In this document: piece after piece, positions 1 to 64,000 of the stretch
How positions within the stretch are numbered: the stretch's first letter is position 1
How the letters are laid out: each line of letters starts with the position of its first letter
Virus record (IMG/VR): IMGVR_UViG_3300043446_003702
Coordinates: 32,001 to 96,000 of that record
Origin: a virus
Length of the DNA: 64,000 nt
Direction: 5' to 3' (one strand)
Notes under the pieces: model-generated
Databases searched by the model: none
What the model saw: the letters and a program-made list of their open reading frames with translations, nothing else
Told to the model about the DNA's origin: nothing
Program-made: the position numbers and the translations under genes

Positions 1-2
1 CC

Positions 3-314
3 AAACCCATAGACATCTTGACAGGCAAAGTCACAGACTTGAATGTCAAAGAAGTCAGTGCCATGTACAGCCTGGTAATCTCCATGTGCTACGAACTCAA
101 AGACGCTGTGGAGAAAAAAGTTGGTGACAAAGAGTTCCATGAAATGAGCAACAACTTTTTGACATACATGATGAAGAACTTTGAAACTGAACTGGTGGTG
201 TTGGGTGCACGAATTGCCCTGACAACTTACATGTTGCCGATCCAGCCCACCAAGATCAAGTGCTTTGACGAGTTCCACAGTCGCTACGGCAAATACATCT
301 TGGCCGCTAACTGA
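3..314 (+). CDS. MoxR-like AAA+ ATPase, C-terminal part (gene starts upstream of the window)
   Basis: The frame is open from base 3 (KPIDILTGKV...). The helical tail resembles phage MoxR-type ATPases, and a VWA/HExxH partner gene lies 2.6 kb downstream. Walker motifs are outside the window. Confidence 0.55.
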   Translation, partial: KPIDILTGKVTDLNVKEVSAMYSLVISMCYELKDAVEKKVGDKEFHEMSNNFLTYMMKNFETELVVLGARIALTTYMLPIQPTKIKCFDEFHSRYGKYILAAN

Positions 315-322
315 TTGGGGGT

Positions 323-365
323 GGGTGGTGCAGTCTACATGGGCTGTGGCTGTACCACCCTTTTT
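323..365 (+). terminator. Rho-independent terminator
   Basis: Stem GGGTGGTGCAGTC(T)ACA / TGTGGCTGTACCACCC (16 pairs including G-U, 5-nt loop), followed by TTTTT, just after the ATPase stop. Confidence 0.75.
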
Positions 366-367
366 CT

Positions 368-1372
368 ATGATTCCTATCCTATTTTACCCAGGTACACAC
401 GGAAATTATATTGAGTTTACACTCAATAAAGCCATCCATGGTGACAAAATTCACAGGGTCAGCCCATTAGGTAGTCTTGGTACCAGTCATGCTCAGCGAG
501 ATGACGAAAATTATCTAATGCACCGTTCGTTTGGTGCTGTGACAATAGATCAGCAACCGGTCATAAACAAAGACCAACCGGTGATAAAGATAGATTTTGA
601 TTCAAGCGAAGACATTTTTGTAATACAACTAAATTTAAAAAGATCAGAAGATCTCAATATTGATGTTGATACGTTAGAACACATGACCTATCAAAAATTG
701 TTTGGAAAATATGGGCCTTACGGAAAAGAATATCACGGTCCAGACAAAATGATAGACGATATAAACAAGTTTACTGACCTATCACCTTATTTGAATATTA
801 AAGATGAATCTTGGCCTGCAATCAACTCAGTTGATGATTTTTATAATTTGCCAAAACACATCTTAGACGAATGCATAAATGTATTTGGTTTCGAGCCAGT
901 ACAAATAACCGAGTCTCGACCTGATGCTCCTAGATGGGTATTGCGAAGTTTATTTAAATCTTGGTTTTACAACCAATTGAGTCGTCCGTCAAGTGCTATG
1001 GTAGACCTTGATCAATACAATTATGTTTATAAACTGCCAATTAGAAAGTTGTATGGCGTTGACACTTTTAGGCAAGAAATTGTCAATATAGAAAAATTTT
1101 TCAATATTAAAATGAATCTAGACAACTTTTCGAGTCAAGTGCATCAACAATTTATAGACATGGTTCCATACAAGCAATCAAAATCAAATTGTGAAAGAAT
1201 TATAAATTCAATTGATTCTCTTGAACATTTTCAAATCAAATTGAATGTCTTGGAAGAAGCTTATGTGAATTATTGTCTTGAACAGCGGTATGGTGTACTA
1301 ATGCCAGAAGAAGCAAAACATTATTTTAAGGACACAAGTGAATTATTGGACTACGTAAAAAATGCACTATAA
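368..1372 (+). CDS. Hypothetical protein, AT-rich, possible P-loop/sulfotransferase-like fold
   Basis: 334-aa ORF. N-terminal beta strand plus Gly loop (ILFYPGTHGNY). Visibly more AT-rich than its neighbours. Confidence 0.6.
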   Translation: MIPILFYPGTHGNYIEFTLNKAIHGDKIHRVSPLGSLGTSHAQRDDENYLMHRSFGAVTIDQQPVINKDQPVIKIDFDSSEDIFVIQLNLKRSEDLNIDVDTLEHMTYQKLFGKYGPYGKEYHGPDKMIDDINKFTDLSPYLNIKDESWPAINSVDDFYNLPKHILDECINVFGFEPVQITESRPDAPRWVLRSLFKSWFYNQLSRPSSAMVDLDQYNYVYKLPIRKLYGVDTFRQEIVNIEKFFNIKMNLDNFSSQVHQQFIDMVPYKQSKSNCERIINSIDSLEHFQIKLNVLEEAYVNYCLEQRYGVLMPEEAKHYFKDTSELLDYVKNAL

Positions 1373-1694
1373 AATTGTTCGACTAGATAATCGTCACAAC
1401 TACAACAAGATCTACCGATATTCCATTGAGTTCTCCAAGAGCACATACAGCAGTGGTGTGCTGGATTTTGACCGGGCCCGACGTTGGTTCAACCGCACAT
1501 ATGGTTGGAGTCAAGATGTTAAAACACAGAATGACATCGCTGGCCAACTCAATATCCAAGAATACAAAAACCACCAACAGGAAGACTTGAACCTGGCCTG
1601 GGCCTACTGCACCGAATACCGAAACTATCGTATCTACGTGGCTTCAGACCGGGAGCTCATGATGTTTGAACTAGTTCATGCAGGCACCCAATGA
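1362..1694 (+). CDS. Small hypothetical phage protein
   Basis: 110-aa ORF overlapping both neighbours; ATGA coupling at 1691. Confidence 0.65.
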   Translation: MHYKIVRLDNRHNYNKIYRYSIEFSKSTYSSGVLDFDRARRWFNRTYGWSQDVKTQNDIAGQLNIQEYKNHQQEDLNLAWAYCTEYRNYRIYVASDRELMMFELVHAGTQ

Positions 1695-1930
1695 CACGCT
1701 GGCGACACGAATATCATATCCAGGTCGATGGCACAGATCGGGTGCGTTGGTGCAGGAAGCATTTGGGTGAACGTGGTCAACGTTGGGAGTTTTGGGGTAG
1801 TAAAAAGGCAATGGTGATATACATCATGAGCGATGAGGATGCTGTGTTGTACGACCGGCACTGGAGATTTTGGAATGTCTTACAGGGTAACAGTCAAGAA
1901 GAATCTCATTATTTTTCACAGTCCCGATGA
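1691..1930 (+). CDS. Small hypothetical phage protein
   Basis: ATGA-coupled start; WCRKHLG...W...DEDAVLY pattern shared with other small ORFs in this region. Confidence 0.55.
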   Translation: MTRWRHEYHIQVDGTDRVRWCRKHLGERGQRWEFWGSKKAMVIYIMSDEDAVLYDRHWRFWNVLQGNSQEESHYFSQSR

Positions 1931-2177
1931 GTGGGAGCAGGTGCTGGATCGCATTGCCCAAGACTTTGGCGAGCGATACAGAATGCGGCACATCATGAAA
2001 CGTGAACTGGGCTTTACTGCCAGAGACCACATGGGACTTGAACCCAATAGCCGACTGGGTCCAACCGAAATCATCACCACTCGAGAGTATGACCGAGGCT
2101 ACCACTACCAAGCACAGGTGCACCTGGACTTTTACAGTGAGCCTGCACAGTCATGGTTCATACTTAAATATTTATAG
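1875..2177 (+). CDS. Small hypothetical phage protein (start revised from 1833 to 1875)
   Basis: In-frame ATG at 1875 is preceded by GGAG at 1863-1866. Confidence 0.6.
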   Translation: MSYRVTVKKNLIIFHSPDEWEQVLDRIAQDFGERYRMRHIMKRELGFTARDHMGLEPNSRLGPTEIITTREYDRGYHYQAQVHLDFYSEPAQSWFILKYL

Positions 2178-2185
2178 GACGAAAA

Positions 2186-2878
2186 ATGAAAAATATTAAT
2201 GAATACAACAAAGAAGTTTTTTTACAAAGTTTTAGTAAAACAGATACCTATGCAAGACTTATCAAAGATTTTGATATTGTAACATTTGGCCGGGTCGCCG
2301 ATTTTTTACTAGATCGCCAAGTCACCCCAAGACAACACCTGGCCAGGTGTTCGTCTCTACCAAGTCAATTTTCGGCTGCACCGTTCTACTACATTAATTA
2401 TTTATTGGAAAAAAATCCAGAGCATATCTATGATTTAGGATGTGGGTGGAATATCTTTAAAAGATACATTCCTAATATCATAGGCATTGGTGCCGAGACT
2501 CCAAACAGTGCGTATTTTTTTGCAGATATACACGATTTTGTTGATGATGATTTTGTTGCAGGGCATCAAGAATATTTTGATTCCGTGTTTGCAATAAACA
2601 GTTTACATTTTCATCCATTGTCAAGTTTTTCAAAAATTGTTGGTGATTTTTTCTCTATGTTGAAGCCGCAAGGTCGGGGATTTTTGACTTTAAACTTGCA
2701 AAGAATGAAAGAGTGCGATCTTAAATTTATGACGTCTACACATGACACTGTAGAACAATTTTGCCGAGATGAGTTAGCAAAACTCACGCATATAAATTTT
2801 TTAGTGGTTGATATTTTCACTGACCCAATTGACGAACATCTGGATGGCAATGTAAGATTAGTCATAGAAAAAAAGTAA
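2186..2878 (+). CDS. Class I SAM-dependent methyltransferase
   Basis: Motif I IYDLGCG, then FDSVFAINSLHF and LKPQG. AT-rich. Confidence 0.75.
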   Translation: MKNINEYNKEVFLQSFSKTDTYARLIKDFDIVTFGRVADFLLDRQVTPRQHLARCSSLPSQFSAAPFYYINYLLEKNPEHIYDLGCGWNIFKRYIPNIIGIGAETPNSAYFFADIHDFVDDDFVAGHQEYFDSVFAINSLHFHPLSSFSKIVGDFFSMLKPQGRGFLTLNLQRMKECDLKFMTSTHDTVEQFCRDELAKLTHINFLVVDIFTDPIDEHLDGNVRLVIEKK

Positions 2879-2892
2879 TACTCAAGTATTAC
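2875..2892. promoter_or_regulatory. Perfect inverted repeat, putative operator
   Basis: GTAATACT-CA-AGTATTAC, ending 1 nt upstream of a -35 box. Confidence 0.6.
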
Positions 2893-2893
2893 A

Positions 2894-2922
2894 TTGACCA
2901 ATAATTCAAAAAGTCGTATAAT
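2894..2922 (+). promoter_or_regulatory. Sigma70-type promoter
   Basis: TTGACC-17 nt-TATAAT in the intergenic gap. Confidence 0.8.
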
Positions 2923-2945
2923 ACATGAAACAAACAAGGAATCGC

Positions 2946-4241
2946 ATGCAATATTTTAACCCTGACATCTTACATGCCACAGCCGGCACCACTGCCACAA
3001 AAGAGGACGCCAAGAAGTTTGCCAACTTGATCGGTGCCACAGATCCCAAACTGGATCGCGTGGTGCGTGAAAAATTGGTCACTGCTCGTGTGGGCCTGTT
3101 GCTTCGTGCTAGTTTCTTTGGCAACCTGGCCACCCGACTGCGACTGATCAATGCTGATGAGTGGTGTCCCACTGCGGCAACAGATGGACGTAATTTTTAC
3201 TACAACACTCGCTTCATTGAGATGTTGCGTCCCAAAGAAATTGAGTTCTTGTTTGGACACGAGGTCCTGCATTGTGTGTATGATCACTTTGGACGTCGCG
3301 GAGACCGTGATCCACAGTTGTGGAACATTGCCAATGACTTCTGTGTCAACGGTGACCTCGTCAAACACAATGTGGGTGAAAAGATCACTTCAGTGCCGTG
3401 TTTGTATGATCGCAAGTATGACGGCATGAGTTCAGAAGAAGTCTACGATGCCCTGTATGAAAAGGCTGACAAGATTGACATGGGCAAACTGCTAGATCAA
3501 ATGATCGACGAGCACTTGGACGGCGACGGCGACGGCGATGAAGACAGTGAAGGCTCGGGTCGCCCCCGACTCAGTGCCGAAGAACGTCAAGCCATCAAGG
3601 ACGAGATCAAAGAAGCCATGTTGGCGGCTGCCGCTACTGTGGACGGTGCTGGCAACTTGCCCGCAGGCGTCAAACGCCTGATCCAACAACTCACCGAACC
3701 CCAGATGAACTGGCGTGAACTGTTGCGCATGAACTTGGAGAGCACCATCAAAGCCGACTACACTTGGATGCGAGCCAGCCGCAAAGGTTGGCACATGGAT
3801 GCAGTGATGCCAGGTGCCAAGCCCGATGAAATGATTGACATTGCAGTGGCTCTGGATGCATCAGGGTCGATCTCAGAGACTATGTTGCGTGACTTCCTGA
3901 GTGAGATTCAAGGCATCATGGACTCGTTCCCTGCGTTCAAGATCCATGTTGTGACCTTTGACACTGACTGCTACAACCCTGCACAATACGACTCAGACAA
4001 TCTTGACAGCATGATTGACTATGATGTCAAAGGTGGTGGTGGCACAGACTTTGATTGTATCTTCAAGTATTTGAAAGACGAAGAAATTGTACCACGCCGA
4101 CTCATAGTGTTCACAGACGGCTACCCGTTTGGGTCATGGGGTGACGCTGAATACTGCGACACTACATGGATCTTGCATGGTACAACAACCATTGTTCCAC
4201 CCTGGGGCACACATGCCTACTATGACGAAAACAAGAAATGA
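2946..4241 (+). CDS. Putative metallopeptidase (HExxH) plus VWA-like domain protein (DUF2201-type), likely MoxR partner
   Basis: TAATDG and HEVLH motifs, acidic linker, MIDAS DASGS, GGGGTDF and VFTDG. AAGGA SD precedes the ATG at 2946. Confidence 0.85.
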   Translation: MQYFNPDILHATAGTTATKEDAKKFANLIGATDPKLDRVVREKLVTARVGLLLRASFFGNLATRLRLINADEWCPTAATDGRNFYYNTRFIEMLRPKEIEFLFGHEVLHCVYDHFGRRGDRDPQLWNIANDFCVNGDLVKHNVGEKITSVPCLYDRKYDGMSSEEVYDALYEKADKIDMGKLLDQMIDEHLDGDGDGDEDSEGSGRPRLSAEERQAIKDEIKEAMLAAAATVDGAGNLPAGVKRLIQQLTEPQMNWRELLRMNLESTIKADYTWMRASRKGWHMDAVMPGAKPDEMIDIAVALDASGSISETMLRDFLSEIQGIMDSFPAFKIHVVTFDTDCYNPAQYDSDNLDSMIDYDVKGGGGTDFDCIFKYLKDEEIVPRRLIVFTDGYPFGSWGDAEYCDTTWILHGTTTIVPPWGTHAYYDENKK

Positions 4242-4294
4242 AACCCAACACTGCCGAGTGGCGAGCATGGATGCTGGAGATCTACTATGAATGA
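4238..4294 (+). CDS. Possible 18-aa coupling peptide MKPNTAEWRAWMLEIYYE
   Basis: ATGA overlap with the VWA stop; it also overlaps the next start. Not in the ORF track. Confidence 0.3.
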   Translation: MKPNTAEWRAWMLEIYYE

Positions 4295-4493
4295 ACACAC
4301 TAAAAAACTATTTGATCAAGCATTGGATCAAGCAGTGCCTGAAACATGGACCCAGTTGAGCCATGAACAAATGATCAAACTCTCCACAGTGTTCGCCGAG
4401 TTGATTGTGCGGGAATGTGCCTTGGTCATTAATAAAAAGACTGGACCAAAGTCTGCATTAGATGTATTAGAACATTTTGGAGTTGAAGAATGA
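4287..4493 (+). CDS. MNE...FAELIV.EC...HFGVEE family small protein, copy 1
   Basis: Paralogous to 4490 and 5004; GGAG SD. Confidence 0.7.
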   Translation: MNEHTKKLFDQALDQAVPETWTQLSHEQMIKLSTVFAELIVRECALVINKKTGPKSALDVLEHFGVEE

Positions 4494-4771
4494 ACGAACG
4501 AATTAAAGAACTTGCTAAACAAACAGGATACATTTGGCATGCCAGCGGTGATCCGCAAATCTATGAATTTACTCCAGAGAAATTGAAAAAGTTCGCCGAG
4601 TTGATTGTTGCTGACTGTCTGAAACAAATCAAGGCGGGCTTGGTTGACGAAAGTGAACTGTTGTATGAACATGAAGAAACTACTGAATGTGTCAATGAAG
4701 CGTTGATGGATGCACACCACAACATCGCACTACATTTTGGATTTGCAGAACGGTTCGGAGTTGAAGAATGA
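4490..4771 (+). CDS. MNERIKELA...FAELIV...FGVEE family small protein, copy 2
   Basis: ATGA-coupled; shares the family motifs. Confidence 0.7.
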   Translation: MNERIKELAKQTGYIWHASGDPQIYEFTPEKLKKFAELIVADCLKQIKAGLVDESELLYEHEETTECVNEALMDAHHNIALHFGFAERFGVEE

Positions 4772-5007
4772 AAGAAACTGGTCGCTACTATCGCTCCTCA
4801 TTTGATCAAATGCGAGAGCGTGGTTGGACTGTTATTCCTTGGGAATCAGGGCAACCCGATCAGGCACAAGTTTTAGATTGGTTGCGTAAAAATGGCTCAG
4901 GTGAGTTTTACTATTCGGCAGAAGCAAACAAACTTAACTTTAGTATTGTAATCAAAGATGCCACCGATGCTATGACATTCAGACAACATTTCGGAGTTGA
5001 AGAATGA
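4768..5007 (+). CDS. Small hypothetical protein with an HFGVEE tail but an unrelated body
   Basis: ATGA-coupled at both ends through the repeated junction sequence. Confidence 0.65.
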   Translation: MKETGRYYRSSFDQMRERGWTVIPWESGQPDQAQVLDWLRKNGSGEFYYSAEANKLNFSIVIKDATDAMTFRQHFGVEE

Positions 5008-5237
5008 ACGAACGTATTGAGACACTGGCAAAGGCTGTTGGCTATGACATGATAAACAAGGCGGCGATGAGAGCCCTTGGATTTGATGTAGAAAAGTTCG
5101 CCGAGTTGATTGTAGGGGAATGTATGGCGTGTTCCTCCTGGGTTGGTCGGGCCAATACCACGGCCATAGAACCCATGCATACTGCTCACGCTATCAATCA
5201 GCGTATCACAGAACATTTTGAACTGACAAAAACTTGA
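5004..5237 (+). CDS. MNERIETLA...FAELIVGEC family small protein, copy 3
   Basis: Shares the family motifs; ends EHFELTKT where the next promoter begins. Confidence 0.7.
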   Translation: MNERIETLAKAVGYDMINKAAMRALGFDVEKFAELIVGECMACSSWVGRANTTAIEPMHTAHAINQRITEHFELTKT

Positions 5238-5262
5238 CAAGTCACTGTGATCTGCATATAAT
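5234..5262 (+). promoter_or_regulatory. Perfect consensus sigma70 promoter
   Basis: TTGACA-17 nt-TATAAT. Confidence 0.85.
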
Positions 5263-5267
5263 ACACA

Positions 5268-6464
5268 ATGCTGGCCTTGTCCAGTGACTACCAAGGAGAC
5301 TGTATGGCTGGACGTAATTTTTTATTTGTGCCTGGGCCCACCAATGTGCCAGATCGTGTGCAACGTGCAATGATGGTGTCAATGGAGGATCATAGATCCC
5401 CGGATTTCCCCCAACTCACTCATGACATCTTGCATGGGTTGCAAAGTGTGTTTCGAACCCAAACAGGAGTGCCCTTTATGTTCCCTTCATCGGGCACAGG
5501 CTGTTGGGAAGCCGCACTGACCAATACTCTCAGTCCGGGAGACCGAGTGCTCACAGCAACATTTGGACAGTTCAGTCACTTATGGTGTGACATGTGCCGG
5601 CGACTGGGACTGGATGTGATCAATGTGGACTGTGACTGGGGCATCGGAGTGCCATATCTTCAGTTTGAACAGGCCTTGGCCGCAGATCCCACCATTCGTG
5701 CTGTGTTGGTCACACACAATGAAACAGCCACTGGCGTGGCCAGTGATGTGGCCAGAGTAAGACAGATCTTGGATCGCTTGGGTCATTCAGCACTGTTGTT
5801 TGTGGACACTGTGAGCAGCCTGGCCTGTTTGGAGTTTGATTTTGATGGCTGGGGTGTGGACGTGGCTGTGAGTGGTTCACAAAAAGGTCTTATGACTCCG
5901 GCAGGCATTGGTTTACTGTGCATGAGTCCGCGGGCCCTGGCAGCCGGACAATCAGCCCTATTGCCAAGATGCTATTTTGACCTCAACGACATGTTGAACA
6001 GCAACCGCACCGGTTACTTTCCCTATACACCTCCCTTGACCTTGATGTACGGACTACGTGAAGGCATGAAGATGCTGGAAGAAGAAGGTCTTGACAATGT
6101 CATAGCAAGACACCACAGACTGGCCGAGGGTGTGCGTCGGGCTGTGACACAGGGCTGGCAACTTGAATTGTGTGCTCAGGCTCCTGAGTGGTATTCAGAC
6201 ACTGTGTCAGCAGTGATGTTGCCCGAGGGCATCAACGGTGCTGATGTGATCCGACGTGCTTACACACAATACAATCTTTCACTGGGTGCAGGTTTGAGCC
6301 GCATGGCCGGACGCCTGTTCCGCATTGGACACCTGGGTGACATGAACGAGATACATCTAATGGCAGCCATTGCCGGGGCCGAAATGGCCATGCAAGACTG
6401 CGGTGTCAACATCCGGTCTGGCAGTGGCATGGCAGCTGCCAGTGACTACTGGAGAGCAACATGA
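5268..6464 (+). CDS. sgaA: Class V PLP aminotransferase, serine-glyoxylate aminotransferase-like (alternative start 5304)
   Basis: GRNFLFVPGPTNVP, DHRSP, PSSGTG.WE, HNETATGV, VDTVSS, SGSQK (PLP lysine), YFPYTP and FRIGHLG. AAGGAG SD precedes the ATG at 5304. Confidence 0.85.
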   Translation: MLALSSDYQGDCMAGRNFLFVPGPTNVPDRVQRAMMVSMEDHRSPDFPQLTHDILHGLQSVFRTQTGVPFMFPSSGTGCWEAALTNTLSPGDRVLTATFGQFSHLWCDMCRRLGLDVINVDCDWGIGVPYLQFEQALAADPTIRAVLVTHNETATGVASDVARVRQILDRLGHSALLFVDTVSSLACLEFDFDGWGVDVAVSGSQKGLMTPAGIGLLCMSPRALAAGQSALLPRCYFDLNDMLNSNRTGYFPYTPPLTLMYGLREGMKMLEEEGLDNVIARHHRLAEGVRRAVTQGWQLELCAQAPEWYSDTVSAVMLPEGINGADVIRRAYTQYNLSLGAGLSRMAGRLFRIGHLGDMNEIHLMAAIAGAEMAMQDCGVNIRSGSGMAAASDYWRAT

Positions 6465-6745
6465 CAGTGGCTCAACGCAATGCTGACCTACTGTGTGAAA
6501 TCAAACACATACATGGGGTACCTTATCACACTGTGAGGCCCACAGCGGTCATGCGTATTGAATCCTGGACGGATCTGTTGTTCTATGCCGAGTCAGAGTT
6601 TGGCAAGGTCACGTCTTTTGAACGCAGTATTGTGGGCACTGTTGGGCGTCCTCCTGTGTTGGGCCAGCGTGTGTATGTTGACAACACAAGATTTTGGTTC
6701 AAACACAAAGCAGACTGTGATAGATTTATAGAATATTGGAGTTGA
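6461..6745 (+). CDS. Small hypothetical protein
   Basis: ATGA-coupled 94-aa ORF. Confidence 0.6.
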   Translation: MTVAQRNADLLCEIKHIHGVPYHTVRPTAVMRIESWTDLLFYAESEFGKVTSFERSIVGTVGRPPVLGQRVYVDNTRFWFKHKADCDRFIEYWS

Positions 6746-6746
6746 T

Positions 6747-6908
6747 ATGTGGACACTGATCATTGCACTGTGGCTTGACACAACCCCGCCAGAAATCAAA
6801 TACACCGAACTGGCCAGAGTCAAGACCTATCAAGAATGTCGTGAACTGGCCGCGGTGTTGAAACGTCGCGGCCTAGAAGCACCACTGTGGTGCGTGGAAC
6901 GTCAATGA
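6747..6908 (+). CDS. Small hypothetical protein, 53 aa (MWTLIIALWL...WCVERQ)
   Basis: Read by hand; GGAG SD; hydrophobic N-terminus and two Cys; fills the gap between genes. Confidence 0.55.
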   Translation: MWTLIIALWLDTTPPEIKYTELARVKTYQECRELAAVLKRRGLEAPLWCVERQ

Positions 6909-6976
6909 TATTTGCACTGGGCATGATAGTGGGCATTGTGATAGGCATTGCAGTGGTGCTGTTGTGGCGGAGATGA
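6905..6976 (+). CDS. 23-aa single-pass membrane peptide MIFALGMIVGIVIGIAVVLLWRR
   Basis: ATGA-coupled; hydrophobic helix with GxxxG repeats and a basic tail. Confidence 0.45.
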   Translation: MIFALGMIVGIVIGIAVVLLWRR

Positions 6977-6977
6977 C

Positions 6978-7226
6978 ATGGGCAGTCAAACAGAATACTT
7001 CAACCGCACAGGATACCGGCCCGAGTATTCAATAGGTGATCATGTGTTTGGTCACTGGAATGGTATTCCGTTCGCTGGCACAGTGGGCAATGACACACTG
7101 ATCAGTCCCTTGGAGGGTCCAAGAATTTCAGTGCATTTATGTTTGCCTATCCGGTATGAAGGTGTTGTAAAAACTGCTATAATTGTCCGACACAAAGACA
7201 TCCGACGCATGAAAGAAATCAAATGA
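6978..7226 (+). CDS. Small hypothetical protein, SH3-like beta barrel possible
   Basis: ATG at 6978 follows GGAG; YSIGDHVFG...PFAGTV pattern. Confidence 0.6.
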   Translation: MGSQTEYFNRTGYRPEYSIGDHVFGHWNGIPFAGTVGNDTLISPLEGPRISVHLCLPIRYEGVVKTAIIVRHKDIRRMKEIK

Positions 7227-7438
7227 AACCAGCACGAGGCATACGAGGTTGCATCATTGATAGTTTTGATGGCAACCATTATTTCCGTGTGTACAATGAC
7301 GATCACACATTTGTGGACTATGACTTGCGGCATTGTGATCTGCAGGTCATAGTAGACGATGATGATGCTGTGTTGTACGATGACGAACTGGGACAGCGAT
7401 TGGATCATTCACCTGAAACACTTGGCAAGGAGACTTAA
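7223..7438 (+). CDS. Small acidic hypothetical protein
   Basis: ATGA-coupled 71-aa ORF. Confidence 0.6.
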   Translation: MKPARGIRGCIIDSFDGNHYFRVYNDDHTFVDYDLRHCDLQVIVDDDDAVLYDDELGQRLDHSPETLGKET

Positions 7439-7660
7439 ATGGCCACAATATACACCGAAGTAGAAGTTGATGTAGATCTCAACGATTTTGACACTGACGA
7501 TTTGTTGGAAGAGTTGGAACGTCGTGGCAACTTGCCCATTGAAGGCAGTGAGGATGCCAAGGCCATTTTGGAACAGATCTACTACCTGCGTAGACAAGGC
7601 CAAGCCTACGAACACCTACTGGATGGGTTGATCTACGCCGCGCTGGGACGAGTAGCATGA
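7439..7660 (+). CDS. Small acidic hypothetical protein
   Basis: AAGGAG SD; VDVDLNDFDTDDLLEEL. Confidence 0.7.
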   Translation: MATIYTEVEVDVDLNDFDTDDLLEELERRGNLPIEGSEDAKAILEQIYYLRRQGQAYEHLLDGLIYAALGRVA

Positions 7661-7785
7661 TTCAATTTGAGTGGTTTGTTTACGGTGCCATGGCAGGCCT
7701 AGTGGCTCCTTATGCTTGGCCCTTGATACGTACCTGCATTGAAGAATTTCAGATTGCACGCCGCGATTGGAAAAAGCATGATTGA
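7657..7785 (+). CDS. 42-aa putative membrane protein (MIQFEWFVYGAMAGLVAPYAW...)
   Basis: ATGA-coupled, read by hand, fills the gap between genes. Confidence 0.5.
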   Translation: MIQFEWFVYGAMAGLVAPYAWPLIRTCIEEFQIARRDWKKHD

Positions 7786-7987
7786 CACTGTGCGGCAGGT
7801 CATAGACCGAATCAAAGGCTTGAAACAGTTTGTGGTGAGAGTGCCTGTTCCTGAAGAATTTCGCTTCACAGGTGCAGTGCCCTTTGACATGGAGATCACA
7901 GGCTCCGTGGCCATGGTCACTGTGTGGGCTCACACTGAAGCAGAAGCACAGCAACGTGCTGAGGAATTTTTCCAAAATACACCATAA
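7778..7987 (+). CDS. Small hypothetical protein
   Basis: In-frame ATG at 7778 overlaps the previous gene's end. Confidence 0.6.
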   Translation: MIDTVRQVIDRIKGLKQFVVRVPVPEEFRFTGAVPFDMEITGSVAMVTVWAHTEAEAQQRAEEFFQNTP

Positions 7988-8013
7988 AATATTCACTGGT
8001 GTTTTTTAGGCAG

Positions 8014-8019
8014 TAAATA
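8014..8019 (+). promoter_or_regulatory. Putative phage late promoter (TAAATA)
   Basis: Intergenic TAAATA 5 nt before the ATG at 8025; resembles the T4 late box TATAAATA. Confidence 0.5.
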
Positions 8020-8024
8020 TCTGC

Positions 8025-8234
8025 ATGGAAAACACATCACTTACCCTAGCCGATATGGCATCCCTAAAAAATCTAATCGAAGCTGCCACTGCACGTGGCG
8101 CTTTCCGTGCCAATGAAATGACCACTGTGGGCAGCATCTATGACAAACTGGATGCTTTCTTAACAGCCACTCAAGCACAGTTGGCACAACAGGCTGAAGC
8201 ACAACAACCAGCCCAACCCACACAAGGAGAATGA
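8025..8234 (+). CDS. Small hypothetical protein
   Basis: 69 aa, helical (RGAFRANEM...VG..YDKL). Confidence 0.7.
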   Translation: MENTSLTLADMASLKNLIEAATARGAFRANEMTTVGSIYDKLDAFLTATQAQLAQQAEAQQPAQPTQGE

Positions 8235-8941
8235 CAATGTTGAAACACATAGGCCGACACGGTGACCGCAAGGTTGCAATCATATTTAGAGAACTACCTG
8301 GCGAAGAACACATGTGCTTGGTGATCTATCCTGAAACATTGCCCACTCACATACACAACACCATCATGAACATCTTGGAATCAGCTCCAGGACAACAAAG
8401 CCCCAACTTGGCTGATGTACTACATCGTAACTTGTTGCCTGATGGCAGAGTGATCTTACAGGCCTTGCACAACGAAGGCATGTTGAAGAAAATTCAAACC
8501 AACCAGGTCATTGTCACACCCACAGCACAGAGTTCGGTCAAACTGGATGAACTAAACAGGATTGTGAAAGAAATGGAAAGCGGTGCCGAAGCACTGAAAC
8601 GCATGCAAGAACTTGATGCCAGTGCTGGCATTGTTGATCCCGCTACCAAACGCAAAGCAGAGAAAGCATTCAAAGAAGGTCGACTCGCTGACGCAGAGGC
8701 CTTGGTAGCCCCATTGGCTGCGCCACAGACTGGTGCCTTGGATGACAAAGCTCTTGCGGCCAACATGTTGGCACAGGCCAAAAAGATGGAAGCAGATGCC
8801 AAAGGACTCATAGCTGAAGCGGCTAGAATGAAAAAGGAAGCACAAAAAATGTTTCCCACTGTGAACATGAAATCAGCCTCAGCACCCGTGGAAAGCACAC
8901 GTGGTCGTAAGAAAGCGGCCACAGCAGATGCAATTCAGTGA
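8231..8941 (+). CDS. Hypothetical protein with a C-terminal coiled coil and basic tail
   Basis: AAGGAG SD; 236 aa. Confidence 0.75.
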   Translation: MTMLKHIGRHGDRKVAIIFRELPGEEHMCLVIYPETLPTHIHNTIMNILESAPGQQSPNLADVLHRNLLPDGRVILQALHNEGMLKKIQTNQVIVTPTAQSSVKLDELNRIVKEMESGAEALKRMQELDASAGIVDPATKRKAEKAFKEGRLADAEALVAPLAAPQTGALDDKALAANMLAQAKKMEADAKGLIAEAARMKKEAQKMFPTVNMKSASAPVESTRGRKKAATADAIQ

Positions 8942-9230
8942 TGAATTTTTGGCACGTTGGGAACACATCATCGACGAAGTAGACATCACTGATGTGCCGC
9001 TTGAGTGTATCAAAAAAGTCATAGTCAAGTTGGTAGGCAAGCGTCAGCGCACCATCAATCTTGATCTGCTGAGACGTCAAGGTCTAAGCATTGACGAAAT
9101 AGAAACTGTGATGACTCGTACTCTCACTGATCTTGGCCCAGCAGTGCGCGACGTTGATTTTATTCTTGACGTTGGCGCCATTGCCACTATTGTACAACCC
9201 GAAACAGATAAACTATTAAAAGATCTATGA
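8928..9230 (+). CDS. Hypothetical protein
   Basis: ATG at 8928; ATGA-coupled to thyX. Confidence 0.65.
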   Translation: MQFSDEFLARWEHIIDEVDITDVPLECIKKVIVKLVGKRQRTINLDLLRRQGLSIDEIETVMTRTLTDLGPAVRDVDFILDVGAIATIVQPETDKLLKDL

Positions 9231-9907
9231 ATGTTCGCTTACTCAGCTATAGTCAACCTACCCAGGAATTTGCAACTCAAGGCATTGGCGATGCACAGGA
9301 ACTCATTGCATACTGCGCCCGTGTCAGCAATCCCTCAAACCAATTCAACACAGACACTTCAGAAAAACTCATCAGGTATCTTGTTCGACACCAGCACTGG
9401 AGTCCCCTTGAAATGGTCAGTGCTTGCATGGAAATTACGACAACAAGAGATATTGCACGACAGATCCTACGCCACAGAAGTTTCTCCTTCCAAGAGTTTT
9501 CGCAACGTTATGCTGACCCAACAAAGGATCTTGAATTCGTACTCAGAGAAGCACGACTACAAGACCCCAAGAACCGACAGAACAGCATAGAACTCATACC
9601 CGACACACCACAGAGTCGCAACCTGGCCACAGGCTGGGAACGTGCTCAACAGCGAGTGCAATTGGCCGCAGTTGAAGCATACAACTGGGCCATCAACAAT
9701 GGCATTGCCAAAGAACAGGCCCGTGCTGTGTTGCCCGAAGGCATGATGAGTAGTCGTCTGTACATGAATGGTACCTTGAGATCATGGATTCACTTTATCG
9801 AACTGCGCAGTGCCAATGGCACACAGAAAGAGCATCAAGCAGTGGCCCGAGCCTGTGCTGAAGCCATTGCAGCAATCTTTCCAATGGCATCGACACTGGC
9901 AGACTAA
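9227..9907 (+). CDS. thyX: FAD-dependent thymidylate synthase
   Basis: ARVS, HWSPLE, ThyX motif RHRSFSFQEFSQRY, KEQARAVLP and LRS...TQKEH. Confidence 0.95.
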   Translation: MNVRLLSYSQPTQEFATQGIGDAQELIAYCARVSNPSNQFNTDTSEKLIRYLVRHQHWSPLEMVSACMEITTTRDIARQILRHRSFSFQEFSQRYADPTKDLEFVLREARLQDPKNRQNSIELIPDTPQSRNLATGWERAQQRVQLAAVEAYNWAINNGIAKEQARAVLPEGMMSSRLYMNGTLRSWIHFIELRSANGTQKEHQAVARACAEAIAAIFPMASTLAD

Positions 9908-9918
9908 TCTGCTACAAT
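9890..9918 (+). promoter_or_regulatory. Sigma70-type promoter with extended -10
   Basis: TCGACA-17 nt-TACAAT with a TGn extension; ATG at 9924 lies 5 nt downstream. Confidence 0.55.
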
Positions 9919-9923
9919 GTGTG

Positions 9924-10244
9924 ATGGCATTGCATAACGATCCAATCAATTCCACACATTATCAAAAACCAGAATACCAAATCATCGACAACTGTGTTGT
10001 GCGCTTCAGTGACATCTGTGTGCACGAGTTCACCATGGGCGATGTTGAAGATCCAGACTTGTACGCAGCCGACCCACTGTGGAAGTGGCAAAACAGCGAA
10101 GCAGGTAAATGGGTAATGGAACATGCGGTAGAACAACCTTACTGGATTCGCCAAGTCGATCAACACAGTTATGGATACAGGTACAAAATTGTAGCCAGAC
10201 TCAGCGAACCAATGCAAACATTTTTTAAATTGAAATTTCAATAA
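9924..10244 (+). CDS. Hypothetical phage protein
   Basis: VHEFTMGDVEDPDLYAA...GKWVMEHA; start revised to the ATG at 9924. Confidence 0.65.
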   Translation: MALHNDPINSTHYQKPEYQIIDNCVVRFSDICVHEFTMGDVEDPDLYAADPLWKWQNSEAGKWVMEHAVEQPYWIRQVDQHSYGYRYKIVARLSEPMQTFFKLKFQ

Positions 10245-10275
10245 ATATCAAACACCCCCAACACAAACTCCCACT

Positions 10276-11781
10276 ATGTTTAATCAAAAAATCTTGTGCA
10301 TAGGCAACGAGACTGAAGATACTGACCATCAGGTTTCTCGGTTGTCAGAAGATCAACAAACTATAAATCATGGACTCATATGTAACAAATCGTTTGTTCC
10401 TGTTGAGTCTGGATACTATCATGTCAGCGTAGCAGACATGCCACCCGGTGCAATTGCACACATGGCCTTGAATTTTGATCAAATAATTATGTTAGATCAA
10501 CCCAAAGAATCTTATCCACATTGGAAGTCATTTGTTGGAACATTTAGACTAATGTATGATCTAGAACAAACTGGGCACAATGTGGTTTATCGTAACAACA
10601 AGTGCAACAAGGACATTGGTTTTTGGCACACTCTGTTAAGAGAAAACAAAAGTGTTTGCTTCTATCCATTTTTAGGATTAATAGACAATCTTGGAAGCAC
10701 AGGGATCTGTCCCAAAAATTTTGACGGATTTACTCATATAAACAATATTGAAGATTGGCGCAGTAGCCACAAATATAATATGATGCGTGAAAAAATGCTG
10801 CGCGGAGAATTGGTGACAGAATGGTGTCAAGATTGCTATCAACAAGAATCACTTGGGCAAGAAAGCACGAGACAATTTGAAACTCTTGAATGGATGACAA
10901 GATTAAATTTTACTTCTATTGATGACTTAAGAAAAATTAATGCTCCAGCATACTATGAGATTCGTCCCAGCAATAAATGCAACATCATGTGCCGTACTTG
11001 TGACAATGGTCGTAGTCATTTGATTGAAAAAGAATGGAAAACCATCAACATTCCATTATGGCATTGGCAACCCGCTAACATTACTTTTGAACATGTTGAT
11101 TTTGACACTGTAAAAAGAATATATGTTGGAGGTGGTGAACCAACTGTGATGGCAGAGTTTTATGATTTTTTAAACAAGTGTATTGCCAATGGTCACACTG
11201 ATTTTGAATTGGTTATCGGAACCAATGGTGTGAAATTCAGTGACAAGATCATGCGTTTGTTCAGTCACTTCAGCGACGTTTGTTTTTCAGTCAGTTTTGA
11301 TGGATACAAACAAGTAGGAGACTACATTCGTTGGGGCAGCAACTTTGACACTGTGGTTGCAAACACTCACATGCTGCTGAATCATGGACACAAAGTAGGT
11401 TTACAAACTGTTTTTTCTGTTTACAATGCTACACGAATGCATGAAATTTTTGAATTTTATGATCAAGAATTTCCTACCTCAGGCCTGCTGGTGCAAACTG
11501 CAGGATTTCGTGATGACATAATGGATTGCTACAATAATCCCTGTCCTGAGCTGGTGATAGACTCCATGAAAAGATGTACACAAACAAAGATTTACTATTC
11601 AAACGGAAGATCTTGCAAAACGCAAGTGGATGCAATGTTAAATTGGTATTCAAATCAATATCAACTCGACACAAAAAAATTAAACAAGTTTTATGAACTC
11701 AATGATAAATTGGATAAGGCACGTGGCAGCCGTCTGATTGATTACATTCCAGAACTGGCGCAAGCAAGGAGCATGTCATGA
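10276..11781 (+). CDS. Radical SAM protein with N-terminal extension and SPASM/twitch-like Cys domain
   Basis: CNIMCRTC, GGEP and TNG motifs; upstream CFYPF...C...CQDC. Confidence 0.85.
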   Translation: MFNQKILCIGNETEDTDHQVSRLSEDQQTINHGLICNKSFVPVESGYYHVSVADMPPGAIAHMALNFDQIIMLDQPKESYPHWKSFVGTFRLMYDLEQTGHNVVYRNNKCNKDIGFWHTLLRENKSVCFYPFLGLIDNLGSTGICPKNFDGFTHINNIEDWRSSHKYNMMREKMLRGELVTEWCQDCYQQESLGQESTRQFETLEWMTRLNFTSIDDLRKINAPAYYEIRPSNKCNIMCRTCDNGRSHLIEKEWKTINIPLWHWQPANITFEHVDFDTVKRIYVGGGEPTVMAEFYDFLNKCIANGHTDFELVIGTNGVKFSDKIMRLFSHFSDVCFSVSFDGYKQVGDYIRWGSNFDTVVANTHMLLNHGHKVGLQTVFSVYNATRMHEIFEFYDQEFPTSGLLVQTAGFRDDIMDCYNNPCPELVIDSMKRCTQTKIYYSNGRSCKTQVDAMLNWYSNQYQLDTKKLNKFYELNDKLDKARGSRLIDYIPELAQARSMS

Positions 11782-12749
11782 CATTTTTAGTAACCGGCGG
11801 TCTAGGTCTTATTGGGCACAACGTTGTGGCACGGCTACAAGCACGTGAAGAAAAAGTTGTGGTTGTAGACACCAAGACCACGTATGGTATCATCCCGCAA
11901 GCAGAGATTGACTACTTGATGGAGGAACGGCAGAAAAAGATTGCTCCAGACACACCCATCTACCCTTACGATATCACAGATGAGTCGGATATGGATTTTG
12001 TAATAGGTGAGCACCGACCCCGGGTGATCATTCACTGTGCCAGTTTTCCCCGGCAGAAAGTTGTCAATGCCAACCCTGCTCACGGCGCAGACGTCATGAT
12101 GCGGGGTTTGATCAACCTGCTTGAGAGTGCCAAAAAACATGGCATTGAAAGGTTTGTGTACATCAGTTCAAGCATGGTGTACGGAGACTTTGAAGATGAT
12201 GTGCTGGAAGATGATGAGTGTAATCCGCAAGGACAGTATGGCATTATGAAACTGGCCGGAGAGTGGCTGGTCAAGGACTATACACGTCGTTGTGGGTTTG
12301 AGTATGTGATCATTCGCCCATCAGCAGTGTACGGACCACTGGATGTGGAAGATCGTGTGGTGGCCAAATTCATGCTCACAGCCCGGCGTGGTGGTGTGCT
12401 CAAGGTAAATGGTGCTAGTGAAACCTTGGACTTTACCTATGTGGATGATGCTGCCGACGGCATTGTGGCAGCAGCCACACGCATCATGTGCCGCAATATG
12501 ACATTCAACATCACCAAGTCACATAGTGTAAGCCTGCTGGAAGCCGCTGAAATGATTGTGAAGATTGTGGGTCAGGGCACAATTGAAGTACGTGACAAAG
12601 ACGCAGACTTTCCCAGCCGCGGTGCCTTAAATATTGATCGAGCAAGAACAATATTAGGTTACGATCCAAAGGTAGATGTTGAAGAAGGATTTCAAAAGTA
12701 TCATGAGTGGCTTGAAAATTCCATTTACTGGAATCCAAAGGCAGTATAA
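11778..12749 (+). CDS. NAD-dependent nucleotide-sugar epimerase/dehydratase (extended SDR)
   Basis: VTGGLGLIG, SSSMVYG, YGIMK, VYGP and DFTYVDD. Confidence 0.92.
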   Translation: MTFLVTGGLGLIGHNVVARLQAREEKVVVVDTKTTYGIIPQAEIDYLMEERQKKIAPDTPIYPYDITDESDMDFVIGEHRPRVIIHCASFPRQKVVNANPAHGADVMMRGLINLLESAKKHGIERFVYISSSMVYGDFEDDVLEDDECNPQGQYGIMKLAGEWLVKDYTRRCGFEYVIIRPSAVYGPLDVEDRVVAKFMLTARRGGVLKVNGASETLDFTYVDDAADGIVAAATRIMCRNMTFNITKSHSVSLLEAAEMIVKIVGQGTIEVRDKDADFPSRGALNIDRARTILGYDPKVDVEEGFQKYHEWLENSIYWNPKAV

Positions 12750-13794
12750 CAACCTACGCACTGAGATTCTGGATGCAACCGATACTGTGTTGCGTTCAGG
12801 ACGACTCATGGATGGCAATTCGACCTTTGAGTTTGAACGTTGGTTGGCTCGACGCAACAGTGTTGACTATGCCGTGACCTGTCATTCAGGCACACAGGCC
12901 TTGGAAATCATTGCTGCCTATTACTACCTAGAACTTGTCACAGCATGGGGTACTCGTCAACCCGTGGTAGTGGTGCCGGCCATGACTTATCCCGCAACAC
13001 TGAATGCATTTGCCAGAGCCGGCTGGCAGTTGATCATTGCTGACACAGACAGATATGGACAACTAGACATCAATCGCATACCAGATGAATCAGTGGACAT
13101 GCTGTGTGCTGTTGGACTGTATGGACAAAGCATCACCAACATGCTTCGTAATGCCAACAAACCCATTGCCAGAGTTGTAGAAGATGCTGCACAACATTGG
13201 CTGGCAGATCATTGCATACGCACCGGAGACACTGCCATCAGTTTTGATCCCACAAAAAACTTAGCCAACTACGGCAATGGTGGCGCTGTGATCACCGGTT
13301 CAAGACGTCTGATGGAGTTTGCTAGAAACTGGATCAGCAATGGCAAGCGAACCAATCACGGTGAATTGGGCACCAACAGTCGCATGAGCGAAACTGACTG
13401 TGCGCAGATGTTGGTAAAAACGCGGCACATTGATGCTTGGCAAGCACGACGTAGAAAGATTGCTGAACACTGGTGCCAAGGTCTGCGTGACCGGGAAGGC
13501 ATTGTGTGCTTGATAGATGACTCAAACATGCGTGATCATTGTTTTCACAAGTTTGTGATCACAGTGGACAATCGTGATGCTGTGGTGAAAAATTTAGCCC
13601 TGCGTGGGGTGGAAACACGAGTACACTATGCCACACCCATGCATGAATTGCCAGCGTATCAACACTATGTAGGTCCAGACTTGTTGAGTGCGGCGTCTAG
13701 TTTGGCACGTAGATGTCTAAGCCTACCTATGTATCCTGAACTCACAGATTCAGAAGTAGAGTATGTTATTGATGCGGTGTTAGATTCCGTTTGA
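12703..13794 (+). CDS. DegT/DnrJ/EryC1/StrS-family sugar aminotransferase
   Basis: SGTQAL, EDAAQ, SFDPTKNL (PLP lysine), GTNSRM and LSLPMYP. Confidence 0.92.
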   Translation: MSGLKIPFTGIQRQYNNLRTEILDATDTVLRSGRLMDGNSTFEFERWLARRNSVDYAVTCHSGTQALEIIAAYYYLELVTAWGTRQPVVVVPAMTYPATLNAFARAGWQLIIADTDRYGQLDINRIPDESVDMLCAVGLYGQSITNMLRNANKPIARVVEDAAQHWLADHCIRTGDTAISFDPTKNLANYGNGGAVITGSRRLMEFARNWISNGKRTNHGELGTNSRMSETDCAQMLVKTRHIDAWQARRRKIAEHWCQGLRDREGIVCLIDDSNMRDHCFHKFVITVDNRDAVVKNLALRGVETRVHYATPMHELPAYQHYVGPDLLSAASSLARRCLSLPMYPELTDSEVEYVIDAVLDSV

Positions 13795-15769
13795 CAAACG
13801 CATAAGTGGCCAACCACTCCCACTCATAACTCTTTTTCAACTCATCGAAGTTGCCTGCCACACTGTCCCAATACTCTATGCCATCTTGGGCACCCTTGAT
13901 GCTCCACTGATCTGCACTGTGGTCCACCGTAAGCCATTTGTCTAGTCTATAAGCACTTTCAACATCAGGCAGGCTGGATTTCAACTTGATCACTTCTCTA
14001 AACGCAGTGCGCCAGGCCATCCAAGGCGTGCGATCATAGAATGCCTGCCCAGAAACAATGGGCACTACTTCGTGTGGCTGGTCCAAGGTAAAGTCTAATC
14101 CTGGTCCTGTGTTAGCCAGCACCAATCGTTTGTTGTAGGCAATCATGGCCTGATGTCCATACACCAAGCCATTGACTGGATTGTGTGCATGAAATATGTA
14201 GTGCTTGGGTTGTTGCATGCGATCTGGCTGCCATGACCAATCAAAACGATCACTGACTTCCAGTTTGGCAAACACAGCAAAGAACCATGGGGTAGTGCTG
14301 GCTCTGGCAGCAGCATGATAAGCAGCCACTCGGCCTTGTACATTTTTTATGTGATGAATTTTATTGGCACCATTGTGTTTGCGTACTGTACAGGCTAGAT
14401 GATTTAGATTGTAGTCAGCCATGCGTTCACCATTTTCAATGAACACAATGTCCAAGGGTGGGTCTTGTAAGATTCTCTGTGTTCGGTCTATGTAGGCATA
14501 GTCATACAACTGTGTTTTTATATGCGGTACAGCAGTGCGTGGCACTATCACTGTGCCAGCACCTGAACTCACAGGCACAATGGCTTTGGTTTGTTCGCGC
14601 CACAGTGGCACAGTGATCATGTTACCGGGCACATAGTCCAAGTTAGTGAATGTGGCCAAGGGCCCAGCCCAGGCAGTGTTTTTTACTGCATCTACTTGGC
14701 TGTCGTTGTCATGCAAGATCACAGGCATAGCACGTCGTGGCACAGAGGTGCTGATAAAGTTCACCTCGGTCCATTCCAATAGCTCTTTCTTTTCTGCGCG
14801 AGCCGCAAATGAAGGCACATGCATGAAAAATGTGTCGCCAAACTTTTGATCATTGCTGGCAAACACATGCAACATTGTGGCCTGCCACTGTTCAGGATGC
14901 CACGAAAAGTCAAAATTGCTGTAGTCACAGATGCTGCTACAGATCCACACAAACTCATGTTCAGTGCCTATGCTCCGGGCAATGCGAATCAAGGTGTCTC
15001 TGTAGTTGTCAAAGTAGCGTACAGTGCGTGTGGTGTTGGCGATCTTGCCTGCGTTGCCGCACAAGTGATCTATTTCGTATATGGCAGTGGCCACGCGGTT
15101 GGTTGTAGCACGTATTTGATCCACGTACTTGATGTCTGTGGCACCAGGCACAGTATATCTAGGTCCGCCTGTGCGTTGATGCTGTGTGCCAAACTGATAG
15201 ATGTATGGCGGATCAAAGGGATTTGGGTGCCAAGACTGATCAACTGGCTCTACGCCTGCTGGCACAGTCCACAACTTTTTGGTAGGCCGTGCTACAGCAT
15301 ATTGCGCTGTTTCTAGTTTAATTTTGTCAACATTAGGATTATAAACTGGCCCACCTGCTGGTTGCCATTGTGTGGGAAAATGATGTTGATAGTGATCGCT
15401 GGGCAATGGATGCCATGAAAAGTCAAAACTGTCTGTGTCTATGTTTGGGGGTATACACCAACCATCACGACTGCTCAGTCTCTTAATCACACGGTCGGTA
15501 TGATAATTGGTGGTTTCATAGCCTGCTCGTGGCACGAGATAGGTACCCGAATCTGACTGCCATTGACTGGCCCATGCATGCCGTTGTTTGGACTCCCAGG
15601 GCACCGGCTCCCAAAGAAAATTCCAATCATTGTAATCCGCTAAGTAGTGCACAATCCAAAAAAAACGTGTGCCACTCAACTTTTGTGCATGCTGGAATGA
15701 ATCTACCCGCCGCTCGTGCGGGAACAAATTTGGCTTACCTCCATCACTGAAATAAAATACGTCAAACAT
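13766..15769 (-). CDS. Multi-module glycosyltransferase-like protein (degenerate GT-A repeats)
   Basis: Repeated F(D)xSW(H/Q)P modules. The C-terminal domain is paralogous to 31998-32966 (HAAARAS, NPVNGL.YG, AWR.AFRE..K). Confidence 0.6.
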   Translation of the reverse strand: MFDVFYFSDGGKPNLFPHERRVDSFQHAQKLSGTRFFWIVHYLADYNDWNFLWEPVPWESKQRHAWASQWQSDSGTYLVPRAGYETTNYHTDRVIKRLSSRDGWCIPPNIDTDSFDFSWHPLPSDHYQHHFPTQWQPAGGPVYNPNVDKIKLETAQYAVARPTKKLWTVPAGVEPVDQSWHPNPFDPPYIYQFGTQHQRTGGPRYTVPGATDIKYVDQIRATTNRVATAIYEIDHLCGNAGKIANTTRTVRYFDNYRDTLIRIARSIGTEHEFVWICSSICDYSNFDFSWHPEQWQATMLHVFASNDQKFGDTFFMHVPSFAARAEKKELLEWTEVNFISTSVPRRAMPVILHDNDSQVDAVKNTAWAGPLATFTNLDYVPGNMITVPLWREQTKAIVPVSSGAGTVIVPRTAVPHIKTQLYDYAYIDRTQRILQDPPLDIVFIENGERMADYNLNHLACTVRKHNGANKIHHIKNVQGRVAAYHAAARASTTPWFFAVFAKLEVSDRFDWSWQPDRMQQPKHYIFHAHNPVNGLVYGHQAMIAYNKRLVLANTGPGLDFTLDQPHEVVPIVSGQAFYDRTPWMAWRTAFREVIKLKSSLPDVESAYRLDKWLTVDHSADQWSIKGAQDGIEYWDSVAGNFDELKKSYEWEWLATYAFVKRNLTPHQ

Positions 15770-16955
15770 GATTAGAATAGATGAAATTTATGATAATACA
15801 ATCTGGCCTTGGATAAAACGTCATCATCCTGGTGTAAGGCTTTGGTGGTGCGAACCATTTGGTAGAACAGATCCTGACAGCTTAGTTAATTATGGCAGTG
15901 ACGACTTAATCGAACACAATTATACACTATTATGGGACCAAGAGCCTATTCATTTGAATTTGCATTTGCCCACATTTGAACGAGTTGTTAGCAACAATAA
16001 AAATTTGCATTTAACAGTAAATTACCGTAACCGACTTAATCAATTAGCAATTAACAATGGATATAGCAAACCACTCAATGTCAATTTACAAGTGGGTGCA
16101 ATTATTACCAGCGAACGCGACAGTGACACAGTTGATACAGTGTGCAAACAGTTTGGCTGGCGCAGTTACTATTATTTTTTTCATGGCTGGGCCGCATTGG
16201 ATTGGTATCGTGGATATGACCGAACTTTTTTAATCAAGCCTTGGACTGAAAGAACAATTAATCAAACATTTTTAGCACCAAATCGTATAGTAGCAGGAGA
16301 ACGCAAGCATAGATTGGAAATGCTATATTGGATATTCAAACTTAAAATGAGCAACAATCACGTATCATGTCCTGCTGTGTGCCCTGCCGAAAACATTGCT
16401 ATACTAGATGCTATAAAACCGCTAAAAGCCAAGTATGCAGACATAGAAACAGTTTTTTCCCAACAATCATTGCCCATGAACTTCAAAGACGAAACTGGTC
16501 ACCCCATGCAATCTTGCTGGCTTGATTTGTTTGATCAATCAGCTGAAAGTTTGTTATACTTGGTGACTGAAACCGTGGCCACTGGTCGTAGACATCATTT
16601 GACTGAAAAAACTTTCAAGCCCATTGCCATGGGCATGCCATTTATCATTGTGGGCACACAAGGCAGCTTGCGTTATTTGCGCAGTTACGGTTTCCGGACA
16701 TTTGGTGACCTGTGGGATGAAAGTTATGATGATGAACCTGATGACTCAAAGCGTATAGAAAAAATTGCACGAGTATTGTCGCTGTTGGAGAGCTTGGAAG
16801 AAGATCGTCAGGCCATATTTGAAAGTGCCTGGGATATCATCCAACACAACTGGAATCATTTTTATAACGGTGGCTTTGAAGCAGTACTATGGGAAGAACT
16901 AAAGGACATGTTGAATGAGCTTGAATTTGATAGCAGATCGAGTAATCAAGGGTAG
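15768..16955 (+). CDS. GT-B/GT10-like protein (TET...TEK family), paralog 1
   Basis: LVTET...LTEKTFKPI...PFIIVG...LRSYGFRTF...WDESYD. Confidence 0.55.
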   Translation: MIRIDEIYDNTIWPWIKRHHPGVRLWWCEPFGRTDPDSLVNYGSDDLIEHNYTLLWDQEPIHLNLHLPTFERVVSNNKNLHLTVNYRNRLNQLAINNGYSKPLNVNLQVGAIITSERDSDTVDTVCKQFGWRSYYYFFHGWAALDWYRGYDRTFLIKPWTERTINQTFLAPNRIVAGERKHRLEMLYWIFKLKMSNNHVSCPAVCPAENIAILDAIKPLKAKYADIETVFSQQSLPMNFKDETGHPMQSCWLDLFDQSAESLLYLVTETVATGRRHHLTEKTFKPIAMGMPFIIVGTQGSLRYLRSYGFRTFGDLWDESYDDEPDDSKRIEKIARVLSLLESLEEDRQAIFESAWDIIQHNWNHFYNGGFEAVLWEELKDMLNELEFDSRSSNQG

Positions 16956-18090
16956 AATATATCCTGCCTTGGCTCGTCACGAAGCATATCCCTACACACA
17001 AGGTTGGCGTGAGTTTGGTCAACACTGGCCACACACCACACCATTACGATTGCAAGAATACTGTGACCATCATGGTGTCAAACTCAACATCATTAACATT
17101 GATGCTGAATGGCCCACTGATGCATTTTATCCTGTGGGCTTGGGTTTCTTTGACTTTGGCATTGATTATTTTGAACTAATGCCTGAGCGCATACGTAAAG
17201 GATTGTTCAATAGCAAAGTGCGTGTGTTGTTTTATTATCACGAAGGTGACAATCCTGAACGAATCAAGTCCAGACTAGACCAACTATGCATCAAACACAA
17301 TTTGAGCAACAATTGCTATGTGTTTGTAAGCTCTAATTCGACAGCCAGCAACATTCCAGGATTTGTGGCGTTCCAAGACAGTGAACTTTGGTACTGGCAA
17401 CGCAATCATTATTCTCCGCCATTGGCCATACACAATCAACCAAGAGAACGTGATTTTACAGTGCTCAACAGATTGCACAAATCTTGGCGTGCCATGGCCA
17501 TGGCTGATTTGCACCACAATGGCATATTAGACAACTCTTATTGGAGTTATTGCCAACCAGGCGAGTTTGTGGATGCAGACTGCCCTATTGAAATTGACAG
17601 TATTCCAAAATTGCGGGCAAGAACTGCCAAATTTCTTCAGTCAGCACCTTATGAGAGTGATACGCTTGATAACGATCAGCGAAACAATCATAGCATGTTG
17701 GTATCTAAGTATCATATCAACAGTTATTGTAATATTGTAATGGAAACACATTTTGACATAGGTGGCGGGATACTCTTGAGTGAAAAAACATTCAAACCTA
17801 TTAAACATGGTCAAATGTTTTTTGTAGCAGGTGCTGCGGGAAGTTTACAAGTTCTACGAGATTTGGGATACCGTGTATTTGATGGTATTTTAAACAACAG
17901 ATATGATTTAGAAATTGATGCTACCAAACGATGGATGGCCTTGATTAGATCTATTTTTTTTGCTCGATTGGATTTGCCGCAACTATTTGAATTGTGCCGT
18001 GCCGATATAGAACATAATCAACAGTTATTTCAAACCCGCAAGGCTGAACGTTTAAATAATCTTATCAAGGAAATCAATGAATCTCATTAA
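16915..18090 (+). CDS. GT-B/GT10-like protein, paralog 2
   Basis: LNR, IVMET...LSEKTFKPI...LRDLGYRVF. Confidence 0.55.
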   Translation: MSLNLIADRVIKGRIYPALARHEAYPYTQGWREFGQHWPHTTPLRLQEYCDHHGVKLNIINIDAEWPTDAFYPVGLGFFDFGIDYFELMPERIRKGLFNSKVRVLFYYHEGDNPERIKSRLDQLCIKHNLSNNCYVFVSSNSTASNIPGFVAFQDSELWYWQRNHYSPPLAIHNQPRERDFTVLNRLHKSWRAMAMADLHHNGILDNSYWSYCQPGEFVDADCPIEIDSIPKLRARTAKFLQSAPYESDTLDNDQRNNHSMLVSKYHINSYCNIVMETHFDIGGGILLSEKTFKPIKHGQMFFVAGAAGSLQVLRDLGYRVFDGILNNRYDLEIDATKRWMALIRSIFFARLDLPQLFELCRADIEHNQQLFQTRKAERLNNLIKEINESH

Positions 18091-19117
18091 CTCGTATACC
18101 AGTTGGCAACCACTAGAAGAAGTCATTGTGGGCCGTGCCTACGCACCAGACTATTTTGATTTTATTGAAAATGCGCAAGTGCGTAATCAACTACAACAGA
18201 TTCTTGCGGAAACAGAAGAAGATTTGGCTAACTTGCAAAAAACCATTGAAATGTTTGGGGCTCAAGTTCGTCGACCTAATTTACCCAACAAGCATCGTTT
18301 TCAACAAGAACAGATCAAAGGTCACGGTGCTCCACTGCCACCACTTACCCCAAGAGATTGGCAAATTACCTTGGGAGATCGATTGCTACGTGTTTTAGCA
18401 GTACAAGAACTTGATCAACTGTGTAATGAGTATGAAACTGCACAACCCGGCTCGGTGGTAAACCCACACGGTTCCTCAGGCTGGGACGAAACTTGTATAC
18501 TCAACGGCGCATCTGCCAGTTGTATAGTACGGGTGGGCCGTGATGTGTTTTTTGATAATTCAGATTTTTTAAGACCCGATCAAACACGTTGGATTGTAGA
18601 CAATGTGTTGGGATCAGAATACAGAATTCACGAAGCCATCACTGATGGACATGGCGATGCTGTATTTGCCATACTTAAACCAGGGGTACTGTTGAGTTCA
18701 AAACACGATGTAAATTTGAATCTGTCTGCTGACTTTCCTGGTTGGGACGTTTGTAAAATTTGGGATAGTTCAATATGGGCTGCCATGGAGGTAGGTAAGT
18801 TTAAGTATGAACAAAGCCCCGGTGCTTGGTATGTACAGGGACAAACACCCACACCTGAATTCACAGACTTTGTCAACACTTATCTAACTAAATGGACTGG
18901 CTTTGTTGCTGAAACTGTTTTTGATGTCAACTGCCTTGTACTGGACGAATCACATGTGATATTCAGTGCCTACAACCGAGAAGTATTTGATTATTGTCGC
19001 AAGCATAAAATTGAACCTATTATTAGTGAACTAAGGCACAGTTATTTCTGGGATGGTGGCATCAGTTGCTGCACCCAAGATATTCGCCGTCGTGGTGGAT
19101 TAGAAACTTATCTCTAG
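18077..19117 (+). CDS. Amidinotransferase (AGAT/StrB pentein family)
   Basis: NSYTSWQPLEEVIVG, PRD, RVGRD, GHGD, FDVN and GGISCCTQDIRR. Confidence 0.8.
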   Translation: MNLINSYTSWQPLEEVIVGRAYAPDYFDFIENAQVRNQLQQILAETEEDLANLQKTIEMFGAQVRRPNLPNKHRFQQEQIKGHGAPLPPLTPRDWQITLGDRLLRVLAVQELDQLCNEYETAQPGSVVNPHGSSGWDETCILNGASASCIVRVGRDVFFDNSDFLRPDQTRWIVDNVLGSEYRIHEAITDGHGDAVFAILKPGVLLSSKHDVNLNLSADFPGWDVCKIWDSSIWAAMEVGKFKYEQSPGAWYVQGQTPTPEFTDFVNTYLTKWTGFVAETVFDVNCLVLDESHVIFSAYNREVFDYCRKHKIEPIISELRHSYFWDGGISCCTQDIRRRGGLETYL

Positions 19118-19899
19118 GGCCGACCGCCTACGTAAAATTTGGCTACAGAATCATCAGGACCTGTTACAGGTGTCAAGGACAAGTCAGGTAAAAACTTAGG
19201 CCATGCCAGAATACTCATTAATCCCGAAGCACCAAAAATATTTTTAGCATTATTTTTAAAGTTGTTGGGGTTGTAGTTATTGACCTGCGCCCAATAAAAT
19301 TTGTATCTTTCAGGTGACAGCAAGTTGTATATTTCTTTCAAATGTTTAGATTCATGTGCCTCATAATATATCACTGGTGACCTTGAGGCAATGATATTTT
19401 TACAACCCTGAAGCACAGATAATTCATGACCTTCAACGTCAATTTTGATAAAGTCTGGCGGCGGCAAATCTGCGGTGTCTAATTCCACAGCAGGCACAGC
19501 AATGCCTAACTCGTCCTCTACTATACATACATTACCAAAATTGCCAAATGTATTTTCGTCATAATCATTGATGTAACATGTGGCCCAGTGATTTGAAACA
19601 GCACACTGAGCAATATCTACGTTGTCAAAAGGTGCTGTGTTTTTTTCTAATAGTGCAAAGTTTTTTGGATGGGGCTCAAATGCATAGACCTTTTTTACTT
19701 TTGAGGCAAAAGCAGTGGTATGATATCCAATATTGGCACCAACATCATAGACCACACAGTTGGCATTTAAAAAACTCAACATCAAGTCCACTTCGGCCTG
19801 ACCATACTCCCCATAATGATCCAGACTGGCACCAATCATTTCATCTGTGTCATAAAACCAAAAGTCTTGAACATATCTTGTGGTAGTTGATTTTAACAT
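19114..19899 (-). CDS. FkbM-family methyltransferase
   Basis: VYDVGANIGYHT, AFEP and IKIDVEGHE. Confidence 0.9.
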   Translation of the reverse strand: MLKSTTTRYVQDFWFYDTDEMIGASLDHYGEYGQAEVDLMLSFLNANCVVYDVGANIGYHTTAFASKVKKVYAFEPHPKNFALLEKNTAPFDNVDIAQCAVSNHWATCYINDYDENTFGNFGNVCIVEDELGIAVPAVELDTADLPPPDFIKIDVEGHELSVLQGCKNIIASRSPVIYYEAHESKHLKEIYNLLSPERYKFYWAQVNNYNPNNFKNNAKNIFGASGLMSILAWPKFLPDLSLTPVTGPDDSVAKFYVGGRP

Positions 19900-21387
19900 T
19901 TAACTTACAACCTTTACATCATACAGTGCTTGAAATCTGTCAGCATCGTTTCTATCATTGACCATGGGCTCGCCGCGTATGTTCAAACTGGTGTTAAGCA
20001 ACATAGGACAACCTGTACGAGCGTACCATGCTTCTAGCAGTCGTCGGATCCCTGATCCATCTGCCGCCACCGTCTGTACTCGACTGGTGCCATCAACATG
20101 ACATATACTAGGGTAAATGCCAGGTTGGCGACAAGCAGCGACTGATTGCATGTAAGCATGAGTATGCCAGCCAGGCTTGATGTCAAAGTACTCATCAGCC
20201 AACTCAGCCAATATGACAGGGGCGAAGGGTCTAAACTTTTGTCTGCGTTTGATTTCATTGACTTGATCTTTTATGTTAGGCCTACGTGGGTCTGCCAGTA
20301 GGCTGCGGTTTCCTAGTGCCCTAGGTCCGAATTCTGCTCGACCACTCGCAATACCAACAATGCCAGTGCCACAGAGATGATCAAGGGCATCATCAACAGG
20401 ATACCCACCAGGGATGTCATGACCCAAAAAAGCGTTAGTCCAATTAATCCTGCCACGATAGGCAAGGGCTGCGGCGCCAAGGCTACTGCCAGCATCACCA
20501 GGACAAGGCATAATCCAAATATCATCGAAAAATCTCCTTAATTTTCTATTGGCCAGGCAGTTGAGGGCCACACCACCTTGATACACAAGATTGGTTGACC
20601 ACTCAAAGTCTCTGGCCCTACGCATGACGTTGCCGATCAAGCGTTCCAACATTCGCTGCGCACTGGCAGCAATATCTACATCCTCAAGTCCCGGCATGAA
20701 TTTATTGCTTAGACCTGTGTGTAAATTTTGTTTGAACTCTACGAGATCAGGGTCATTGACCAAAATTAATTCCATGAGTTCATGATAATGATCGTCGCCG
20801 TAGGCACTCATGCCCATGGTGATGTATTCTTCGTCTAGTGGGTGTAGGCCCACACGCTGAGTAATTGCACTATAAAACAGACCCAGGCTGTGCGGATATC
20901 GTTGTGCCCACAATCGTTGATACTTTGCTCTTCCTTTTCCATCATATTCGGCTCCCCAGATTGTAATAGTGTCCCACTCACCTATGGCATCAATCACAAC
21001 CACAGTGGCACGGTCATATGGTGAAGTTTGAAAACCACTGGCTGCATGTGATAGGTGATGATTGTAATTATGATAATTTCTTACATCTTGCCAACACCTT
21101 TGACCAATTTGATCATGTACAATGCGTTTGACCGACAACTTGTTCCACTCGACACCTTGTCCTGCATACCACTGGCGCAGTTGTTTGGCCCAAGGACGTT
21201 CATAGTAGGCCACAGTGTCTATGGGATTATACTGTTCTAGCTCTTGGATCAACCCTGTGTCGATATTGGCATCATTCTTGATTCGGCTGTAGCGTTCGCT
21301 ATGGCCGGCAAACAAGATATCGCCTGATCGATTGATCACAGTGGCAGCAGCATCATGAAATCCGGCCGAGATGCCTAAAATATTCAT
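19900..21387 (-). CDS. Carbamoyltransferase, CmcH/NodU/TobZ family
   Basis: ILGIS..HDAAA, HHLSHA, DAIGE, GGVALNC, GDAG, EFGPRALGNRS, FRPFAP, HVDGTSRVQTV and NTSLN. Confidence 0.93.
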   Translation of the reverse strand: MNILGISAGFHDAAATVINRSGDILFAGHSERYSRIKNDANIDTGLIQELEQYNPIDTVAYYERPWAKQLRQWYAGQGVEWNKLSVKRIVHDQIGQRCWQDVRNYHNYNHHLSHAASGFQTSPYDRATVVVIDAIGEWDTITIWGAEYDGKGRAKYQRLWAQRYPHSLGLFYSAITQRVGLHPLDEEYITMGMSAYGDDHYHELMELILVNDPDLVEFKQNLHTGLSNKFMPGLEDVDIAASAQRMLERLIGNVMRRARDFEWSTNLVYQGGVALNCLANRKLRRFFDDIWIMPCPGDAGSSLGAAALAYRGRINWTNAFLGHDIPGGYPVDDALDHLCGTGIVGIASGRAEFGPRALGNRSLLADPRRPNIKDQVNEIKRRQKFRPFAPVILAELADEYFDIKPGWHTHAYMQSVAACRQPGIYPSICHVDGTSRVQTVAADGSGIRRLLEAWYARTGCPMLLNTSLNIRGEPMVNDRNDADRFQALYDVKVVS

Positions 21388-21485
21388 TTGTAAATAAATG
21401 GATCTCGTTTGCGAAGTTCGCGTAATTTTTTACGATAGCGTATTTCCAGTGTTACTCTAGCCCAAAGTTTGCGTATCCAATTCAT
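21384..21485 (-). CDS. 33-aa basic peptide MNWIRKLWARVTLEIRYRKKLRELRKRDPFIYK
   Basis: Read by hand; ATGA overlap at both ends; AGGAG SD; exactly fills the gap. Confidence 0.7.
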   Translation of the reverse strand: MNWIRKLWARVTLEIRYRKKLRELRKRDPFIYK

Positions 21486-22507
21486 CTCAATCTCCTTATT
21501 TGCTGTTCAGCATAGTCTGGATCGCTCCAGCAATATTCATATGTAGCCTCAGCGTCGCTAGTACGTATTTTATGTACATCAAGGTGAGCAGTAATCTGTT
21601 GCCAAATTTGATTGTAATCTAATGTGCCAAATGACTTGGATAAATTTACCTGTGCTACCTTTGGGTGCCCTATTGTAAGATTTGGATCTGCAGGATCAAA
21701 TCCGTTTTCAGTAAGCCAGGACTTAAACTCGGCAATTTTCTTAATTTGCCATTCATATGCTCCTGGATTTCTGGCCCACTCAATGTCAAAATCTCCTGCA
21801 GCCTCAGTCTGGCAACGCATATTGGTAGTTATCAATTCATCAACACTGCGCCCTTCGTCATTGAATACTTCCCAATGAGTTTTACCTACTGCTTTGTTTA
21901 CACCCACATATACTGCACCCATTTGACGATTGATGGTATCTATGCCAAACAATTCAAAATCTTCCTGATTCAATGTGAATCTTGGTGCGTTAAGCCAACA
22001 CATCAGCTGACTGGGTCTGCGCCACTCAGGTGCCTGTAGGACCTTGCGCATGCTCAGCACAAGACTTTCATACTCATGACACAACAAGTTGAGTTGACGA
22101 ATATGCCAGCGTATCCTGGCATCGGCTTGCTGCCAATAGGGACTCATGTGCCCAGAATGCCCTTGTAGATCTTCAAAGTATTTGTGTAACCAATTTAAAC
22201 GCTCATGATTAATGCCTAAATTGTCCTGTATTGTGTCGGCCACTGTGAAATGATCATTTATAATGTAACCCAAATTGGCTGCATTGATTGCGCCAATGCT
22301 GGTGTTGATTTGATCAATGATGTATTCAGCATTGCGTTTGCTTTCAGTCCAGCCCAACCAACAGTAATTTTTCTCTAGATGTAAATCATGTCGTAAAATA
22401 TCATTCAATGCAGTCAGCCATTTACGACTGAGACTGTTGTCCTCTACATCAATGTACAATGTCAGCGTGTCTGCGCCACGCAGATCTATTTCAATTCTAT
22501 CAAGCAA
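21482..22507 (-). CDS. Hypothetical protein inside the modification operon
   Basis: 341-aa ORF coupled on both sides; LN.LH.YFE and LN..CH..E helices. Confidence 0.75.
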   Translation of the reverse strand: MLDRIEIDLRGADTLTLYIDVEDNSLSRKWLTALNDILRHDLHLEKNYCWLGWTESKRNAEYIIDQINTSIGAINAANLGYIINDHFTVADTIQDNLGINHERLNWLHKYFEDLQGHSGHMSPYWQQADARIRWHIRQLNLLCHEYESLVLSMRKVLQAPEWRRPSQLMCWLNAPRFTLNQEDFELFGIDTINRQMGAVYVGVNKAVGKTHWEVFNDEGRSVDELITTNMRCQTEAAGDFDIEWARNPGAYEWQIKKIAEFKSWLTENGFDPADPNLTIGHPKVAQVNLSKSFGTLDYNQIWQQITAHLDVHKIRTSDAEATYEYCWSDPDYAEQQIRRLR

Positions 22508-23777
22508 TGTTGTTCCACCATTCTAGCACCCGGGGTCTGGTTGCCAATATTTCAGCCATGACCGTGGGTTGTGTTCGGATGCTTTCTAATTGTAACACAC
22601 GTGCCTTGCCTTTTGCAAGACCTGCACGATATTGATCAGGCCACTGCTGTTCAAATGTGGGCCGCGTTTTTAATTGTGTCAGTACATCGCGCAGTGCACC
22701 ATCTACCTCAGGTATCAGTTCATCTATCCATTCATGCAACAGGTGTTTTGGCAATGCCAAGGGACTCATTACAATGTCTGGCGAAAATGCAAAAATTACC
22801 TTGGCCAGTACGTCGACTCCGTGGGCTCTGGCGAGATGTTTAATTCGTGTAACTTCGAACATTCCGGGCAGAGTGAGCGTAAAGTCAATTCTGACTTGAC
22901 GTCGGTGACGTTGGATCTCAATTGCTTTACCAAAATTGTCAAGCCAGCGATGATACTCGAGACCTGTTCTAATGTATTCACCAATTGGGCCTGTACCGTC
23001 GAGGCTTGCACATATCTGCCAATCCCTAAGCCGCACAAGAATATCACGAAATAAATTAGTGCCTCGATAATCAACTCGGGAAAGATTTGTATTGTATCTA
23101 GCATAAACTTTGGGCCCATCTCCTAGTTCAACAATCCTGCGCATGTACCGCCAATGTTGCTCGTACATCAAGGGTTCACCACCTACCCAGTATATCTCTT
23201 CAACTCTGTGTTGTTCTACAGCGTCAGAGAATTCTTTTTCAATCACTGTGTCTTGAAATGCTGAAATATCCTGACGTATTTCTGGTTTCATCCAGGCATT
23301 TTTGAGATTGGACCAGTCAACCATTGAGTGTTGTCGCTGTTCGGTTTCCCAGGCACTGCTCAGCATATCGCCGCAGGTTCTACATTTGAAGTTACATAGG
23401 TTTGAAAATCTGTAGTCCCAACTCACAGGCAACATGGTGGTATGGCCTGTGTCGTCGGTGGTTTCCCAGATGTCAGGGTACTTATGCTTGAACAATTGCC
23501 AAAAATACGTGCGGTAAACGTCAGTGTTCAGCAACCGGTCATTGCACACTTCGCACTCAGGCAAGGTTTCGCCGGCCATCATCCTACGACGTACACTGCG
23601 CATGTGTTCACTGTTCCAATGTTCCTCCAAAGAAATAGGAATGTATCTACCAGTGCCTGCTGCTGTGTCTATGTACTGCTCAAAATTCTGTGCAGGTTCT
23701 CTTGACGCACAGCACATGCGTCGTTCGGTTTGTGGACTCAAGTATGTATGAACCCATGGTGCCATACACAAACTCAT
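22500..23777 (-). CDS. Radical SAM protein with N-terminal SPASM/twitch-like domain (subfamily A)
   Basis: CMAPW...MCC...CEVC, then CNFKCRTC, GGEP, YNTN and SLDG. Confidence 0.88.
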   Translation of the reverse strand: MSLCMAPWVHTYLSPQTERRMCCASREPAQNFEQYIDTAAGTGRYIPISLEEHWNSEHMRSVRRRMMAGETLPECEVCNDRLLNTDVYRTYFWQLFKHKYPDIWETTDDTGHTTMLPVSWDYRFSNLCNFKCRTCGDMLSSAWETEQRQHSMVDWSNLKNAWMKPEIRQDISAFQDTVIEKEFSDAVEQHRVEEIYWVGGEPLMYEQHWRYMRRIVELGDGPKVYARYNTNLSRVDYRGTNLFRDILVRLRDWQICASLDGTGPIGEYIRTGLEYHRWLDNFGKAIEIQRHRRQVRIDFTLTLPGMFEVTRIKHLARAHGVDVLAKVIFAFSPDIVMSPLALPKHLLHEWIDELIPEVDGALRDVLTQLKTRPTFEQQWPDQYRAGLAKGKARVLQLESIRTQPTVMAEILATRPRVLEWWNNIA

Positions 23778-24781
23778 TGGACAAATTTCAATATTGGTTC
23801 AAGCACAGTTTCTTGCCAGAATTTTTTAGTTAATTCTTTATCAAAAAATCTAGCACGATTATGTTCGAGCTTTTGTTTTACTATGTTTTGATTGAAACTT
23901 GATTTGTCAAACTTTATTACGATATCTGCGATGAGATTTATTCTGCGTTGAAAATCTCGTTCATTGTCATAGCTTTCGTCCCATAGCTCAGGAAAAGTTT
24001 CAAATCCTTGACTACGCAAATAAGAAAGATTGCTATGTGTACCAGCTAATATAAACGGGTGATGCGCCGCAATGGCTTTGTAAGATTTCTCAGACAAAAA
24101 CCAACTGTCGCATTCCGTCAAACTTTCGCCAACATTTTCTAAGCCGTCATCCATGTAAGTTTCTACTGTGAGTGAAAAACAAGTTTGATTGATCCAGTCA
24201 AAATTCATGTATCGTTGCCAATTACCAAAACCATAGCGATCATTGGGCAAGTATACACCGCGATTTCGATAGCTATGTAAGCTGTCGTGCAACACTGGCT
24301 TTAATTTTTCATACAAGGCATCTCTATCAGGCCTGTCATTTTGTATTTGCATAAAAAATTTATGTTGATTTGTGGGCTCTGGCACAAAAGTGTGATATCC
24401 AAAATCACGATAAGTCATTTGTTCTAATATCCAATACCAATAAGGAGTGGCCTGTATAGTTACTCCTGGGATAGTTTGTGGTTTGTGTCCTGAAATTAAA
24501 AACATACCTTGACCTGGGTGTTGCATAAATTCTTTTACTATCCATTTGTATGTCAGTGGAATATAGTGTTCGTTTTTGTCGTCATATATGATTTGATGTC
24601 CACGGTCAAGTTTATCAACTATGGTGTCATGATAAGGGCCATAATGATCATAATAAAATACTGTGTCTTGGGTATAATTACGGTTGGAATCATAGAAACT
24701 TCTAGGATAGTCTGGTGGAAACAATTGATTGATCCAGTTAGGGGCAGTATCTAATTTGTACATGAAAACTATCTCACGCAT
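23774..24781 (-). CDS. GT-B/GT10-like protein, paralog 3 (AT-rich)
   Basis: FSLTVET...LSEKSYKAI...PFILAG...LRSQGFETF..LWDESYD. Confidence 0.55.
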   Translation of the reverse strand: MREIVFMYKLDTAPNWINQLFPPDYPRSFYDSNRNYTQDTVFYYDHYGPYHDTIVDKLDRGHQIIYDDKNEHYIPLTYKWIVKEFMQHPGQGMFLISGHKPQTIPGVTIQATPYWYWILEQMTYRDFGYHTFVPEPTNQHKFFMQIQNDRPDRDALYEKLKPVLHDSLHSYRNRGVYLPNDRYGFGNWQRYMNFDWINQTCFSLTVETYMDDGLENVGESLTECDSWFLSEKSYKAIAAHHPFILAGTHSNLSYLRSQGFETFPELWDESYDNERDFQRRINLIADIVIKFDKSSFNQNIVKQKLEHNRARFFDKELTKKFWQETVLEPILKFVQ

Positions 24782-25988
24782 TTTTAACGTATCCTAATAT
24801 TTCAGCGAGTTCAGGTGCCACCTCACGCAAGTCTTGATTGCGCTTGCGATCTAGATCTGCAATCTTCATGCGTGTGATGAATCCGTCAGTTGATGCACCT
24901 GTGTTCATAAAATCAACAATATGATCAAACTCCTCACGATATTCGGGCGGCACCGTTGCTGTGCGCAAATGTTCAGTGATCACAGCCTTGGCAGAGTCAG
25001 GCAGTGTGGCAATGGAAAAGTACCATGCATCATGCATCATGTTCCAGTACACAAAATCAAACTGTTGCAGTGCTATCCAATGAGCCAGTTCGTCAATGTA
25101 GCGTACATTGAACACGTTCACAGTCGAGCAGCATTGTAACTGCAGGTTGGGCATCTTAGTTTTCAAGTATTGAAAATTTGTGATGTTGTCTAGTACCACA
25201 GCCCAATCTGCATTGGTTCGTTGATATTCAAATCTTGCACCTACATCGTCAATTGAGAATGCTACTTCTACAGTTTTGAAATGCCGCCATATTGCTTCGC
25301 CACGGGCAGGATATTGTGTACCATTGGTGTTGTAATGTATTTCAACTTGGTGAGCAATGCCACGATCAATGATGCCTTGCAACATGTCAAAGTGCTCATC
25401 AATCATGAATGGTTCGCCGCCGGTGAATTCAATATATCTAATGTATGTTAGAACACTATCAATCTGTTGCCAAAACTGAGCATTTTCTCTGGGCCATGCG
25501 CCAGCACGTAGCATTTGATATGCATGGCTGGACTTCTGTTGCTCACGTGGCAATTGATTGATTTCTTCTGTGGCAAATTGACTTGAACTCCATGAGCCGC
25601 AGATACGACATTTTAAGTTACAGATGTTGCCCAGTTTCAAATCCAAAAACATCAAAGGTTTGGCATCTGCTGTCCACTTAGTGTCCTTAATTGAATGTTT
25701 GAGTCTGTCCAAAGTGTGCATGCGTTTGCTGACTCGGCCACCACGTTCTTCATTCCAACACTTACGACAAGTTTGTGGTCGCTCACCTGCTAGAAATTGC
25801 TCACGTAGTCTACGCATGTGATTGGAGTTTTGTATGCCTGCAAAGTCAGCAGTGCTCAATTCAAACTTGTTGCCCTCATTGTCTAAGATTTCATCGTCAG
25901 CAAGACAACACGGACGCACAGTGCCAATGGGTGAGGCTTCAATGCTGATCCAAGGTAGCACACAGAATTGGCCGTGTGGTATATTCAT
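24774..25988 (-). CDS. Radical SAM protein with N-terminal SPASM/twitch-like domain (subfamily A)
   Basis: CVLPW...PCC...CRKC, then CNLKCRIC, GGEP and YNTNG. Confidence 0.9.
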   Translation of the reverse strand: MNIPHGQFCVLPWISIEASPIGTVRPCCLADDEILDNEGNKFELSTADFAGIQNSNHMRRLREQFLAGERPQTCRKCWNEERGGRVSKRMHTLDRLKHSIKDTKWTADAKPLMFLDLKLGNICNLKCRICGSWSSSQFATEEINQLPREQQKSSHAYQMLRAGAWPRENAQFWQQIDSVLTYIRYIEFTGGEPFMIDEHFDMLQGIIDRGIAHQVEIHYNTNGTQYPARGEAIWRHFKTVEVAFSIDDVGARFEYQRTNADWAVVLDNITNFQYLKTKMPNLQLQCCSTVNVFNVRYIDELAHWIALQQFDFVYWNMMHDAWYFSIATLPDSAKAVITEHLRTATVPPEYREEFDHIVDFMNTGASTDGFITRMKIADLDRKRNQDLREVAPELAEILGYVKNA

Positions 25989-27634
25989 TTCAATGCTGCC
26001 AATTCTGGAATTACATCCAAGATGTTTTCTTTTCTGATTGCATCCAACTCGTGTGTCTTGCGCCAGAATGTATCTACTAAGTGTGTGTTGTCTGTGGCCA
26101 TCATAAAAGTTATAGCTGACTCAAATCCTTGTGTGGCTCGACCCAATGAGTCGCGGTCACGTAACCACAAGATGTGATCAAAATATTTTGTAGCCAGATG
26201 TTGTTTGTATTCAGCGGGTGCAATGTCTATCCTATAATGTAAGGGATCTTGCAAGATATTTACGTTCAAATCCTGTGCACGTATCAATCCGCGTTCAACC
26301 CAGTCTCTATGAAAGTCAGGTAGGTGCCAGGCATTCATTATGCTCAGCGTTGGTGAAATATAAAAATCTACCCCAGGGCATACCTGCATCATTTCCCGGC
26401 GATTTTGTTCTACCACTGCCCAGTCTGTGCCTTTACGAATGTACTCACCACGTGCACCAGAATCATCCAAACTGGCACCCACTGCCACTGAGTCAAACTG
26501 TTGCCAATACTCAAACACACTGCGACCTTTGAGATCCGTGTGTGTAAAGTTGGTATTGTAAATCAAACGCACATCAAATTTTTTCCTATGCACCAACTCG
26601 TCCAAGATACGATAGTGTTCTTCCATCAGCAAGGGTTCACCACCAGCAAAGTATATTTGCTCTACATAATCCAAATGCGGTTCTAACTGTTCCCACATGT
26701 CTAGTTCGGTTCGACCAGCATAGTTCAACACTGTGTTGCGATCTCGCCAGTCTTCACCGGCTAAACGAGCCTGGTCCTGGTACCATTGACTGCTGAATAT
26801 ATGACCGCAACTGCGGCATTTTAAGTTGCACAGGTTTGAAAAACGAATGTCCCAATATGTCATTTCAAACTTGTTCAAGGTACCATCTGTCTGTGTTTGT
26901 GCCACACGACTGATATTATGTCCATGGTGCTTGTTTGCACTGCGTCTTCCACTGAAAAATCCATTGTCCTCTTGTTCATAACAGCGTCCACATGTGGAGT
27001 TAAATGTTTCTCTTAGCATATCTTGACGCAGTTGTTTTTGTTTGTCTGAGTTCCAAATTTCTGCAAGTGTATTAGTGCGACAATTGCCTATCAGCCCAAC
27101 CCCCATTTCTGCGTGACAACAAGGATATGCTTCACCAGTGGGATAAGCATGTAAATGTATCCAGGGATACATGCAAAATGTTTTTGATTCAGTCAACAAA
27201 AATTGTTCACGCATGGTTAAATCTGTAGCACGAACCAAATCAGTACTGTTGTATTGATATATAGACAGTTGGTCAGCAATGTATTCTTCACTGTGATACA
27301 CATCAAAAGTTATGTCAGAGGTATCAGGCCCCGATTGCCAATTTGTGCGCACATCAGGATCGTTTGTTAATACTACAGCAAAAAAATTAGAAATATCTAT
27401 TTTAAATAACCAATGCTGTAGTCGGTTCAATATTGTCGCAATGTCTTTACATCGCGTAATTCTGAATAATATGCGCTGATTGTTTTGATATGCAGGTTGA
27501 TACAATCTATGCAACTGGCTACGCAACCAAGGATCACGTTGATATATTGTTAACTGGTGCCAGTGATCAAGGTCAACTAATGCCAATACGTCAAATTGGC
27601 CTTTGTACTCAGCAATTTTGTCATCTAGTGTCAT
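25985..27634 (-). CDS. Radical SAM protein (subfamily A) with an extra ~150-aa N-terminal domain
   Basis: CMYPW...PCC...CGRC, then CNLKCRSC and GGEP; ATGA-coupled start at 27634. Confidence 0.88.
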   Translation of the reverse strand: MTLDDKIAEYKGQFDVLALVDLDHWHQLTIYQRDPWLRSQLHRLYQPAYQNNQRILFRITRCKDIATILNRLQHWLFKIDISNFFAVVLTNDPDVRTNWQSGPDTSDITFDVYHSEEYIADQLSIYQYNSTDLVRATDLTMREQFLLTESKTFCMYPWIHLHAYPTGEAYPCCHAEMGVGLIGNCRTNTLAEIWNSDKQKQLRQDMLRETFNSTCGRCYEQEDNGFFSGRRSANKHHGHNISRVAQTQTDGTLNKFEMTYWDIRFSNLCNLKCRSCGHIFSSQWYQDQARLAGEDWRDRNTVLNYAGRTELDMWEQLEPHLDYVEQIYFAGGEPLLMEEHYRILDELVHRKKFDVRLIYNTNFTHTDLKGRSVFEYWQQFDSVAVGASLDDSGARGEYIRKGTDWAVVEQNRREMMQVCPGVDFYISPTLSIMNAWHLPDFHRDWVERGLIRAQDLNVNILQDPLHYRIDIAPAEYKQHLATKYFDHILWLRDRDSLGRATQGFESAITFMMATDNTHLVDTFWRKTHELDAIRKENILDVIPELAALK

Positions 27635-28962
27635 AAACTGTTGTACCATTCGCTTAGTGCAGGAAAACACTGCATGAAATTTTTACCACGACGTTGATCA
27701 TATTGTGTGTAAAACTGTCGGAAATCATTCAACAGTTTGGGCCGATCAAAGGCTTCAGAGTGTGGAGTTTTGACCATATCAAGATAGTCTATCAAACGTT
27801 GCAGGTGATTGACTTCGTGCTCGTGCAAACCAGGATTGTGTTGATTGCGGTACAACCATTCTTGTAATTCTACTCTATACCGATTACGCAAACTATCAGG
27901 TAACACCAATGCACTTTGGAAACTAGGGAAGCGTAAGATATTTAATGTAAAACTCAATGCATCTCTACCGTACTCAATTTTCCACTGCAACATACATTCA
28001 AGAAAGTCTACTAGGCTATCCAAACACAGTGCATTTATGGTGCACATAACATGTATGCCACGGAACTGTGCCGAATCCAACAGTCGTTCTACATTGTTGG
28101 CCCAGTCGTCCCACACAAGGCCATCACGTATGTATTCGGCTTGCAGGCCCATGCTTTCGTTGCTGGTGTAAAGATCTATTGCCATGCCACGTGTGCTTGA
28201 CAACAGTTTATCTATGTCAACTGCGCTGCCAAGATTTGAGTTTATGGCCAGTCGTGTGGTTGACTTGCCCCGGTTGTTTTTAAACCAATCTATAAGTTGC
28301 CAGGTGTAACCTGACATCAAGGGTTCACCGCCGGTTATTCGGAGTTCTTGCAGTGTTCTGTGGAGGTCTCGTTCCCACCAGTCGAAGAAGGCCTCCACAT
28401 ACGGATTAGTCTCACCGAATTTATAAAGTTGACTATGATCATGAGTGTGAGTAAAATGGTTCCTACCATCGCTAACCAACCCGACATAGGGTCCATGCTT
28501 GCGTATATCATTGACCCAAGTGGAACTAAAAGCAGGATTGCAGTAAGAACAAGCAAATTGACAAGTACGATCGAAACTAATTTCGAGAGTTCTAAGATTG
28601 ACATCAGTTGTGACAGGAGTTTGTTTTGCTTCATGCAGGGCCTCTATGGGATAAATTTTACTTTTGTACACACGATCAGATATGGCATCACGATCCATGT
28701 CTTCTATCTTCCAGCAGTACTCACAGCCAGCGGGACGCTCACCACGGATCATCTGATCGCGATCTGCTTTTTTCTGATCAGTATTGTGCAACAGCCTAGA
28801 GTTGTTAGAGACTTTATCAATGTCAATCAAATGGGCTGGCGGGTGATGGCAACTTGTGGTCTGCCCACTTCCTAACCAAATGGTAGCGTTATACCATTTC
28901 GCTGCACAAAAACTGGCTGAGAGTTGGTCTAATACAGTGTGTTTAAATTCTAAGTCATTCAT
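27631..28962 (-). CDS. Radical SAM protein (subfamily B)
   Basis: CAAKW...SCHHPP...CEYCW, then CQFACSYC and TGGEP. Confidence 0.88.
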   Translation of the reverse strand: MNDLEFKHTVLDQLSASFCAAKWYNATIWLGSGQTTSCHHPPAHLIDIDKVSNNSRLLHNTDQKKADRDQMIRGERPAGCEYCWKIEDMDRDAISDRVYKSKIYPIEALHEAKQTPVTTDVNLRTLEISFDRTCQFACSYCNPAFSSTWVNDIRKHGPYVGLVSDGRNHFTHTHDHSQLYKFGETNPYVEAFFDWWERDLHRTLQELRITGGEPLMSGYTWQLIDWFKNNRGKSTTRLAINSNLGSAVDIDKLLSSTRGMAIDLYTSNESMGLQAEYIRDGLVWDDWANNVERLLDSAQFRGIHVMCTINALCLDSLVDFLECMLQWKIEYGRDALSFTLNILRFPSFQSALVLPDSLRNRYRVELQEWLYRNQHNPGLHEHEVNHLQRLIDYLDMVKTPHSEAFDRPKLLNDFRQFYTQYDQRRGKNFMQCFPALSEWYNSL

Positions 28963-30055
28963 TTATGTACTGTGCCAATCTTGCAGGCAATTCTGCTCGT
29001 TCCCTGCGATTGTGTTCACGCAGTTGTTGATAGTTGTGTTTGCATACCGATCGTGCAGCCTGTAAAAAATCAGCAGCACCATTGTAACATATATCGTTGA
29101 CTGTGTCAACTATTCTATCTGCACGTGAGGTGGGATCATCTATTTGGTCAAATGATTCGTCTATCAAATGTCCAAATGTTTGAAATCCTGACTCGTGTAA
29201 ATCTCTGTAATATCCGCGATTGGCCGCTGCCACAAATGGGTGTCCCATGATCATGGGCTTCCAAATTTTTTCTGTGCGAAATGTATATGGGTAATCAAAT
29301 ATTGTTTCTGTGACCACTGAAAAATATGTGTCAATATATGGCGCAGGATTGACTTCAGCATCACCCCAGGTGTTGCCAAACAAGTGATGTTTTATAAATC
29401 CTGTGGGCACGTTTTGCATGTTGGGCAGTGCACGATCAATTTCGTATTCTGGGGGCAATAATCTAATGGGTTCTAAATCGCCAGTTTGTAAGCAACTACT
29501 CCAGGCCATTTCCACACGATCATTGAGGTTTGTCCACAGTGCTCGATCCAACAGCCCACGCGATCTAAATGCATCTATCAAGTATTTGCGATGTGGTCGT
29601 AGTCTGCCGTTTAGGAACAAAAAATCATAGGGTTTGTTTTGTTTATGATACACCTGCGGATAAGATTCATGTGCACGTATGTTTTCCAGATACTCTACAA
29701 TGTTGGAGAAGTAACAGTCTGTTTTACAATAGTTCCAACCAGGTTCTAAATCACCTGATGTCAACAATCCAATACGGCCATCACGCACATAGTCAGTGAT
29801 TACCAGTCTGCGCAGTTGTAACAATATTGTTTCACTGCCTTCAGCAGGATTTGAAAAAACAATATGTCCAGGATATTTGGTAGCCCAGTCAGTGATGGCT
29901 ACCCAGTTTTCTTTTAGTACCACTCGGCCTACAATGTAAATTGCTTGAGGGTCTAATTCATTGGGCCATTGCCAAAAACTGCCATCTGCTGAAGACTTGA
30001 GTAGATCCCAAACTTCGGCCCATTCATCCACGATGATTTTACGATTGCCTAGCAT
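28955..30055 (-). CDS. GT-B/GT10-like protein, paralog 4
   Basis: FLFLNGR.R.HR, FSVVTET...RTEKIWKPM..GHPF...GFQTF..LIDESFD. Confidence 0.55.
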   Translation of the reverse strand: MLGNRKIIVDEWAEVWDLLKSSADGSFWQWPNELDPQAIYIVGRVVLKENWVAITDWATKYPGHIVFSNPAEGSETILLQLRRLVITDYVRDGRIGLLTSGDLEPGWNYCKTDCYFSNIVEYLENIRAHESYPQVYHKQNKPYDFLFLNGRLRPHRKYLIDAFRSRGLLDRALWTNLNDRVEMAWSSCLQTGDLEPIRLLPPEYEIDRALPNMQNVPTGFIKHHLFGNTWGDAEVNPAPYIDTYFSVVTETIFDYPYTFRTEKIWKPMIMGHPFVAAANRGYYRDLHESGFQTFGHLIDESFDQIDDPTSRADRIVDTVNDICYNGAADFLQAARSVCKHNYQQLREHNRRERAELPARLAQYINE

Positions 30056-31436
30056 GGTATGCACACTCCTCCCACCAGCTGCGCATTTCTGGAAATGTCT
30101 TTAAAAAATCTGTGCCACGTCTGCTATCATGTTCATAGAAAAAACGATAAAAGTCTGCTTTGGCTGCGGCATGGTCCATATGTTGTTGCGACCTCATCCA
30201 AGCAATGTCACGATCCAGTCTGTGCAGTTCATAGTCTTTGAATCCTTTAAACGGCGCCTCGTCAGTTTCAATTTGTCGTATCATCCATGCCCATAATAGT
30301 TCCAATCGATCAGCATAACTTTCAGGCAAGATTTGTAGACTTTGCCAAGCAGGCTCACGCAACACCGGTGTGTCAAACCACACACGTTGATAGGTGTTGC
30401 TGTAGACTTTTCTCAAACCCAGGATACCTGCAAACAACTGATCTAATGTTGTCACATTGAGATTGTTCATTGTGACAATAAATGTAAGGCTTGAATAATT
30501 AGGAACTTCAGTCAAAAATTGATTTACTCTGTCCCACAGCAAGTTGAAATCCAATCCATGTCTGATGTACTCTGCCTGCGCACCCCATGCATCCAAACTC
30601 ACATACTGCATGAAGTGTTCGATACGTCCGTCACATATTTGTTTGACATACCCCAAATACTTTTGCCATGATTTTTCGTCTACCGAAAAGTTACTGGTCA
30701 CATTCAAATGTAACTTAGGACTGGGATTTTCAATCACGTAATCAAACACACGATAGGTGTTTTTATCCAACAGTGGTTCTCCACCGGTCATGCGAAAATG
30801 TTCTAGGTGAGGGTACAGGTCTGGCCACCATTGCCAGAAGGCCTCAACATAAGGATTTGTTTCTCTTGATGGAATAGTTCTACGACTACCCACAAAGTGC
30901 TCAGGAGCATTGTGTGGCACAGCAGTAGGGTAAGCACCCAGGCGTGATACTTCATCTGCCCACGAACTTGAAAACTGAGGGCTGCAATAACTGCACTGGA
31001 GATTGCAAGCATGATTAAAATTAACTTCAACATAAGTGGGAATGACATTTTCTTCTCCTGTGCTATTTTTAATTGATTCAAAGTCTATGGCTGCCCAAGG
31101 TTCGCCTGATCTGTAGTGCCTATCACTTAGTTTGTTCTGGTCTTCCATGTTCCAGCAATATTGACATTCTGAGGGACGCTCACCTGCCAACATCAATCGA
31201 CGTTGTTGTTTTTTATAATCAGTATTGTGTAGCGCAGAAACATCTATAGCAATTTCCGCAGGATCAATTGGGTGTAGTGGAGGATGATAACATGAATTGT
31301 TCATGCCTGTGGTAAGATGTAGGCTCACCTGCTTCCATTTGGCCAGGCATAGAGCAGGGCCCAATTGAGTTTTCATATGTTCGGCAGAGCTAAGAAATTT
31401 GCTCTTGTTATACACTGACTTATCACCTTTGTTCAT
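30039..31436 (-). CDS. Radical SAM protein (subfamily B)
   Basis: CLAKW...SCYHPP...CQYCW, then CNLQCSYC and TGGEP. Confidence 0.88.
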   Translation of the reverse strand: MNKGDKSVYNKSKFLSSAEHMKTQLGPALCLAKWKQVSLHLTTGMNNSCYHPPLHPIDPAEIAIDVSALHNTDYKKQQRRLMLAGERPSECQYCWNMEDQNKLSDRHYRSGEPWAAIDFESIKNSTGEENVIPTYVEVNFNHACNLQCSYCSPQFSSSWADEVSRLGAYPTAVPHNAPEHFVGSRRTIPSRETNPYVEAFWQWWPDLYPHLEHFRMTGGEPLLDKNTYRVFDYVIENPSPKLHLNVTSNFSVDEKSWQKYLGYVKQICDGRIEHFMQYVSLDAWGAQAEYIRHGLDFNLLWDRVNQFLTEVPNYSSLTFIVTMNNLNVTTLDQLFAGILGLRKVYSNTYQRVWFDTPVLREPAWQSLQILPESYADRLELLWAWMIRQIETDEAPFKGFKDYELHRLDRDIAWMRSQQHMDHAAAKADFYRFFYEHDSRRGTDFLKTFPEMRSWWEECAYHARQS

Positions 31437-31998
31437 ATATCATTTGTTGTATGTTATTAAAAAGATGTTGCATACCATGGCTGTTAAGATGACCGTCAGA
31501 CAATCGCATTCGTGGATGTATTACAGGATAATACATATTGGCATCAACTGCTCTTCTTTCCCAAGAGAAAAACACAGAAATCTTATTGTATTTTTCACAC
31601 ATTGACTTTAAACTAGACACTAAAAAATCACTGTAAAGGCCAGCAAATTTAGTATCATGAATCGCATAAAACAATTTGTGAAAATCAGTGTAAATGTCTG
31701 ACAAAATTTTTGTGTCCTTTTCAAAAGGCAGTTCTGTCACAGTCCTGAAAGGCAACAAATCTATATCATAATTGCCATATTTTAAATAACTTCTAGATGA
31801 GTATGTCCAACCCAATACAATGACGTCACATTCCTGAAAATTCTGGTAGGTGTCAAGTGCAATGGCTAAATTAGATTTGCCCGGACGAGCTTTATTCACT
31901 ACCTCATACTCATTTTGCCATAATGCGGCCAGTGTTTCTGATTGTTGCAATCCTAGACCATAGGTAAAACTACATCCATCAAGATATAATTTCTTCAT
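31423..31998 (-). CDS. SGNH/GDSL-like hydrolase or acyltransferase fold protein
   Basis: Block I-like LDGCSFTYG, block II-like NKARPGKSN and C-terminal DGHLN. Confidence 0.6.
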   Translation of the reverse strand: MKKLYLDGCSFTYGLGLQQSETLAALWQNEYEVVNKARPGKSNLAIALDTYQNFQECDVIVLGWTYSSRSYLKYGNYDIDLLPFRTVTELPFEKDTKILSDIYTDFHKLFYAIHDTKFAGLYSDFLVSSLKSMCEKYNKISVFFSWERRAVDANMYYPVIHPRMRLSDGHLNSHGMQHLFNNIQQMIYEQR

Positions 31999-32966
31999 TA
32001 CCAGCCTTCTTGCTCACGAATAACATCTATCTCTCTAGTCATTACACCACGATTTTGCCAGTTACTGAGATAATGTTGTTTGAAAAAACGGCTTTGTTCA
32101 CCTTCATAAATCATCATTGGTAAGTCTAATTGATGATATAATTCATCTGCCACACGTCCTGCCAGCAACCTTGGATCACTATCCTCTACAGTTTTCCAAA
32201 TTTCTGCCAAAGCGTCAAAGTCTTGTACTTCACGATGGTCCCAGTTGGTAAGCATGGTCATGTATGTGCCCTGTCTAGCACCGGCCATGGCCCACTGTCC
32301 GTTGTTGACGTCAGCACCGATGTTGTGCCATATGGTAAGGTTGTCCAGATTACGTTGATGCACACGATCTTGAAACTCAGACACTGTGGGTCGAGCGCCT
32401 TTGTTGAGACACATTTTTACCCCTTCGCGGAATCCTGCACGCCAGGCTTGAAAAGGTGAACCATTGGGATATGTGGTTGAGTAGCAATCATGCATGGCCC
32501 AGTACAATGGATCAAAACAAAACTCAACTTCTGTTTCAGTTCTGCCATCTGTGGCTTCGTGTGTGCGCATGTTCTTTACAAATTCTCGTGTCCATGAACT
32601 TAGGCCACCATTGCCATACCTAAGTCCATTGATGTGATTGCGGGCACGCCAACGGTACACGGCTTGCTCCCACTCTGGAGTCTCAAATGTCAATGTTTGA
32701 TTGAAAAACTCAGCAGTGGGCAAATTGTCACCATCAATCAAGATAAATCGTTCAGTGGCACTGGCAGCGGCAGCGGCTTTGTGTGCTGCATCTGATCCTT
32801 TGACACCATCTACTCTGGTGGCCCAGGGCACCATGTTCTTGATCAATAACCAATTTTCTTCTCGATCAGGCTCATCATAAGTTAGATAAATGCAGTCTAA
32901 ATCTGCAACGTCAATTTGATTCATAAGTTCTTTTGCTCCAGCGAGTATGAGGTTGGTCCTCGGCAA
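31998..32966 (-). CDS. GT-A fold glycosyltransferase-like protein
   Basis: CIYLTYDE, AHKAAA and FILIDGD (DxD). Confidence 0.65.
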   Translation of the reverse strand: MPRTNLILAGAKELMNQIDVADLDCIYLTYDEPDREENWLLIKNMVPWATRVDGVKGSDAAHKAAAAASATERFILIDGDNLPTAEFFNQTLTFETPEWEQAVYRWRARNHINGLRYGNGGLSSWTREFVKNMRTHEATDGRTETEVEFCFDPLYWAMHDCYSTTYPNGSPFQAWRAGFREGVKMCLNKGARPTVSEFQDRVHQRNLDNLTIWHNIGADVNNGQWAMAGARQGTYMTMLTNWDHREVQDFDALAEIWKTVEDSDPRLLAGRVADELYHQLDLPMMIYEGEQSRFFKQHYLSNWQNRGVMTREIDVIREQEGW

Positions 32967-33246
32967 CGATTACAGCGACATTGTCAGGATGACAAGGGGT
33001 GCCACTGTTGCCGGGGACCAATTTTGCAGTGGTTGCCCATGTTACTTCAATTATCTTTCCATCACGTACACGCACATTGGAATTGCGGCGACGATATTCT
33101 TCTGGTGTTACCTCAATATATGTACCGGGCTCATCAGCCATGCTGTAGAATAGTGGAACACCATTGTCATTGTAGTATAATCTATAAAATGGTTGTTGTG
33201 GTTCAGGCACGGCTTGAAACAGTGCAATTAATTCTTCAGAAGTCAT
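32911..33246 (-). CDS. Hypothetical protein
   Basis: ATGA-coupled start at 33246 (MTSEELIALF...YRLYYN..G). Confidence 0.65.
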   Translation of the reverse strand: MTSEELIALFQAVPEPQQPFYRLYYNDNGVPLFYSMADEPGTYIEVTPEEYRRRNSNVRVRDGKIIEVTWATTAKLVPGNSGTPCHPDNVAVIVAEDQPHTRWSKRTYESN

Positions 33247-34010
33247 GCTTGCCACTCTTTGACATGGTAATGAAACGCACCTGTTTGCGGCACAGTTTGT
33301 ATACGTAGTCTCCAGTCCTGGTATTCCCAAACAAGTTCATTGAGCCAGGCTTCGGTGTTGGTACCTGCTATGTGTCTTTTCATGTGTGCAATTTTTGGGT
33401 ATGTGCTAAATGGCATTGTAACTCGTTCTGGTCCCATGATTTGGGCAACCATGGCATATACCAAATCAGTAGATGGCACTTCATCGGCAAACTTTAGCAG
33501 TTTCTTGAACTCTGGCCAATTGGCAAATATTTGTTTCACCCAACCAAAAAATTCATGAGCAGTTTCACTGCGTCGCCAGTATGTAATGGCATTGTACACA
33601 TCAGGCAAATTGTTGATATCAAACACACGTCGATAGTGTCGTGCTGTGCTGACGTTGTCTTTCCAATCTCTACAGCCTGTGGATATCACGACATCACGAT
33701 GTCTAAATTGTGTCCACCAGTGGTCAATGGGACTCACTATCAGCATGTCTGCTTCTAGTTTGATGGTTTCGCGAAATGGTGTGAGAGCAAACAGTTGTGC
33801 ATCATTGGCATAGGGATTGGCCATGGGTATAATCTGTCTGTGATGATCAAACAAGGAATCAATGTCGGGACTGTCTGTGATTAGACAAATCCTCGCATTT
33901 TTATCCCAGTAGCGTATGGTCTTGGCCAAGGTGCGGGCACAGTCAATATAGTTCACTGTGTCGCTGTTGACTGCTACAATCACATAACCTTGTTCATCCA
34001 GTGGCTGCAA
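33243..34010 (-). CDS. GT-A (GT8-like) glycosyltransferase
   Basis: QGYVIVA...Y...A..LA..I, TPFRETIKLEADML and STD. Confidence 0.65.
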   Translation of the reverse strand: MQPLDEQGYVIVAVNSDTVNYIDCARTLAKTIRYWDKNARICLITDSPDIDSLFDHHRQIIPMANPYANDAQLFALTPFRETIKLEADMLIVSPIDHWWTQFRHRDVVISTGCRDWKDNVSTARHYRRVFDINNLPDVYNAITYWRRSETAHEFFGWVKQIFANWPEFKKLLKFADEVPSTDLVYAMVAQIMGPERVTMPFSTYPKIAHMKRHIAGTNTEAWLNELVWEYQDWRLRIQTVPQTGAFHYHVKEWQA

Positions 34011-34815
34011 CTATGGCCTCCAGGTGCTTTTTACACATAGCATGAAAGTCTATGCCTGCCCAACTCATGGTTTTGAGTCGGCCTTCTGTGTTGGTGTACG
34101 TAACTTCATAATGATCCTGTTCAACACAGGTCAACCCGTGTTCTGGCATGACGTTCATCATGGGCATGAATATCTCATGCACTGATTGGTCGGCACCTGC
34201 TACCAGCCCAAGAGCAATGCTCAATGCATAGTCATTACGATAGTTGGTTTCATGAATACCATATAAGTCTCGGTAGTGCTGCCAGTTGTTTCGTATCATT
34301 TGCATTGAATCAAATATGTATTGGCTAATATTGCCACGACGAAACATCATCACAGTTGCCCACCACATGGGCATGTTGTGTGCGCCAAATGTGGCAAGAT
34401 TCATCATGCTGGCAGGATCAAATGATTCCCGGAAGGCTGCAAATTGTTGCGGTAGTGCCAACAAGTCCAATAACTTATTGCTGGCCACAACATAGTCAGC
34501 ATCCAGTACTATGGTTTGATCAAACGGAGATAACTCATAGGCATTGATTCGTCCAGCATTGTGCCAGGTCACCGTGGTGCCGTAGTCTGCAAAATGTCTT
34601 GTACCGCCGGTGTCTGCCACAGTTGCAATGATATGTTCAAATTCATATTGTGCAGCCGCTCCGGGAGCATCTGTGATCACTGCCACAGGCAAGTGTAAAT
34701 GGCGACGAACGTTCTTTGCACTCCATGCTGCCATGGCAATGTAGTCTGTGGCTTCATTGTTGAATGCAAAGATTACAACACCTTGACTCAGCGTTTTTTG
34801 TTTAGTTCGTCCCAT
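33994..34815 (-). CDS. GT-A (GT8-like) glycosyltransferase; start uncertain (34848, 34815 or CTG 34791)
   Basis: QGVVIFA...Y..MA..SA, SPFDQTIVLDADY, WATVMMF, RND and H.M.K. Confidence 0.7.
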   Translation of the reverse strand: MGRTKQKTLSQGVVIFAFNNEATDYIAMAAWSAKNVRRHLHLPVAVITDAPGAAAQYEFEHIIATVADTGGTRHFADYGTTVTWHNAGRINAYELSPFDQTIVLDADYVVASNKLLDLLALPQQFAAFRESFDPASMMNLATFGAHNMPMWWATVMMFRRGNISQYIFDSMQMIRNNWQHYRDLYGIHETNYRNDYALSIALGLVAGADQSVHEIFMPMMNVMPEHGLTCVEQDHYEVTYTNTEGRLKTMSWAGIDFHAMCKKHLEAIVAATG

Positions 34816-35096
34816 TCCACTTTCCATGCGTTCATTTGTTCTTGCCAACGTTCGTGCGCTAGAGCAAACAAGTCTGTCACTGTGATCCGTACCGGAGTTT
34901 CATACAAGTCCAACAACACAACATCTTTATCTTGTGCGCAGGCCAGCAGTGTGGTCAGCAAGTCGGGACCAGCACGCCACATGCCACCCCCGTGTGCAAA
35001 AACCATTTTTGACTCGTATTTTTCTTTGAGCACCCGTCTTGCGGCTGCATGATCAAATCGTGCTCGTGCGTGAGCTACTAGGGCTTCAGTATCCAT
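34788..35096 (-). CDS. Hypothetical protein, first gene of the modification operon
   Basis: 102 aa; GGMWRA and VLLDLYETPVRI. Confidence 0.7.
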   Translation of the reverse strand: MDTEALVAHARARFDHAAARRVLKEKYESKMVFAHGGGMWRAGPDLLTTLLACAQDKDVVLLDLYETPVRITVTDLFALAHERWQEQMNAWKVEWDELNKKR

Positions 35097-35101
35097 AGTG
35101 T

Positions 35102-35130
35102 ATTATATAGAGAAAGTGGGAAAAAGTAAA
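35102..35130 (-). promoter_or_regulatory. Sigma70-type promoter for the leftward operon
   Basis: On the minus strand, TTTACT-17 nt-TATAAT, 5 nt before the ATG at 35096. Confidence 0.6.
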
Positions 35131-35148
35131 GGGGCTGTTGCCCCTTTT
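35121..35148 (-). terminator. Rho-independent terminator after the tail-fibre genes
   Basis: Minus strand AAAGGGGC-AACA-GCCCCTTT-ACTTTTT. Confidence 0.75.
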
Positions 35149-35150
35149 GG

Positions 35151-36119
35151 TTACACTGTTGTGGCAGCCACTGTGGGAGTTCCCCAGGTGTTGGTAAGAT
35201 AGGTTGTTTCTGGTGGAAAATACGTCACAATAGTACAAGGAGCTGTGCCTGGGGTGGCTCCTGTTGGCGCTGTACCACCAGTAATTGGATCAGGATTGCC
35301 CGGGCCCACATCATTAGCTGACCAAAGTGTGGTGATTACTAGAGTGGTTGAAGCGGCACCTTTGGCAATGCTGTGCTGAATGAAATTGGTAGTATAAGGT
35401 GCTGTGTCAGCAAACTGTTTATATACAATTGTAGCAGCAGCGCCGGCTACCAAAGCATCCCATCCGGTAGCGGTCAACAGTGTGTTTGGGGTACCTGTGC
35501 CACCAATTTTTGTGGTACCAGTATAGGCCACACCGGCAATGGTGTGACTGGTACCCAAACCAGAAATATAGATGTCACCGCATAAGTTGCCGGCCAAGTC
35601 ATTCCATTCGGGATCACCAGTGGCTCCTGTAGAACTTTTTGCTACGTCAATTTTAACTGTACCGCCTGCGTTGAAAAAATTTGTAGCCGCGGTGGCATTG
35701 GCAAATGTCACTGTGTTGGTAAAGGTAATAGTCCATGCAGCCCCCGAAGTGGCAGTGGTTTTAGAGTTGGTGCCAGTCCATGCAGTGTATTGTGTGCCTT
35801 GTGCATAGGCATTATAGCGATTGGTATAACAACTGGAGATGTCAGTGTTAACGTTGGCTAAAATATTAACGGTATTGCCTGCCTGAGGGGCTGTTCTTGC
35901 AGTGACAGTTGTGGGTTGATGCGCTGCCATGTTGGTTACGGTATTGACCAAAGTGGCCCATTGTGTTGCTGTCACTGTGTTGGCCGCTGCGGTAACAGTT
36001 GCCAGTGCGGTTTGCCCATATGTGGTGTTCCATGTGGCATTGATGTTGGCGCCAACAGTGTCGTTTACAAAACCATTGTAATCTGCTGCAAGAATTGTGC
36101 TACCTGATGAATATGTCAT
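35151..36119 (-). CDS. Virion structural protein, Thr/Ala/Gly-rich (tail fibre associated)
   Basis: MTYSSGSTI.A.DYN, VTA.QW..L and FFNAGG; lies in the tail module. Confidence 0.65.
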   Translation of the reverse strand: MTYSSGSTILAADYNGFVNDTVGANINATWNTTYGQTALATVTAAANTVTATQWATLVNTVTNMAAHQPTTVTARTAPQAGNTVNILANVNTDISSCYTNRYNAYAQGTQYTAWTGTNSKTTATSGAAWTITFTNTVTFANATAATNFFNAGGTVKIDVAKSSTGATGDPEWNDLAGNLCGDIYISGLGTSHTIAGVAYTGTTKIGGTGTPNTLLTATGWDALVAGAAATIVYKQFADTAPYTTNFIQHSIAKGAASTTLVITTLWSANDVGPGNPDPITGGTAPTGATPGTAPCTIVTYFPPETTYLTNTWGTPTVAATTV

Positions 36120-36132
36120 ATCTCGTTCCTAA

Positions 36133-37917
36133 TTATTTGATCGTTACAATCGCTTCGATCGTTCCCAGTTCAGGTGTGTGTTTGTTTTCTAGTGAACGCC
36201 CAATCACATTAAATGCTGTGGCTTCTCCAGGCTTGGCTGCTCTTGCAACACCTTTGCCAGCACTGACCAATCTGTCACCTTTGTGAACTGCGCCCACACA
36301 TTTTACAGGAACTCGACCTGTCATTGCAACAGCTGGATGGGTGTCGTCTTCCCCTGCTCCACCGTTCATTGTATAGGCTGGTCTTGTACTTATAACGCCA
36401 AATACATTGTCGCTTAAATCTTGAGTTGATCTGGTAATTTCTTTGGTACCACCTAATTCTACCACTGTACCTGGTTCTAACAGTTCATCTGCGGCAAAAC
36501 GTTCTGCAACGTCAGCGTAGAGTGCAGTGGTAGCAGTGGCAAACACACGGTTGAAATAATTAGAACTTGAGCCAATATTGCCTGAGGCATTTGGACCATA
36601 TTTGTCTATGGTATTCACACTTATGTTGGCGTACAATGTTGAGGAGTCAATGACCACAACATTACTGGTACCACCCACATTGAAGTTAATATTGCCATCA
36701 GGCACGCCAATGTTGCCTTGTGTGTTCCCATTCACAAACTTGGTTACACTGACAGCAGCACTGACCCCAGTGAGTTGTGATCCGTTGCCAATAAAATACT
36801 TGGTACCAATGTCCACATTGCCTTGTCCAGTGATGTTACCAGTTACCGATATCAATCCACTTGTGCGCAGATTACCTGCTTGTACATTGGCTGTGGCGCT
36901 GACTGTGGTTGCGGCCACCAACACAGTGTTGACGTTGCCACCAGTGACGTTGCCTGTGGCTGAAACCAAACCTGCTGTCAACAGGTTACCACCTGTGGTG
37001 TTGCCTGTGACACTGAGAGTTGTGCCCACTGTGGCAGCATTGCTGATGGCAAAGTTGCCAGATGCACCAAGAGCTCTGGCCACGTTGTACAGAGTTCCGC
37101 CAACATTGGCTTGAATTACTAGGTTGCCGTTTGACACTGTGCTCAATACATTTGCATCTGTGCTTGTGGTATTGACGCTGAATACATTGCTTACGCCTAC
37201 AAACATGCCAGTATTGTTTTGAACACGTAAAGTGCCTGTAGTGGCTGTGTTAGTATCTGAACGCATAAATTGGCTGCTGTCCAAGCTGTCTAACAACTGC
37301 GCATTGGTGGCTGACCCAGCAAACACCGCACCCGACACACTTGCGCTCAACGTGACGCCAGGGTAGATGGTTGGGAAAGCAGTGACCAGTGCTGCTTCAG
37401 GTGTGAAACTGGCACCATCATAAATTATAGCCACTCGCACATTGTTCACATACAAACTGGTAATATAGCGAGTTGCACCAACATTGTTTAAAATAGTTTC
37501 TGGAATAGCACCAGAAGTACCTTGAGCACTTGAATAACCTGGTCCAACCACTAAAAATGTTGAGCCAGTATACACTTTCAACTGTTGATTTGTGGTATCG
37601 TACCACAAATCGCCTGTGACGTTGCTACTGGGTGCGCTGGCAGAACTTGTGGCAGCACTGATTGTTTTAAAAATGGTGCCGTTGTAAACCTTGAGTAAAT
37701 TGTTGGTTTTATCCCACCACAATTGGCCTGTCAGAGGCGAAGCTGGAGCTGTGGTGTTTGAACCACTTTCCAATAAATGTATGAAGTTTTCGTCCAAAAA
37801 TTCACCGTAGCCGGCGTAGTTCTTACCCACCAAGATCATTGAACTTGATGTATTAATGGTACCATCAGCAATGGTAGCAAAAACTGTGCCGTCTGTGAGA
37901 TTGATTGTATATGCCAT
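36133..37917 (-). CDS. Tail fibre with a C-terminal peptidase G2-type intramolecular chaperone
   Basis: N-terminal LVGKNYAGYGE..ENF..LLE and GQLWWD; GNVTGGN repeats; C-terminal YADVAE...EPGTVV...GVIS..P...GRVPVK...KGD.LV. Confidence 0.75.
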   Translation of the reverse strand: MAYTINLTDGTVFATIADGTINTSSSMILVGKNYAGYGEFLDENFIHLLESGSNTTAPASPLTGQLWWDKTNNLLKVYNGTIFKTISAATSSASAPSSNVTGDLWYDTTNQQLKVYTGSTFLVVGPGYSSAQGTSGAIPETILNNVGATRYITSLYVNNVRVAIIYDGASFTPEAALVTAFPTIYPGVTLSASVSGAVFAGSATNAQLLDSLDSSQFMRSDTNTATTGTLRVQNNTGMFVGVSNVFSVNTTSTDANVLSTVSNGNLVIQANVGGTLYNVARALGASGNFAISNAATVGTTLSVTGNTTGGNLLTAGLVSATGNVTGGNVNTVLVAATTVSATANVQAGNLRTSGLISVTGNITGQGNVDIGTKYFIGNGSQLTGVSAAVSVTKFVNGNTQGNIGVPDGNINFNVGGTSNVVVIDSSTLYANISVNTIDKYGPNASGNIGSSSNYFNRVFATATTALYADVAERFAADELLEPGTVVELGGTKEITRSTQDLSDNVFGVISTRPAYTMNGGAGEDDTHPAVAMTGRVPVKCVGAVHKGDRLVSAGKGVARAAKPGEATAFNVIGRSLENKHTPELGTIEAIVTIK

Positions 37918-37938
37918 GTCAAAAGTTCCTAGTTGCTA

Positions 37939-37946
37939 TATTTATA
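37939..37946 (-). promoter_or_regulatory. T4-like late promoter TATAAATA
   Basis: Exact TATAAATA overlapping the upstream stop codon, ahead of the tail fibre gene. Confidence 0.6.
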
Positions 37947-38550
37947 CAGCATTTATGTTGCTCAGCGTCTGTATACGCAGGGTATAATCAATTTGAATCT
38001 GTCGATTCAAACTTTTTTGTACAGGGTGAAAAATCACATGGGTAATCAAGCGTAGATTATCTACAGATCCGTTCCATGTTTTTAAGCCAAGTTCATCAAA
38101 CACAAATTCACCACTGAAATTTGTTGAATTGTCAAATGCTTGCTGTTCTGGTGGTTCACCGTAGTCCAACAAGCAACTCACAAGAATATCGCTGTAAACG
38201 TTGCCGCTGGTGTGTAGCGGGGTCATTTTGTTGTTTTCAGGGTCTGTGTCCGCTGCTGAATTATCGTTTACAACTTTGGAATAAGTTTGATTGTACAAGT
38301 CAGCATTTTGTCCTATGGTGTTTGGTGGCAAATAAGTGATCACTCCAGTAGGATCTACTGAACTGCCGCCATTACCAAAGGCCATTTCATATATGTAACC
38401 GGTGTTGCGATCGCTCAAGGTTTGAGCCATGGCCAAACTGATGTTTTCGTAGTGGATTGCGTTCTTTTTGTCCACCAACACTTCGCCAGTGTTAGGATCG
38501 TGTATCTTGACAAATCCTTCAATTTTGCACAGTCCGGGCTGTATTGTCAT
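37942..38550 (-). CDS. Baseplate or tail-fibre attachment structural protein
   Basis: MAFGNGG, FDELGL and THVIFHPVQKSLNRQIQIDYTLRI, typical of tail-collar-like N-terminal domains. Confidence 0.6.
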   Translation of the reverse strand: MTIQPGLCKIEGFVKIHDPNTGEVLVDKKNAIHYENISLAMAQTLSDRNTGYIYEMAFGNGGSSVDPTGVITYLPPNTIGQNADLYNQTYSKVVNDNSAADTDPENNKMTPLHTSGNVYSDILVSCLLDYGEPPEQQAFDNSTNFSGEFVFDELGLKTWNGSVDNLRLITHVIFHPVQKSLNRQIQIDYTLRIQTLSNINAV

Positions 38551-38696
38551 GCTCTGCCCTCCACATAAGTTTTTTGGGTTTTGGGGTCAAAAATCCTCAT
38601 GTGTGCCTGCACACTGATAGTGCCTGTTTCATTTGGGCGGCGCGGCACAGGCTGTTGCGCCTGCGGTTTTTTTTGATCTTGTGGTATATTTGCCAT
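38547..38696 (-). CDS. 49-aa protein MANIPQDQKKPQ...RRPNETGTISVQAHMRIFDPKTQKTYVEGRA
   Basis: Read by hand; ATGA-coupled to the next gene; preceded by TAAATA at 38704-38709. Confidence 0.65.
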   Translation of the reverse strand: MANIPQDQKKPQAQQPVPRRPNETGTISVQAHMRIFDPKTQKTYVEGRA

Positions 38697-38715
38697 GGTC
38701 ATTTATTTATCCGTG

Positions 38716-41700
38716 TTATCTGTCACACAAAAACCTTGCGGCTTGGGTATCAGTTTCTTGCAATGCTACACCGTTACTGGCAGAGTTTGTGCCTTGTTGA
38801 TACCAGGTCACACCACGACGTTGCAATATTGTAACTTCACTGCCAGCTGCCGGCGCAGAGTAAGTGCCATCAACAATAAACTCAATAGCCAAGGGATCAA
38901 ATAGCGAAACAATATATCGATATTGGCTATCAGCTGCGGTGTTGCTGTAATTGTACTGACGTATCCCGCCAACATATACTTCAATGCTTTCCACATACAC
39001 AGTGCTTGAATCACCAAAATCAGCAATGTCAATGTTGGGTGCATAGAATACCGCAGTGGTACCATCCCCAATGCCAGTATCCTTGACCACATAATCTTGA
39101 TAAGTGATGTTTAACAAATTACCCCGACCAAAATCATAAACTTCGGCGCCAGCCAAATGACTAGCAGCAGCAGTACCAGCAGTACCACGTTGTAATCCTG
39201 AAATCGTGTTCAGTGCCAGGTCACGATAACGATACATAATACGTTCGCCATCAATTGACACAACTCCAAATACACCCGCGGACAAATCAGGCTCAGATAA
39301 AGCTGCTGCTTGTTCCACATATATAATATCATCGGTGGCACTAAGTGCTTGTGTCAACACTGTGGTTGTGCCGGCAGTCATTCTATATGTGGCTTGTACA
39401 CCGCGCATGTCTTGGAAGATTCGGAAAGCTGCTGATTCGGGCACAATTGAATTTGTAAATTCAGTAACAATCAATGTTTGATTGGCGCCAATTACACCCT
39501 GTGCCAGTATCAAATATTGTCCTTGAATGGTATAATCAATGCCTTCAAACAATCTCATCCCATCCAATGTGACCCACAATCTACTGCCATTAATGTTTTC
39601 CCGCAGCAAGTCAAAATCATTGATGGGGATTGATATTCCTGTTTCTGCAGAAAAATCTCCAGGCAGTGGCTGCAATGGGTTGTTCAATGTAGGACTGTCG
39701 TAGTCAGTAGTGTCATAAGGTTGTGATATTACCACTCCTGTTTCAACTGGACCTTGGAAGGTCAATGTCGCAATATTTTGTTGTGTTGTGTCATTCCAAG
39801 TGATAACTGTGACAACATCATCAAGGTTCAACAGTGACCCAATTTGCAATGTAGAAGAAAATGCTGGGACGGATGCGTTGTAATCAAACAAACATTGGGC
39901 TAATGTGGATACTGCAATCAATATTGTATCGCCACTTTGTGGAGGATTTTCAAACACAACTTGTCGGCCTGGTGTGTTGCTGCCAGTCCAGTTTGTCACA
40001 CTGTACACACCATCTTCGGCACCAAATGCCTGTTTTTGCAACACACCGTTTACGTAGACTTGAACATCGTTGGGAGCATAAATGCTGCTTTGCAAGAAAC
40101 TAGAGCCCATACGTTGCGGCAGACCAAAACTGTTGGTGGTGCCATCCCCGACCCATTCAATACAACTTGGTCCCAGCAGTCGTTGTCCGTTGACCATGAC
40201 AATCATGTTGGCTGGATTGGTTGTAGTTGGTGGGCTCTCTAAAATCACGTTCTGATTGACAAGAATTCCTTGATCAACAATAAATGTTTCAATTACTGGA
40301 GTGCTCCAGCTTTGATAATTTGTAGGCACAAATTTTGCTGTTAATTCGCCAACCCAATTGGCTTGATCATTAATTAATGCAACTTCAGATATGCCATTTT
40401 CCGTGATCGTAATAGAGTCATCAACTATGCTGTGAATTGTATAATTTGTTCCAGTTACGACACCACCTAGACTGTAACCAGAGAATGTCACTGTTTGTCC
40501 AACAGACAAATTAGATGTTGATCCCAATAACACAACAGCATTACCTGAGGCTTCGGTGCCAGACACTACAATACTGGTAGCATTTCCTAGAACTACGACT
40601 GCTATTGCATCAGCTGCCGAAACAGTGGCAGTAATGGCCAGTCTAGTATTAATGGTTGGATTGTATGGCAACCAATAATTGGTATTGGTCAATGTTATTC
40701 CTGCAGGGACTGTTTGTAATGCTCTATAATAATTTCCTTGAGGAGAACCAGTCATTGATCCTGTTGCAGTAGACAACAAAAATGTAGTTGTGCTACCAGC
40801 GATCTCGCTGATGTAAAATTGTGTACTGTTTGCAATATTTTGCACATAGTATGTTTGGCCAGCAACAATGCCACCAAATACCGTGCCTGAAAACACAATA
40901 GGTTGCCCCACTGTCATTGCACTGGTGTTGTTACAAGTTAATACGTTATAGCCGCCAGTAGTGTTTGTAACTGTAATTTGATTATCATTAAAGATAATAT
41001 CCAAGGCCTGATATGTGTTATTCAAGTTCCATGATTGACTTGCGGCGTAAGGACGTAACTGAGGTTCAGCAACTAATTTGCCATTTATAAACACGTATGC
41101 CTGTACAATTTCTGCATAATTTACTGGTAGAATTACAATGTTGTCATTTGCCACCACTGTGGCACCATCATAATTTCCTCGGAACAACTGACTACCGCCA
41201 CCAACTTCATAAACATCGATGACAATAATGTCAAAGGCAGATACACTACCTACGTTAACAATGGTTACATATTGTTCGTTCCAGTTTACAGTATAATCAA
41301 TATCTTCAGTCAATACGTGTCCAGTGGTTAAATTAGAAACCACTATGTTGAATGGGTGTTCTACAACACCAGCCCAACTGTAGTCAAATGTAATCCCTGG
41401 CTCAAAAGTATAACGAATTGCACCAATTTGAAAACCGTGCCCATTAGAAGTCCAGTCAGCCCCTGGACGTGTGTACACACGTAAGTCCATGGTATCATAT
41501 TCAGCACCATTGATCAACTCTTCAGGCGCATGTCCTTCGTATGGTCCAATAAACTCACCGCCGTCAATATTGATGTCTGACGGACGTGTGCCAAGATAAA
41601 TGTCTGCAAATTCACTTTGGTAATTGGCATCTAATACTTGTGTACCAGTAAAATATTCGCCCCAAACTTGAACTCCTGGATAATCTACTCCGTCTACCAG

Positions 41701-44700
41701 CAGTGGTAATTCTAGACCAAATTCATTAGAGTTGGGCACATACAATCCCATAGTACGGTCAACACCAGTTAGGCCAGTGGCTTGTGTGCTGCCTGGATAG
41801 GTATATGTGGCTGGATTTACCAGGTTCCAATTTTCTAAATCAAATGTTGGGCCAACCACTGATGAACTGCCGTCAGCATTTTGCGCTGACCATACACGAT
41901 CATTGTAACGAACCAATGTTCCATTTTCGTAAGTGCCATCACTACTCCAAGTCTGAATCGTAGTTTGATATTGGAAGCGATCATATCTAATCACTGTACG
42001 AAATTGTCGTATCAACTCGTTGGTCATACGAGGATACGCCACAGCACCTGACCCATTACCGCCGTTAAACACAATAGTGGGTGTTGAACGATATCCAGCA
42101 CCGTTGGCAGTGACATTCACGCCAACTACTTGTCCTACGCTATTCAATACTGCTGTGGCTTGTGCTGCAACAGTTGGAGCAGGATCATTGGGGTTGGGAG
42201 TTATTTCAACTATAGGTGGCTCTGTGTATCCTGACCCAGTTTCAATTAATTCAATAGAATCAAGACTTAACAAATAATTATTAAACCATTGACTGTATGG
42301 CCAAGAGCTCCACACTGTGGAATTAGCTGGTAAGTCACTTAAATTGTTAGTTTCAGAATTAAAAGCAGTGCTGTGATCATATGGCAATAGTATTGGGCTA
42401 GTGAATCCAGGCACTGTCAAACTTGTGTTAAAATACGCTGGCAAGTCAAAGTCAGTCATATCTCCAAACCACTGATCAAAACCATTGTATCGCAAGTTGA
42501 ACTCGCGAATTTGCACATGATAGGGTTTAACTTCTTGAATATAATCTAACACAAATTCTTGGTTGTCTCGACTGTAGTTTTGAAATTCAGTCAAGCTACG
42601 AATTCTGTGTTCTACATCTATTAGAGAAGTCTTGATAAGCCATTCGGGTGCAGCAAATTCACTTAGTACAAAATTAAACATCAAAGTTAATTGGCGATTA
42701 CGTTCAATTGCTAAATTGTCAATAAACAATTCTTCATTGATGGCCTGTATAATCTTTCGTGTTTCAATTACTGGTTCTTGATCATAATACTGTGCGTCAA
42801 AAACTTCAAGGTCAAAGCCAAACCGTCCCAGTGCATAATCCCATAATTCTGCAGCAAACTCAATTGTGCCGTTTTGCAAACCCACACGATCAAATCCTGT
42901 GGCGCCTCGCAGGTAAATTTCAAAATTGCCCTGGCTGTTGGCACTGACTTTGACACTGCTGCCTACGGGAACATCCAATGTGTTTAGTCCGGAAACATTT
43001 GGAACTTCTGCAATAATTTTGCTGCTGCTGTTATATCCTGGTAGATACCAATTGACATAGTTCCAGTATTGCTTGGTATCGTAGTTTTGTACTTGAATCA
43101 GCTGCAATAATCTCACAGTACCATCAATGGTGACTTTTTCTTCAACAGTATAAATGGTCCATAATCCTCGATTGCTGGAATCGCTGACCACTAGATAATT
43201 GTATCCCAGTGGCACTGCATAGAGATTTTGGAATCCTAATATCTCTAAATTAGCTACACGTTTGTTCCATTTTCCAGATCCTGCATTTGGTTCAGGTTCG
43301 CTGCTGTTTAACAATACAAATTGTCTGCTTTCCGCTATAGGATACAGTGCCAACACTGAGTTGGCTCGTGTTAGGTAATTTTTCAATGCAGCGAATCTGT
43401 CCACAAACATGCTTTGGCGTGGCCGGAACTGTACCCCATAGCGTTCTGCTGGACTAAGATTTATATCTGGCACCAAATTGCCATTTGTATCAACTCCACA
43501 AAAACTGTCTTGCATCTTGCGATACAAATTACTGCTGATAAATGAATCTTCACGGTCTTGAGCAACTAATTCGTATTCAACGTGTACATTGTCATCTGTA
43601 AGCTGTTTGTCAAATTCGATACTGAGAATAGTATCTTGTGCTTGGATATAATCACCAGCATTGTACAGCGCAATTGTGCTGGCATTGATGGGTGCAATGT
43701 ATGTTATGCCTGAGGCACGGGGGTTTTCAATGTAGTTGGCCACTGTGCTCACTGGCAGAGTTTTTCCTTTTTGTGTAGCAGTGGCAGTGATGCCACGAAC
43801 CCAAAAATAGTATTCAGTGTTGAAAATGCCTTGCGGACTCAACACAGTATTGATCACGTAGCTCAGTGTGGTCAAAGGTATACCTGGGCCTGTGTAAGTG
43901 GCAGGAGGTGTGGCACTGACTATCCATTGATAAACATCTACGCTACTGCCAGGGAATGTTTGTCCCCAACGTCGACTCGCATATACAATGTCATCTTGAT
44001 TGGGGTCAATGAATCTCACTGTACTGGTATTCCACCATACTTGCCCAACCTGTGTTTGTCCCCATGTTGTGCCACGAATACCAACTGGACCAACATTGTA
44101 GCTGGCAGGATCTACTGCACCAATAAAGTCTATGTTTTGACGTGCAGCTCCAAGAATTTTACCTTGCAGTGGATTGAAGAAATCAAAGTATTGAGTAACT
44201 GATGAAGTTACCCGATCGTAACTGTACACTGAGTTTAGAAGTCTAATATCTACAACCGGTTGTTGTACTCGCAACACTGTCCATGCAGGTGTAAGGTCAG
44301 GATTGACGCTGACAAACACTCGACCATAGTTGGCCAACATGGTACTGTCTTCTAGTTCATTACCTGGTGCGCCAGTAAACAATACTCCGTCAGTGTAGTC
44401 AACTGCAACACCATATTGATCTTGTGTTTGAACATTTGGATTGTCGATTTGCTGACCAAACACAAACTTATCAGGGTTGGTAATTGATGAACTAGAACTT
44501 GGCAATAGATCATATGTATAAACTGATCCACTTTGAATTACTTGATCAAAAAAGTCAGTGGCTCCTTCGTCAAAGTCTGTGGCATTCAAATCAAACATTG
44601 TGATTAGGTACAGTGTACCACGCGGCGCACCAACCACTAAATTCACAGCCGAATCATCAATGCTGACACTGGTACCAAATCCAGCAAAGTCCACAGGGTA

Positions 44701-47700
44701 AGGACTTACAATGGTTTGAGTAAACCTGTAAGTGGTAAAATCAATGTCATAAAAAGCTGTTCCTACACTGCCGGGCAATACAGAAAGTTTGGCCCCAACG
44801 GGTGCTGCGGCAGAATTTTTTACAGAAATGGTTAGATAGTTTTGGTCATCCACAGATGCTGTTACATTGGGCACGTCAATGTTGATCTGTGCTGCTAGAG
44901 CACGATAATCCACTGATGCCAACACAGTGGTTGTGTCAACCACACGCCAGTAACTTGTATTGGTCAACGCAGTGCCAGCCGGCACACTTTGCAAGCTGGC
45001 GTATATGGTTGTAACAGAAGTCAAGGTGGCGTAAACCACAGTATTGACAGGATAGGCAATGGTACTGCTCCATGCACTGGGTACTGTCACATCTTGATTG
45101 TTTACTCGCAGGGTGTCGCCATTGTCTAGGTCTGCTCCAGGATTGCCAGATTGTGTGATTCCGTATGTCAAACTTTGATTGACCAATCGCTCCACTGCAC
45201 CAGCTTTGAATTGCTGCACACTGCTGTTGGGTACGCCCACATACAGACTGCAATTGTAACTGCACAAGTCGGTGGCATAGCCATAACTTGAAAACTCTTC
45301 AACTGTGCTTTGATTTACAGCTTGTACCAATTGGAAGTCATTGGTTTCAATTTCAATAATGTCACCTATCTGCAGGTCAGCAAAAATAGTGATAGTGTTG
45401 CCATTTACGGCAAATGTGTTGCTTTGATTAGGAGTTGCTGATTTTTCATTGACCAAGAATGTACCATTCACCAATACACCCACTGGTTCAGACACTGAGC
45501 CTAGCACTGTGAATGTTACACTTGATGCATCAGTGCCGTAGATAAAGCGTTGCACATTTCTATCATATACATACACGGTGCCTGCTTGCGATTTACCATT
45601 GACTGTTTTGTTGGGTGCGCCAATCAACACTTGACGTCCATCTGTACTGGTGCTGACTGAGTAGCCAAAGTTATCTCCTGCCGCACTGCCAGCATTGGTG
45701 ATTGCACCAGCATACTGGAAGTATCCTTCAGCACGCACTAGAATACTTGACCCGGCTGGTGGAGAATTTAAAAATGTCAAGTCATTGCCCAAGGTGCTGT
45801 CGCCACTGAAGATGTAGTCAATTTCGGGCCGTTGTAGTACATCGTCAACTATTACACTGAAGCTGTAGAGATTATCTACCGTGTAGAAGTATTCATTTAG
45901 TGAAAATGACACTGTCAGTGGCGGCGGAGTGTAACTTGGTGTGCCGTTGATGGCTATAATGACTCCACTGTTTGCTGTAACGATAAATGTGATGTCATTG
46001 GTTGGGCTTGAGCCCCCATCAAAACTTGCTGCTGGAATTGTTATGGTGTTGCCAGTGGTATATCCTGTGCCGCCATTTTCCACACTCACGGTCACTGTGC
46101 CTCGAATTCTTGTTACCACAAAAGTTGCATTGGAACCTGTACCGCCAGTGCCTGCTAGTCCGTAGTAGACTTGATAGTCTAGCAGTTTACGACTGGTTCT
46201 AATGATTTCAATTGCATCCCCTGCCGCAGGTGCTGTGGCAAACTCTACCATGGTAAATGAATTGACCACTGTGTAGTCTATGCCAAGGATTTGTTCGTCG
46301 CCGGCCACACTCACCGTAAGCTGCGTATCAGCGTCAATTTTAATATCTGCGCCAATGGCATAAGAAGTCGTTACGCCATCACCCAATGCTTGCACACGCT
46401 GTGTTTCCCAATCAACTCGTCCGTATGCGTACACAGCATTGGCACCTGGTGCACCAACGTACAACCAACGTTCGTCAAGACTTACTGCTACACTCTGTCC
46501 AAATTTTTCTGGGGCAGTTATTGAATTTGGTGATGTAAGCAGTTGCCATTGTCCATAAGGTATGTTGCCAGGTGCGGCCAATTGTGGGTCTTTAAAGATA
46601 ACCACAGCATAGCCGTTGTTGGGTATGCCATCTGCGCCCAAGCTGCCCGGTGCACCAGCGGCTGCCCAGGTTTGATTGCCAAAATCCACGCTGGTACCAT
46701 ATTCTCTTGCTGCTGATTGGCCATTATATGGACCGCCGCTCTTGTCAGTGATAGTCAGACTCAGGACTGAGTCAGCAGGAGCCAATGGACTGGCTGGCGT
46801 ATAATTATTATTGTCACTCTTCACATATACATACACACCGCCACGGCGGGGCAAACTATTCAACGAGTACGGGGTCCAATATGCAGTATTGTAGATGCTG
46901 ACACCTTGTGGCACTGGTGCAGGTGTTCCGCCAACATTGGCAATGTAAAATTCAGTTTGATAAGGATCAGAAACATATACAATAGCATCTTCTGCGTATG
47001 CATTAGCAATGTTCCATTGTGTAGCGCCTACTGGGAATCGATATCGTGGGCTACCAACCAAAGCAGCAAAGCGATTTTGAGCTTGCGTTACACTGCTGCC
47101 GTACTGCTCACCTTCGTCTACTTGACCTGGGGCAAGGCTCAATAATTCAGTGAATACTTCTTGCTTTTCCAGCACGGTCCATAAGTCACTGCCATTGTTG
47201 TCAACCCAAACTCTAGCGCCAGGTTCAATAGTGTTGGCATAAGGCAAATTTAAAATATCGCTGGCTTGAGATACTCGTTGAGTTTTCAATGTGAAACCAA
47301 GACCTGTGCCATTGACTACTGTGCGATCGCCTGTAAAACTAAAAGCAATGGTGACTGTGTCAAGACTCACTACATTAAGTACTGTGTATACACCGTTTAC
47401 TTCTGAGTCAAAAAATCTTATCACTAGTTTGTCGCTTGCAGCAAGGCCATGTTGTTTAGAAAATATAACCAAGCTGGTCCCATCTAGATTGTCACACACA
47501 TGCGCAATTACACCAGGAACAGATTCAGCTCGATAAATTGCCCAATCGTATGCATTGACTTTTGCTACCCAAATAGTTGTGCCAACACCAATGTTGTTGA
47601 TGTTTGCTGCTAAACTATCCGTATTGTCAATATCAAAAACTGTGATGTTGACATCATTAAAATTCACATAACCTGCTGTAGGTAACGCAATGTCTGTGGG

Positions 47701-50700
47701 CAAGGTAGTGGTTACAGGCAATATATCTGGAGAAGTAATGTTGTAACTTTTTTTCCAAATATCAGATACCAAAATAGTTTGATCGGCTTGACTAGATTCC
47801 TGTGGATTGATAATTTGTACCAATCCAGGATTAGCGTCAAGTAATGCTCGATTTAAGCGCAACTGAAAGAAGCTGCGGTTGGCATTGGCTCCATAAACTG
47901 CACGTTGTACTGCCCAGTTTTCATAGATGCTGTAATCTGCAGACTCCTTGCCAAGATTGGCTTGAGAGAATAATTCAGCACTGAGTATGGTTCCTTTGCT
48001 GCCAAGGAATTGTCTATACACATTCAATTGACTGACGTCGTCAAGATTCAGTGATGTCATGTACTGACGTGGTCGGAATCCGATCAAACCATAACTCAAT
48101 AGGTCATTATCGCCTTCAAGATTTGCTGTGTTTATATTGTAACTGTTTTGTAATTGATTGGCTTTATTGGCCAAGTTAGGCAGCAATCCCAATTCAATCT
48201 GTGTATAATCACTTGTCAACCAGTCGTTGGCATTGAATACTGCTGTGGGTTGTATAATGCTGCCAGCAGACCAGTAAGCACCTTTGTATTTGACAATTTG
48301 GCCTTTGGTATACGTAGTGTATGAATTCCATTCCTGTATATTGTCTTGATTAAGAATAAATCCTTGAGCATCAACATAACCATTCCACTCAGTGGTGGTC
48401 ATCGCAACCAAATTCAAACGACTTTGGCGGGCACCAGTTACTGGTTGATAGATCAAATCACCAAATACGCTGGCATTGTTGAACACAATCATGTGTTCGT
48501 AAGATGTATATTTTAAATCAATATAACTCAGTATTTGATCAGTTGCAGGTTCTACTGTGAATGTGTTGTCTAATCTAGTGATAATTAAATTGCGTGTGGG
48601 CAATTCTTTACGGTTTTGATCTAACAATATATTTTCAGCAGTTTGTGCAGAAATACTATCTACCACAGCTTGTTCACGAGAGATGCTGAGTCTAAATGCC
48701 AAGGGATTTAAATTGATCAGTGCATTGTCATCCCAACCTTGCTGACTCCAGTACAAGAATTCATTAACCATTTGCGACCAGTTTAGTTCATAACCATTAT
48801 CTTGAGTGTCAAAAACCAGTCCTTGTCTCTCTAGATATTGTCCATAACTCAACAAAAAATCACTCACGGCGGTTTCGCTGGCAAAAATAAAACCATAAGG
48901 AACCTGTGTAATAGTGTCTGTGTAAAATGTGGGGACTTGCACACTTATGCCACCTGCACTGTAAGTTTGTAAACGACCAGCGTATAGACTTTGGATTACA
49001 TTGAAATATGGTTGTGTGGTGCTGTAACCAAACACAGCGTATCCACCTGCGACTTTTTGTAGCACCACTGATGAATAGCTGGCACGATCAAACGGTTGAT
49101 TTTTATACAAAACAAGGTCATAGCTTTCATCTGGAATCAAAAAAGTAGTATTGGTTGAATTAGGACTAGATTTTTCAGTGTAAATTTTGATATATTGTTT
49201 GTCTGAAAAGCTGGCCATGCGATAACACAGTCTCACATCCAGTGCGCCAAGGTCAGCAGTTAGGTCAGCGGTGCTGTTAATTCCGCTTTGACGATTGTAG
49301 TCCACAATCCAATTGATGTAACTGGCCTTGCTGACACCATTGCCATAAACTTCAATGTCTTTGGCATTGAGTCTGTAGCGTCCATTGTACACATATTGAT
49401 CAAAATCAGTGTTGAATTTATATAGGTCACGATCCGCAAACAGTGCAAAAAACTTTGCTGGACGCGTCAAGGCAAGCAATCTCATTACAGCAAAGGGGTA
49501 CGCACTGCTGTTCCACCATGATGCTTCAACGGGACCGCCGTCGCCGACACTCCAACTTTTACGGAATGTGGTATCTTGGTAAGAGCCAACCACTGAATAA
49601 AATGGACTGAGTAATTCACCTTCTGTGCCTGTGGGTATTACTTTTGTTAGACCAGGTCTTGCATATTCTGGTAGGTAGTAGGGAGCCACAGGATCAGCTA
49701 CATAACCTGCTTCAAGGTCATCCCATAGAACCAAGTTGTCTTGTGTATACGGACCAGGACCATAATTGTCTTGCCACCATGTGGGCTCAATTGTAAATCC
49801 CAGCATTTCCCAAGGTGTTAATTCAGGTTGTTGAGTGTCATAATAATAACGATAGATACCACGCCAGGCCCCCAACAGTTGGTCGTTATCTAACTTGCTT
49901 TTACTGCCACTGTAATTCCATGAAAAGTCATTGGTAGCTGAGTAATCTTGCGTTTTATAATCAAGTTTGTTCCAAGCAACATAACTCAAAAAGTCAGTGC
50001 TCAAAATATTGGTAATGTCCTGTGAACTGTATCCAGTGTCTCTAAATTGACCTGGAAGAACTTCAGTTATGCTAATTGGCACAGGATTTCCATCTAATTT
50101 CAAGTTGTTGAATATTCTAGTTTCAAATTCTAACAACACATCATCTCGAATATCGCCAAATGTTCTGGTGATGCTGCCGTCATGTCCTACAATTACTGTT
50201 TGTGTCCCTGAACTGGTTTTTTGTGTAATGATTTTTGGCCGGTATGCCGGATACAGTCCCAATTTGGTAGGTGTGTTTGGAACAAAACTGCCATAGGTCG
50301 GAAAATATTCATTTATAATCAGTGTGTCGCCCAGCGTCAGCGGTGATAATACAACAATTCGAGGACCATCAGTGGCCACGGTGTAGTCCAGTCCCCTAGT
50401 GAGTATTACATCATTTAAATATACATTCATTCCTTGATAGTTGGCTGATGTATAATTGTAAACATTAATGGTATCAAATGTGTTATTAGTGGTATTTGAT
50501 ATAGTGTATGTTGTGGTCTGATACACTGCACCAGCAGGTATCATGTCACTCCAATAAAACGGTTGTGATTCTACTCGGCCTAGAGTAATTTCTGCTAATG
50601 CAGTATCTAATATTTCACCAGCAGTTTGATACTGAACAACTTGTTGAATTGCAGTGTTTAACAATTGACCTTTGAATTTCAAATATTCATTGCTGTTAAA

Positions 50701-53700
50701 TTGCAAACTTGAAAATATATTGTATGCTTCGCTACGTAAAAAGTACCCAGCCAGAGTCAGAGGTGCGCTTTGCTGTAGTATGGTTAGTCCATAGGGCACT
50801 AAATTTCCCAAATCTCTAGTGTTATTTGCTCCGTTGATTGGACCAGAAAGCGTTGATAAATTTTCACAAATAGTTTCGTATTGTGTACGAATTGTACCTA
50901 GTGTAAAACTAGGGCTATTGGTGTTCAGTGGATTATTTTGTAAATTTATTGGTACTTGAAAAAATCCAATTTTGCTAATTTGGTCACTCAGTACCAGTAC
51001 TTCAATTGCATCAGTAGGCAAGTAAGTGTCAATCAACGTGATTGTCGTACTGGTGGTATCTACACTGTAGGTGTATTGGCTTGGTTGGATAAATTTTGAT
51101 CCTACATAGATTTTGATGGCAGGCAGCACCGAGGCAGTACCCACAGCAACATCTAGTTTCAGTGTCTGCCCACTATAGGTGAATTTAAATTGCTGATATT
51201 GTTGACTGGTTGCAGCAGCCGTTTGCCACCCAATGAGTTTAGCAAAGGTGGTGCGGTTCGCATATTCTCTGGCCACCCCAGAACTGATATCTGAAGTAAT
51301 TGACACATTGTCTTGCACGTACAAAAAAGTATCTTTGTACAAGTTGTTTTCAAACACAATGTCACCGACGTTGTTGATGTTCAAATACTGCAAAGGAAAT
51401 TGTAATATAGGATCAAGTATGCCGGTGTCGCCTACAGCATAACTAAACAATTTGCTGCCTATAAACGTGCTTGATGGATACTTGGCACGATTACCAAAAC
51501 TGATGCCGGCTGAGTCATAAACGTTGAACAATGGTGCTTGCTGCACTCCAGTTTTTTGTTGTGCTTCAGTCCATTCAATACCATCGTACCAAAATGACAC
51601 ACCCTTTTGTGTGTTTCCTTCAAGACTCACCACACATTGATCAATCAGTACTACGCCATCATCGGCCACTGCTAAATGTATAATAGGCTGTGCAATCAAT
51701 GGTGGCACACTGTCTGGAGTAATGAACTGTACAACATAAACTTTGTTTCGTACTTCATAATCTGCATCAGCAGCAAAAATTACCCGTGAACCATCGGTAA
51801 ACACATAACCATCAACACTGTATCCAGTACTTCCTTCTATGTTGCTCAAAGCATCTGTTTCTGAGAAGTCAATAATGTCAACTGGTTGCTTGCCTTCGGT
51901 TCCCATGTTGTACAAACGAAGACCTGGTCTAAAATTGATAATAGGTCTCTTGGCTCGAAAATTATTGTCTAAAGAAATTTGAGTATTGTTGTATCTGGCA
52001 GTGGCTTGAATGACGTCAATATGAAACCAGCGATTACTACGAGTCCATGCATTTAAATCTTTGCTGGCACGATCAATTGTAAGATAATCTACTTCACCAG
52101 GTTCAGATGCAATAGTACTGTCACGAGCATCAACCACGTAAGTTTCAGGTGTGACAAAATTGCGAACTGGCAATAGCTCAATAGCTGTGCCCACCCCAGC
52201 TACATAAAATTCATTGTTAGCAAATGCCACAGCAGTGAACCCTGCCACAGTTGCAGTGCTCAATTCAAAAGTTGCTCCATCAACCACAGTGGCTATGGAA
52301 AATTGTGTACCATTGGCTGAAATAGTTTTGATGTAATAACTTTGTCCAACTACAATACCACCGGCTGTGGTACCTGAAAAAATAATTTCTTCACCTTCGT
52401 ACAGTCCAGCAGTTGAGCTGCAGGTAATATAGTTGCTGCCTGCTTGGGTGGCTGTGCAAGTAAATGTAGTTGTACCGGACCCATATGAAACTGGTAACAC
52501 ATCACCAGTAAATCTTACTTTGAGCCCGTTGGTAAATGTTACTCCATTGGGACTGACATAATTTTTTTGTCCAATGATTTGATCGATAAAAATTGTGCTG
52601 GTTTCTGTTTGATCCAGTAGCCGTATTTTTCCAAAAATCTCTGGATCAGTTGCATCTTGATACCATAATTCATTAAGCACTGCTGTCAGCAAAGGTATGC
52701 GTTGGAAATATCCTGTGGAGTTTTTATACCAACTGGTATTGCTGTATGTGGTGCCGTAACTGATGGTAAACTTTTGATTTAGCCCAATATCAGCAATTTT
52801 AGCCAAACTGATGTAGTCAATACCACTGCGATTTACAACACTGATTTGCCAAACCTGATAGCGGTCTGCCACGGGTACAACATCAGTCTGATCATATGTT
52901 ACGGTATCATAACTGCCCACCTGACCATTTTGTGAATCTAATCGAGGTAGTGGGTCATAAAATGATGTTATCAACCAGCCACCATCAGTGTCATCTGCAA
53001 TGGGATTTGTAAACACCAGAGTACGACCGTCAAGATATGTGGTCCCGTCAATGCCGCCGTAAGTGGCAATAAACTGTTCCAATGATTGATTGTTGATTTG
53101 ATCAAATTTTAAATCAGTCAACAGATCAATTGGTCCTACGTCAGGAAGATCATAATAAAATTGTTGGGCTGTTTTTTGTGGTACATTAAAAGAAACAACA
53201 CCAAGATCTTCACCATTGTCAGTAACACCATACACATCTCGATTGCTGATATTAGGTGTAGTAGGAACTACCCCTGCTACTCCTGGTGAAGTTTGAATCC
53301 AAAAGCCTGGGCCAGTTCCTGGAGTACCATCAACAATATTAATGGTACCACGTAGGTTGGTTTGATTTTGACTAACGTAGTACAAGGTGTCGGGAGCATC
53401 TTGCGGCACAGTAAACGTCACTAGACCAAAACTGCTCCCGTTGCGCGACACCCCTGAATTGTATGCATCGCCGGTTCCGAGACTCACGGCAGTTTTAATC
53501 CAGAAAGGATAAACGCCATTTAGTGTGATATTGAAAACATAGGTATTGCCACGTGCCAAGGTCAGTGTAGGATTGGCCTGAAAATCAATCAAGTACGAGG
53601 AAGTTCCATTGTTGGTAACCCGATAGTTCACAGTTTCTTTGGCATTTTGTGCTACTTGAAACGTGTAACTACCTCCACGCACTAGATCAATTGTGGGATT

Positions 53701-54219
53701 ATTTCCGTTTAGGCCTGAGAATGTATAAACCCCATTTTCTCTGGTTACCACAAAGTTATTGGCAGTGGGAGTACCAAGAGATTTTACATCAACAGTTTCT
53801 GGGCCACTGGGCAACCAAAAATACTGACTAAAGTTAATAAAACTATCATAATCAATAAATGGATCCCATGTGTAGTATTCACTGTTGTACAGTTGATCTG
53901 GTTTGTTTTGATTACCGCCTTGAAAACCAATGGCATCATTCATGCCTGGGTAAGTTATAACATTTTTTACATCTTGGGTGTCAGGTTTGAGGCTGACGAC
54001 TCCGGCCTCGAGTTGATAATTTTGTCTTGTTGCACTGGGTTCTACAACATAACTGTCGTTGGGGTTGACGCCTGGTCCCACAGTACGGCCAATAAAACCT
54101 TGTGTTTTTTTAAACTTGGGTTCCTGAACCATTTGATCCAGTGTGGCCGCCAAGAATTGTTTGTTAACTGGGGTCTGAAATATCTGTGGAAGAAAATCAA
54201 CTGATCTTGTGCGTGCCAT
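38716..54219 (-). CDS. Giant (5167 aa) baseplate/tail structural protein with FG-GAP propeller blades and many beta modules
   Basis: Uninterrupted 15.5-kb ORF directly after the gp6-like wedge gene. Seven (F/Y)GxxV...GAP blades, cupredoxin-like, CBM5/12-like and DG.T..F...G.DY modules. Confidence 0.8.
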   Translation of the reverse strand: MARTRSVDFLPQIFQTPVNKQFLAATLDQMVQEPKFKKTQGFIGRTVGPGVNPNDSYVVEPSATRQNYQLEAGVVSLKPDTQDVKNVITYPGMNDAIGFQGGNQNKPDQLYNSEYYTWDPFIDYDSFINFSQYFWLPSGPETVDVKSLGTPTANNFVVTRENGVYTFSGLNGNNPTIDLVRGGSYTFQVAQNAKETVNYRVTNNGTSSYLIDFQANPTLTLARGNTYVFNITLNGVYPFWIKTAVSLGTGDAYNSGVSRNGSSFGLVTFTVPQDAPDTLYYVSQNQTNLRGTINIVDGTPGTGPGFWIQTSPGVAGVVPTTPNISNRDVYGVTDNGEDLGVVSFNVPQKTAQQFYYDLPDVGPIDLLTDLKFDQINNQSLEQFIATYGGIDGTTYLDGRTLVFTNPIADDTDGGWLITSFYDPLPRLDSQNGQVGSYDTVTYDQTDVVPVADRYQVWQISVVNRSGIDYISLAKIADIGLNQKFTISYGTTYSNTSWYKNSTGYFQRIPLLTAVLNELWYQDATDPEIFGKIRLLDQTETSTIFIDQIIGQKNYVSPNGVTFTNGLKVRFTGDVLPVSYGSGTTTFTCTATQAGSNYITCSSTAGLYEGEEIIFSGTTAGGIVVGQSYYIKTISANGTQFSIATVVDGATFELSTATVAGFTAVAFANNEFYVAGVGTAIELLPVRNFVTPETYVVDARDSTIASEPGEVDYLTIDRASKDLNAWTRSNRWFHIDVIQATARYNNTQISLDNNFRAKRPIINFRPGLRLYNMGTEGKQPVDIIDFSETDALSNIEGSTGYSVDGYVFTDGSRVIFAADADYEVRNKVYVVQFITPDSVPPLIAQPIIHLAVADDGVVLIDQCVVSLEGNTQKGVSFWYDGIEWTEAQQKTGVQQAPLFNVYDSAGISFGNRAKYPSSTFIGSKLFSYAVGDTGILDPILQFPLQYLNINNVGDIVFENNLYKDTFLYVQDNVSITSDISSGVAREYANRTTFAKLIGWQTAAATSQQYQQFKFTYSGQTLKLDVAVGTASVLPAIKIYVGSKFIQPSQYTYSVDTTSTTITLIDTYLPTDAIEVLVLSDQISKIGFFQVPINLQNNPLNTNSPSFTLGTIRTQYETICENLSTLSGPINGANNTRDLGNLVPYGLTILQQSAPLTLAGYFLRSEAYNIFSSLQFNSNEYLKFKGQLLNTAIQQVVQYQTAGEILDTALAEITLGRVESQPFYWSDMIPAGAVYQTTTYTISNTTNNTFDTINVYNYTSANYQGMNVYLNDVILTRGLDYTVATDGPRIVVLSPLTLGDTLIINEYFPTYGSFVPNTPTKLGLYPAYRPKIITQKTSSGTQTVIVGHDGSITRTFGDIRDDVLLEFETRIFNNLKLDGNPVPISITEVLPGQFRDTGYSSQDITNILSTDFLSYVAWNKLDYKTQDYSATNDFSWNYSGSKSKLDNDQLLGAWRGIYRYYYDTQQPELTPWEMLGFTIEPTWWQDNYGPGPYTQDNLVLWDDLEAGYVADPVAPYYLPEYARPGLTKVIPTGTEGELLSPFYSVVGSYQDTTFRKSWSVGDGGPVEASWWNSSAYPFAVMRLLALTRPAKFFALFADRDLYKFNTDFDQYVYNGRYRLNAKDIEVYGNGVSKASYINWIVDYNRQSGINSTADLTADLGALDVRLCYRMASFSDKQYIKIYTEKSSPNSTNTTFLIPDESYDLVLYKNQPFDRASYSSVVLQKVAGGYAVFGYSTTQPYFNVIQSLYAGRLQTYSAGGISVQVPTFYTDTITQVPYGFIFASETAVSDFLLSYGQYLERQGLVFDTQDNGYELNWSQMVNEFLYWSQQGWDDNALINLNPLAFRLSISREQAVVDSISAQTAENILLDQNRKELPTRNLIITRLDNTFTVEPATDQILSYIDLKYTSYEHMIVFNNASVFGDLIYQPVTGARQSRLNLVAMTTTEWNGYVDAQGFILNQDNIQEWNSYTTYTKGQIVKYKGAYWSAGSIIQPTAVFNANDWLTSDYTQIELGLLPNLANKANQLQNSYNINTANLEGDNDLLSYGLIGFRPRQYMTSLNLDDVSQLNVYRQFLGSKGTILSAELFSQANLGKESADYSIYENWAVQRAVYGANANRSFFQLRLNRALLDANPGLVQIINPQESSQADQTILVSDIWKKSYNITSPDILPVTTTLPTDIALPTAGYVNFNDVNITVFDIDNTDSLAANINNIGVGTTIWVAKVNAYDWAIYRAESVPGVIAHVCDNLDGTSLVIFSKQHGLAASDKLVIRFFDSEVNGVYTVLNVVSLDTVTIAFSFTGDRTVVNGTGLGFTLKTQRVSQASDILNLPYANTIEPGARVWVDNNGSDLWTVLEKQEVFTELLSLAPGQVDEGEQYGSSVTQAQNRFAALVGSPRYRFPVGATQWNIANAYAEDAIVYVSDPYQTEFYIANVGGTPAPVPQGVSIYNTAYWTPYSLNSLPRRGGVYVYVKSDNNNYTPASPLAPADSVLSLTITDKSGGPYNGQSAAREYGTSVDFGNQTWAAAGAPGSLGADGIPNNGYAVVIFKDPQLAAPGNIPYGQWQLLTSPNSITAPEKFGQSVAVSLDERWLYVGAPGANAVYAYGRVDWETQRVQALGDGVTTSYAIGADIKIDADTQLTVSVAGDEQILGIDYTVVNSFTMVEFATAPAAGDAIEIIRTSRKLLDYQVYYGLAGTGGTGSNATFVVTRIRGTVTVSVENGGTGYTTGNTITIPAASFDGGSSPTNDITFIVTANSGVIIAINGTPSYTPPPLTVSFSLNEYFYTVDNLYSFSVIVDDVLQRPEIDYIFSGDSTLGNDLTFLNSPPAGSSILVRAEGYFQYAGAITNAGSAAGDNFGYSVSTSTDGRQVLIGAPNKTVNGKSQAGTVYVYDRNVQRFIYGTDASSVTFTVLGSVSEPVGVLVNGTFLVNEKSATPNQSNTFAVNGNTITIFADLQIGDIIEIETNDFQLVQAVNQSTVEEFSSYGYATDLCSYNCSLYVGVPNSSVQQFKAGAVERLVNQSLTYGITQSGNPGADLDNGDTLRVNNQDVTVPSAWSSTIAYPVNTVVYATLTSVTTIYASLQSVPAGTALTNTSYWRVVDTTTVLASVDYRALAAQINIDVPNVTASVDDQNYLTISVKNSAAAPVGAKLSVLPGSVGTAFYDIDFTTYRFTQTIVSPYPVDFAGFGTSVSIDDSAVNLVVGAPRGTLYLITMFDLNATDFDEGATDFFDQVIQSGSVYTYDLLPSSSSSITNPDKFVFGQQIDNPNVQTQDQYGVAVDYTDGVLFTGAPGNELEDSTMLANYGRVFVSVNPDLTPAWTVLRVQQPVVDIRLLNSVYSYDRVTSSVTQYFDFFNPLQGKILGAARQNIDFIGAVDPASYNVGPVGIRGTTWGQTQVGQVWWNTSTVRFIDPNQDDIVYASRRWGQTFPGSSVDVYQWIVSATPPATYTGPGIPLTTLSYVINTVLSPQGIFNTEYYFWVRGITATATQKGKTLPVSTVANYIENPRASGITYIAPINASTIALYNAGDYIQAQDTILSIEFDKQLTDDNVHVEYELVAQDREDSFISSNLYRKMQDSFCGVDTNGNLVPDINLSPAERYGVQFRPRQSMFVDRFAALKNYLTRANSVLALYPIAESRQFVLLNSSEPEPNAGSGKWNKRVANLEILGFQNLYAVPLGYNYLVVSDSSNRGLWTIYTVEEKVTIDGTVRLLQLIQVQNYDTKQYWNYVNWYLPGYNSSSKIIAEVPNVSGLNTLDVPVGSSVKVSANSQGNFEIYLRGATGFDRVGLQNGTIEFAAELWDYALGRFGFDLEVFDAQYYDQEPVIETRKIIQAINEELFIDNLAIERNRQLTLMFNFVLSEFAAPEWLIKTSLIDVEHRIRSLTEFQNYSRDNQEFVLDYIQEVKPYHVQIREFNLRYNGFDQWFGDMTDFDLPAYFNTSLTVPGFTSPILLPYDHSTAFNSETNNLSDLPANSTVWSSWPYSQWFNNYLLSLDSIELIETGSGYTEPPIVEITPNPNDPAPTVAAQATAVLNSVGQVVGVNVTANGAGYRSTPTIVFNGGNGSGAVAYPRMTNELIRQFRTVIRYDRFQYQTTIQTWSSDGTYENGTLVRYNDRVWSAQNADGSSSVVGPTFDLENWNLVNPATYTYPGSTQATGLTGVDRTMGLYVPNSNEFGLELPLLVDGVDYPGVQVWGEYFTGTQVLDANYQSEFADIYLGTRPSDINIDGGEFIGPYEGHAPEELINGAEYDTMDLRVYTRPGADWTSNGHGFQIGAIRYTFEPGITFDYSWAGVVEHPFNIVVSNLTTGHVLTEDIDYTVNWNEQYVTIVNVGSVSAFDIIVIDVYEVGGGSQLFRGNYDGATVVANDNIVILPVNYAEIVQAYVFINGKLVAEPQLRPYAASQSWNLNNTYQALDIIFNDNQITVTNTTGGYNVLTCNNTSAMTVGQPIVFSGTVFGGIVAGQTYYVQNIANSTQFYISEIAGSTTTFLLSTATGSMTGSPQGNYYRALQTVPAGITLTNTNYWLPYNPTINTRLAITATVSAADAIAVVVLGNATSIVVSGTEASGNAVVLLGSTSNLSVGQTVTFSGYSLGGVVTGTNYTIHSIVDDSITITENGISEVALINDQANWVGELTAKFVPTNYQSWSTPVIETFIVDQGILVNQNVILESPPTTTNPANMIVMVNGQRLLGPSCIEWVGDGTTNSFGLPQRMGSSFLQSSIYAPNDVQVYVNGVLQKQAFGAEDGVYSVTNWTGSNTPGRQVVFENPPQSGDTILIAVSTLAQCLFDYNASVPAFSSTLQIGSLLNLDDVVTVITWNDTTQQNIATLTFQGPVETGVVISQPYDTTDYDSPTLNNPLQPLPGDFSAETGISIPINDFDLLRENINGSRLWVTLDGMRLFEGIDYTIQGQYLILAQGVIGANQTLIVTEFTNSIVPESAAFRIFQDMRGVQATYRMTAGTTTVLTQALSATDDIIYVEQAAALSEPDLSAGVFGVVSIDGERIMYRYRDLALNTISGLQRGTAGTAAASHLAGAEVYDFGRGNLLNITYQDYVVKDTGIGDGTTAVFYAPNIDIADFGDSSTVYVESIEVYVGGIRQYNYSNTAADSQYRYIVSLFDPLAIEFIVDGTYSAPAAGSEVTILQRRGVTWYQQGTNSASNGVALQETDTQAARFLCDR

Positions 54220-57200
54220 TAAATTACTCCGCTGCCTGGTGCAGTACGTAGGTTGGTACTGGTCAGTGCTTCTATTACATCTATGTTGTCAATGACAGCA
54301 CCATTGGCAAAAATTTCATTGGGCTGACTGCGTATCTCGTACAAGTCGCCAAAACTTTTTTGTTGATTCAATGGCACCAACACCACCGAGCTAATAATTG
54401 TTCCCAACTGCCTGTGTAAGTATGCTGCCAGTTCTGAAAAGTAAAATGTATCACCAAAATTCCATTTGTCAATTGAAAAATAATTATTCATTTCGGCCAG
54501 CACCAAACTCTTGATTTCACTAGTGCTGGCGGTAGAATTTTGAGCACGAATCACTTTGATTGTACCACGGAGTTCTGCTGCGGCCTTGGGACCAAACAAG
54601 GGTTTGAACACCACTGAATTTACCACAATGTTGTCTGAGATCATTTTATAATCTTGCAATGCTTGATATTCGGTTGTCAGCTCATCAATTGTGGGCATGT
54701 CTGGTTCAATCACAGTACCTGTAGTATCGCGCAACCAATTTTGATAAGCAGTGTAATAATTCAAAGTAACCACATACATGTCAATAATATTGGTGGTACC
54801 TGGATCAATTCTGTTGGTAAGGGGCGAGTTGTGACGATACTGGAAGTACAAACTTTGTCTACCAGTTTTCGCAATCCAACCTGACACACTGACAATGGTG
54901 CGTACTCCTGTTACTGAAATGCTGAGTTGATAAAATGCATTTTCGTCGTAGGCATAAAATACCTGTCCCGGAGTCCACTCAGTTTTGGCCAATTCAATTT
55001 CTTCCAAGGTGCCGTAGAGATAAACAACTCTACCAGGCTCTACCAAGAGATATCGTTGCAGGTTGTCAAAGTCCACTGTTTGCTGCAAGAACACATAAGG
55101 CCCAGCAGTTGTAGCAGGTCCCACAATTTCGTCAAAGAAATCTGGATTATCTGGCACCCCGTCATTGTCGCTATCTCTAAAACTGACCAGGACTTGAAAG
55201 TCGTCTACATAGCCGTCGCTTTCCACAGGTTGCCCAATGATTGTGGTATAGATATCGCCCGGCAGGGGTTCTGTTGAGTTGGGTTGTGTGTTCACTGCCA
55301 ACACATTGATAAAGTCTTTGATGATTGTACCTGTACGGCTGTCATATACCAATTGATCTTCGTAGAAGAAGAAACGTGTCTGCAACACTGATCCAAAGTT
55401 GTAGGACAGTCCCCGAAATGTAATGGTGTAATTTTGATTTTCTACAACAAACTGTATTAGCCAACTAGCATCAAGATTAGTACCTGATGTGTTACCAGCA
55501 TATTGTTGACTCCATGTTGCAGGATTGCTTTGGGAATACGCATCAAGATTGGTGCTGGTTATGAGATACCAAGTGTAAGGTGTACCAGTTATATCACCGT
55601 TGTTATCATATCCCAATCCAAAATTTCGATACAATAGAATCTGCTCACTCATTTGCTGTTCAATAGTGGTGGGAAGATCAGTAACAAACAATGGAATAAT
55701 ACTGTCTACCAAGGCACCAGTGGGCACAAAGTTATTGATGGTTACAGGTCCTGATCCACTGGCTAGATTTCCAACACCGTTGTTGTATCCATCCCCCACA
55801 ATGGCCTGAGGGCTGGCCCAAATTTCCATGCGTTCGTCTGCTCGCATGGGTGTGCCTTGAACCAATCGGTTGTTGCGATCAAAATAATAGCCTGTGGGTG
55901 GCACAAATTTTATCAAGCTGCCTACAATGGCATACCTAAACATTGTGGTGGTTGTATCGCCAATGGGAATCGGCGTTCCTGTGGCATTGGTAAAGTATCC
56001 AGTGGTTTCATTGGCCAATGTGGTACTTTGGTGCCATTGATAACCGGCCAACCATGTTATACCATTGGGCGTTGTGGTTGATGTAATACGTGGGAAGTTA
56101 GCATAATAAAACTGTTTTACGGTGTAACCACCAATACTTGGTTGCACCTGGTTGGTGATAATATCTGCAATATCGTTACGATTGATATAGGAAAACAATA
56201 TGGTAGGTAAAATATTTTGGCGCCAAATTGCGCCGTCACTTGAGAATGTGTTTGTTGAGCTGTACTTGCCAGTGTTATCCACAAGGTCAAGATAACGACT
56301 AGTGCCAATTGACGCACGATTCAATGCTTTGCTCTTGATGATACTGTTGTATTGTGTATAAGGGAAAAGATTGTAGTCTTCTCCATTGACCATGCGGTTT
56401 TGTGTGTAGTACCGTGCAGGAGCACGTTGTTTGATTTCAGCAATGGGTTCACGTGCTTGGCTGTTGCTCACTGGACGAGTAATGCCGCAAGTGAATGTGA
56501 TGGTTTGTAAGTTTCCGTTGCGGTCAGTGTAGCTGATGGGCAGCACAACGTTTTGCATTTCTTCAGGATTGATAATGTACTGTAATCCATTTGATGCACG
56601 AACATAGGCACGAAATATACCCACAGGAATTTCACTAAACACACCATCCCCAAAAATCATGGTGATTTGATCATTGGCTCTTGATGTTACTGAGTAAATG
56701 GGTTGCAGCACATTGTTGCGTTGTTCGGCTGCTGTGTAAACATTTTCCACGTATTTCCACTCACGGCTGATATTACCAATGTTGTCTAACTGAAATAACC
56801 ACCGGTCGTCGTTGTTTACTCCCTCAATATTGATGTCTACTGTGCGATTAGCAATTCGCTCAGTCAAATTAAAATCTTGATTTTGCAAGATACCTTGTTT
56901 GAAGAAAAAGAAATATCCAGTATTGGCTGACTGAAATCCCAATTGGTCATTTCTAAACAATATGTTAAACACAGTATTGGGAGTAGGGGCTGGTTCGTAT
57001 ACGTAATCCTTTCCTACACTGGTAGAAGTAGTGGCTTCAAACGGCATATTGATACCGTCCACAGTGGCAGTGTAAGGAATCACCGGCAAAAATCCTGACA
57101 CCAAATTGATACCATATTCAGCAGTATCTACGCCCAGTATGGTTTGTCGATTGCCCGGGCGTCCTACTTTTTGACTGTCTACCAATGCAGCATTGATAAT

Positions 57201-57674
57201 AGCAGTAAATTGTTCTTGCCAGTCATTATTGGTAGGATCAGCCCAGTTCACCGTGACGTTGGAAAGATTTACGCCATTGTAGTCAACAACATTTTCAGTT
57301 GTTGTGACATTGAACACTTTGAGAAACCCTTCGGCTGCGGTGTTACGTTTGGCAGTGTAACTCACCAAATTTGCAAGACGTACCACTGAATCTCTGCGTT
57401 CAGCAGTGTCCATGTAGTTTTCGCGTGTGTTTAGATCAGTGCGAAATGCCAGTGCTTGGCCCATAAACGCCATAACGTCCAGCAAGGCAATAAATTCTGA
57501 CGACTCAATGTAGTCATTGAAAGTTTCGGGGTAGTACAAACGCAGATAGTCAATGAAACTTTTGCGAAGTGTCTCAAAGTCATAGCTCTGAAAATCAGCT
57601 TCGCGGTAGGTTTGATAGATCTGTTTCCAATCTTCTACACCAAATATTGCTGTTTGTCTTGTGGTTGTTGCCAT
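54219..57674 (-). CDS. Baseplate wedge subunit, T4 gp6-like
   Basis: YDFETLRK..IDYL, FNDYIESS, TAERRDSV.RLA, FGDG.F and APARYYTQNRMVNGEDY. Confidence 0.8.
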   Translation of the reverse strand: MATTTRQTAIFGVEDWKQIYQTYREADFQSYDFETLRKSFIDYLRLYYPETFNDYIESSEFIALLDVMAFMGQALAFRTDLNTRENYMDTAERRDSVVRLANLVSYTAKRNTAAEGFLKVFNVTTTENVVDYNGVNLSNVTVNWADPTNNDWQEQFTAIINAALVDSQKVGRPGNRQTILGVDTAEYGINLVSGFLPVIPYTATVDGINMPFEATTSTSVGKDYVYEPAPTPNTVFNILFRNDQLGFQSANTGYFFFFKQGILQNQDFNLTERIANRTVDINIEGVNNDDRWLFQLDNIGNISREWKYVENVYTAAEQRNNVLQPIYSVTSRANDQITMIFGDGVFSEIPVGIFRAYVRASNGLQYIINPEEMQNVVLPISYTDRNGNLQTITFTCGITRPVSNSQAREPIAEIKQRAPARYYTQNRMVNGEDYNLFPYTQYNSIIKSKALNRASIGTSRYLDLVDNTGKYSSTNTFSSDGAIWRQNILPTILFSYINRNDIADIITNQVQPSIGGYTVKQFYYANFPRITSTTTPNGITWLAGYQWHQSTTLANETTGYFTNATGTPIPIGDTTTTMFRYAIVGSLIKFVPPTGYYFDRNNRLVQGTPMRADERMEIWASPQAIVGDGYNNGVGNLASGSGPVTINNFVPTGALVDSIIPLFVTDLPTTIEQQMSEQILLYRNFGLGYDNNGDITGTPYTWYLITSTNLDAYSQSNPATWSQQYAGNTSGTNLDASWLIQFVVENQNYTITFRGLSYNFGSVLQTRFFFYEDQLVYDSRTGTIIKDFINVLAVNTQPNSTEPLPGDIYTTIIGQPVESDGYVDDFQVLVSFRDSDNDGVPDNPDFFDEIVGPATTAGPYVFLQQTVDFDNLQRYLLVEPGRVVYLYGTLEEIELAKTEWTPGQVFYAYDENAFYQLSISVTGVRTIVSVSGWIAKTGRQSLYFQYRHNSPLTNRIDPGTTNIIDMYVVTLNYYTAYQNWLRDTTGTVIEPDMPTIDELTTEYQALQDYKMISDNIVVNSVVFKPLFGPKAAAELRGTIKVIRAQNSTASTSEIKSLVLAEMNNYFSIDKWNFGDTFYFSELAAYLHRQLGTIISSVVLVPLNQQKSFGDLYEIRSQPNEIFANGAVIDNIDVIEALTSTNLRTAPGSGVI

Positions 57675-57720
57675 TTTTGTCTCGTCCGTGCTTTATTTAT
57701 TAATAATAAAAACGGCGTAG

Positions 57721-58095
57721 TTATACGTAACTGGCATTACGAGTTTGTTCGTCAAAGAATATGCTGAGAATTTCAGCGTTGGTGGTGTTTATAATGGTGA
57801 TCTGAAGTTGTATCAGTATACCATTTACTTGAGGAAACACTTGTATGTCATTGACAGTGAGTCTGGGATCGCCGCCTGCTACTCGCTGCACTTCGGCACG
57901 TATCTGTTGTGAAATTTGTTCAACTTGATTTTCAAACAAAAAATCATACAAAGTGGTGCCATATCCCGGGCGTCCAGGCAGTTCACCTTGACGAATACTG
58001 AAAGCATTAAGCAGGTCTCGTTGTATAAGATCAAAGTCAGTCAGTGTGAACTTTTTGTATTGATCAATGGTATTAAAGCCAATAAATGTGGTCAT
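57721..58095 (-). CDS. Baseplate wedge subunit, gp25/GPW family
   Basis: IRQGE.PGRPGYGT.LYD.LFE and DPRL. Confidence 0.85.
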   Translation of the reverse strand: MTTFIGFNTIDQYKKFTLTDFDLIQRDLLNAFSIRQGELPGRPGYGTTLYDFLFENQVEQISQQIRAEVQRVAGGDPRLTVNDIQVFPQVNGILIQLQITIINTTNAEILSIFFDEQTRNASYV

Positions 58096-58100
58096 GTCAA

Positions 58101-58108
58101 TATTTATA
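58101..58108 (-). promoter_or_regulatory. T4-like late promoter TATAAATA
   Basis: Exact match, 5 nt before the ATG at 58095. Confidence 0.6.
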
Positions 58109-58125
58109 GATTACTCACCCCTGCG

Positions 58126-59196
58126 TTACTGGGATGGTAGAACAGGTCCGGGATAGTCTAAATTAGGTATTTTGTCATTACCAAACACTCGAGTCACAGC
58201 AGCGTCCACCGTGGCACGATCTACTGTGTCTTCCGCTTCCCCTGGTGGCGCTAATTGTGCCACAGCATCGTTGAGTTTTTTGTCAGCAAAGTCCACAGCA
58301 AATGATGCGTCTTTGGCCACAGTGTCAAATTGAGATTTTACGTTTGCAGGCAGTTCACCTTTGGCCCAGGCCAGTGTGTCTGTCGGACTCTTGGCAGCAT
58401 TTAATGAGACTCCTGCCAATGCCTTGGGATTGAGTTTATCAATTGGAATCCCCAGTTGTTTAACTACGTTTAGTCCTGAGCTCATTAAATTTTGTTGTGT
58501 TAAATTTTGTACGGCTGGGTTGTTTAACAATCCATCAAGGTTGTTAATACCATCTTTGCCGGTCCACACTGCAGGACTTTTAAGTACGCTGGTCAATGAG
58601 TTGGTACCTTGATTGAGAAACGATGCCACTGTCCCAGTTTTTAACAAGCCGGCGTTTTCTAACTGAGACGCATTGAATCCAAATTTACCTACCCCTGCAG
58701 CGTCACTAAATTCTGATGTGGTTTGTCCTACCAAGGTTGATGCTTGCGACATGGCTGATCTTACATCAATGCCACTGAGTCCGCTGATAGAAGTCAACGA
58801 TGGTGTTTGTTTGGCAAAATCAGCCAAGTTTATGCCGTTTGTAACTGGGGTTCCACTGATGACTTTGGTTATACCTGACAATGTTTGTTGTGCCACAGAT
58901 GTTGCTGACCCCAGCACAGAGGAGAATTCTTTGCCTGCTGAACTAAATGCTGGACCCAATGCTCCTGAAGTCAATCCTGGAACGCCACTGAGTGCCTGTG
59001 ACACTTGTCCTGATGCAGCCGCAAGACCACCTTGAGCTTGTTTGGCTGCATTTATTACATCACCAGACTCTAGGCCAACCAGGGCACCAGTCTTTGACTG
59101 TTGTTCAAACACTGCGCGAGCCTGTGCTTCAGTAGCACCTGGTGGCCCTTGAATGTTGAATTTTTTTCCAAGATAATCAAAAACAAAATTGCTCAT
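58126..59196 (-). CDS. Baseplate-associated protein with a degenerate lysozyme-like segment
   Basis: ATGA-coupled to the gp5-like gene; GVGKFGF..SQLE.AG..K.G...WTGKDGIN.L..LLNNP..Q. Confidence 0.5.
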   Translation of the reverse strand: MSNFVFDYLGKKFNIQGPPGATEAQARAVFEQQSKTGALVGLESGDVINAAKQAQGGLAAASGQVSQALSGVPGLTSGALGPAFSSAGKEFSSVLGSATSVAQQTLSGITKVISGTPVTNGINLADFAKQTPSLTSISGLSGIDVRSAMSQASTLVGQTTSEFSDAAGVGKFGFNASQLENAGLLKTGTVASFLNQGTNSLTSVLKSPAVWTGKDGINNLDGLLNNPAVQNLTQQNLMSSGLNVVKQLGIPIDKLNPKALAGVSLNAAKSPTDTLAWAKGELPANVKSQFDTVAKDASFAVDFADKKLNDAVAQLAPPGEAEDTVDRATVDAAVTRVFGNDKIPNLDYPGPVLPSQ

Positions 59197-60695
59197 TTGG
59201 CTTGAATATTCCATCCTGCAGGCATAGGTACAGCACCTGGTGGTGGTGTGGGTTGTCCTGGTTCTAATTTTATTTTTACATCAACACCCTTGTTGTGATA
59301 CGGATATGGTTCATGTGTGGGTGCTCGAGGCACAATAGTTTTCAATGCTTTTTTGTCAACTTCCCAACCTTTGCTGGTATTAAATGTTGTGTCATCTAAT
59401 TCAATTGTGGCAATGGGGTCTGGTGCATCCACTGTGGGCGCAGTGGGACCATTAAGGTCAATGCCGCCGGCAGTGAACAACAAGGCGTCACCTCCGTTCC
59501 ATGATCCTGAAGCACTGTTCATGGCCAAAGAACCATCGGCCTTGACGCCTATGGTGTTTTTGCTGTAGATTTTAAATTCATTTTGTGCAGTAACACTGAG
59601 ATCAGTCATGGCCTCCACTGTCATGGCATTGGCAGTTTTGATCTGTATATTGCCACCTGAATACATGTTGATGTCGCGGTCAGCATGCAGGTTGATGTCA
59701 CCCTGTGTGCGAATGTTTACACTGTTGGTAGAGAACACATCCACTGTGCCTTCTTTGCCAAACTCCAACCAAGTCTGACCGTTGGCATGTGTAATATAGA
59801 AAAAGTCACCAGAGTCATTCATGGTAATCTGATGACCCTTGGGGGTTCGCAATCTAAACAAGGCATTGTTGCCGTCAAGATCACCATCGTCCATCACAAG
59901 GGTGTGCCCACCCATACGACCAATCACTTCGGCTTGATCAGGTCTGATCTCATTGGCCTGAATCTTTTTACGGATATCATTGGGACTCATACCTCCTTGG
60001 TACACAGGTATTCCCGGCGTACTAATACCAAACACAGCACTGGGCGTTTCCCGCTGGCTACTTGACCGTATTGGACCGCGTTCTATATCCTTGTTGAGTC
60101 CTTGTTGGAACAATACGCCAGCAGCCACAGCATGCACGGGTTTTTTTTGATCAAAAAATCTTCCATTGTTGACAATAGCAATATTATCCGTGTTGATTTC
60201 TGTCACTGGCAGCAGTTTGTCATCAGCAAAATATGTTTCTTGATTTTTGTTGCCTACCACATACTGAGTGGTGCTGCCAATAGCAGGAACCATGTGTCCT
60301 ATACCGTCATCAGGAACCACACCAATGTAATAACCCAGCTGCCGATCACCATTGGCAAAAACACACAAAATTTTAATACCAATGTCTGGTGGTGTAAACC
60401 ACATGCCGTATGCATTTTGATTTTGTGTATAATCACCCACTCCAGTGTTGGCTGTGTTGCCTTCGGGTGTGTAACCATAGAATCCTGGCAGATATCTCAC
60501 AGTGGTCCATTTAGATGAATCTTCGGGATCACCACTGGTAAATGTTTCAATATAAACTTGCAATCTTCCACTGCGAGTGGGATCAACATTGTTTTTGACT
60601 ATGCCCACAAAAGGTCCAAATTCCGTAGGTACGCCGCCACGATCTAATTTGTAGTTGGTTGGCCTACCTCTGCTGCGTTGTATATCTTCTGACAA
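59193..60695 (-). CDS. Baseplate central spike, gp5/VgrG-like (OB fold plus beta helix)
   Basis: GIVKNNVDPTRSGRLQV, YGMWF.PPD.G, GHQITMND, beta-helix repeats and R.PTHEP..H tip; TTG start with AAGGAG SD. Confidence 0.8.
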   Translation of the reverse strand: MSEDIQRSRGRPTNYKLDRGGVPTEFGPFVGIVKNNVDPTRSGRLQVYIETFTSGDPEDSSKWTTVRYLPGFYGYTPEGNTANTGVGDYTQNQNAYGMWFTPPDIGIKILCVFANGDRQLGYYIGVVPDDGIGHMVPAIGSTTQYVVGNKNQETYFADDKLLPVTEINTDNIAIVNNGRFFDQKKPVHAVAAGVLFQQGLNKDIERGPIRSSSQRETPSAVFGISTPGIPVYQGGMSPNDIRKKIQANEIRPDQAEVIGRMGGHTLVMDDGDLDGNNALFRLRTPKGHQITMNDSGDFFYITHANGQTWLEFGKEGTVDVFSTNSVNIRTQGDINLHADRDINMYSGGNIQIKTANAMTVEAMTDLSVTAQNEFKIYSKNTIGVKADGSLAMNSASGSWNGGDALLFTAGGIDLNGPTAPTVDAPDPIATIELDDTTFNTSKGWEVDKKALKTIVPRAPTHEPYPYHNKGVDVKIKLEPGQPTPPPGAVPMPAGWNIQAK

Positions 60696-60704
60696 AATTA
60701 CTCC

Positions 60705-63380
60705 TTATGCTTCTCTAACTATGGTCTGTGTGCGTCCAGCATTGACGTAGGGGTTGGTATTCAACGGTATTGGCGCATTGTCACTGAATGCAACTGGAGT
60801 GACTCCTGACCCTGTGGGTGCTTGTGGGTAGGTTGCTGGGCCAATATTCAAGTTGTTGTTGTTCTGCAACGACGATGGTGCGCTTGATGCTCCGACACTG
60901 TTCAAAGGTGCGGATGCTATTGGTATTGTTCCAGTGTTTGTAAATGCCGCTGAAGTTTTTATATTGTTATATAAAGTGTTATTGAAATTTGTTGCCGCTG
61001 TTGTTTCTGCTGTAGCGGGTTCTGCCGAAGGTGATTGTGCATTTTGTCTGTTCAACTGAGCATTATCTGTTGTACCTTCGTTGCTTCCAGTATTGGCTGC
61101 TGCTGATTTGCCTACAGTGTTTGTGCCATCAGGTTTGGGAAACATGTACAATGCGCCCTCAATTGTTTGTTCAAATTTTCCTTGTCTAAATTCACTCACA
61201 ACCTTCTGTGCAGAATACACTGTGCTTTGTATTGGTAGTCGATCTTTTGTATTACCACCAGCATACGGATCTGCCAGTCCAGTGTTCAAATCATAATCTT
61301 TTGGACGTTGCCATGATATTTCAAACATCACTTGCTGTGCGTCAAAATTTATGCTGCCGTCAGGTAAAAATGCCGAGTAACTGAATTCTTTAAGACTCAC
61401 CCCACCAGACATACTGCCTTGTTGAATCCAAGCAGGATCACCAACAATTCGTAAATTACATGTGCCCATATCACCAGGACTGTAAAGATACTCAGCAGCA
61501 TTGGCCTGTGCTTCAAGTGCGCGGGCTTCTTCGCCTTGTCTATCTTCTGTACTACTGGGAGCATAGGTATAAAACGGAATTTCTCGCATGCTTGCAGTTG
61601 TTGCCTCCCGTATAACTTCTGCCCCACTTTCGCTTTTTTTAGTACCAGTCACTGTGATATTATACAAACTGTTAAAACTGGCAGTAAAATCTATCACTGC
61701 TGTATTTTGTCCAGTGAACCAGTAAGGATATGCTTTGTGTATGCCGCGAAACTCAGTCAATGGAAAATATTTTGAATTAAAATTTTGTAAAGGATACGGT
61801 GTGACAAAAAATACAATATCATAAGCAAAGTCATTGCGTTTTCGATCATACTTGCCCTGGTACGCTTCCATAGAAATTTCAAACCACATCATGGGCTTTT
61901 TTGTTGCATTTGGATTGGGAGCTTCTTTGTTTGTTTTGGCATCTATCACTGTCAACTGTTGATTGTAAATGTAACTGCTTTTCCTAATGGCTTGGTCAAT
62001 GACCTGTACTAATTGCATACCAGAAGTGACTGACCATTTACGTGCCACACTGTCCATGGGGTTTGTTTCTGGAGACAACGCTTGATTGGCGTTTTGACTA
62101 GGTGCGACCCCCATTGGAGTATTACTTTGAATTACAACATTGCCTGTTAATTTCAACAACGACTCGCCAATATCAAGTTCTGGATAATCTGGGTGCTTTC
62201 CAAATTCAATAGCGTAAGTGTCAGCCACGGTATAGATGCCGTCTTTGACCAATTTTTGTTGGTATTCATTCATGGCTCCTATGACACCTTGTTTGATAGT
62301 CAATGACGAAGTGGGTGCGGTTGATGCCTTGGGCGGCGGCGGTGTTGTTGACCCAGAAATTGCTGATGGTGAGTAGTTTGGATTGCCAAATACTCCACTT
62401 AAAGAATTGCCACCAGTGGTTGTGGTTGCTCCCGGATTATCAACAGGTGCAGTTGATGACACATACTTTAAATTGTCACCTAGTAATTCACTGACTGTTT
62501 TTGCAGAAAATTCTCCATCAAAAGGTATTGTGCCACGACGTGTGCTGCCAGCCACCCATTGACCTATGGGTGCACATTCAAAGTCATATGTGACCAGCCT
62601 TGAACTCACCTGCCAATTGATGTTTGTAATAATAAATGGTATAAATTTTTCTACCACAGCATTGGGGTCAGTCAATCCTGTGTTGGGGTCAGCAGCACCA
62701 ACAGCTATCTGATTACCGTTGATGTCATACCCATACCACCGTATGACCATGAGATATGCCGCGGCAGTGTAGTTTATGGGCTCATTGTTGTTGTCTACCT
62801 GAGCTACATCTTGTACAGCTCGATATAATCTATCCAATAATGTTATATTTCCTGGTTCTACCACAGTGAATTTTAAATCAGTGACAAAATGCGGGCTTTG
62901 TGTCAGTTTGCCAGGCAAGGCATTTTCTATAGTAATAGAATCAATGTAAAAATCTTGCGGGAATGCAGGATTGCGACCATAGTCTTCCTCCCCGTCATTG
63001 ACAAAATCTGCATTGGGATCTTGGCCGCCTACTGAGCCTGATCCTTTGCCCAAAAACCCACCTTTGTTGACCGGTGCGCCACCGCTTTGAAACAACAAAA
63101 AGTATCCGTTAAGGTTCTTTTTTGATCCTCGTAAAAACGTTTGATATTGCACATTGCTCATTAGATACACACTGGCAGAATAGGTGTAACTGGCAAATCT
63201 ATCTAAAACGTTTGGTTGCGGAGTAATTTCGTCAGAGGCTGAGAGATTGCCTGACACATTGGCCTGGGTTTGCGTAGCTGTAACCGTGACCTCACCCAGT
63301 GTACGGTCATCATCGTTATTGAGATTAGCCGACTGTGGTTGGTTGTCAGGATTGGACAGTTTGGGTGGAGCATCAGCCAT
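60705..63380 (-). CDS. Baseplate hub or tail protein (gp27-like by position)
   Basis: NVLD.FASYTY, F.VVEP, L.IVGDPAWI and V.SEF..GKFEQ; lies between the gp53-like and gp5-like genes. Confidence 0.6.
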   Translation of the reverse strand: MADAPPKLSNPDNQPQSANLNNDDDRTLGEVTVTATQTQANVSGNLSASDEITPQPNVLDRFASYTYSASVYLMSNVQYQTFLRGSKKNLNGYFLLFQSGGAPVNKGGFLGKGSGSVGGQDPNADFVNDGEEDYGRNPAFPQDFYIDSITIENALPGKLTQSPHFVTDLKFTVVEPGNITLLDRLYRAVQDVAQVDNNNEPINYTAAAYLMVIRWYGYDINGNQIAVGAADPNTGLTDPNAVVEKFIPFIITNINWQVSSRLVTYDFECAPIGQWVAGSTRRGTIPFDGEFSAKTVSELLGDNLKYVSSTAPVDNPGATTTTGGNSLSGVFGNPNYSPSAISGSTTPPPPKASTAPTSSLTIKQGVIGAMNEYQQKLVKDGIYTVADTYAIEFGKHPDYPELDIGESLLKLTGNVVIQSNTPMGVAPSQNANQALSPETNPMDSVARKWSVTSGMQLVQVIDQAIRKSSYIYNQQLTVIDAKTNKEAPNPNATKKPMMWFEISMEAYQGKYDRKRNDFAYDIVFFVTPYPLQNFNSKYFPLTEFRGIHKAYPYWFTGQNTAVIDFTASFNSLYNITVTGTKKSESGAEVIREATTASMREIPFYTYAPSSTEDRQGEEARALEAQANAAEYLYSPGDMGTCNLRIVGDPAWIQQGSMSGGVSLKEFSYSAFLPDGSINFDAQQVMFEISWQRPKDYDLNTGLADPYAGGNTKDRLPIQSTVYSAQKVVSEFRQGKFEQTIEGALYMFPKPDGTNTVGKSAAANTGSNEGTTDNAQLNRQNAQSPSAEPATAETTAATNFNNTLYNNIKTSAAFTNTGTIPIASAPLNSVGASSAPSSLQNNNNLNIGPATYPQAPTGSGVTPVAFSDNAPIPLNTNPYVNAGRTQTIVREA

Positions 63381-63383
63381 GTT

Positions 63384-63683
63384 TTAGAATCCCAATACAG
63401 ATTTGAGTGTGGTGATTTTGGGCAAGTAAATTTTGGTACCCACTGTGAAATCCAAAGGCGGTTTAGTAAGTGTATTGGGATTGCGTTGATAAAACACCCA
63501 CCATAGTCGAGCATCGCCGTACAAGTCATGCGCCAACAAATCAGGTCTATATTGATAAGTGATATTGATACTAAAACTCAAATCGTCACTTTCTTTGGGC
63601 AAAGGCCGGTCCACCATGACGTCAAGATAAAATTGATTGTACCCTGTGGCAAAATAAGGACTGGTTGCATCATAATTGGCCAT
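63384..63683 (-). CDS. Baseplate wedge protein, gp53/LysM-like
   Basis: YQYRPDLLAHDLYGDARLWWVF..RN. Confidence 0.8.
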   Translation of the reverse strand: MANYDATSPYFATGYNQFYLDVMVDRPLPKESDDLSFSINITYQYRPDLLAHDLYGDARLWWVFYQRNPNTLTKPPLDFTVGTKIYLPKITTLKSVLGF

Positions 63684-64000
63684 TACCAAAACCCTCCTTT
63701 GAGCAAATTACCATTGGCAAACTCTTTGACACTGAACTGTTGGCTGACTTGGTCCCGTGTTTGTACAGGCAGCAAACTGATTTGCACTGTAATTTTGGTA
63801 GGCACATAAGTTGAATTGTCTATGTTGTTGACACTTTGACTAACAGTTAATAATTCTTGCGGAGTGTTGGGCACTGCGCCCTTGGGTAGCAAAGCATTTC
63901 TCAGTCGATTTATCACAGCAGATATAGGATTGTTACCACTCTGTGTTTTGGGCAAAGTATTGTTGAAATTTACATTGTAGTTGTTGGGTTTGGTTCTAAT
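63683..64000 (-). CDS. Tail tube initiator (gp48/gp54-like), C-terminal part
   Basis: The frame is open to the window end; YVPTK..V.I.L.PV..R and F....FA.G; lies just upstream of the gp53-like gene. Confidence 0.5.
   Translation of the reverse strand: MRTKPNNYNVNFNNTLPKTQSGNNPISAVINRLRNALLPKGAVPNTPQELLTVSQSVNNIDNSTYVPTKITVQISLLPVQTRDQVSQQFSVKEFANGNLLKGGFW

Follow-up and report, generated by a model that had tools for sequence, protein, structure and literature searches.

A conserved phage gene cassette that may assemble and edit glycans with soluble enzymes

Positions 10276-35096 of the window, by which we mean the whole 64,000-nucleotide stretch analysed, carry about 23 genes whose soluble enzymes add or edit sugars; the stretch is part of a giant phage's genome (Table 1). 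That this cluster builds and tailors glycans is highly probable, and its best explanation, to which we give an even chance, is a conserved, virus-encoded glycan assembly-and-editing system, soluble throughout, of a widespread jumbo myovirus clade, whose sequences come almost entirely from metagenomes. Since hundreds of related phage contigs share most of these genes, the cassette probably makes a sugar decoration that carries many modifications. Our gene calls reproduced the gene coordinates of the initial annotation, and profile searches bore out each of its six radical SAM enzymes (rSAMs), SDR epimerase, DegT aminotransferase, amidinotransferase, carbamoyltransferase and FkbM methyltransferase. 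Its reading of the region as a glycan-building and tailoring system also stands, backed by glycosyltransferase (GT) folds, rSAM-GT fusions and co-occurrence, while several of its details need correction.

Table 1 Genes and signals of the cassette and its border
Feature	Position	Strand	Assignment	Match or motif	Occurrence
g01	10276..11781	+	N-terminal-twitch radical SAM, ~120-aa N-terminal extension	NF033640 2e-64	accessory, just 2/49 relatives
g02	11778..12749	+	extended SDR, NDP-sugar 4-epimerase type	Pfam Epimerase 5e-45	43/49 relatives
g03	12676..13794	+	DegT/StrS-type PLP sugar aminotransferase	PF01041 6e-56	semi-accessory, 23/49 relatives
g04	13766..15769	-	667-aa protein, candidate pseudo-GT or scaffold	FDxSWxP x4, last inside C-terminal g19-like domain without DxD	49/49 relatives
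g05	15768..16955	+	family-A GT-B-like glycosyltransferase	TEK motif	49/49 relatives
g06	16915..18090	+	family-A GT-B-like glycosyltransferase		47/49 relatives
g07	18077..19117	+	amidinotransferase, AGAT/StrB1/HsvA/SxtG family	PDB profile matches 1e-23 to 3e-17	
g08	19114..19899	-	FkbM-type methyltransferase	PF05050 1e-17	accessory, 9/49 relatives
g09	19900..21387	-	NodU/CmcH/TobZ/NovN-type carbamoyltransferase	PF02543 + PF16861	49/49 relatives
g10	21482..22507	-	conserved 341-aa protein		49/49 relatives, 66% median identity
g11	22500..23777	-	N-twitch radical SAM	NF033640 1.5e-80	core gene
g12	23774..24781	-	family-A GT-B-like glycosyltransferase		variable, 19/49 relatives at >60% coverage
g13	24774..25988	-	N-twitch radical SAM	NF033640 5e-100	79/80 loci
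g14	25985..27670	-	N-twitch radical SAM, ~160-aa N-terminal extension	NF033640 5e-120	
g15	27631..28962	-	N-twitch radical SAM, SCHHPP subtype	NF033640 5e-86	
g16	28955..30064	-	family-A GT-B glycosyltransferase, predicted (modelled member)		
g17	30039..31436	-	N-twitch radical SAM, SCYHPP subtype	NF033640 4e-96	
g18	31423..31998	-	possible SGNH-like protein	DGCSFTYG ... DGHLNSHG	variable slot; accessory, 5/80 loci
g19	31998..32966	-	conserved GT-A-like (GT2-like) protein	DGD motif	
g20	32911..33330	-	small conserved protein		76/80 loci, 49% median identity
g21	33243..34010	-	GT-A / GT8-like glycosyltransferase	EAD motif; phrog_1903	
g22	33994..34848	-	g21 paralog	DAD motif; blastp 1e-7 to g21	
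g23	34788..35096	-	operon's first gene, 102 aa		72/80 loci, 65% identity
terminator hairpin and promoter-like site, overlapping	35102..35147	-	3' of fibre gene	TTTACT-N17-TATAAT	
g24	35151..36119	-	Thr-rich fibre-like protein, candidate acceptor (context only)	22% Thr	

The genes occur together in hundreds of relatives, and the cassette is a conserved core, not a variable island; presence was counted in 49 relatives in one set and in 80 loci in another. Conserved across the 49 relatives are the amidinotransferase, the carbamoyltransferase, five of the rSAMs and the GTs, with the DegT, FkbM, sixth rSAM and SGNH-like genes as accessories that would represent lineage-specific extras. The order ThyX-SDR-g04-GT-B-GT-B-amidinotransferase, head-on with carbamoyltransferase-g10-five rSAM/GT-B-g19-GT8-fibre, is kept in relatives at about 65-90% identity (medians 65-88%). 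Conservation within the cluster is highest for g07, with 80-92% identity in 135 viral contigs. By tblastn coverage g22 is present in 74/80 loci, although many relatives lack it in their ORF-level gene order. The product had first been proposed to be an aminated, amidinated, carbamoylated and methylated oligosaccharide: the amidino and carbamoyl groups are backed by core genes, whereas the amino and methyl groups depend on accessory ones (DegT 23/49, FkbM 9/49).

All six rSAMs of the cluster (g01, g11, g13, g14, g15 and g17) exceed the cut-off of the NCBIfam model NF033640 (N_Twi_rSAM; E 2e-64 to 5e-120) and match it over its full length, with an N-terminal four-cysteine domain followed by the radical SAM core. 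All six proteins keep the CxxxCxxC and GGEP motifs and the set of N-terminal cysteines without change. They had been taken for BtrN-type twitch enzymes; the twitch domain is instead N-terminal, and a PDB search at E up to 0.01 did not retrieve BtrN. Of the solved sequences, those of viperin, BlsE, SkfB and MoaA come closest (PDB, E 1e-5 or weaker); they are too distant for a reaction to be assigned by sequence, and our literature search found neither a paper on NF033640/N_Twi_rSAM nor a characterised member. The family is represented by seven copies in the present fragment and by 9-17 in complete relatives (320-364 kb), an expansion made up of fixed one-to-one orthologous sets. Relatives of g15 were detected in 471 viral contigs, and the protein shares 51% identity with Ralstonia phage RsoM2USA.

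Naturally occurring fusions link the rSAMs with glycosyl transfer. In the protein P0189, an N-terminal domain that resembles g19 (hhalign 98%, E 2e-13) is fused to a g17-type rSAM (38% identical to g17 over 442 aa), and P0248 joins a g15-type rSAM (45% identical) to a Pfam GT2 domain (PF00535, 6e-17); in the window, g19 and g17 are near neighbours, with accessory g18 as the sole gene between them. Nine rSAM genes are interspersed with five GT2 genes on contig L174, while on the cellular-looking contig L175 an rSAM-TPR gene adjoins an SDR/sugar C-methyltransferase gene, an RmlD-like gene and a GT2 gene. The occurrence of such fusions and rSAM/GT2 arrays elsewhere agrees with a role in glycan tailoring. 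P0180 and P0208, 40-43% identical to g14, bear Sel1/TPR repeats, which suggests a macromolecular acceptor for g14-type rSAMs. Each of the five core rSAMs may edit one specific sugar, while it is being transferred or afterwards, in tandem with a partner GT to which the rSAM is possibly bound; candidate reactions would start from H-atom abstraction and result in epimerisation, oxidation, dehydration or the formation of a C-C bond.

The rSAMs could, alternatively, act on residues of virion proteins, cross-linking or epimerising them in the manner of RiPP maturases, with the GTs working separately. Peptides are the substrates of most SPASM/twitch rSAMs with known function, the cluster's rSAMs have weak NCBIfam matches to peptide maturases, fusions to TPR, Sel1 and S8-peptidase-like domains exist, and g20 and g23, both small and conserved, could be partner proteins. 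We nevertheless consider this very unlikely: direct GT-domain fusions and strict interleaving with GTs are seen in several unrelated contexts, no RRE/PqqD-like domain or short precursor gene was found in the cluster, and the cellular context on L175 is a deoxysugar locus.

The GT-like genes fall into several groups. By blastp, g05, g06, g12 and g16 are true paralogs (family A), with a fucosyltransferase-like TEK motif and invariant R, E, K and K residues (alignment A1) and no match among the Pfam GT families. The AF2 model of g16 (pLDDT 89.7) matches GT-B enzymes only, with SenB, PglA, BGT and FucT retrieved by Foldseek; all top matches being GTs, family A is predicted to have the GT-B fold. 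H. pylori alpha1,3-FucT (GT10, PDB 2nzw) is the top VIA-align match (Z 12.5, rmsd 4.0, 268 aa aligned, 11% identity), tied with SenB and T4 BGT. The E...TEK..KP block of the family presumably resembles the FENS...TEK motif of GT10, a likeness that we take as a lead only. The model of g21 (AF2, pLDDT 79) retrieves glycogenin with Foldseek (4e-8), as well as BoGT6a, LgtC and XXYLT1, pointing to a GT8-like GT-A fold. Thus, in the two families modelled, the GT-like ORFs are predicted to adopt GT folds. Working in the cytoplasm, the TEK-bearing enzymes would attach sugars singly to a macromolecular acceptor, and g21, g22 and probably g19 would do likewise.

The GT-A assignment of g19, whose true start is probably residue 15, is weak and drawn from profile matches and the motif: Glyco_tranf_2_3 is weakly matched by 5/14 orthologs (E 0.014), an Atlas neighbour is auto-named GT2-like, and homologous domains lie within proteins of 800-1200 aa, some of which also have GT1/GT28/GT2 Pfam domains, while no significant match to the canonical GT2 domain was obtained. 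The C-terminus of g04 resembles g19 (blastp 9e-6), which makes it a candidate degenerate relative, perhaps a pseudo-GT or a scaffold; Pfam, PHROG, NCBIfam and PDB gave no match. Of the four GT-B-like, three GT-A-like and one pseudo-GT genes initially listed, the GT-B paralogs and the g21/g22 pair are upheld, g19 less firmly, and g04 lacks a DxD motif. An SGNH-like protein had also been claimed for g18: its motifs agree, but no match was found in Pfam, NCBIfam, PHROG or PDB. Nothing was retrieved for g10 from Pfam, NCBIfam, PHROGs, PDB or Atlas.

Among the tailoring and supply enzymes, g02 carries GGLGLIG and the GalE-type SSSMVYG/YGIMK motifs, without TDE, and would supply a nucleotide sugar; the best NCBIfam match of g03 is PseC, under its cut-off. 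A profile search against the PDB relates g07, which has no Pfam match, to AGAT (1e-23), HsvA, SxtG and StrB1 (3e-17), with the catalytic residues Cys331, His192 and Asp156 invariant. The carbamoyltransferase g09 matches NovN (6e-53) and TobZ (1e-35) and is 45% identical to its counterpart in RsoM2USA. The two enzymes would install guanidino and carbamoyl groups, respectively. In relatives devoid of DegT, the amine acceptor of the amidinotransferase is unaccounted for, which we count against the best explanation.

The cassette has enzyme classes in common with aminoglycoside tailoring (StrB1, StrS/BtrR, TobZ, BtrN/NeoN), as seen in the g07-StrB1 and g09-TobZ matches. Unlike those pathways, it has no aminocyclitol synthase, its rSAM twitch domain is N-terminal and its GTs are many more; no aminocyclitol-forming enzyme accompanies the shared classes, and the likeness first noted is one of class, not of pathway. 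A diffusible aminoglycoside- or nucleoside-like glycoside acting on the host or on competitors would account for the antibiotic-pathway classes (DegT, StrB1-type amidinotransferase, TobZ/NovN-type carbamoyltransferase, rSAM), the strong conservation of g07 would fit a small universal substrate, and the nucleoside-sugar enzyme BlsE and viperin are among the nearest solved rSAM sequences. Such a product is unlikely, however: the 23 cluster proteins have no Pfam matches beyond the families listed and so include no aminocyclitol/inosose synthase, exporter or resistance gene, the seven to nine GT-like genes far exceed its needs, and the TPR/Sel1 fusions suggest macromolecular substrates.

We infer that the likeliest acceptor is a virion protein, for instance the adjacent Thr-rich fibres, and give the virion slightly less than an even chance. 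It is favoured indirectly, because membrane and lipid-carrier parts and the known enzymes that create a DNA 'handle' are absent. No TM-like segment was found in the 23 cluster proteins and the three adjacent fibre-region proteins, and WbaP, WecA and Wzx are absent from five near-complete relatives, while control genomes were positive for all three families. These absences disfavour a host-surface route, in which the cassette would alter the LPS or capsule of the infected host, for instance as a barrier to superinfection. Tail-fibre-adjacent regions of pelagimyophages and cyanomyophages, with GT8-type GTs and rSAM cassettes, have been so interpreted (PMC7029224), cyanomyophages commonly have NodU-like carbamoyltransferases, and a phage could still feed host carriers. 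Since the cluster encodes no membrane-spanning protein, complete relatives have neither an initiating phosphoglycosyltransferase nor a flippase, the cassette is a conserved core instead of a hypervariable island and there is no sign of lysogeny, we find host-surface remodelling improbable.

The GTs could also glycosylate phage DNA, with the other enzymes decorating the glycan and shielding the genome from host nucleases. The g16 model aligns with the T4 beta- and alpha-glucosyltransferases at Z 11.7-12.1, statistically tied with its best matches, ThyX lies just upstream in conserved synteny, every cluster enzyme is soluble, and oligosaccharide-bearing phage DNA has been described (bioRxiv 10.1101/2023.12.21.572611; PMC13326640). 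Known glycosylated bases derive from 5hmC, 5hmU or 5hoC through ThyA homologs or TET-type oxygenases (PMC13326640). Neither a ThyA homolog (control genomes positive) nor TET/JBP (search without a positive control) was found in the record or in the five relatives, which are 89-100% complete, and the known DNA-glycan routes are disfavoured because these base-hydroxylating enzymes are missing. ThyX represents an ordinary family of dTMP synthases, the cluster adjoins fibre rather than replication genes, and the TPR/Sel1 fusions point to protein partners; we give DNA hypermodification little credence.

As for the virion, the operon lies on the strand of the fibre genes and begins immediately behind them. 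Its 16 genes, on the minus strand between 35096 and 19114, abut or overlap as had been proposed, apart from one 94-nt gap (21388-21481), and the first of them follows the terminator. The hairpin terminator spans 35147-35128, and the promoter-like site ends 5 nt upstream of the g23 ATG; a terminator in front and a sigma-70-like promoter of its own speak against presuming that the operon is expressed together with late structural genes. A g24-type fibre adjoins the cassette in 68/80 relatives. The fibres are Thr-rich as stated initially, but their NxS/T content is not above shuffle expectation. Fibre adjacency may be clade-specific, because in Vibrio phage K566 and RsoM2USA the annotation shows no fibre genes next to the related rSAM clusters.

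Virus-encoded virion glycosylation is exemplified by the fibril glycans of Mimivirus and the capsid glycans of chloroviruses. Neither these systems nor that of mycobacteriophages are known to employ radical SAM enzymes, amidinotransferases or carbamoyltransferases. For the latter, capsid and tail-tube glycans are reported (Freeman et al. 2023, as cited in PMC12619734). Like these viruses, the present phage has soluble viral GTs, an SDR and a DegT-type aminotransferase beside structural genes and no lipid-carrier machinery; the cassette differs in adding rSAMs, an amidinotransferase and a carbamoyltransferase, and in an acceptor that is only presumed. The same combination of classes is found in other large myoviruses: Campylobacter phages CP220/CPt10, with five rSAMs and a glycine amidinotransferase (PMC2853527), pelagimyophages, with GT/rSAM cassettes adjoining fibre genes (PMC7029224), and cyanophage S-SCSM2R, with DegT, rSAM and amidinotransferase (PMC12801897). 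Those regions are described as interchangeable or hypervariable, whereas the present cassette is a conserved core. The CP220 rSAMs are not of the N_Twi type (at most 31 bits, where the cut-off is 170), and no CP220 homolog of g07 was found. Cyanophage S-SCSM2R has a g07 homolog with 28% identity, and its virion proteome contains this protein (PMC12801897).

The window covers bases 32001–96000 of a single 148,328-bp IMG/VR virus record with a CheckV completeness of 43%, and the genes beside the cluster (g01–g23) encode myovirus baseplate and fibre proteins. The gp6-like wedge protein shares about 33% identity with its counterparts in the Rak2-like, Atu_ph07 and Phosso jumbo phages, and relatives with the same cluster reach 320–364 kb, one of them, with terminal repeats, being rated 100% complete. 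From the size of these relatives and the jumbo-phage-like structural genes, we conclude that the window is part of a jumbo phage of about 350 kb that is known from metagenomes only. Megablast gave no match to the whole cluster among isolated phages, a scan of genome contigs with the core of the radical SAM (rSAM) enzyme g14 gave no cellular relative, and large protein searches returned unnamed orthologs only. Relatives of the rSAM enzyme g15 were found in 471 viral contigs, with 72–82% identity among the best 80, and those of the amidinotransferase g07 in 135 contigs, with 80–92% identity. The cassette is present in hundreds of viral contigs, its proteins falling in thousands of 90% clusters, so the product would be a widespread trait of environmental jumbo phages that has gone unseen.

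Our gene calls gave the same coordinates as the initial annotation, and the 16 minus-strand genes described there as an operon overlap or abut, save for one 94-nt gap. The gene order, obtained by placing every cluster protein on 160 retrieved loci, comprises two convergent arms. The first recurs as u5–ThyX–u7–SDR–(DegT)–g04–GT-B–GT-B–amidinotransferase, and the second as (FkbM)–carbamoyltransferase–g10–rSAM–(GT-B)–rSAM–rSAM–rSAM–GT-B–rSAM–variable slot–g19–g20–GT8–(GT8)–g23–fibre. The median identity is 84–88% for the amidinotransferase, 75% for g19, 65–77% for the five core rSAMs (two locus sets) and about 67% for the carbamoyltransferase, and only 50% for the adjacent fibre. The accessory genes are DegT (23 of 49 relatives), FkbM (9/49), the plus-strand rSAM g01 (2/49) and g18 (5/80). 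Judged from gene content and order, the cluster is a conserved core rather than an island, and its predicted constant chemistry comprises the transfer of amidino and carbamoyl groups, five radical steps and some six to eight glycosyl transfers. The product had been described as aminated and methylated; DegT and FkbM are indeed present, but since both are accessory, these two modifications would be lineage-specific extras.

ThyX matches PF02511 (2.5e-45) and, together with two small flanking ORFs, keeps its synteny with the plus-strand arm in 37–43 of 49 relatives. At the other end of the cluster, just 5 nt separate the TATAAT of the operon promoter from the ATG of g23 (TATAATACACTATG), which suggests that this first gene may be leaderless or near-leaderless.

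Coordinates of the features discussed (window positions unless prefixed G000, the whole virus record)
Feature	Position	Strand
ThyX	9227-9907	+
g04, degenerate relative of g19	13766-15769	-
N-terminal 160 residues of g14	27188-27670	-
Hairpin terminator and TTTACT-N17-TATAAT site (operon promoter), between the fibre gene and g23	35096-35147	-
5167-residue ORF	38716-54219	-
Locus L172, two further family-A paralogs	G000:C1:4093-8215	
Locus L173, region of the seventh N-terminal-twitch rSAM	G000:C1:21337-22527 and 28253-29539	- and +

All six rSAM enzymes noticed in the cluster (g01, g11, g13, g14, g15 and g17) score 218–401 bits against the full-length HMM NF033640 (N_Twi_rSAM), above its curated cut-off of 170 bits, and the whole record holds seven members of this family. 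The Pfam SPASM/twitch match lies N-terminal to the Radical_SAM match. In the alignments, invariant Cys5, Cys66 and Cys69 and a near-invariant Cys24 are followed by the invariant Cys120, Cys124 and Cys127 of a CxxxCxxC motif and then by GGEP. N_Twi_rSAM is a curated family without a characterised member, none having been found in the literature under the family name. The rSAM core shows remote similarity to the solved structures of viperin, BlsE, SkfB and MoaA (E of 7e-6 or higher), and BtrN is not among the matches; the analogy drawn initially with the twitch enzymes of aminoglycoside pathways thus holds as a likeness of class only. Five near-complete relatives (G001–G005, the records behind loci L027, L076, L114, L161 and L142) carry 9, 9, 10, 11 and 17 N_Twi rSAM genes, with five or more in the main cassette and the remainder scattered, and these 9–17 genes may outnumber the rSAM genes reported for any other virus.

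The seventh N_Twi rSAM of the record is located away from the cluster, in locus L173; the phage also encodes there an S-adenosylhomocysteine hydrolase (PF05221, 3e-126), suggesting heavy SAM turnover. g14 has orthologs of two sizes, about 420 and about 550–565 residues. The N-terminal 160 residues of g14 gave no family match, and in g14-type enzymes elsewhere Sel1 or TPR repeats at one end take the place of this extension. Tandem N_Twi rSAM modules, two or three per chain, occur in many proteins of 800–1200 residues (cluster representatives P0121–P0133 and others).

The N_Twi rSAM family comprises no fewer than 5,900 clusters at the 50% identity level (5,921 at E ≤ 1e-30) and has here a fixed genetic context, in which the partner glycosyltransferases (GTs), the fusions and the neighbouring fibres provide candidate clues to the substrates. 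The protein P0189, known from one 2.7-kb contig, combines a g19-like domain (hhalign 98%, E 2e-13), with DAD in place of the DGD of g19, and a g17-type rSAM (38% identity over 442 residues). In the window, g19 and g17 are near neighbours, the accessory g18 alone lying between them, and because P0189 fuses their types, the Rosetta-stone argument suggests that the two act together. In P0248, the partner fused to a g15-type rSAM (45% identity) is a GT2 domain with a significant Pfam match (6e-17). The contig of P0248 (L174, JGI 3300048881, 28.9 kb) realises the rSAM/GT alternation in another way, with nine rSAM genes interspersed among five GT2 genes that match Pfam significantly; an amine-oxidase-like flavoprotein is also encoded on L174. 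The g14-type rSAM is found fused to TPR (P0208, P0198, P0171) or Sel1 (P0180) repeats, both of which are protein-binding modules. P0208 comes from a cellular-looking contig, where it adjoins an SDR/sugar C-methyltransferase, an RmlD-like reductase and a GT2. Domains similar to g19 are also present inside 800–1200-residue proteins from marine samples, some of them with GT1, GT28 or GT2 Pfam domains.

The mutual paralogs g05, g06, g12 and g16 (family A) share invariant R, E, K and K residues and a TEKxxKP block. The AlphaFold model of g16 (pLDDT 89.7) matched SenB, PglA, T4 BGT, FucT and WaaG in Foldseek with probabilities of 0.9–1.0, all matches with E up to about 0.04 being GTs, and VIA-align gave Z scores of 11–12.5 over 260–285 residues, with the H. 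pylori α1,3-FucT first but tied with others. On this model, family A is predicted to adopt the GT-B fold, with two Rossmann-like domains as in solved GT-B enzymes. Its assignment to CAZy GT10 was rejected: none of the four paralogs matches any Pfam family, Glyco_transf_10 included, at E ≤ 0.01, and the likeness to GT10 consists of the fold tie and a TEK-like motif only. The model of g21, the paralog of g22, has a GT-A fold nearest to GT8 enzymes (glycogenin, 4e-8; LgtC; XXYLT1). The DxD-type motif is EAD in g21 and DAD in g22, and by sequence both gave weak PDB matches (E 0.2–0.6) and no Pfam match; they are predicted to be GT8-like GT-A enzymes. Among the orthologs of g19, 5 of 14 match Glyco_tranf_2_3 (best E 0.014), and hhalign against a bona fide GT2 domain found a local motif only, which was not significant. 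The GT-like reading of these ORFs is thus upheld on models for family A and for g21 and g22, but g19 would be weakly GT2-like. No kinship among the g19, g10 and g21/g22 families was detected by hhalign, and g19, g18 and g04 matched no PDB sequence.

The label of pseudo-GT fits g04, whose C-terminus resembles g19 with the DxD motif lost. This protein contains four copies of an FDxSWxP...(GGP.Y) motif; because the last copy lies within the g19-like domain, the other three seem to have arisen by partial duplication of a single sub-structure in it. Outside the window, two more family-A GT-B paralogs (319 and 334 residues) flank an asparagine-synthase-like amidotransferase (PF00733, 9e-16) in locus L172, which looks like a second, small glycan-related module.

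The SDR, DegT, FkbM and carbamoyltransferase (both domains) annotations correspond to clear Pfam matches. Extended SDR enzymes are recognized by GxxGxxG, a Ser/Thr and YxxxK, to which 4,6-dehydratases add TDE. The SDR g02 carries GGLGLIG, SSSMVYG and YGIMK without TDE at the catalytic position, and scores below the cut-off of the dTDP-glucose dehydratase equivalog; this GalE-type signature and the missing TDE argue for an epimerase-type enzyme, as first proposed. The DegT protein g03 (PF01041, 191 bits) has its PLP lysine in SFDPTKN and falls below the cut-offs of the specific equivalogs (PseC, WecE and others). With Carbam_trans_N (130 bits) and Carbam_trans_C (161 bits) above the gathering score and a match to NovN (6e-53), g09 is a putative O-carbamoyltransferase of the NodU/CmcH/TobZ type. 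No Pfam match at E ≤ 0.01 was found for g07, and a profile of ten orthologs retrieved AGAT (1e-23), HsvA, SxtG and StrB1 (3e-17) from the PDB, the homology spanning the domain in three matched stretches (residues 5–347). The predicted catalytic Cys331 in GGISC aligns with GGFHC of AGAT (C-terminal GG.xC.T motif), His192 in DGHGDA stands opposite H-IDA of AGAT, and Asp156 is part of GRD; all three are invariant in the 10 orthologs. These profile matches and the retained Cys/His/Asp triad bear out g07 as a probable amidinotransferase. The GxS-like and DxxH-like motifs seen by eye agree with the SGNH-like label of g18, but no match was obtained in Pfam, NCBIfam, PHROGs or the PDB. For g10, no match was found in Pfam, NCBIfam, PHROGs, the PDB profile search, Atlas or member-wise Pfam.

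Viruses are known to encode glycan synthesis, though to our knowledge without the chemistry of radical SAM enzymes, amidino transfer or carbamoyl transfer. Campylobacter phages were reported in 2010 to have 'five rSAM + amidinotransferase' clusters (PMC2853527). Homology with that of CP220 was rejected, as its rSAMs, unlike the six of the window, are not N_Twi members and g07 has no homolog there. Parts of the cassette also occur in more distant phages. In RsoM2USA, a g15-like rSAM lies two genes away from a g09-like carbamoyltransferase; on a marine single-cell virus contig, amidinotransferase, carbamoyltransferase and N_Twi rSAM are found together; and of five N_Twi-like matches in Vibrio phage K566, two exceed the cut-off. 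An aminoglycoside biosynthetic pathway was discarded, as neither a 2-deoxy-scyllo-inosose synthase nor an inositol-phosphate synthase was found by Pfam among the 23 cluster proteins.

For comparable regions of marine myophages, a role at the host surface has been put forward (PMC7029224), and the product of the cassette could in principle use host carriers. However, no cluster protein contains a transmembrane or hydrophobic segment, and WbaP-type (PF02397), WecA-type (PF00953) and Wzx (PF01943) proteins are absent from five relatives 89–100% complete, with positive control genomes. A phage-run lipid-carrier route is unlikely for these reasons, and the host surface is in our opinion an improbable destination. 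Phage DNA as the site of glycan assembly is also poorly favoured: the known DNA glycans (PMC13326640; bioRxiv 10.1101/2023.12.21.572611) are built on 5hmC, 5hmU or 5hoC from ThyA homologs or TET-type oxygenases, and neither was found in the record or in the five relatives 89–100% complete, the TET search being without a positive control. We give little credence to a diffusible small molecule as the product, since neither a scaffold-forming enzyme nor an exporter was found and such a compound would hardly need so many GTs. Direct cytoplasmic glycosylation of a macromolecule would be what remains after these routes.

The solved folds nearest to g21 include protein-glycosylating enzymes such as glycogenin. 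Virion proteins are, tentatively, the best acceptor candidate, given the fixed place of the cassette by Thr-rich fibres, the TPR and Sel1 fusions, the GT8-like enzymes and the detection of a g07 homolog among the virion proteins of a cyanophage (PMC12801897). The fibres had been called Ser/Thr- and NxS/T-rich; they are Thr-rich, but their NxS/T sequons are no commoner than in shuffled sequences. More speculatively, and with considerable doubt, the N_Twi rSAMs could form a new class of post-transfer glycan editors, physically partnered with GTs (g17–g19, g15–GT) and present in 9–17 copies per genome. They would give the virion fibres of an abundant jumbo-phage clade a glycan in which radical reactions epimerise, oxidise or cross-link the sugars before amidino and carbamoyl groups are added, a 'glycocalyx' without cellular counterpart. 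If carried by virions, the glycan would bring radical chemistry into glycan tailoring and make Gram-negative-type jumbo myoviruses a further group with glycosylated virions, alongside mycobacteriophages and giant viruses; if carried by DNA, it would constitute a new kind of hypermodification.

A single ORF of 5167 residues separates the baseplate wedge gene from the fibre genes. Its product has 17% Ser+Thr and 76 NxS/T sites versus 58 expected, and is presumably a giant fibre or decoration protein and another candidate acceptor.
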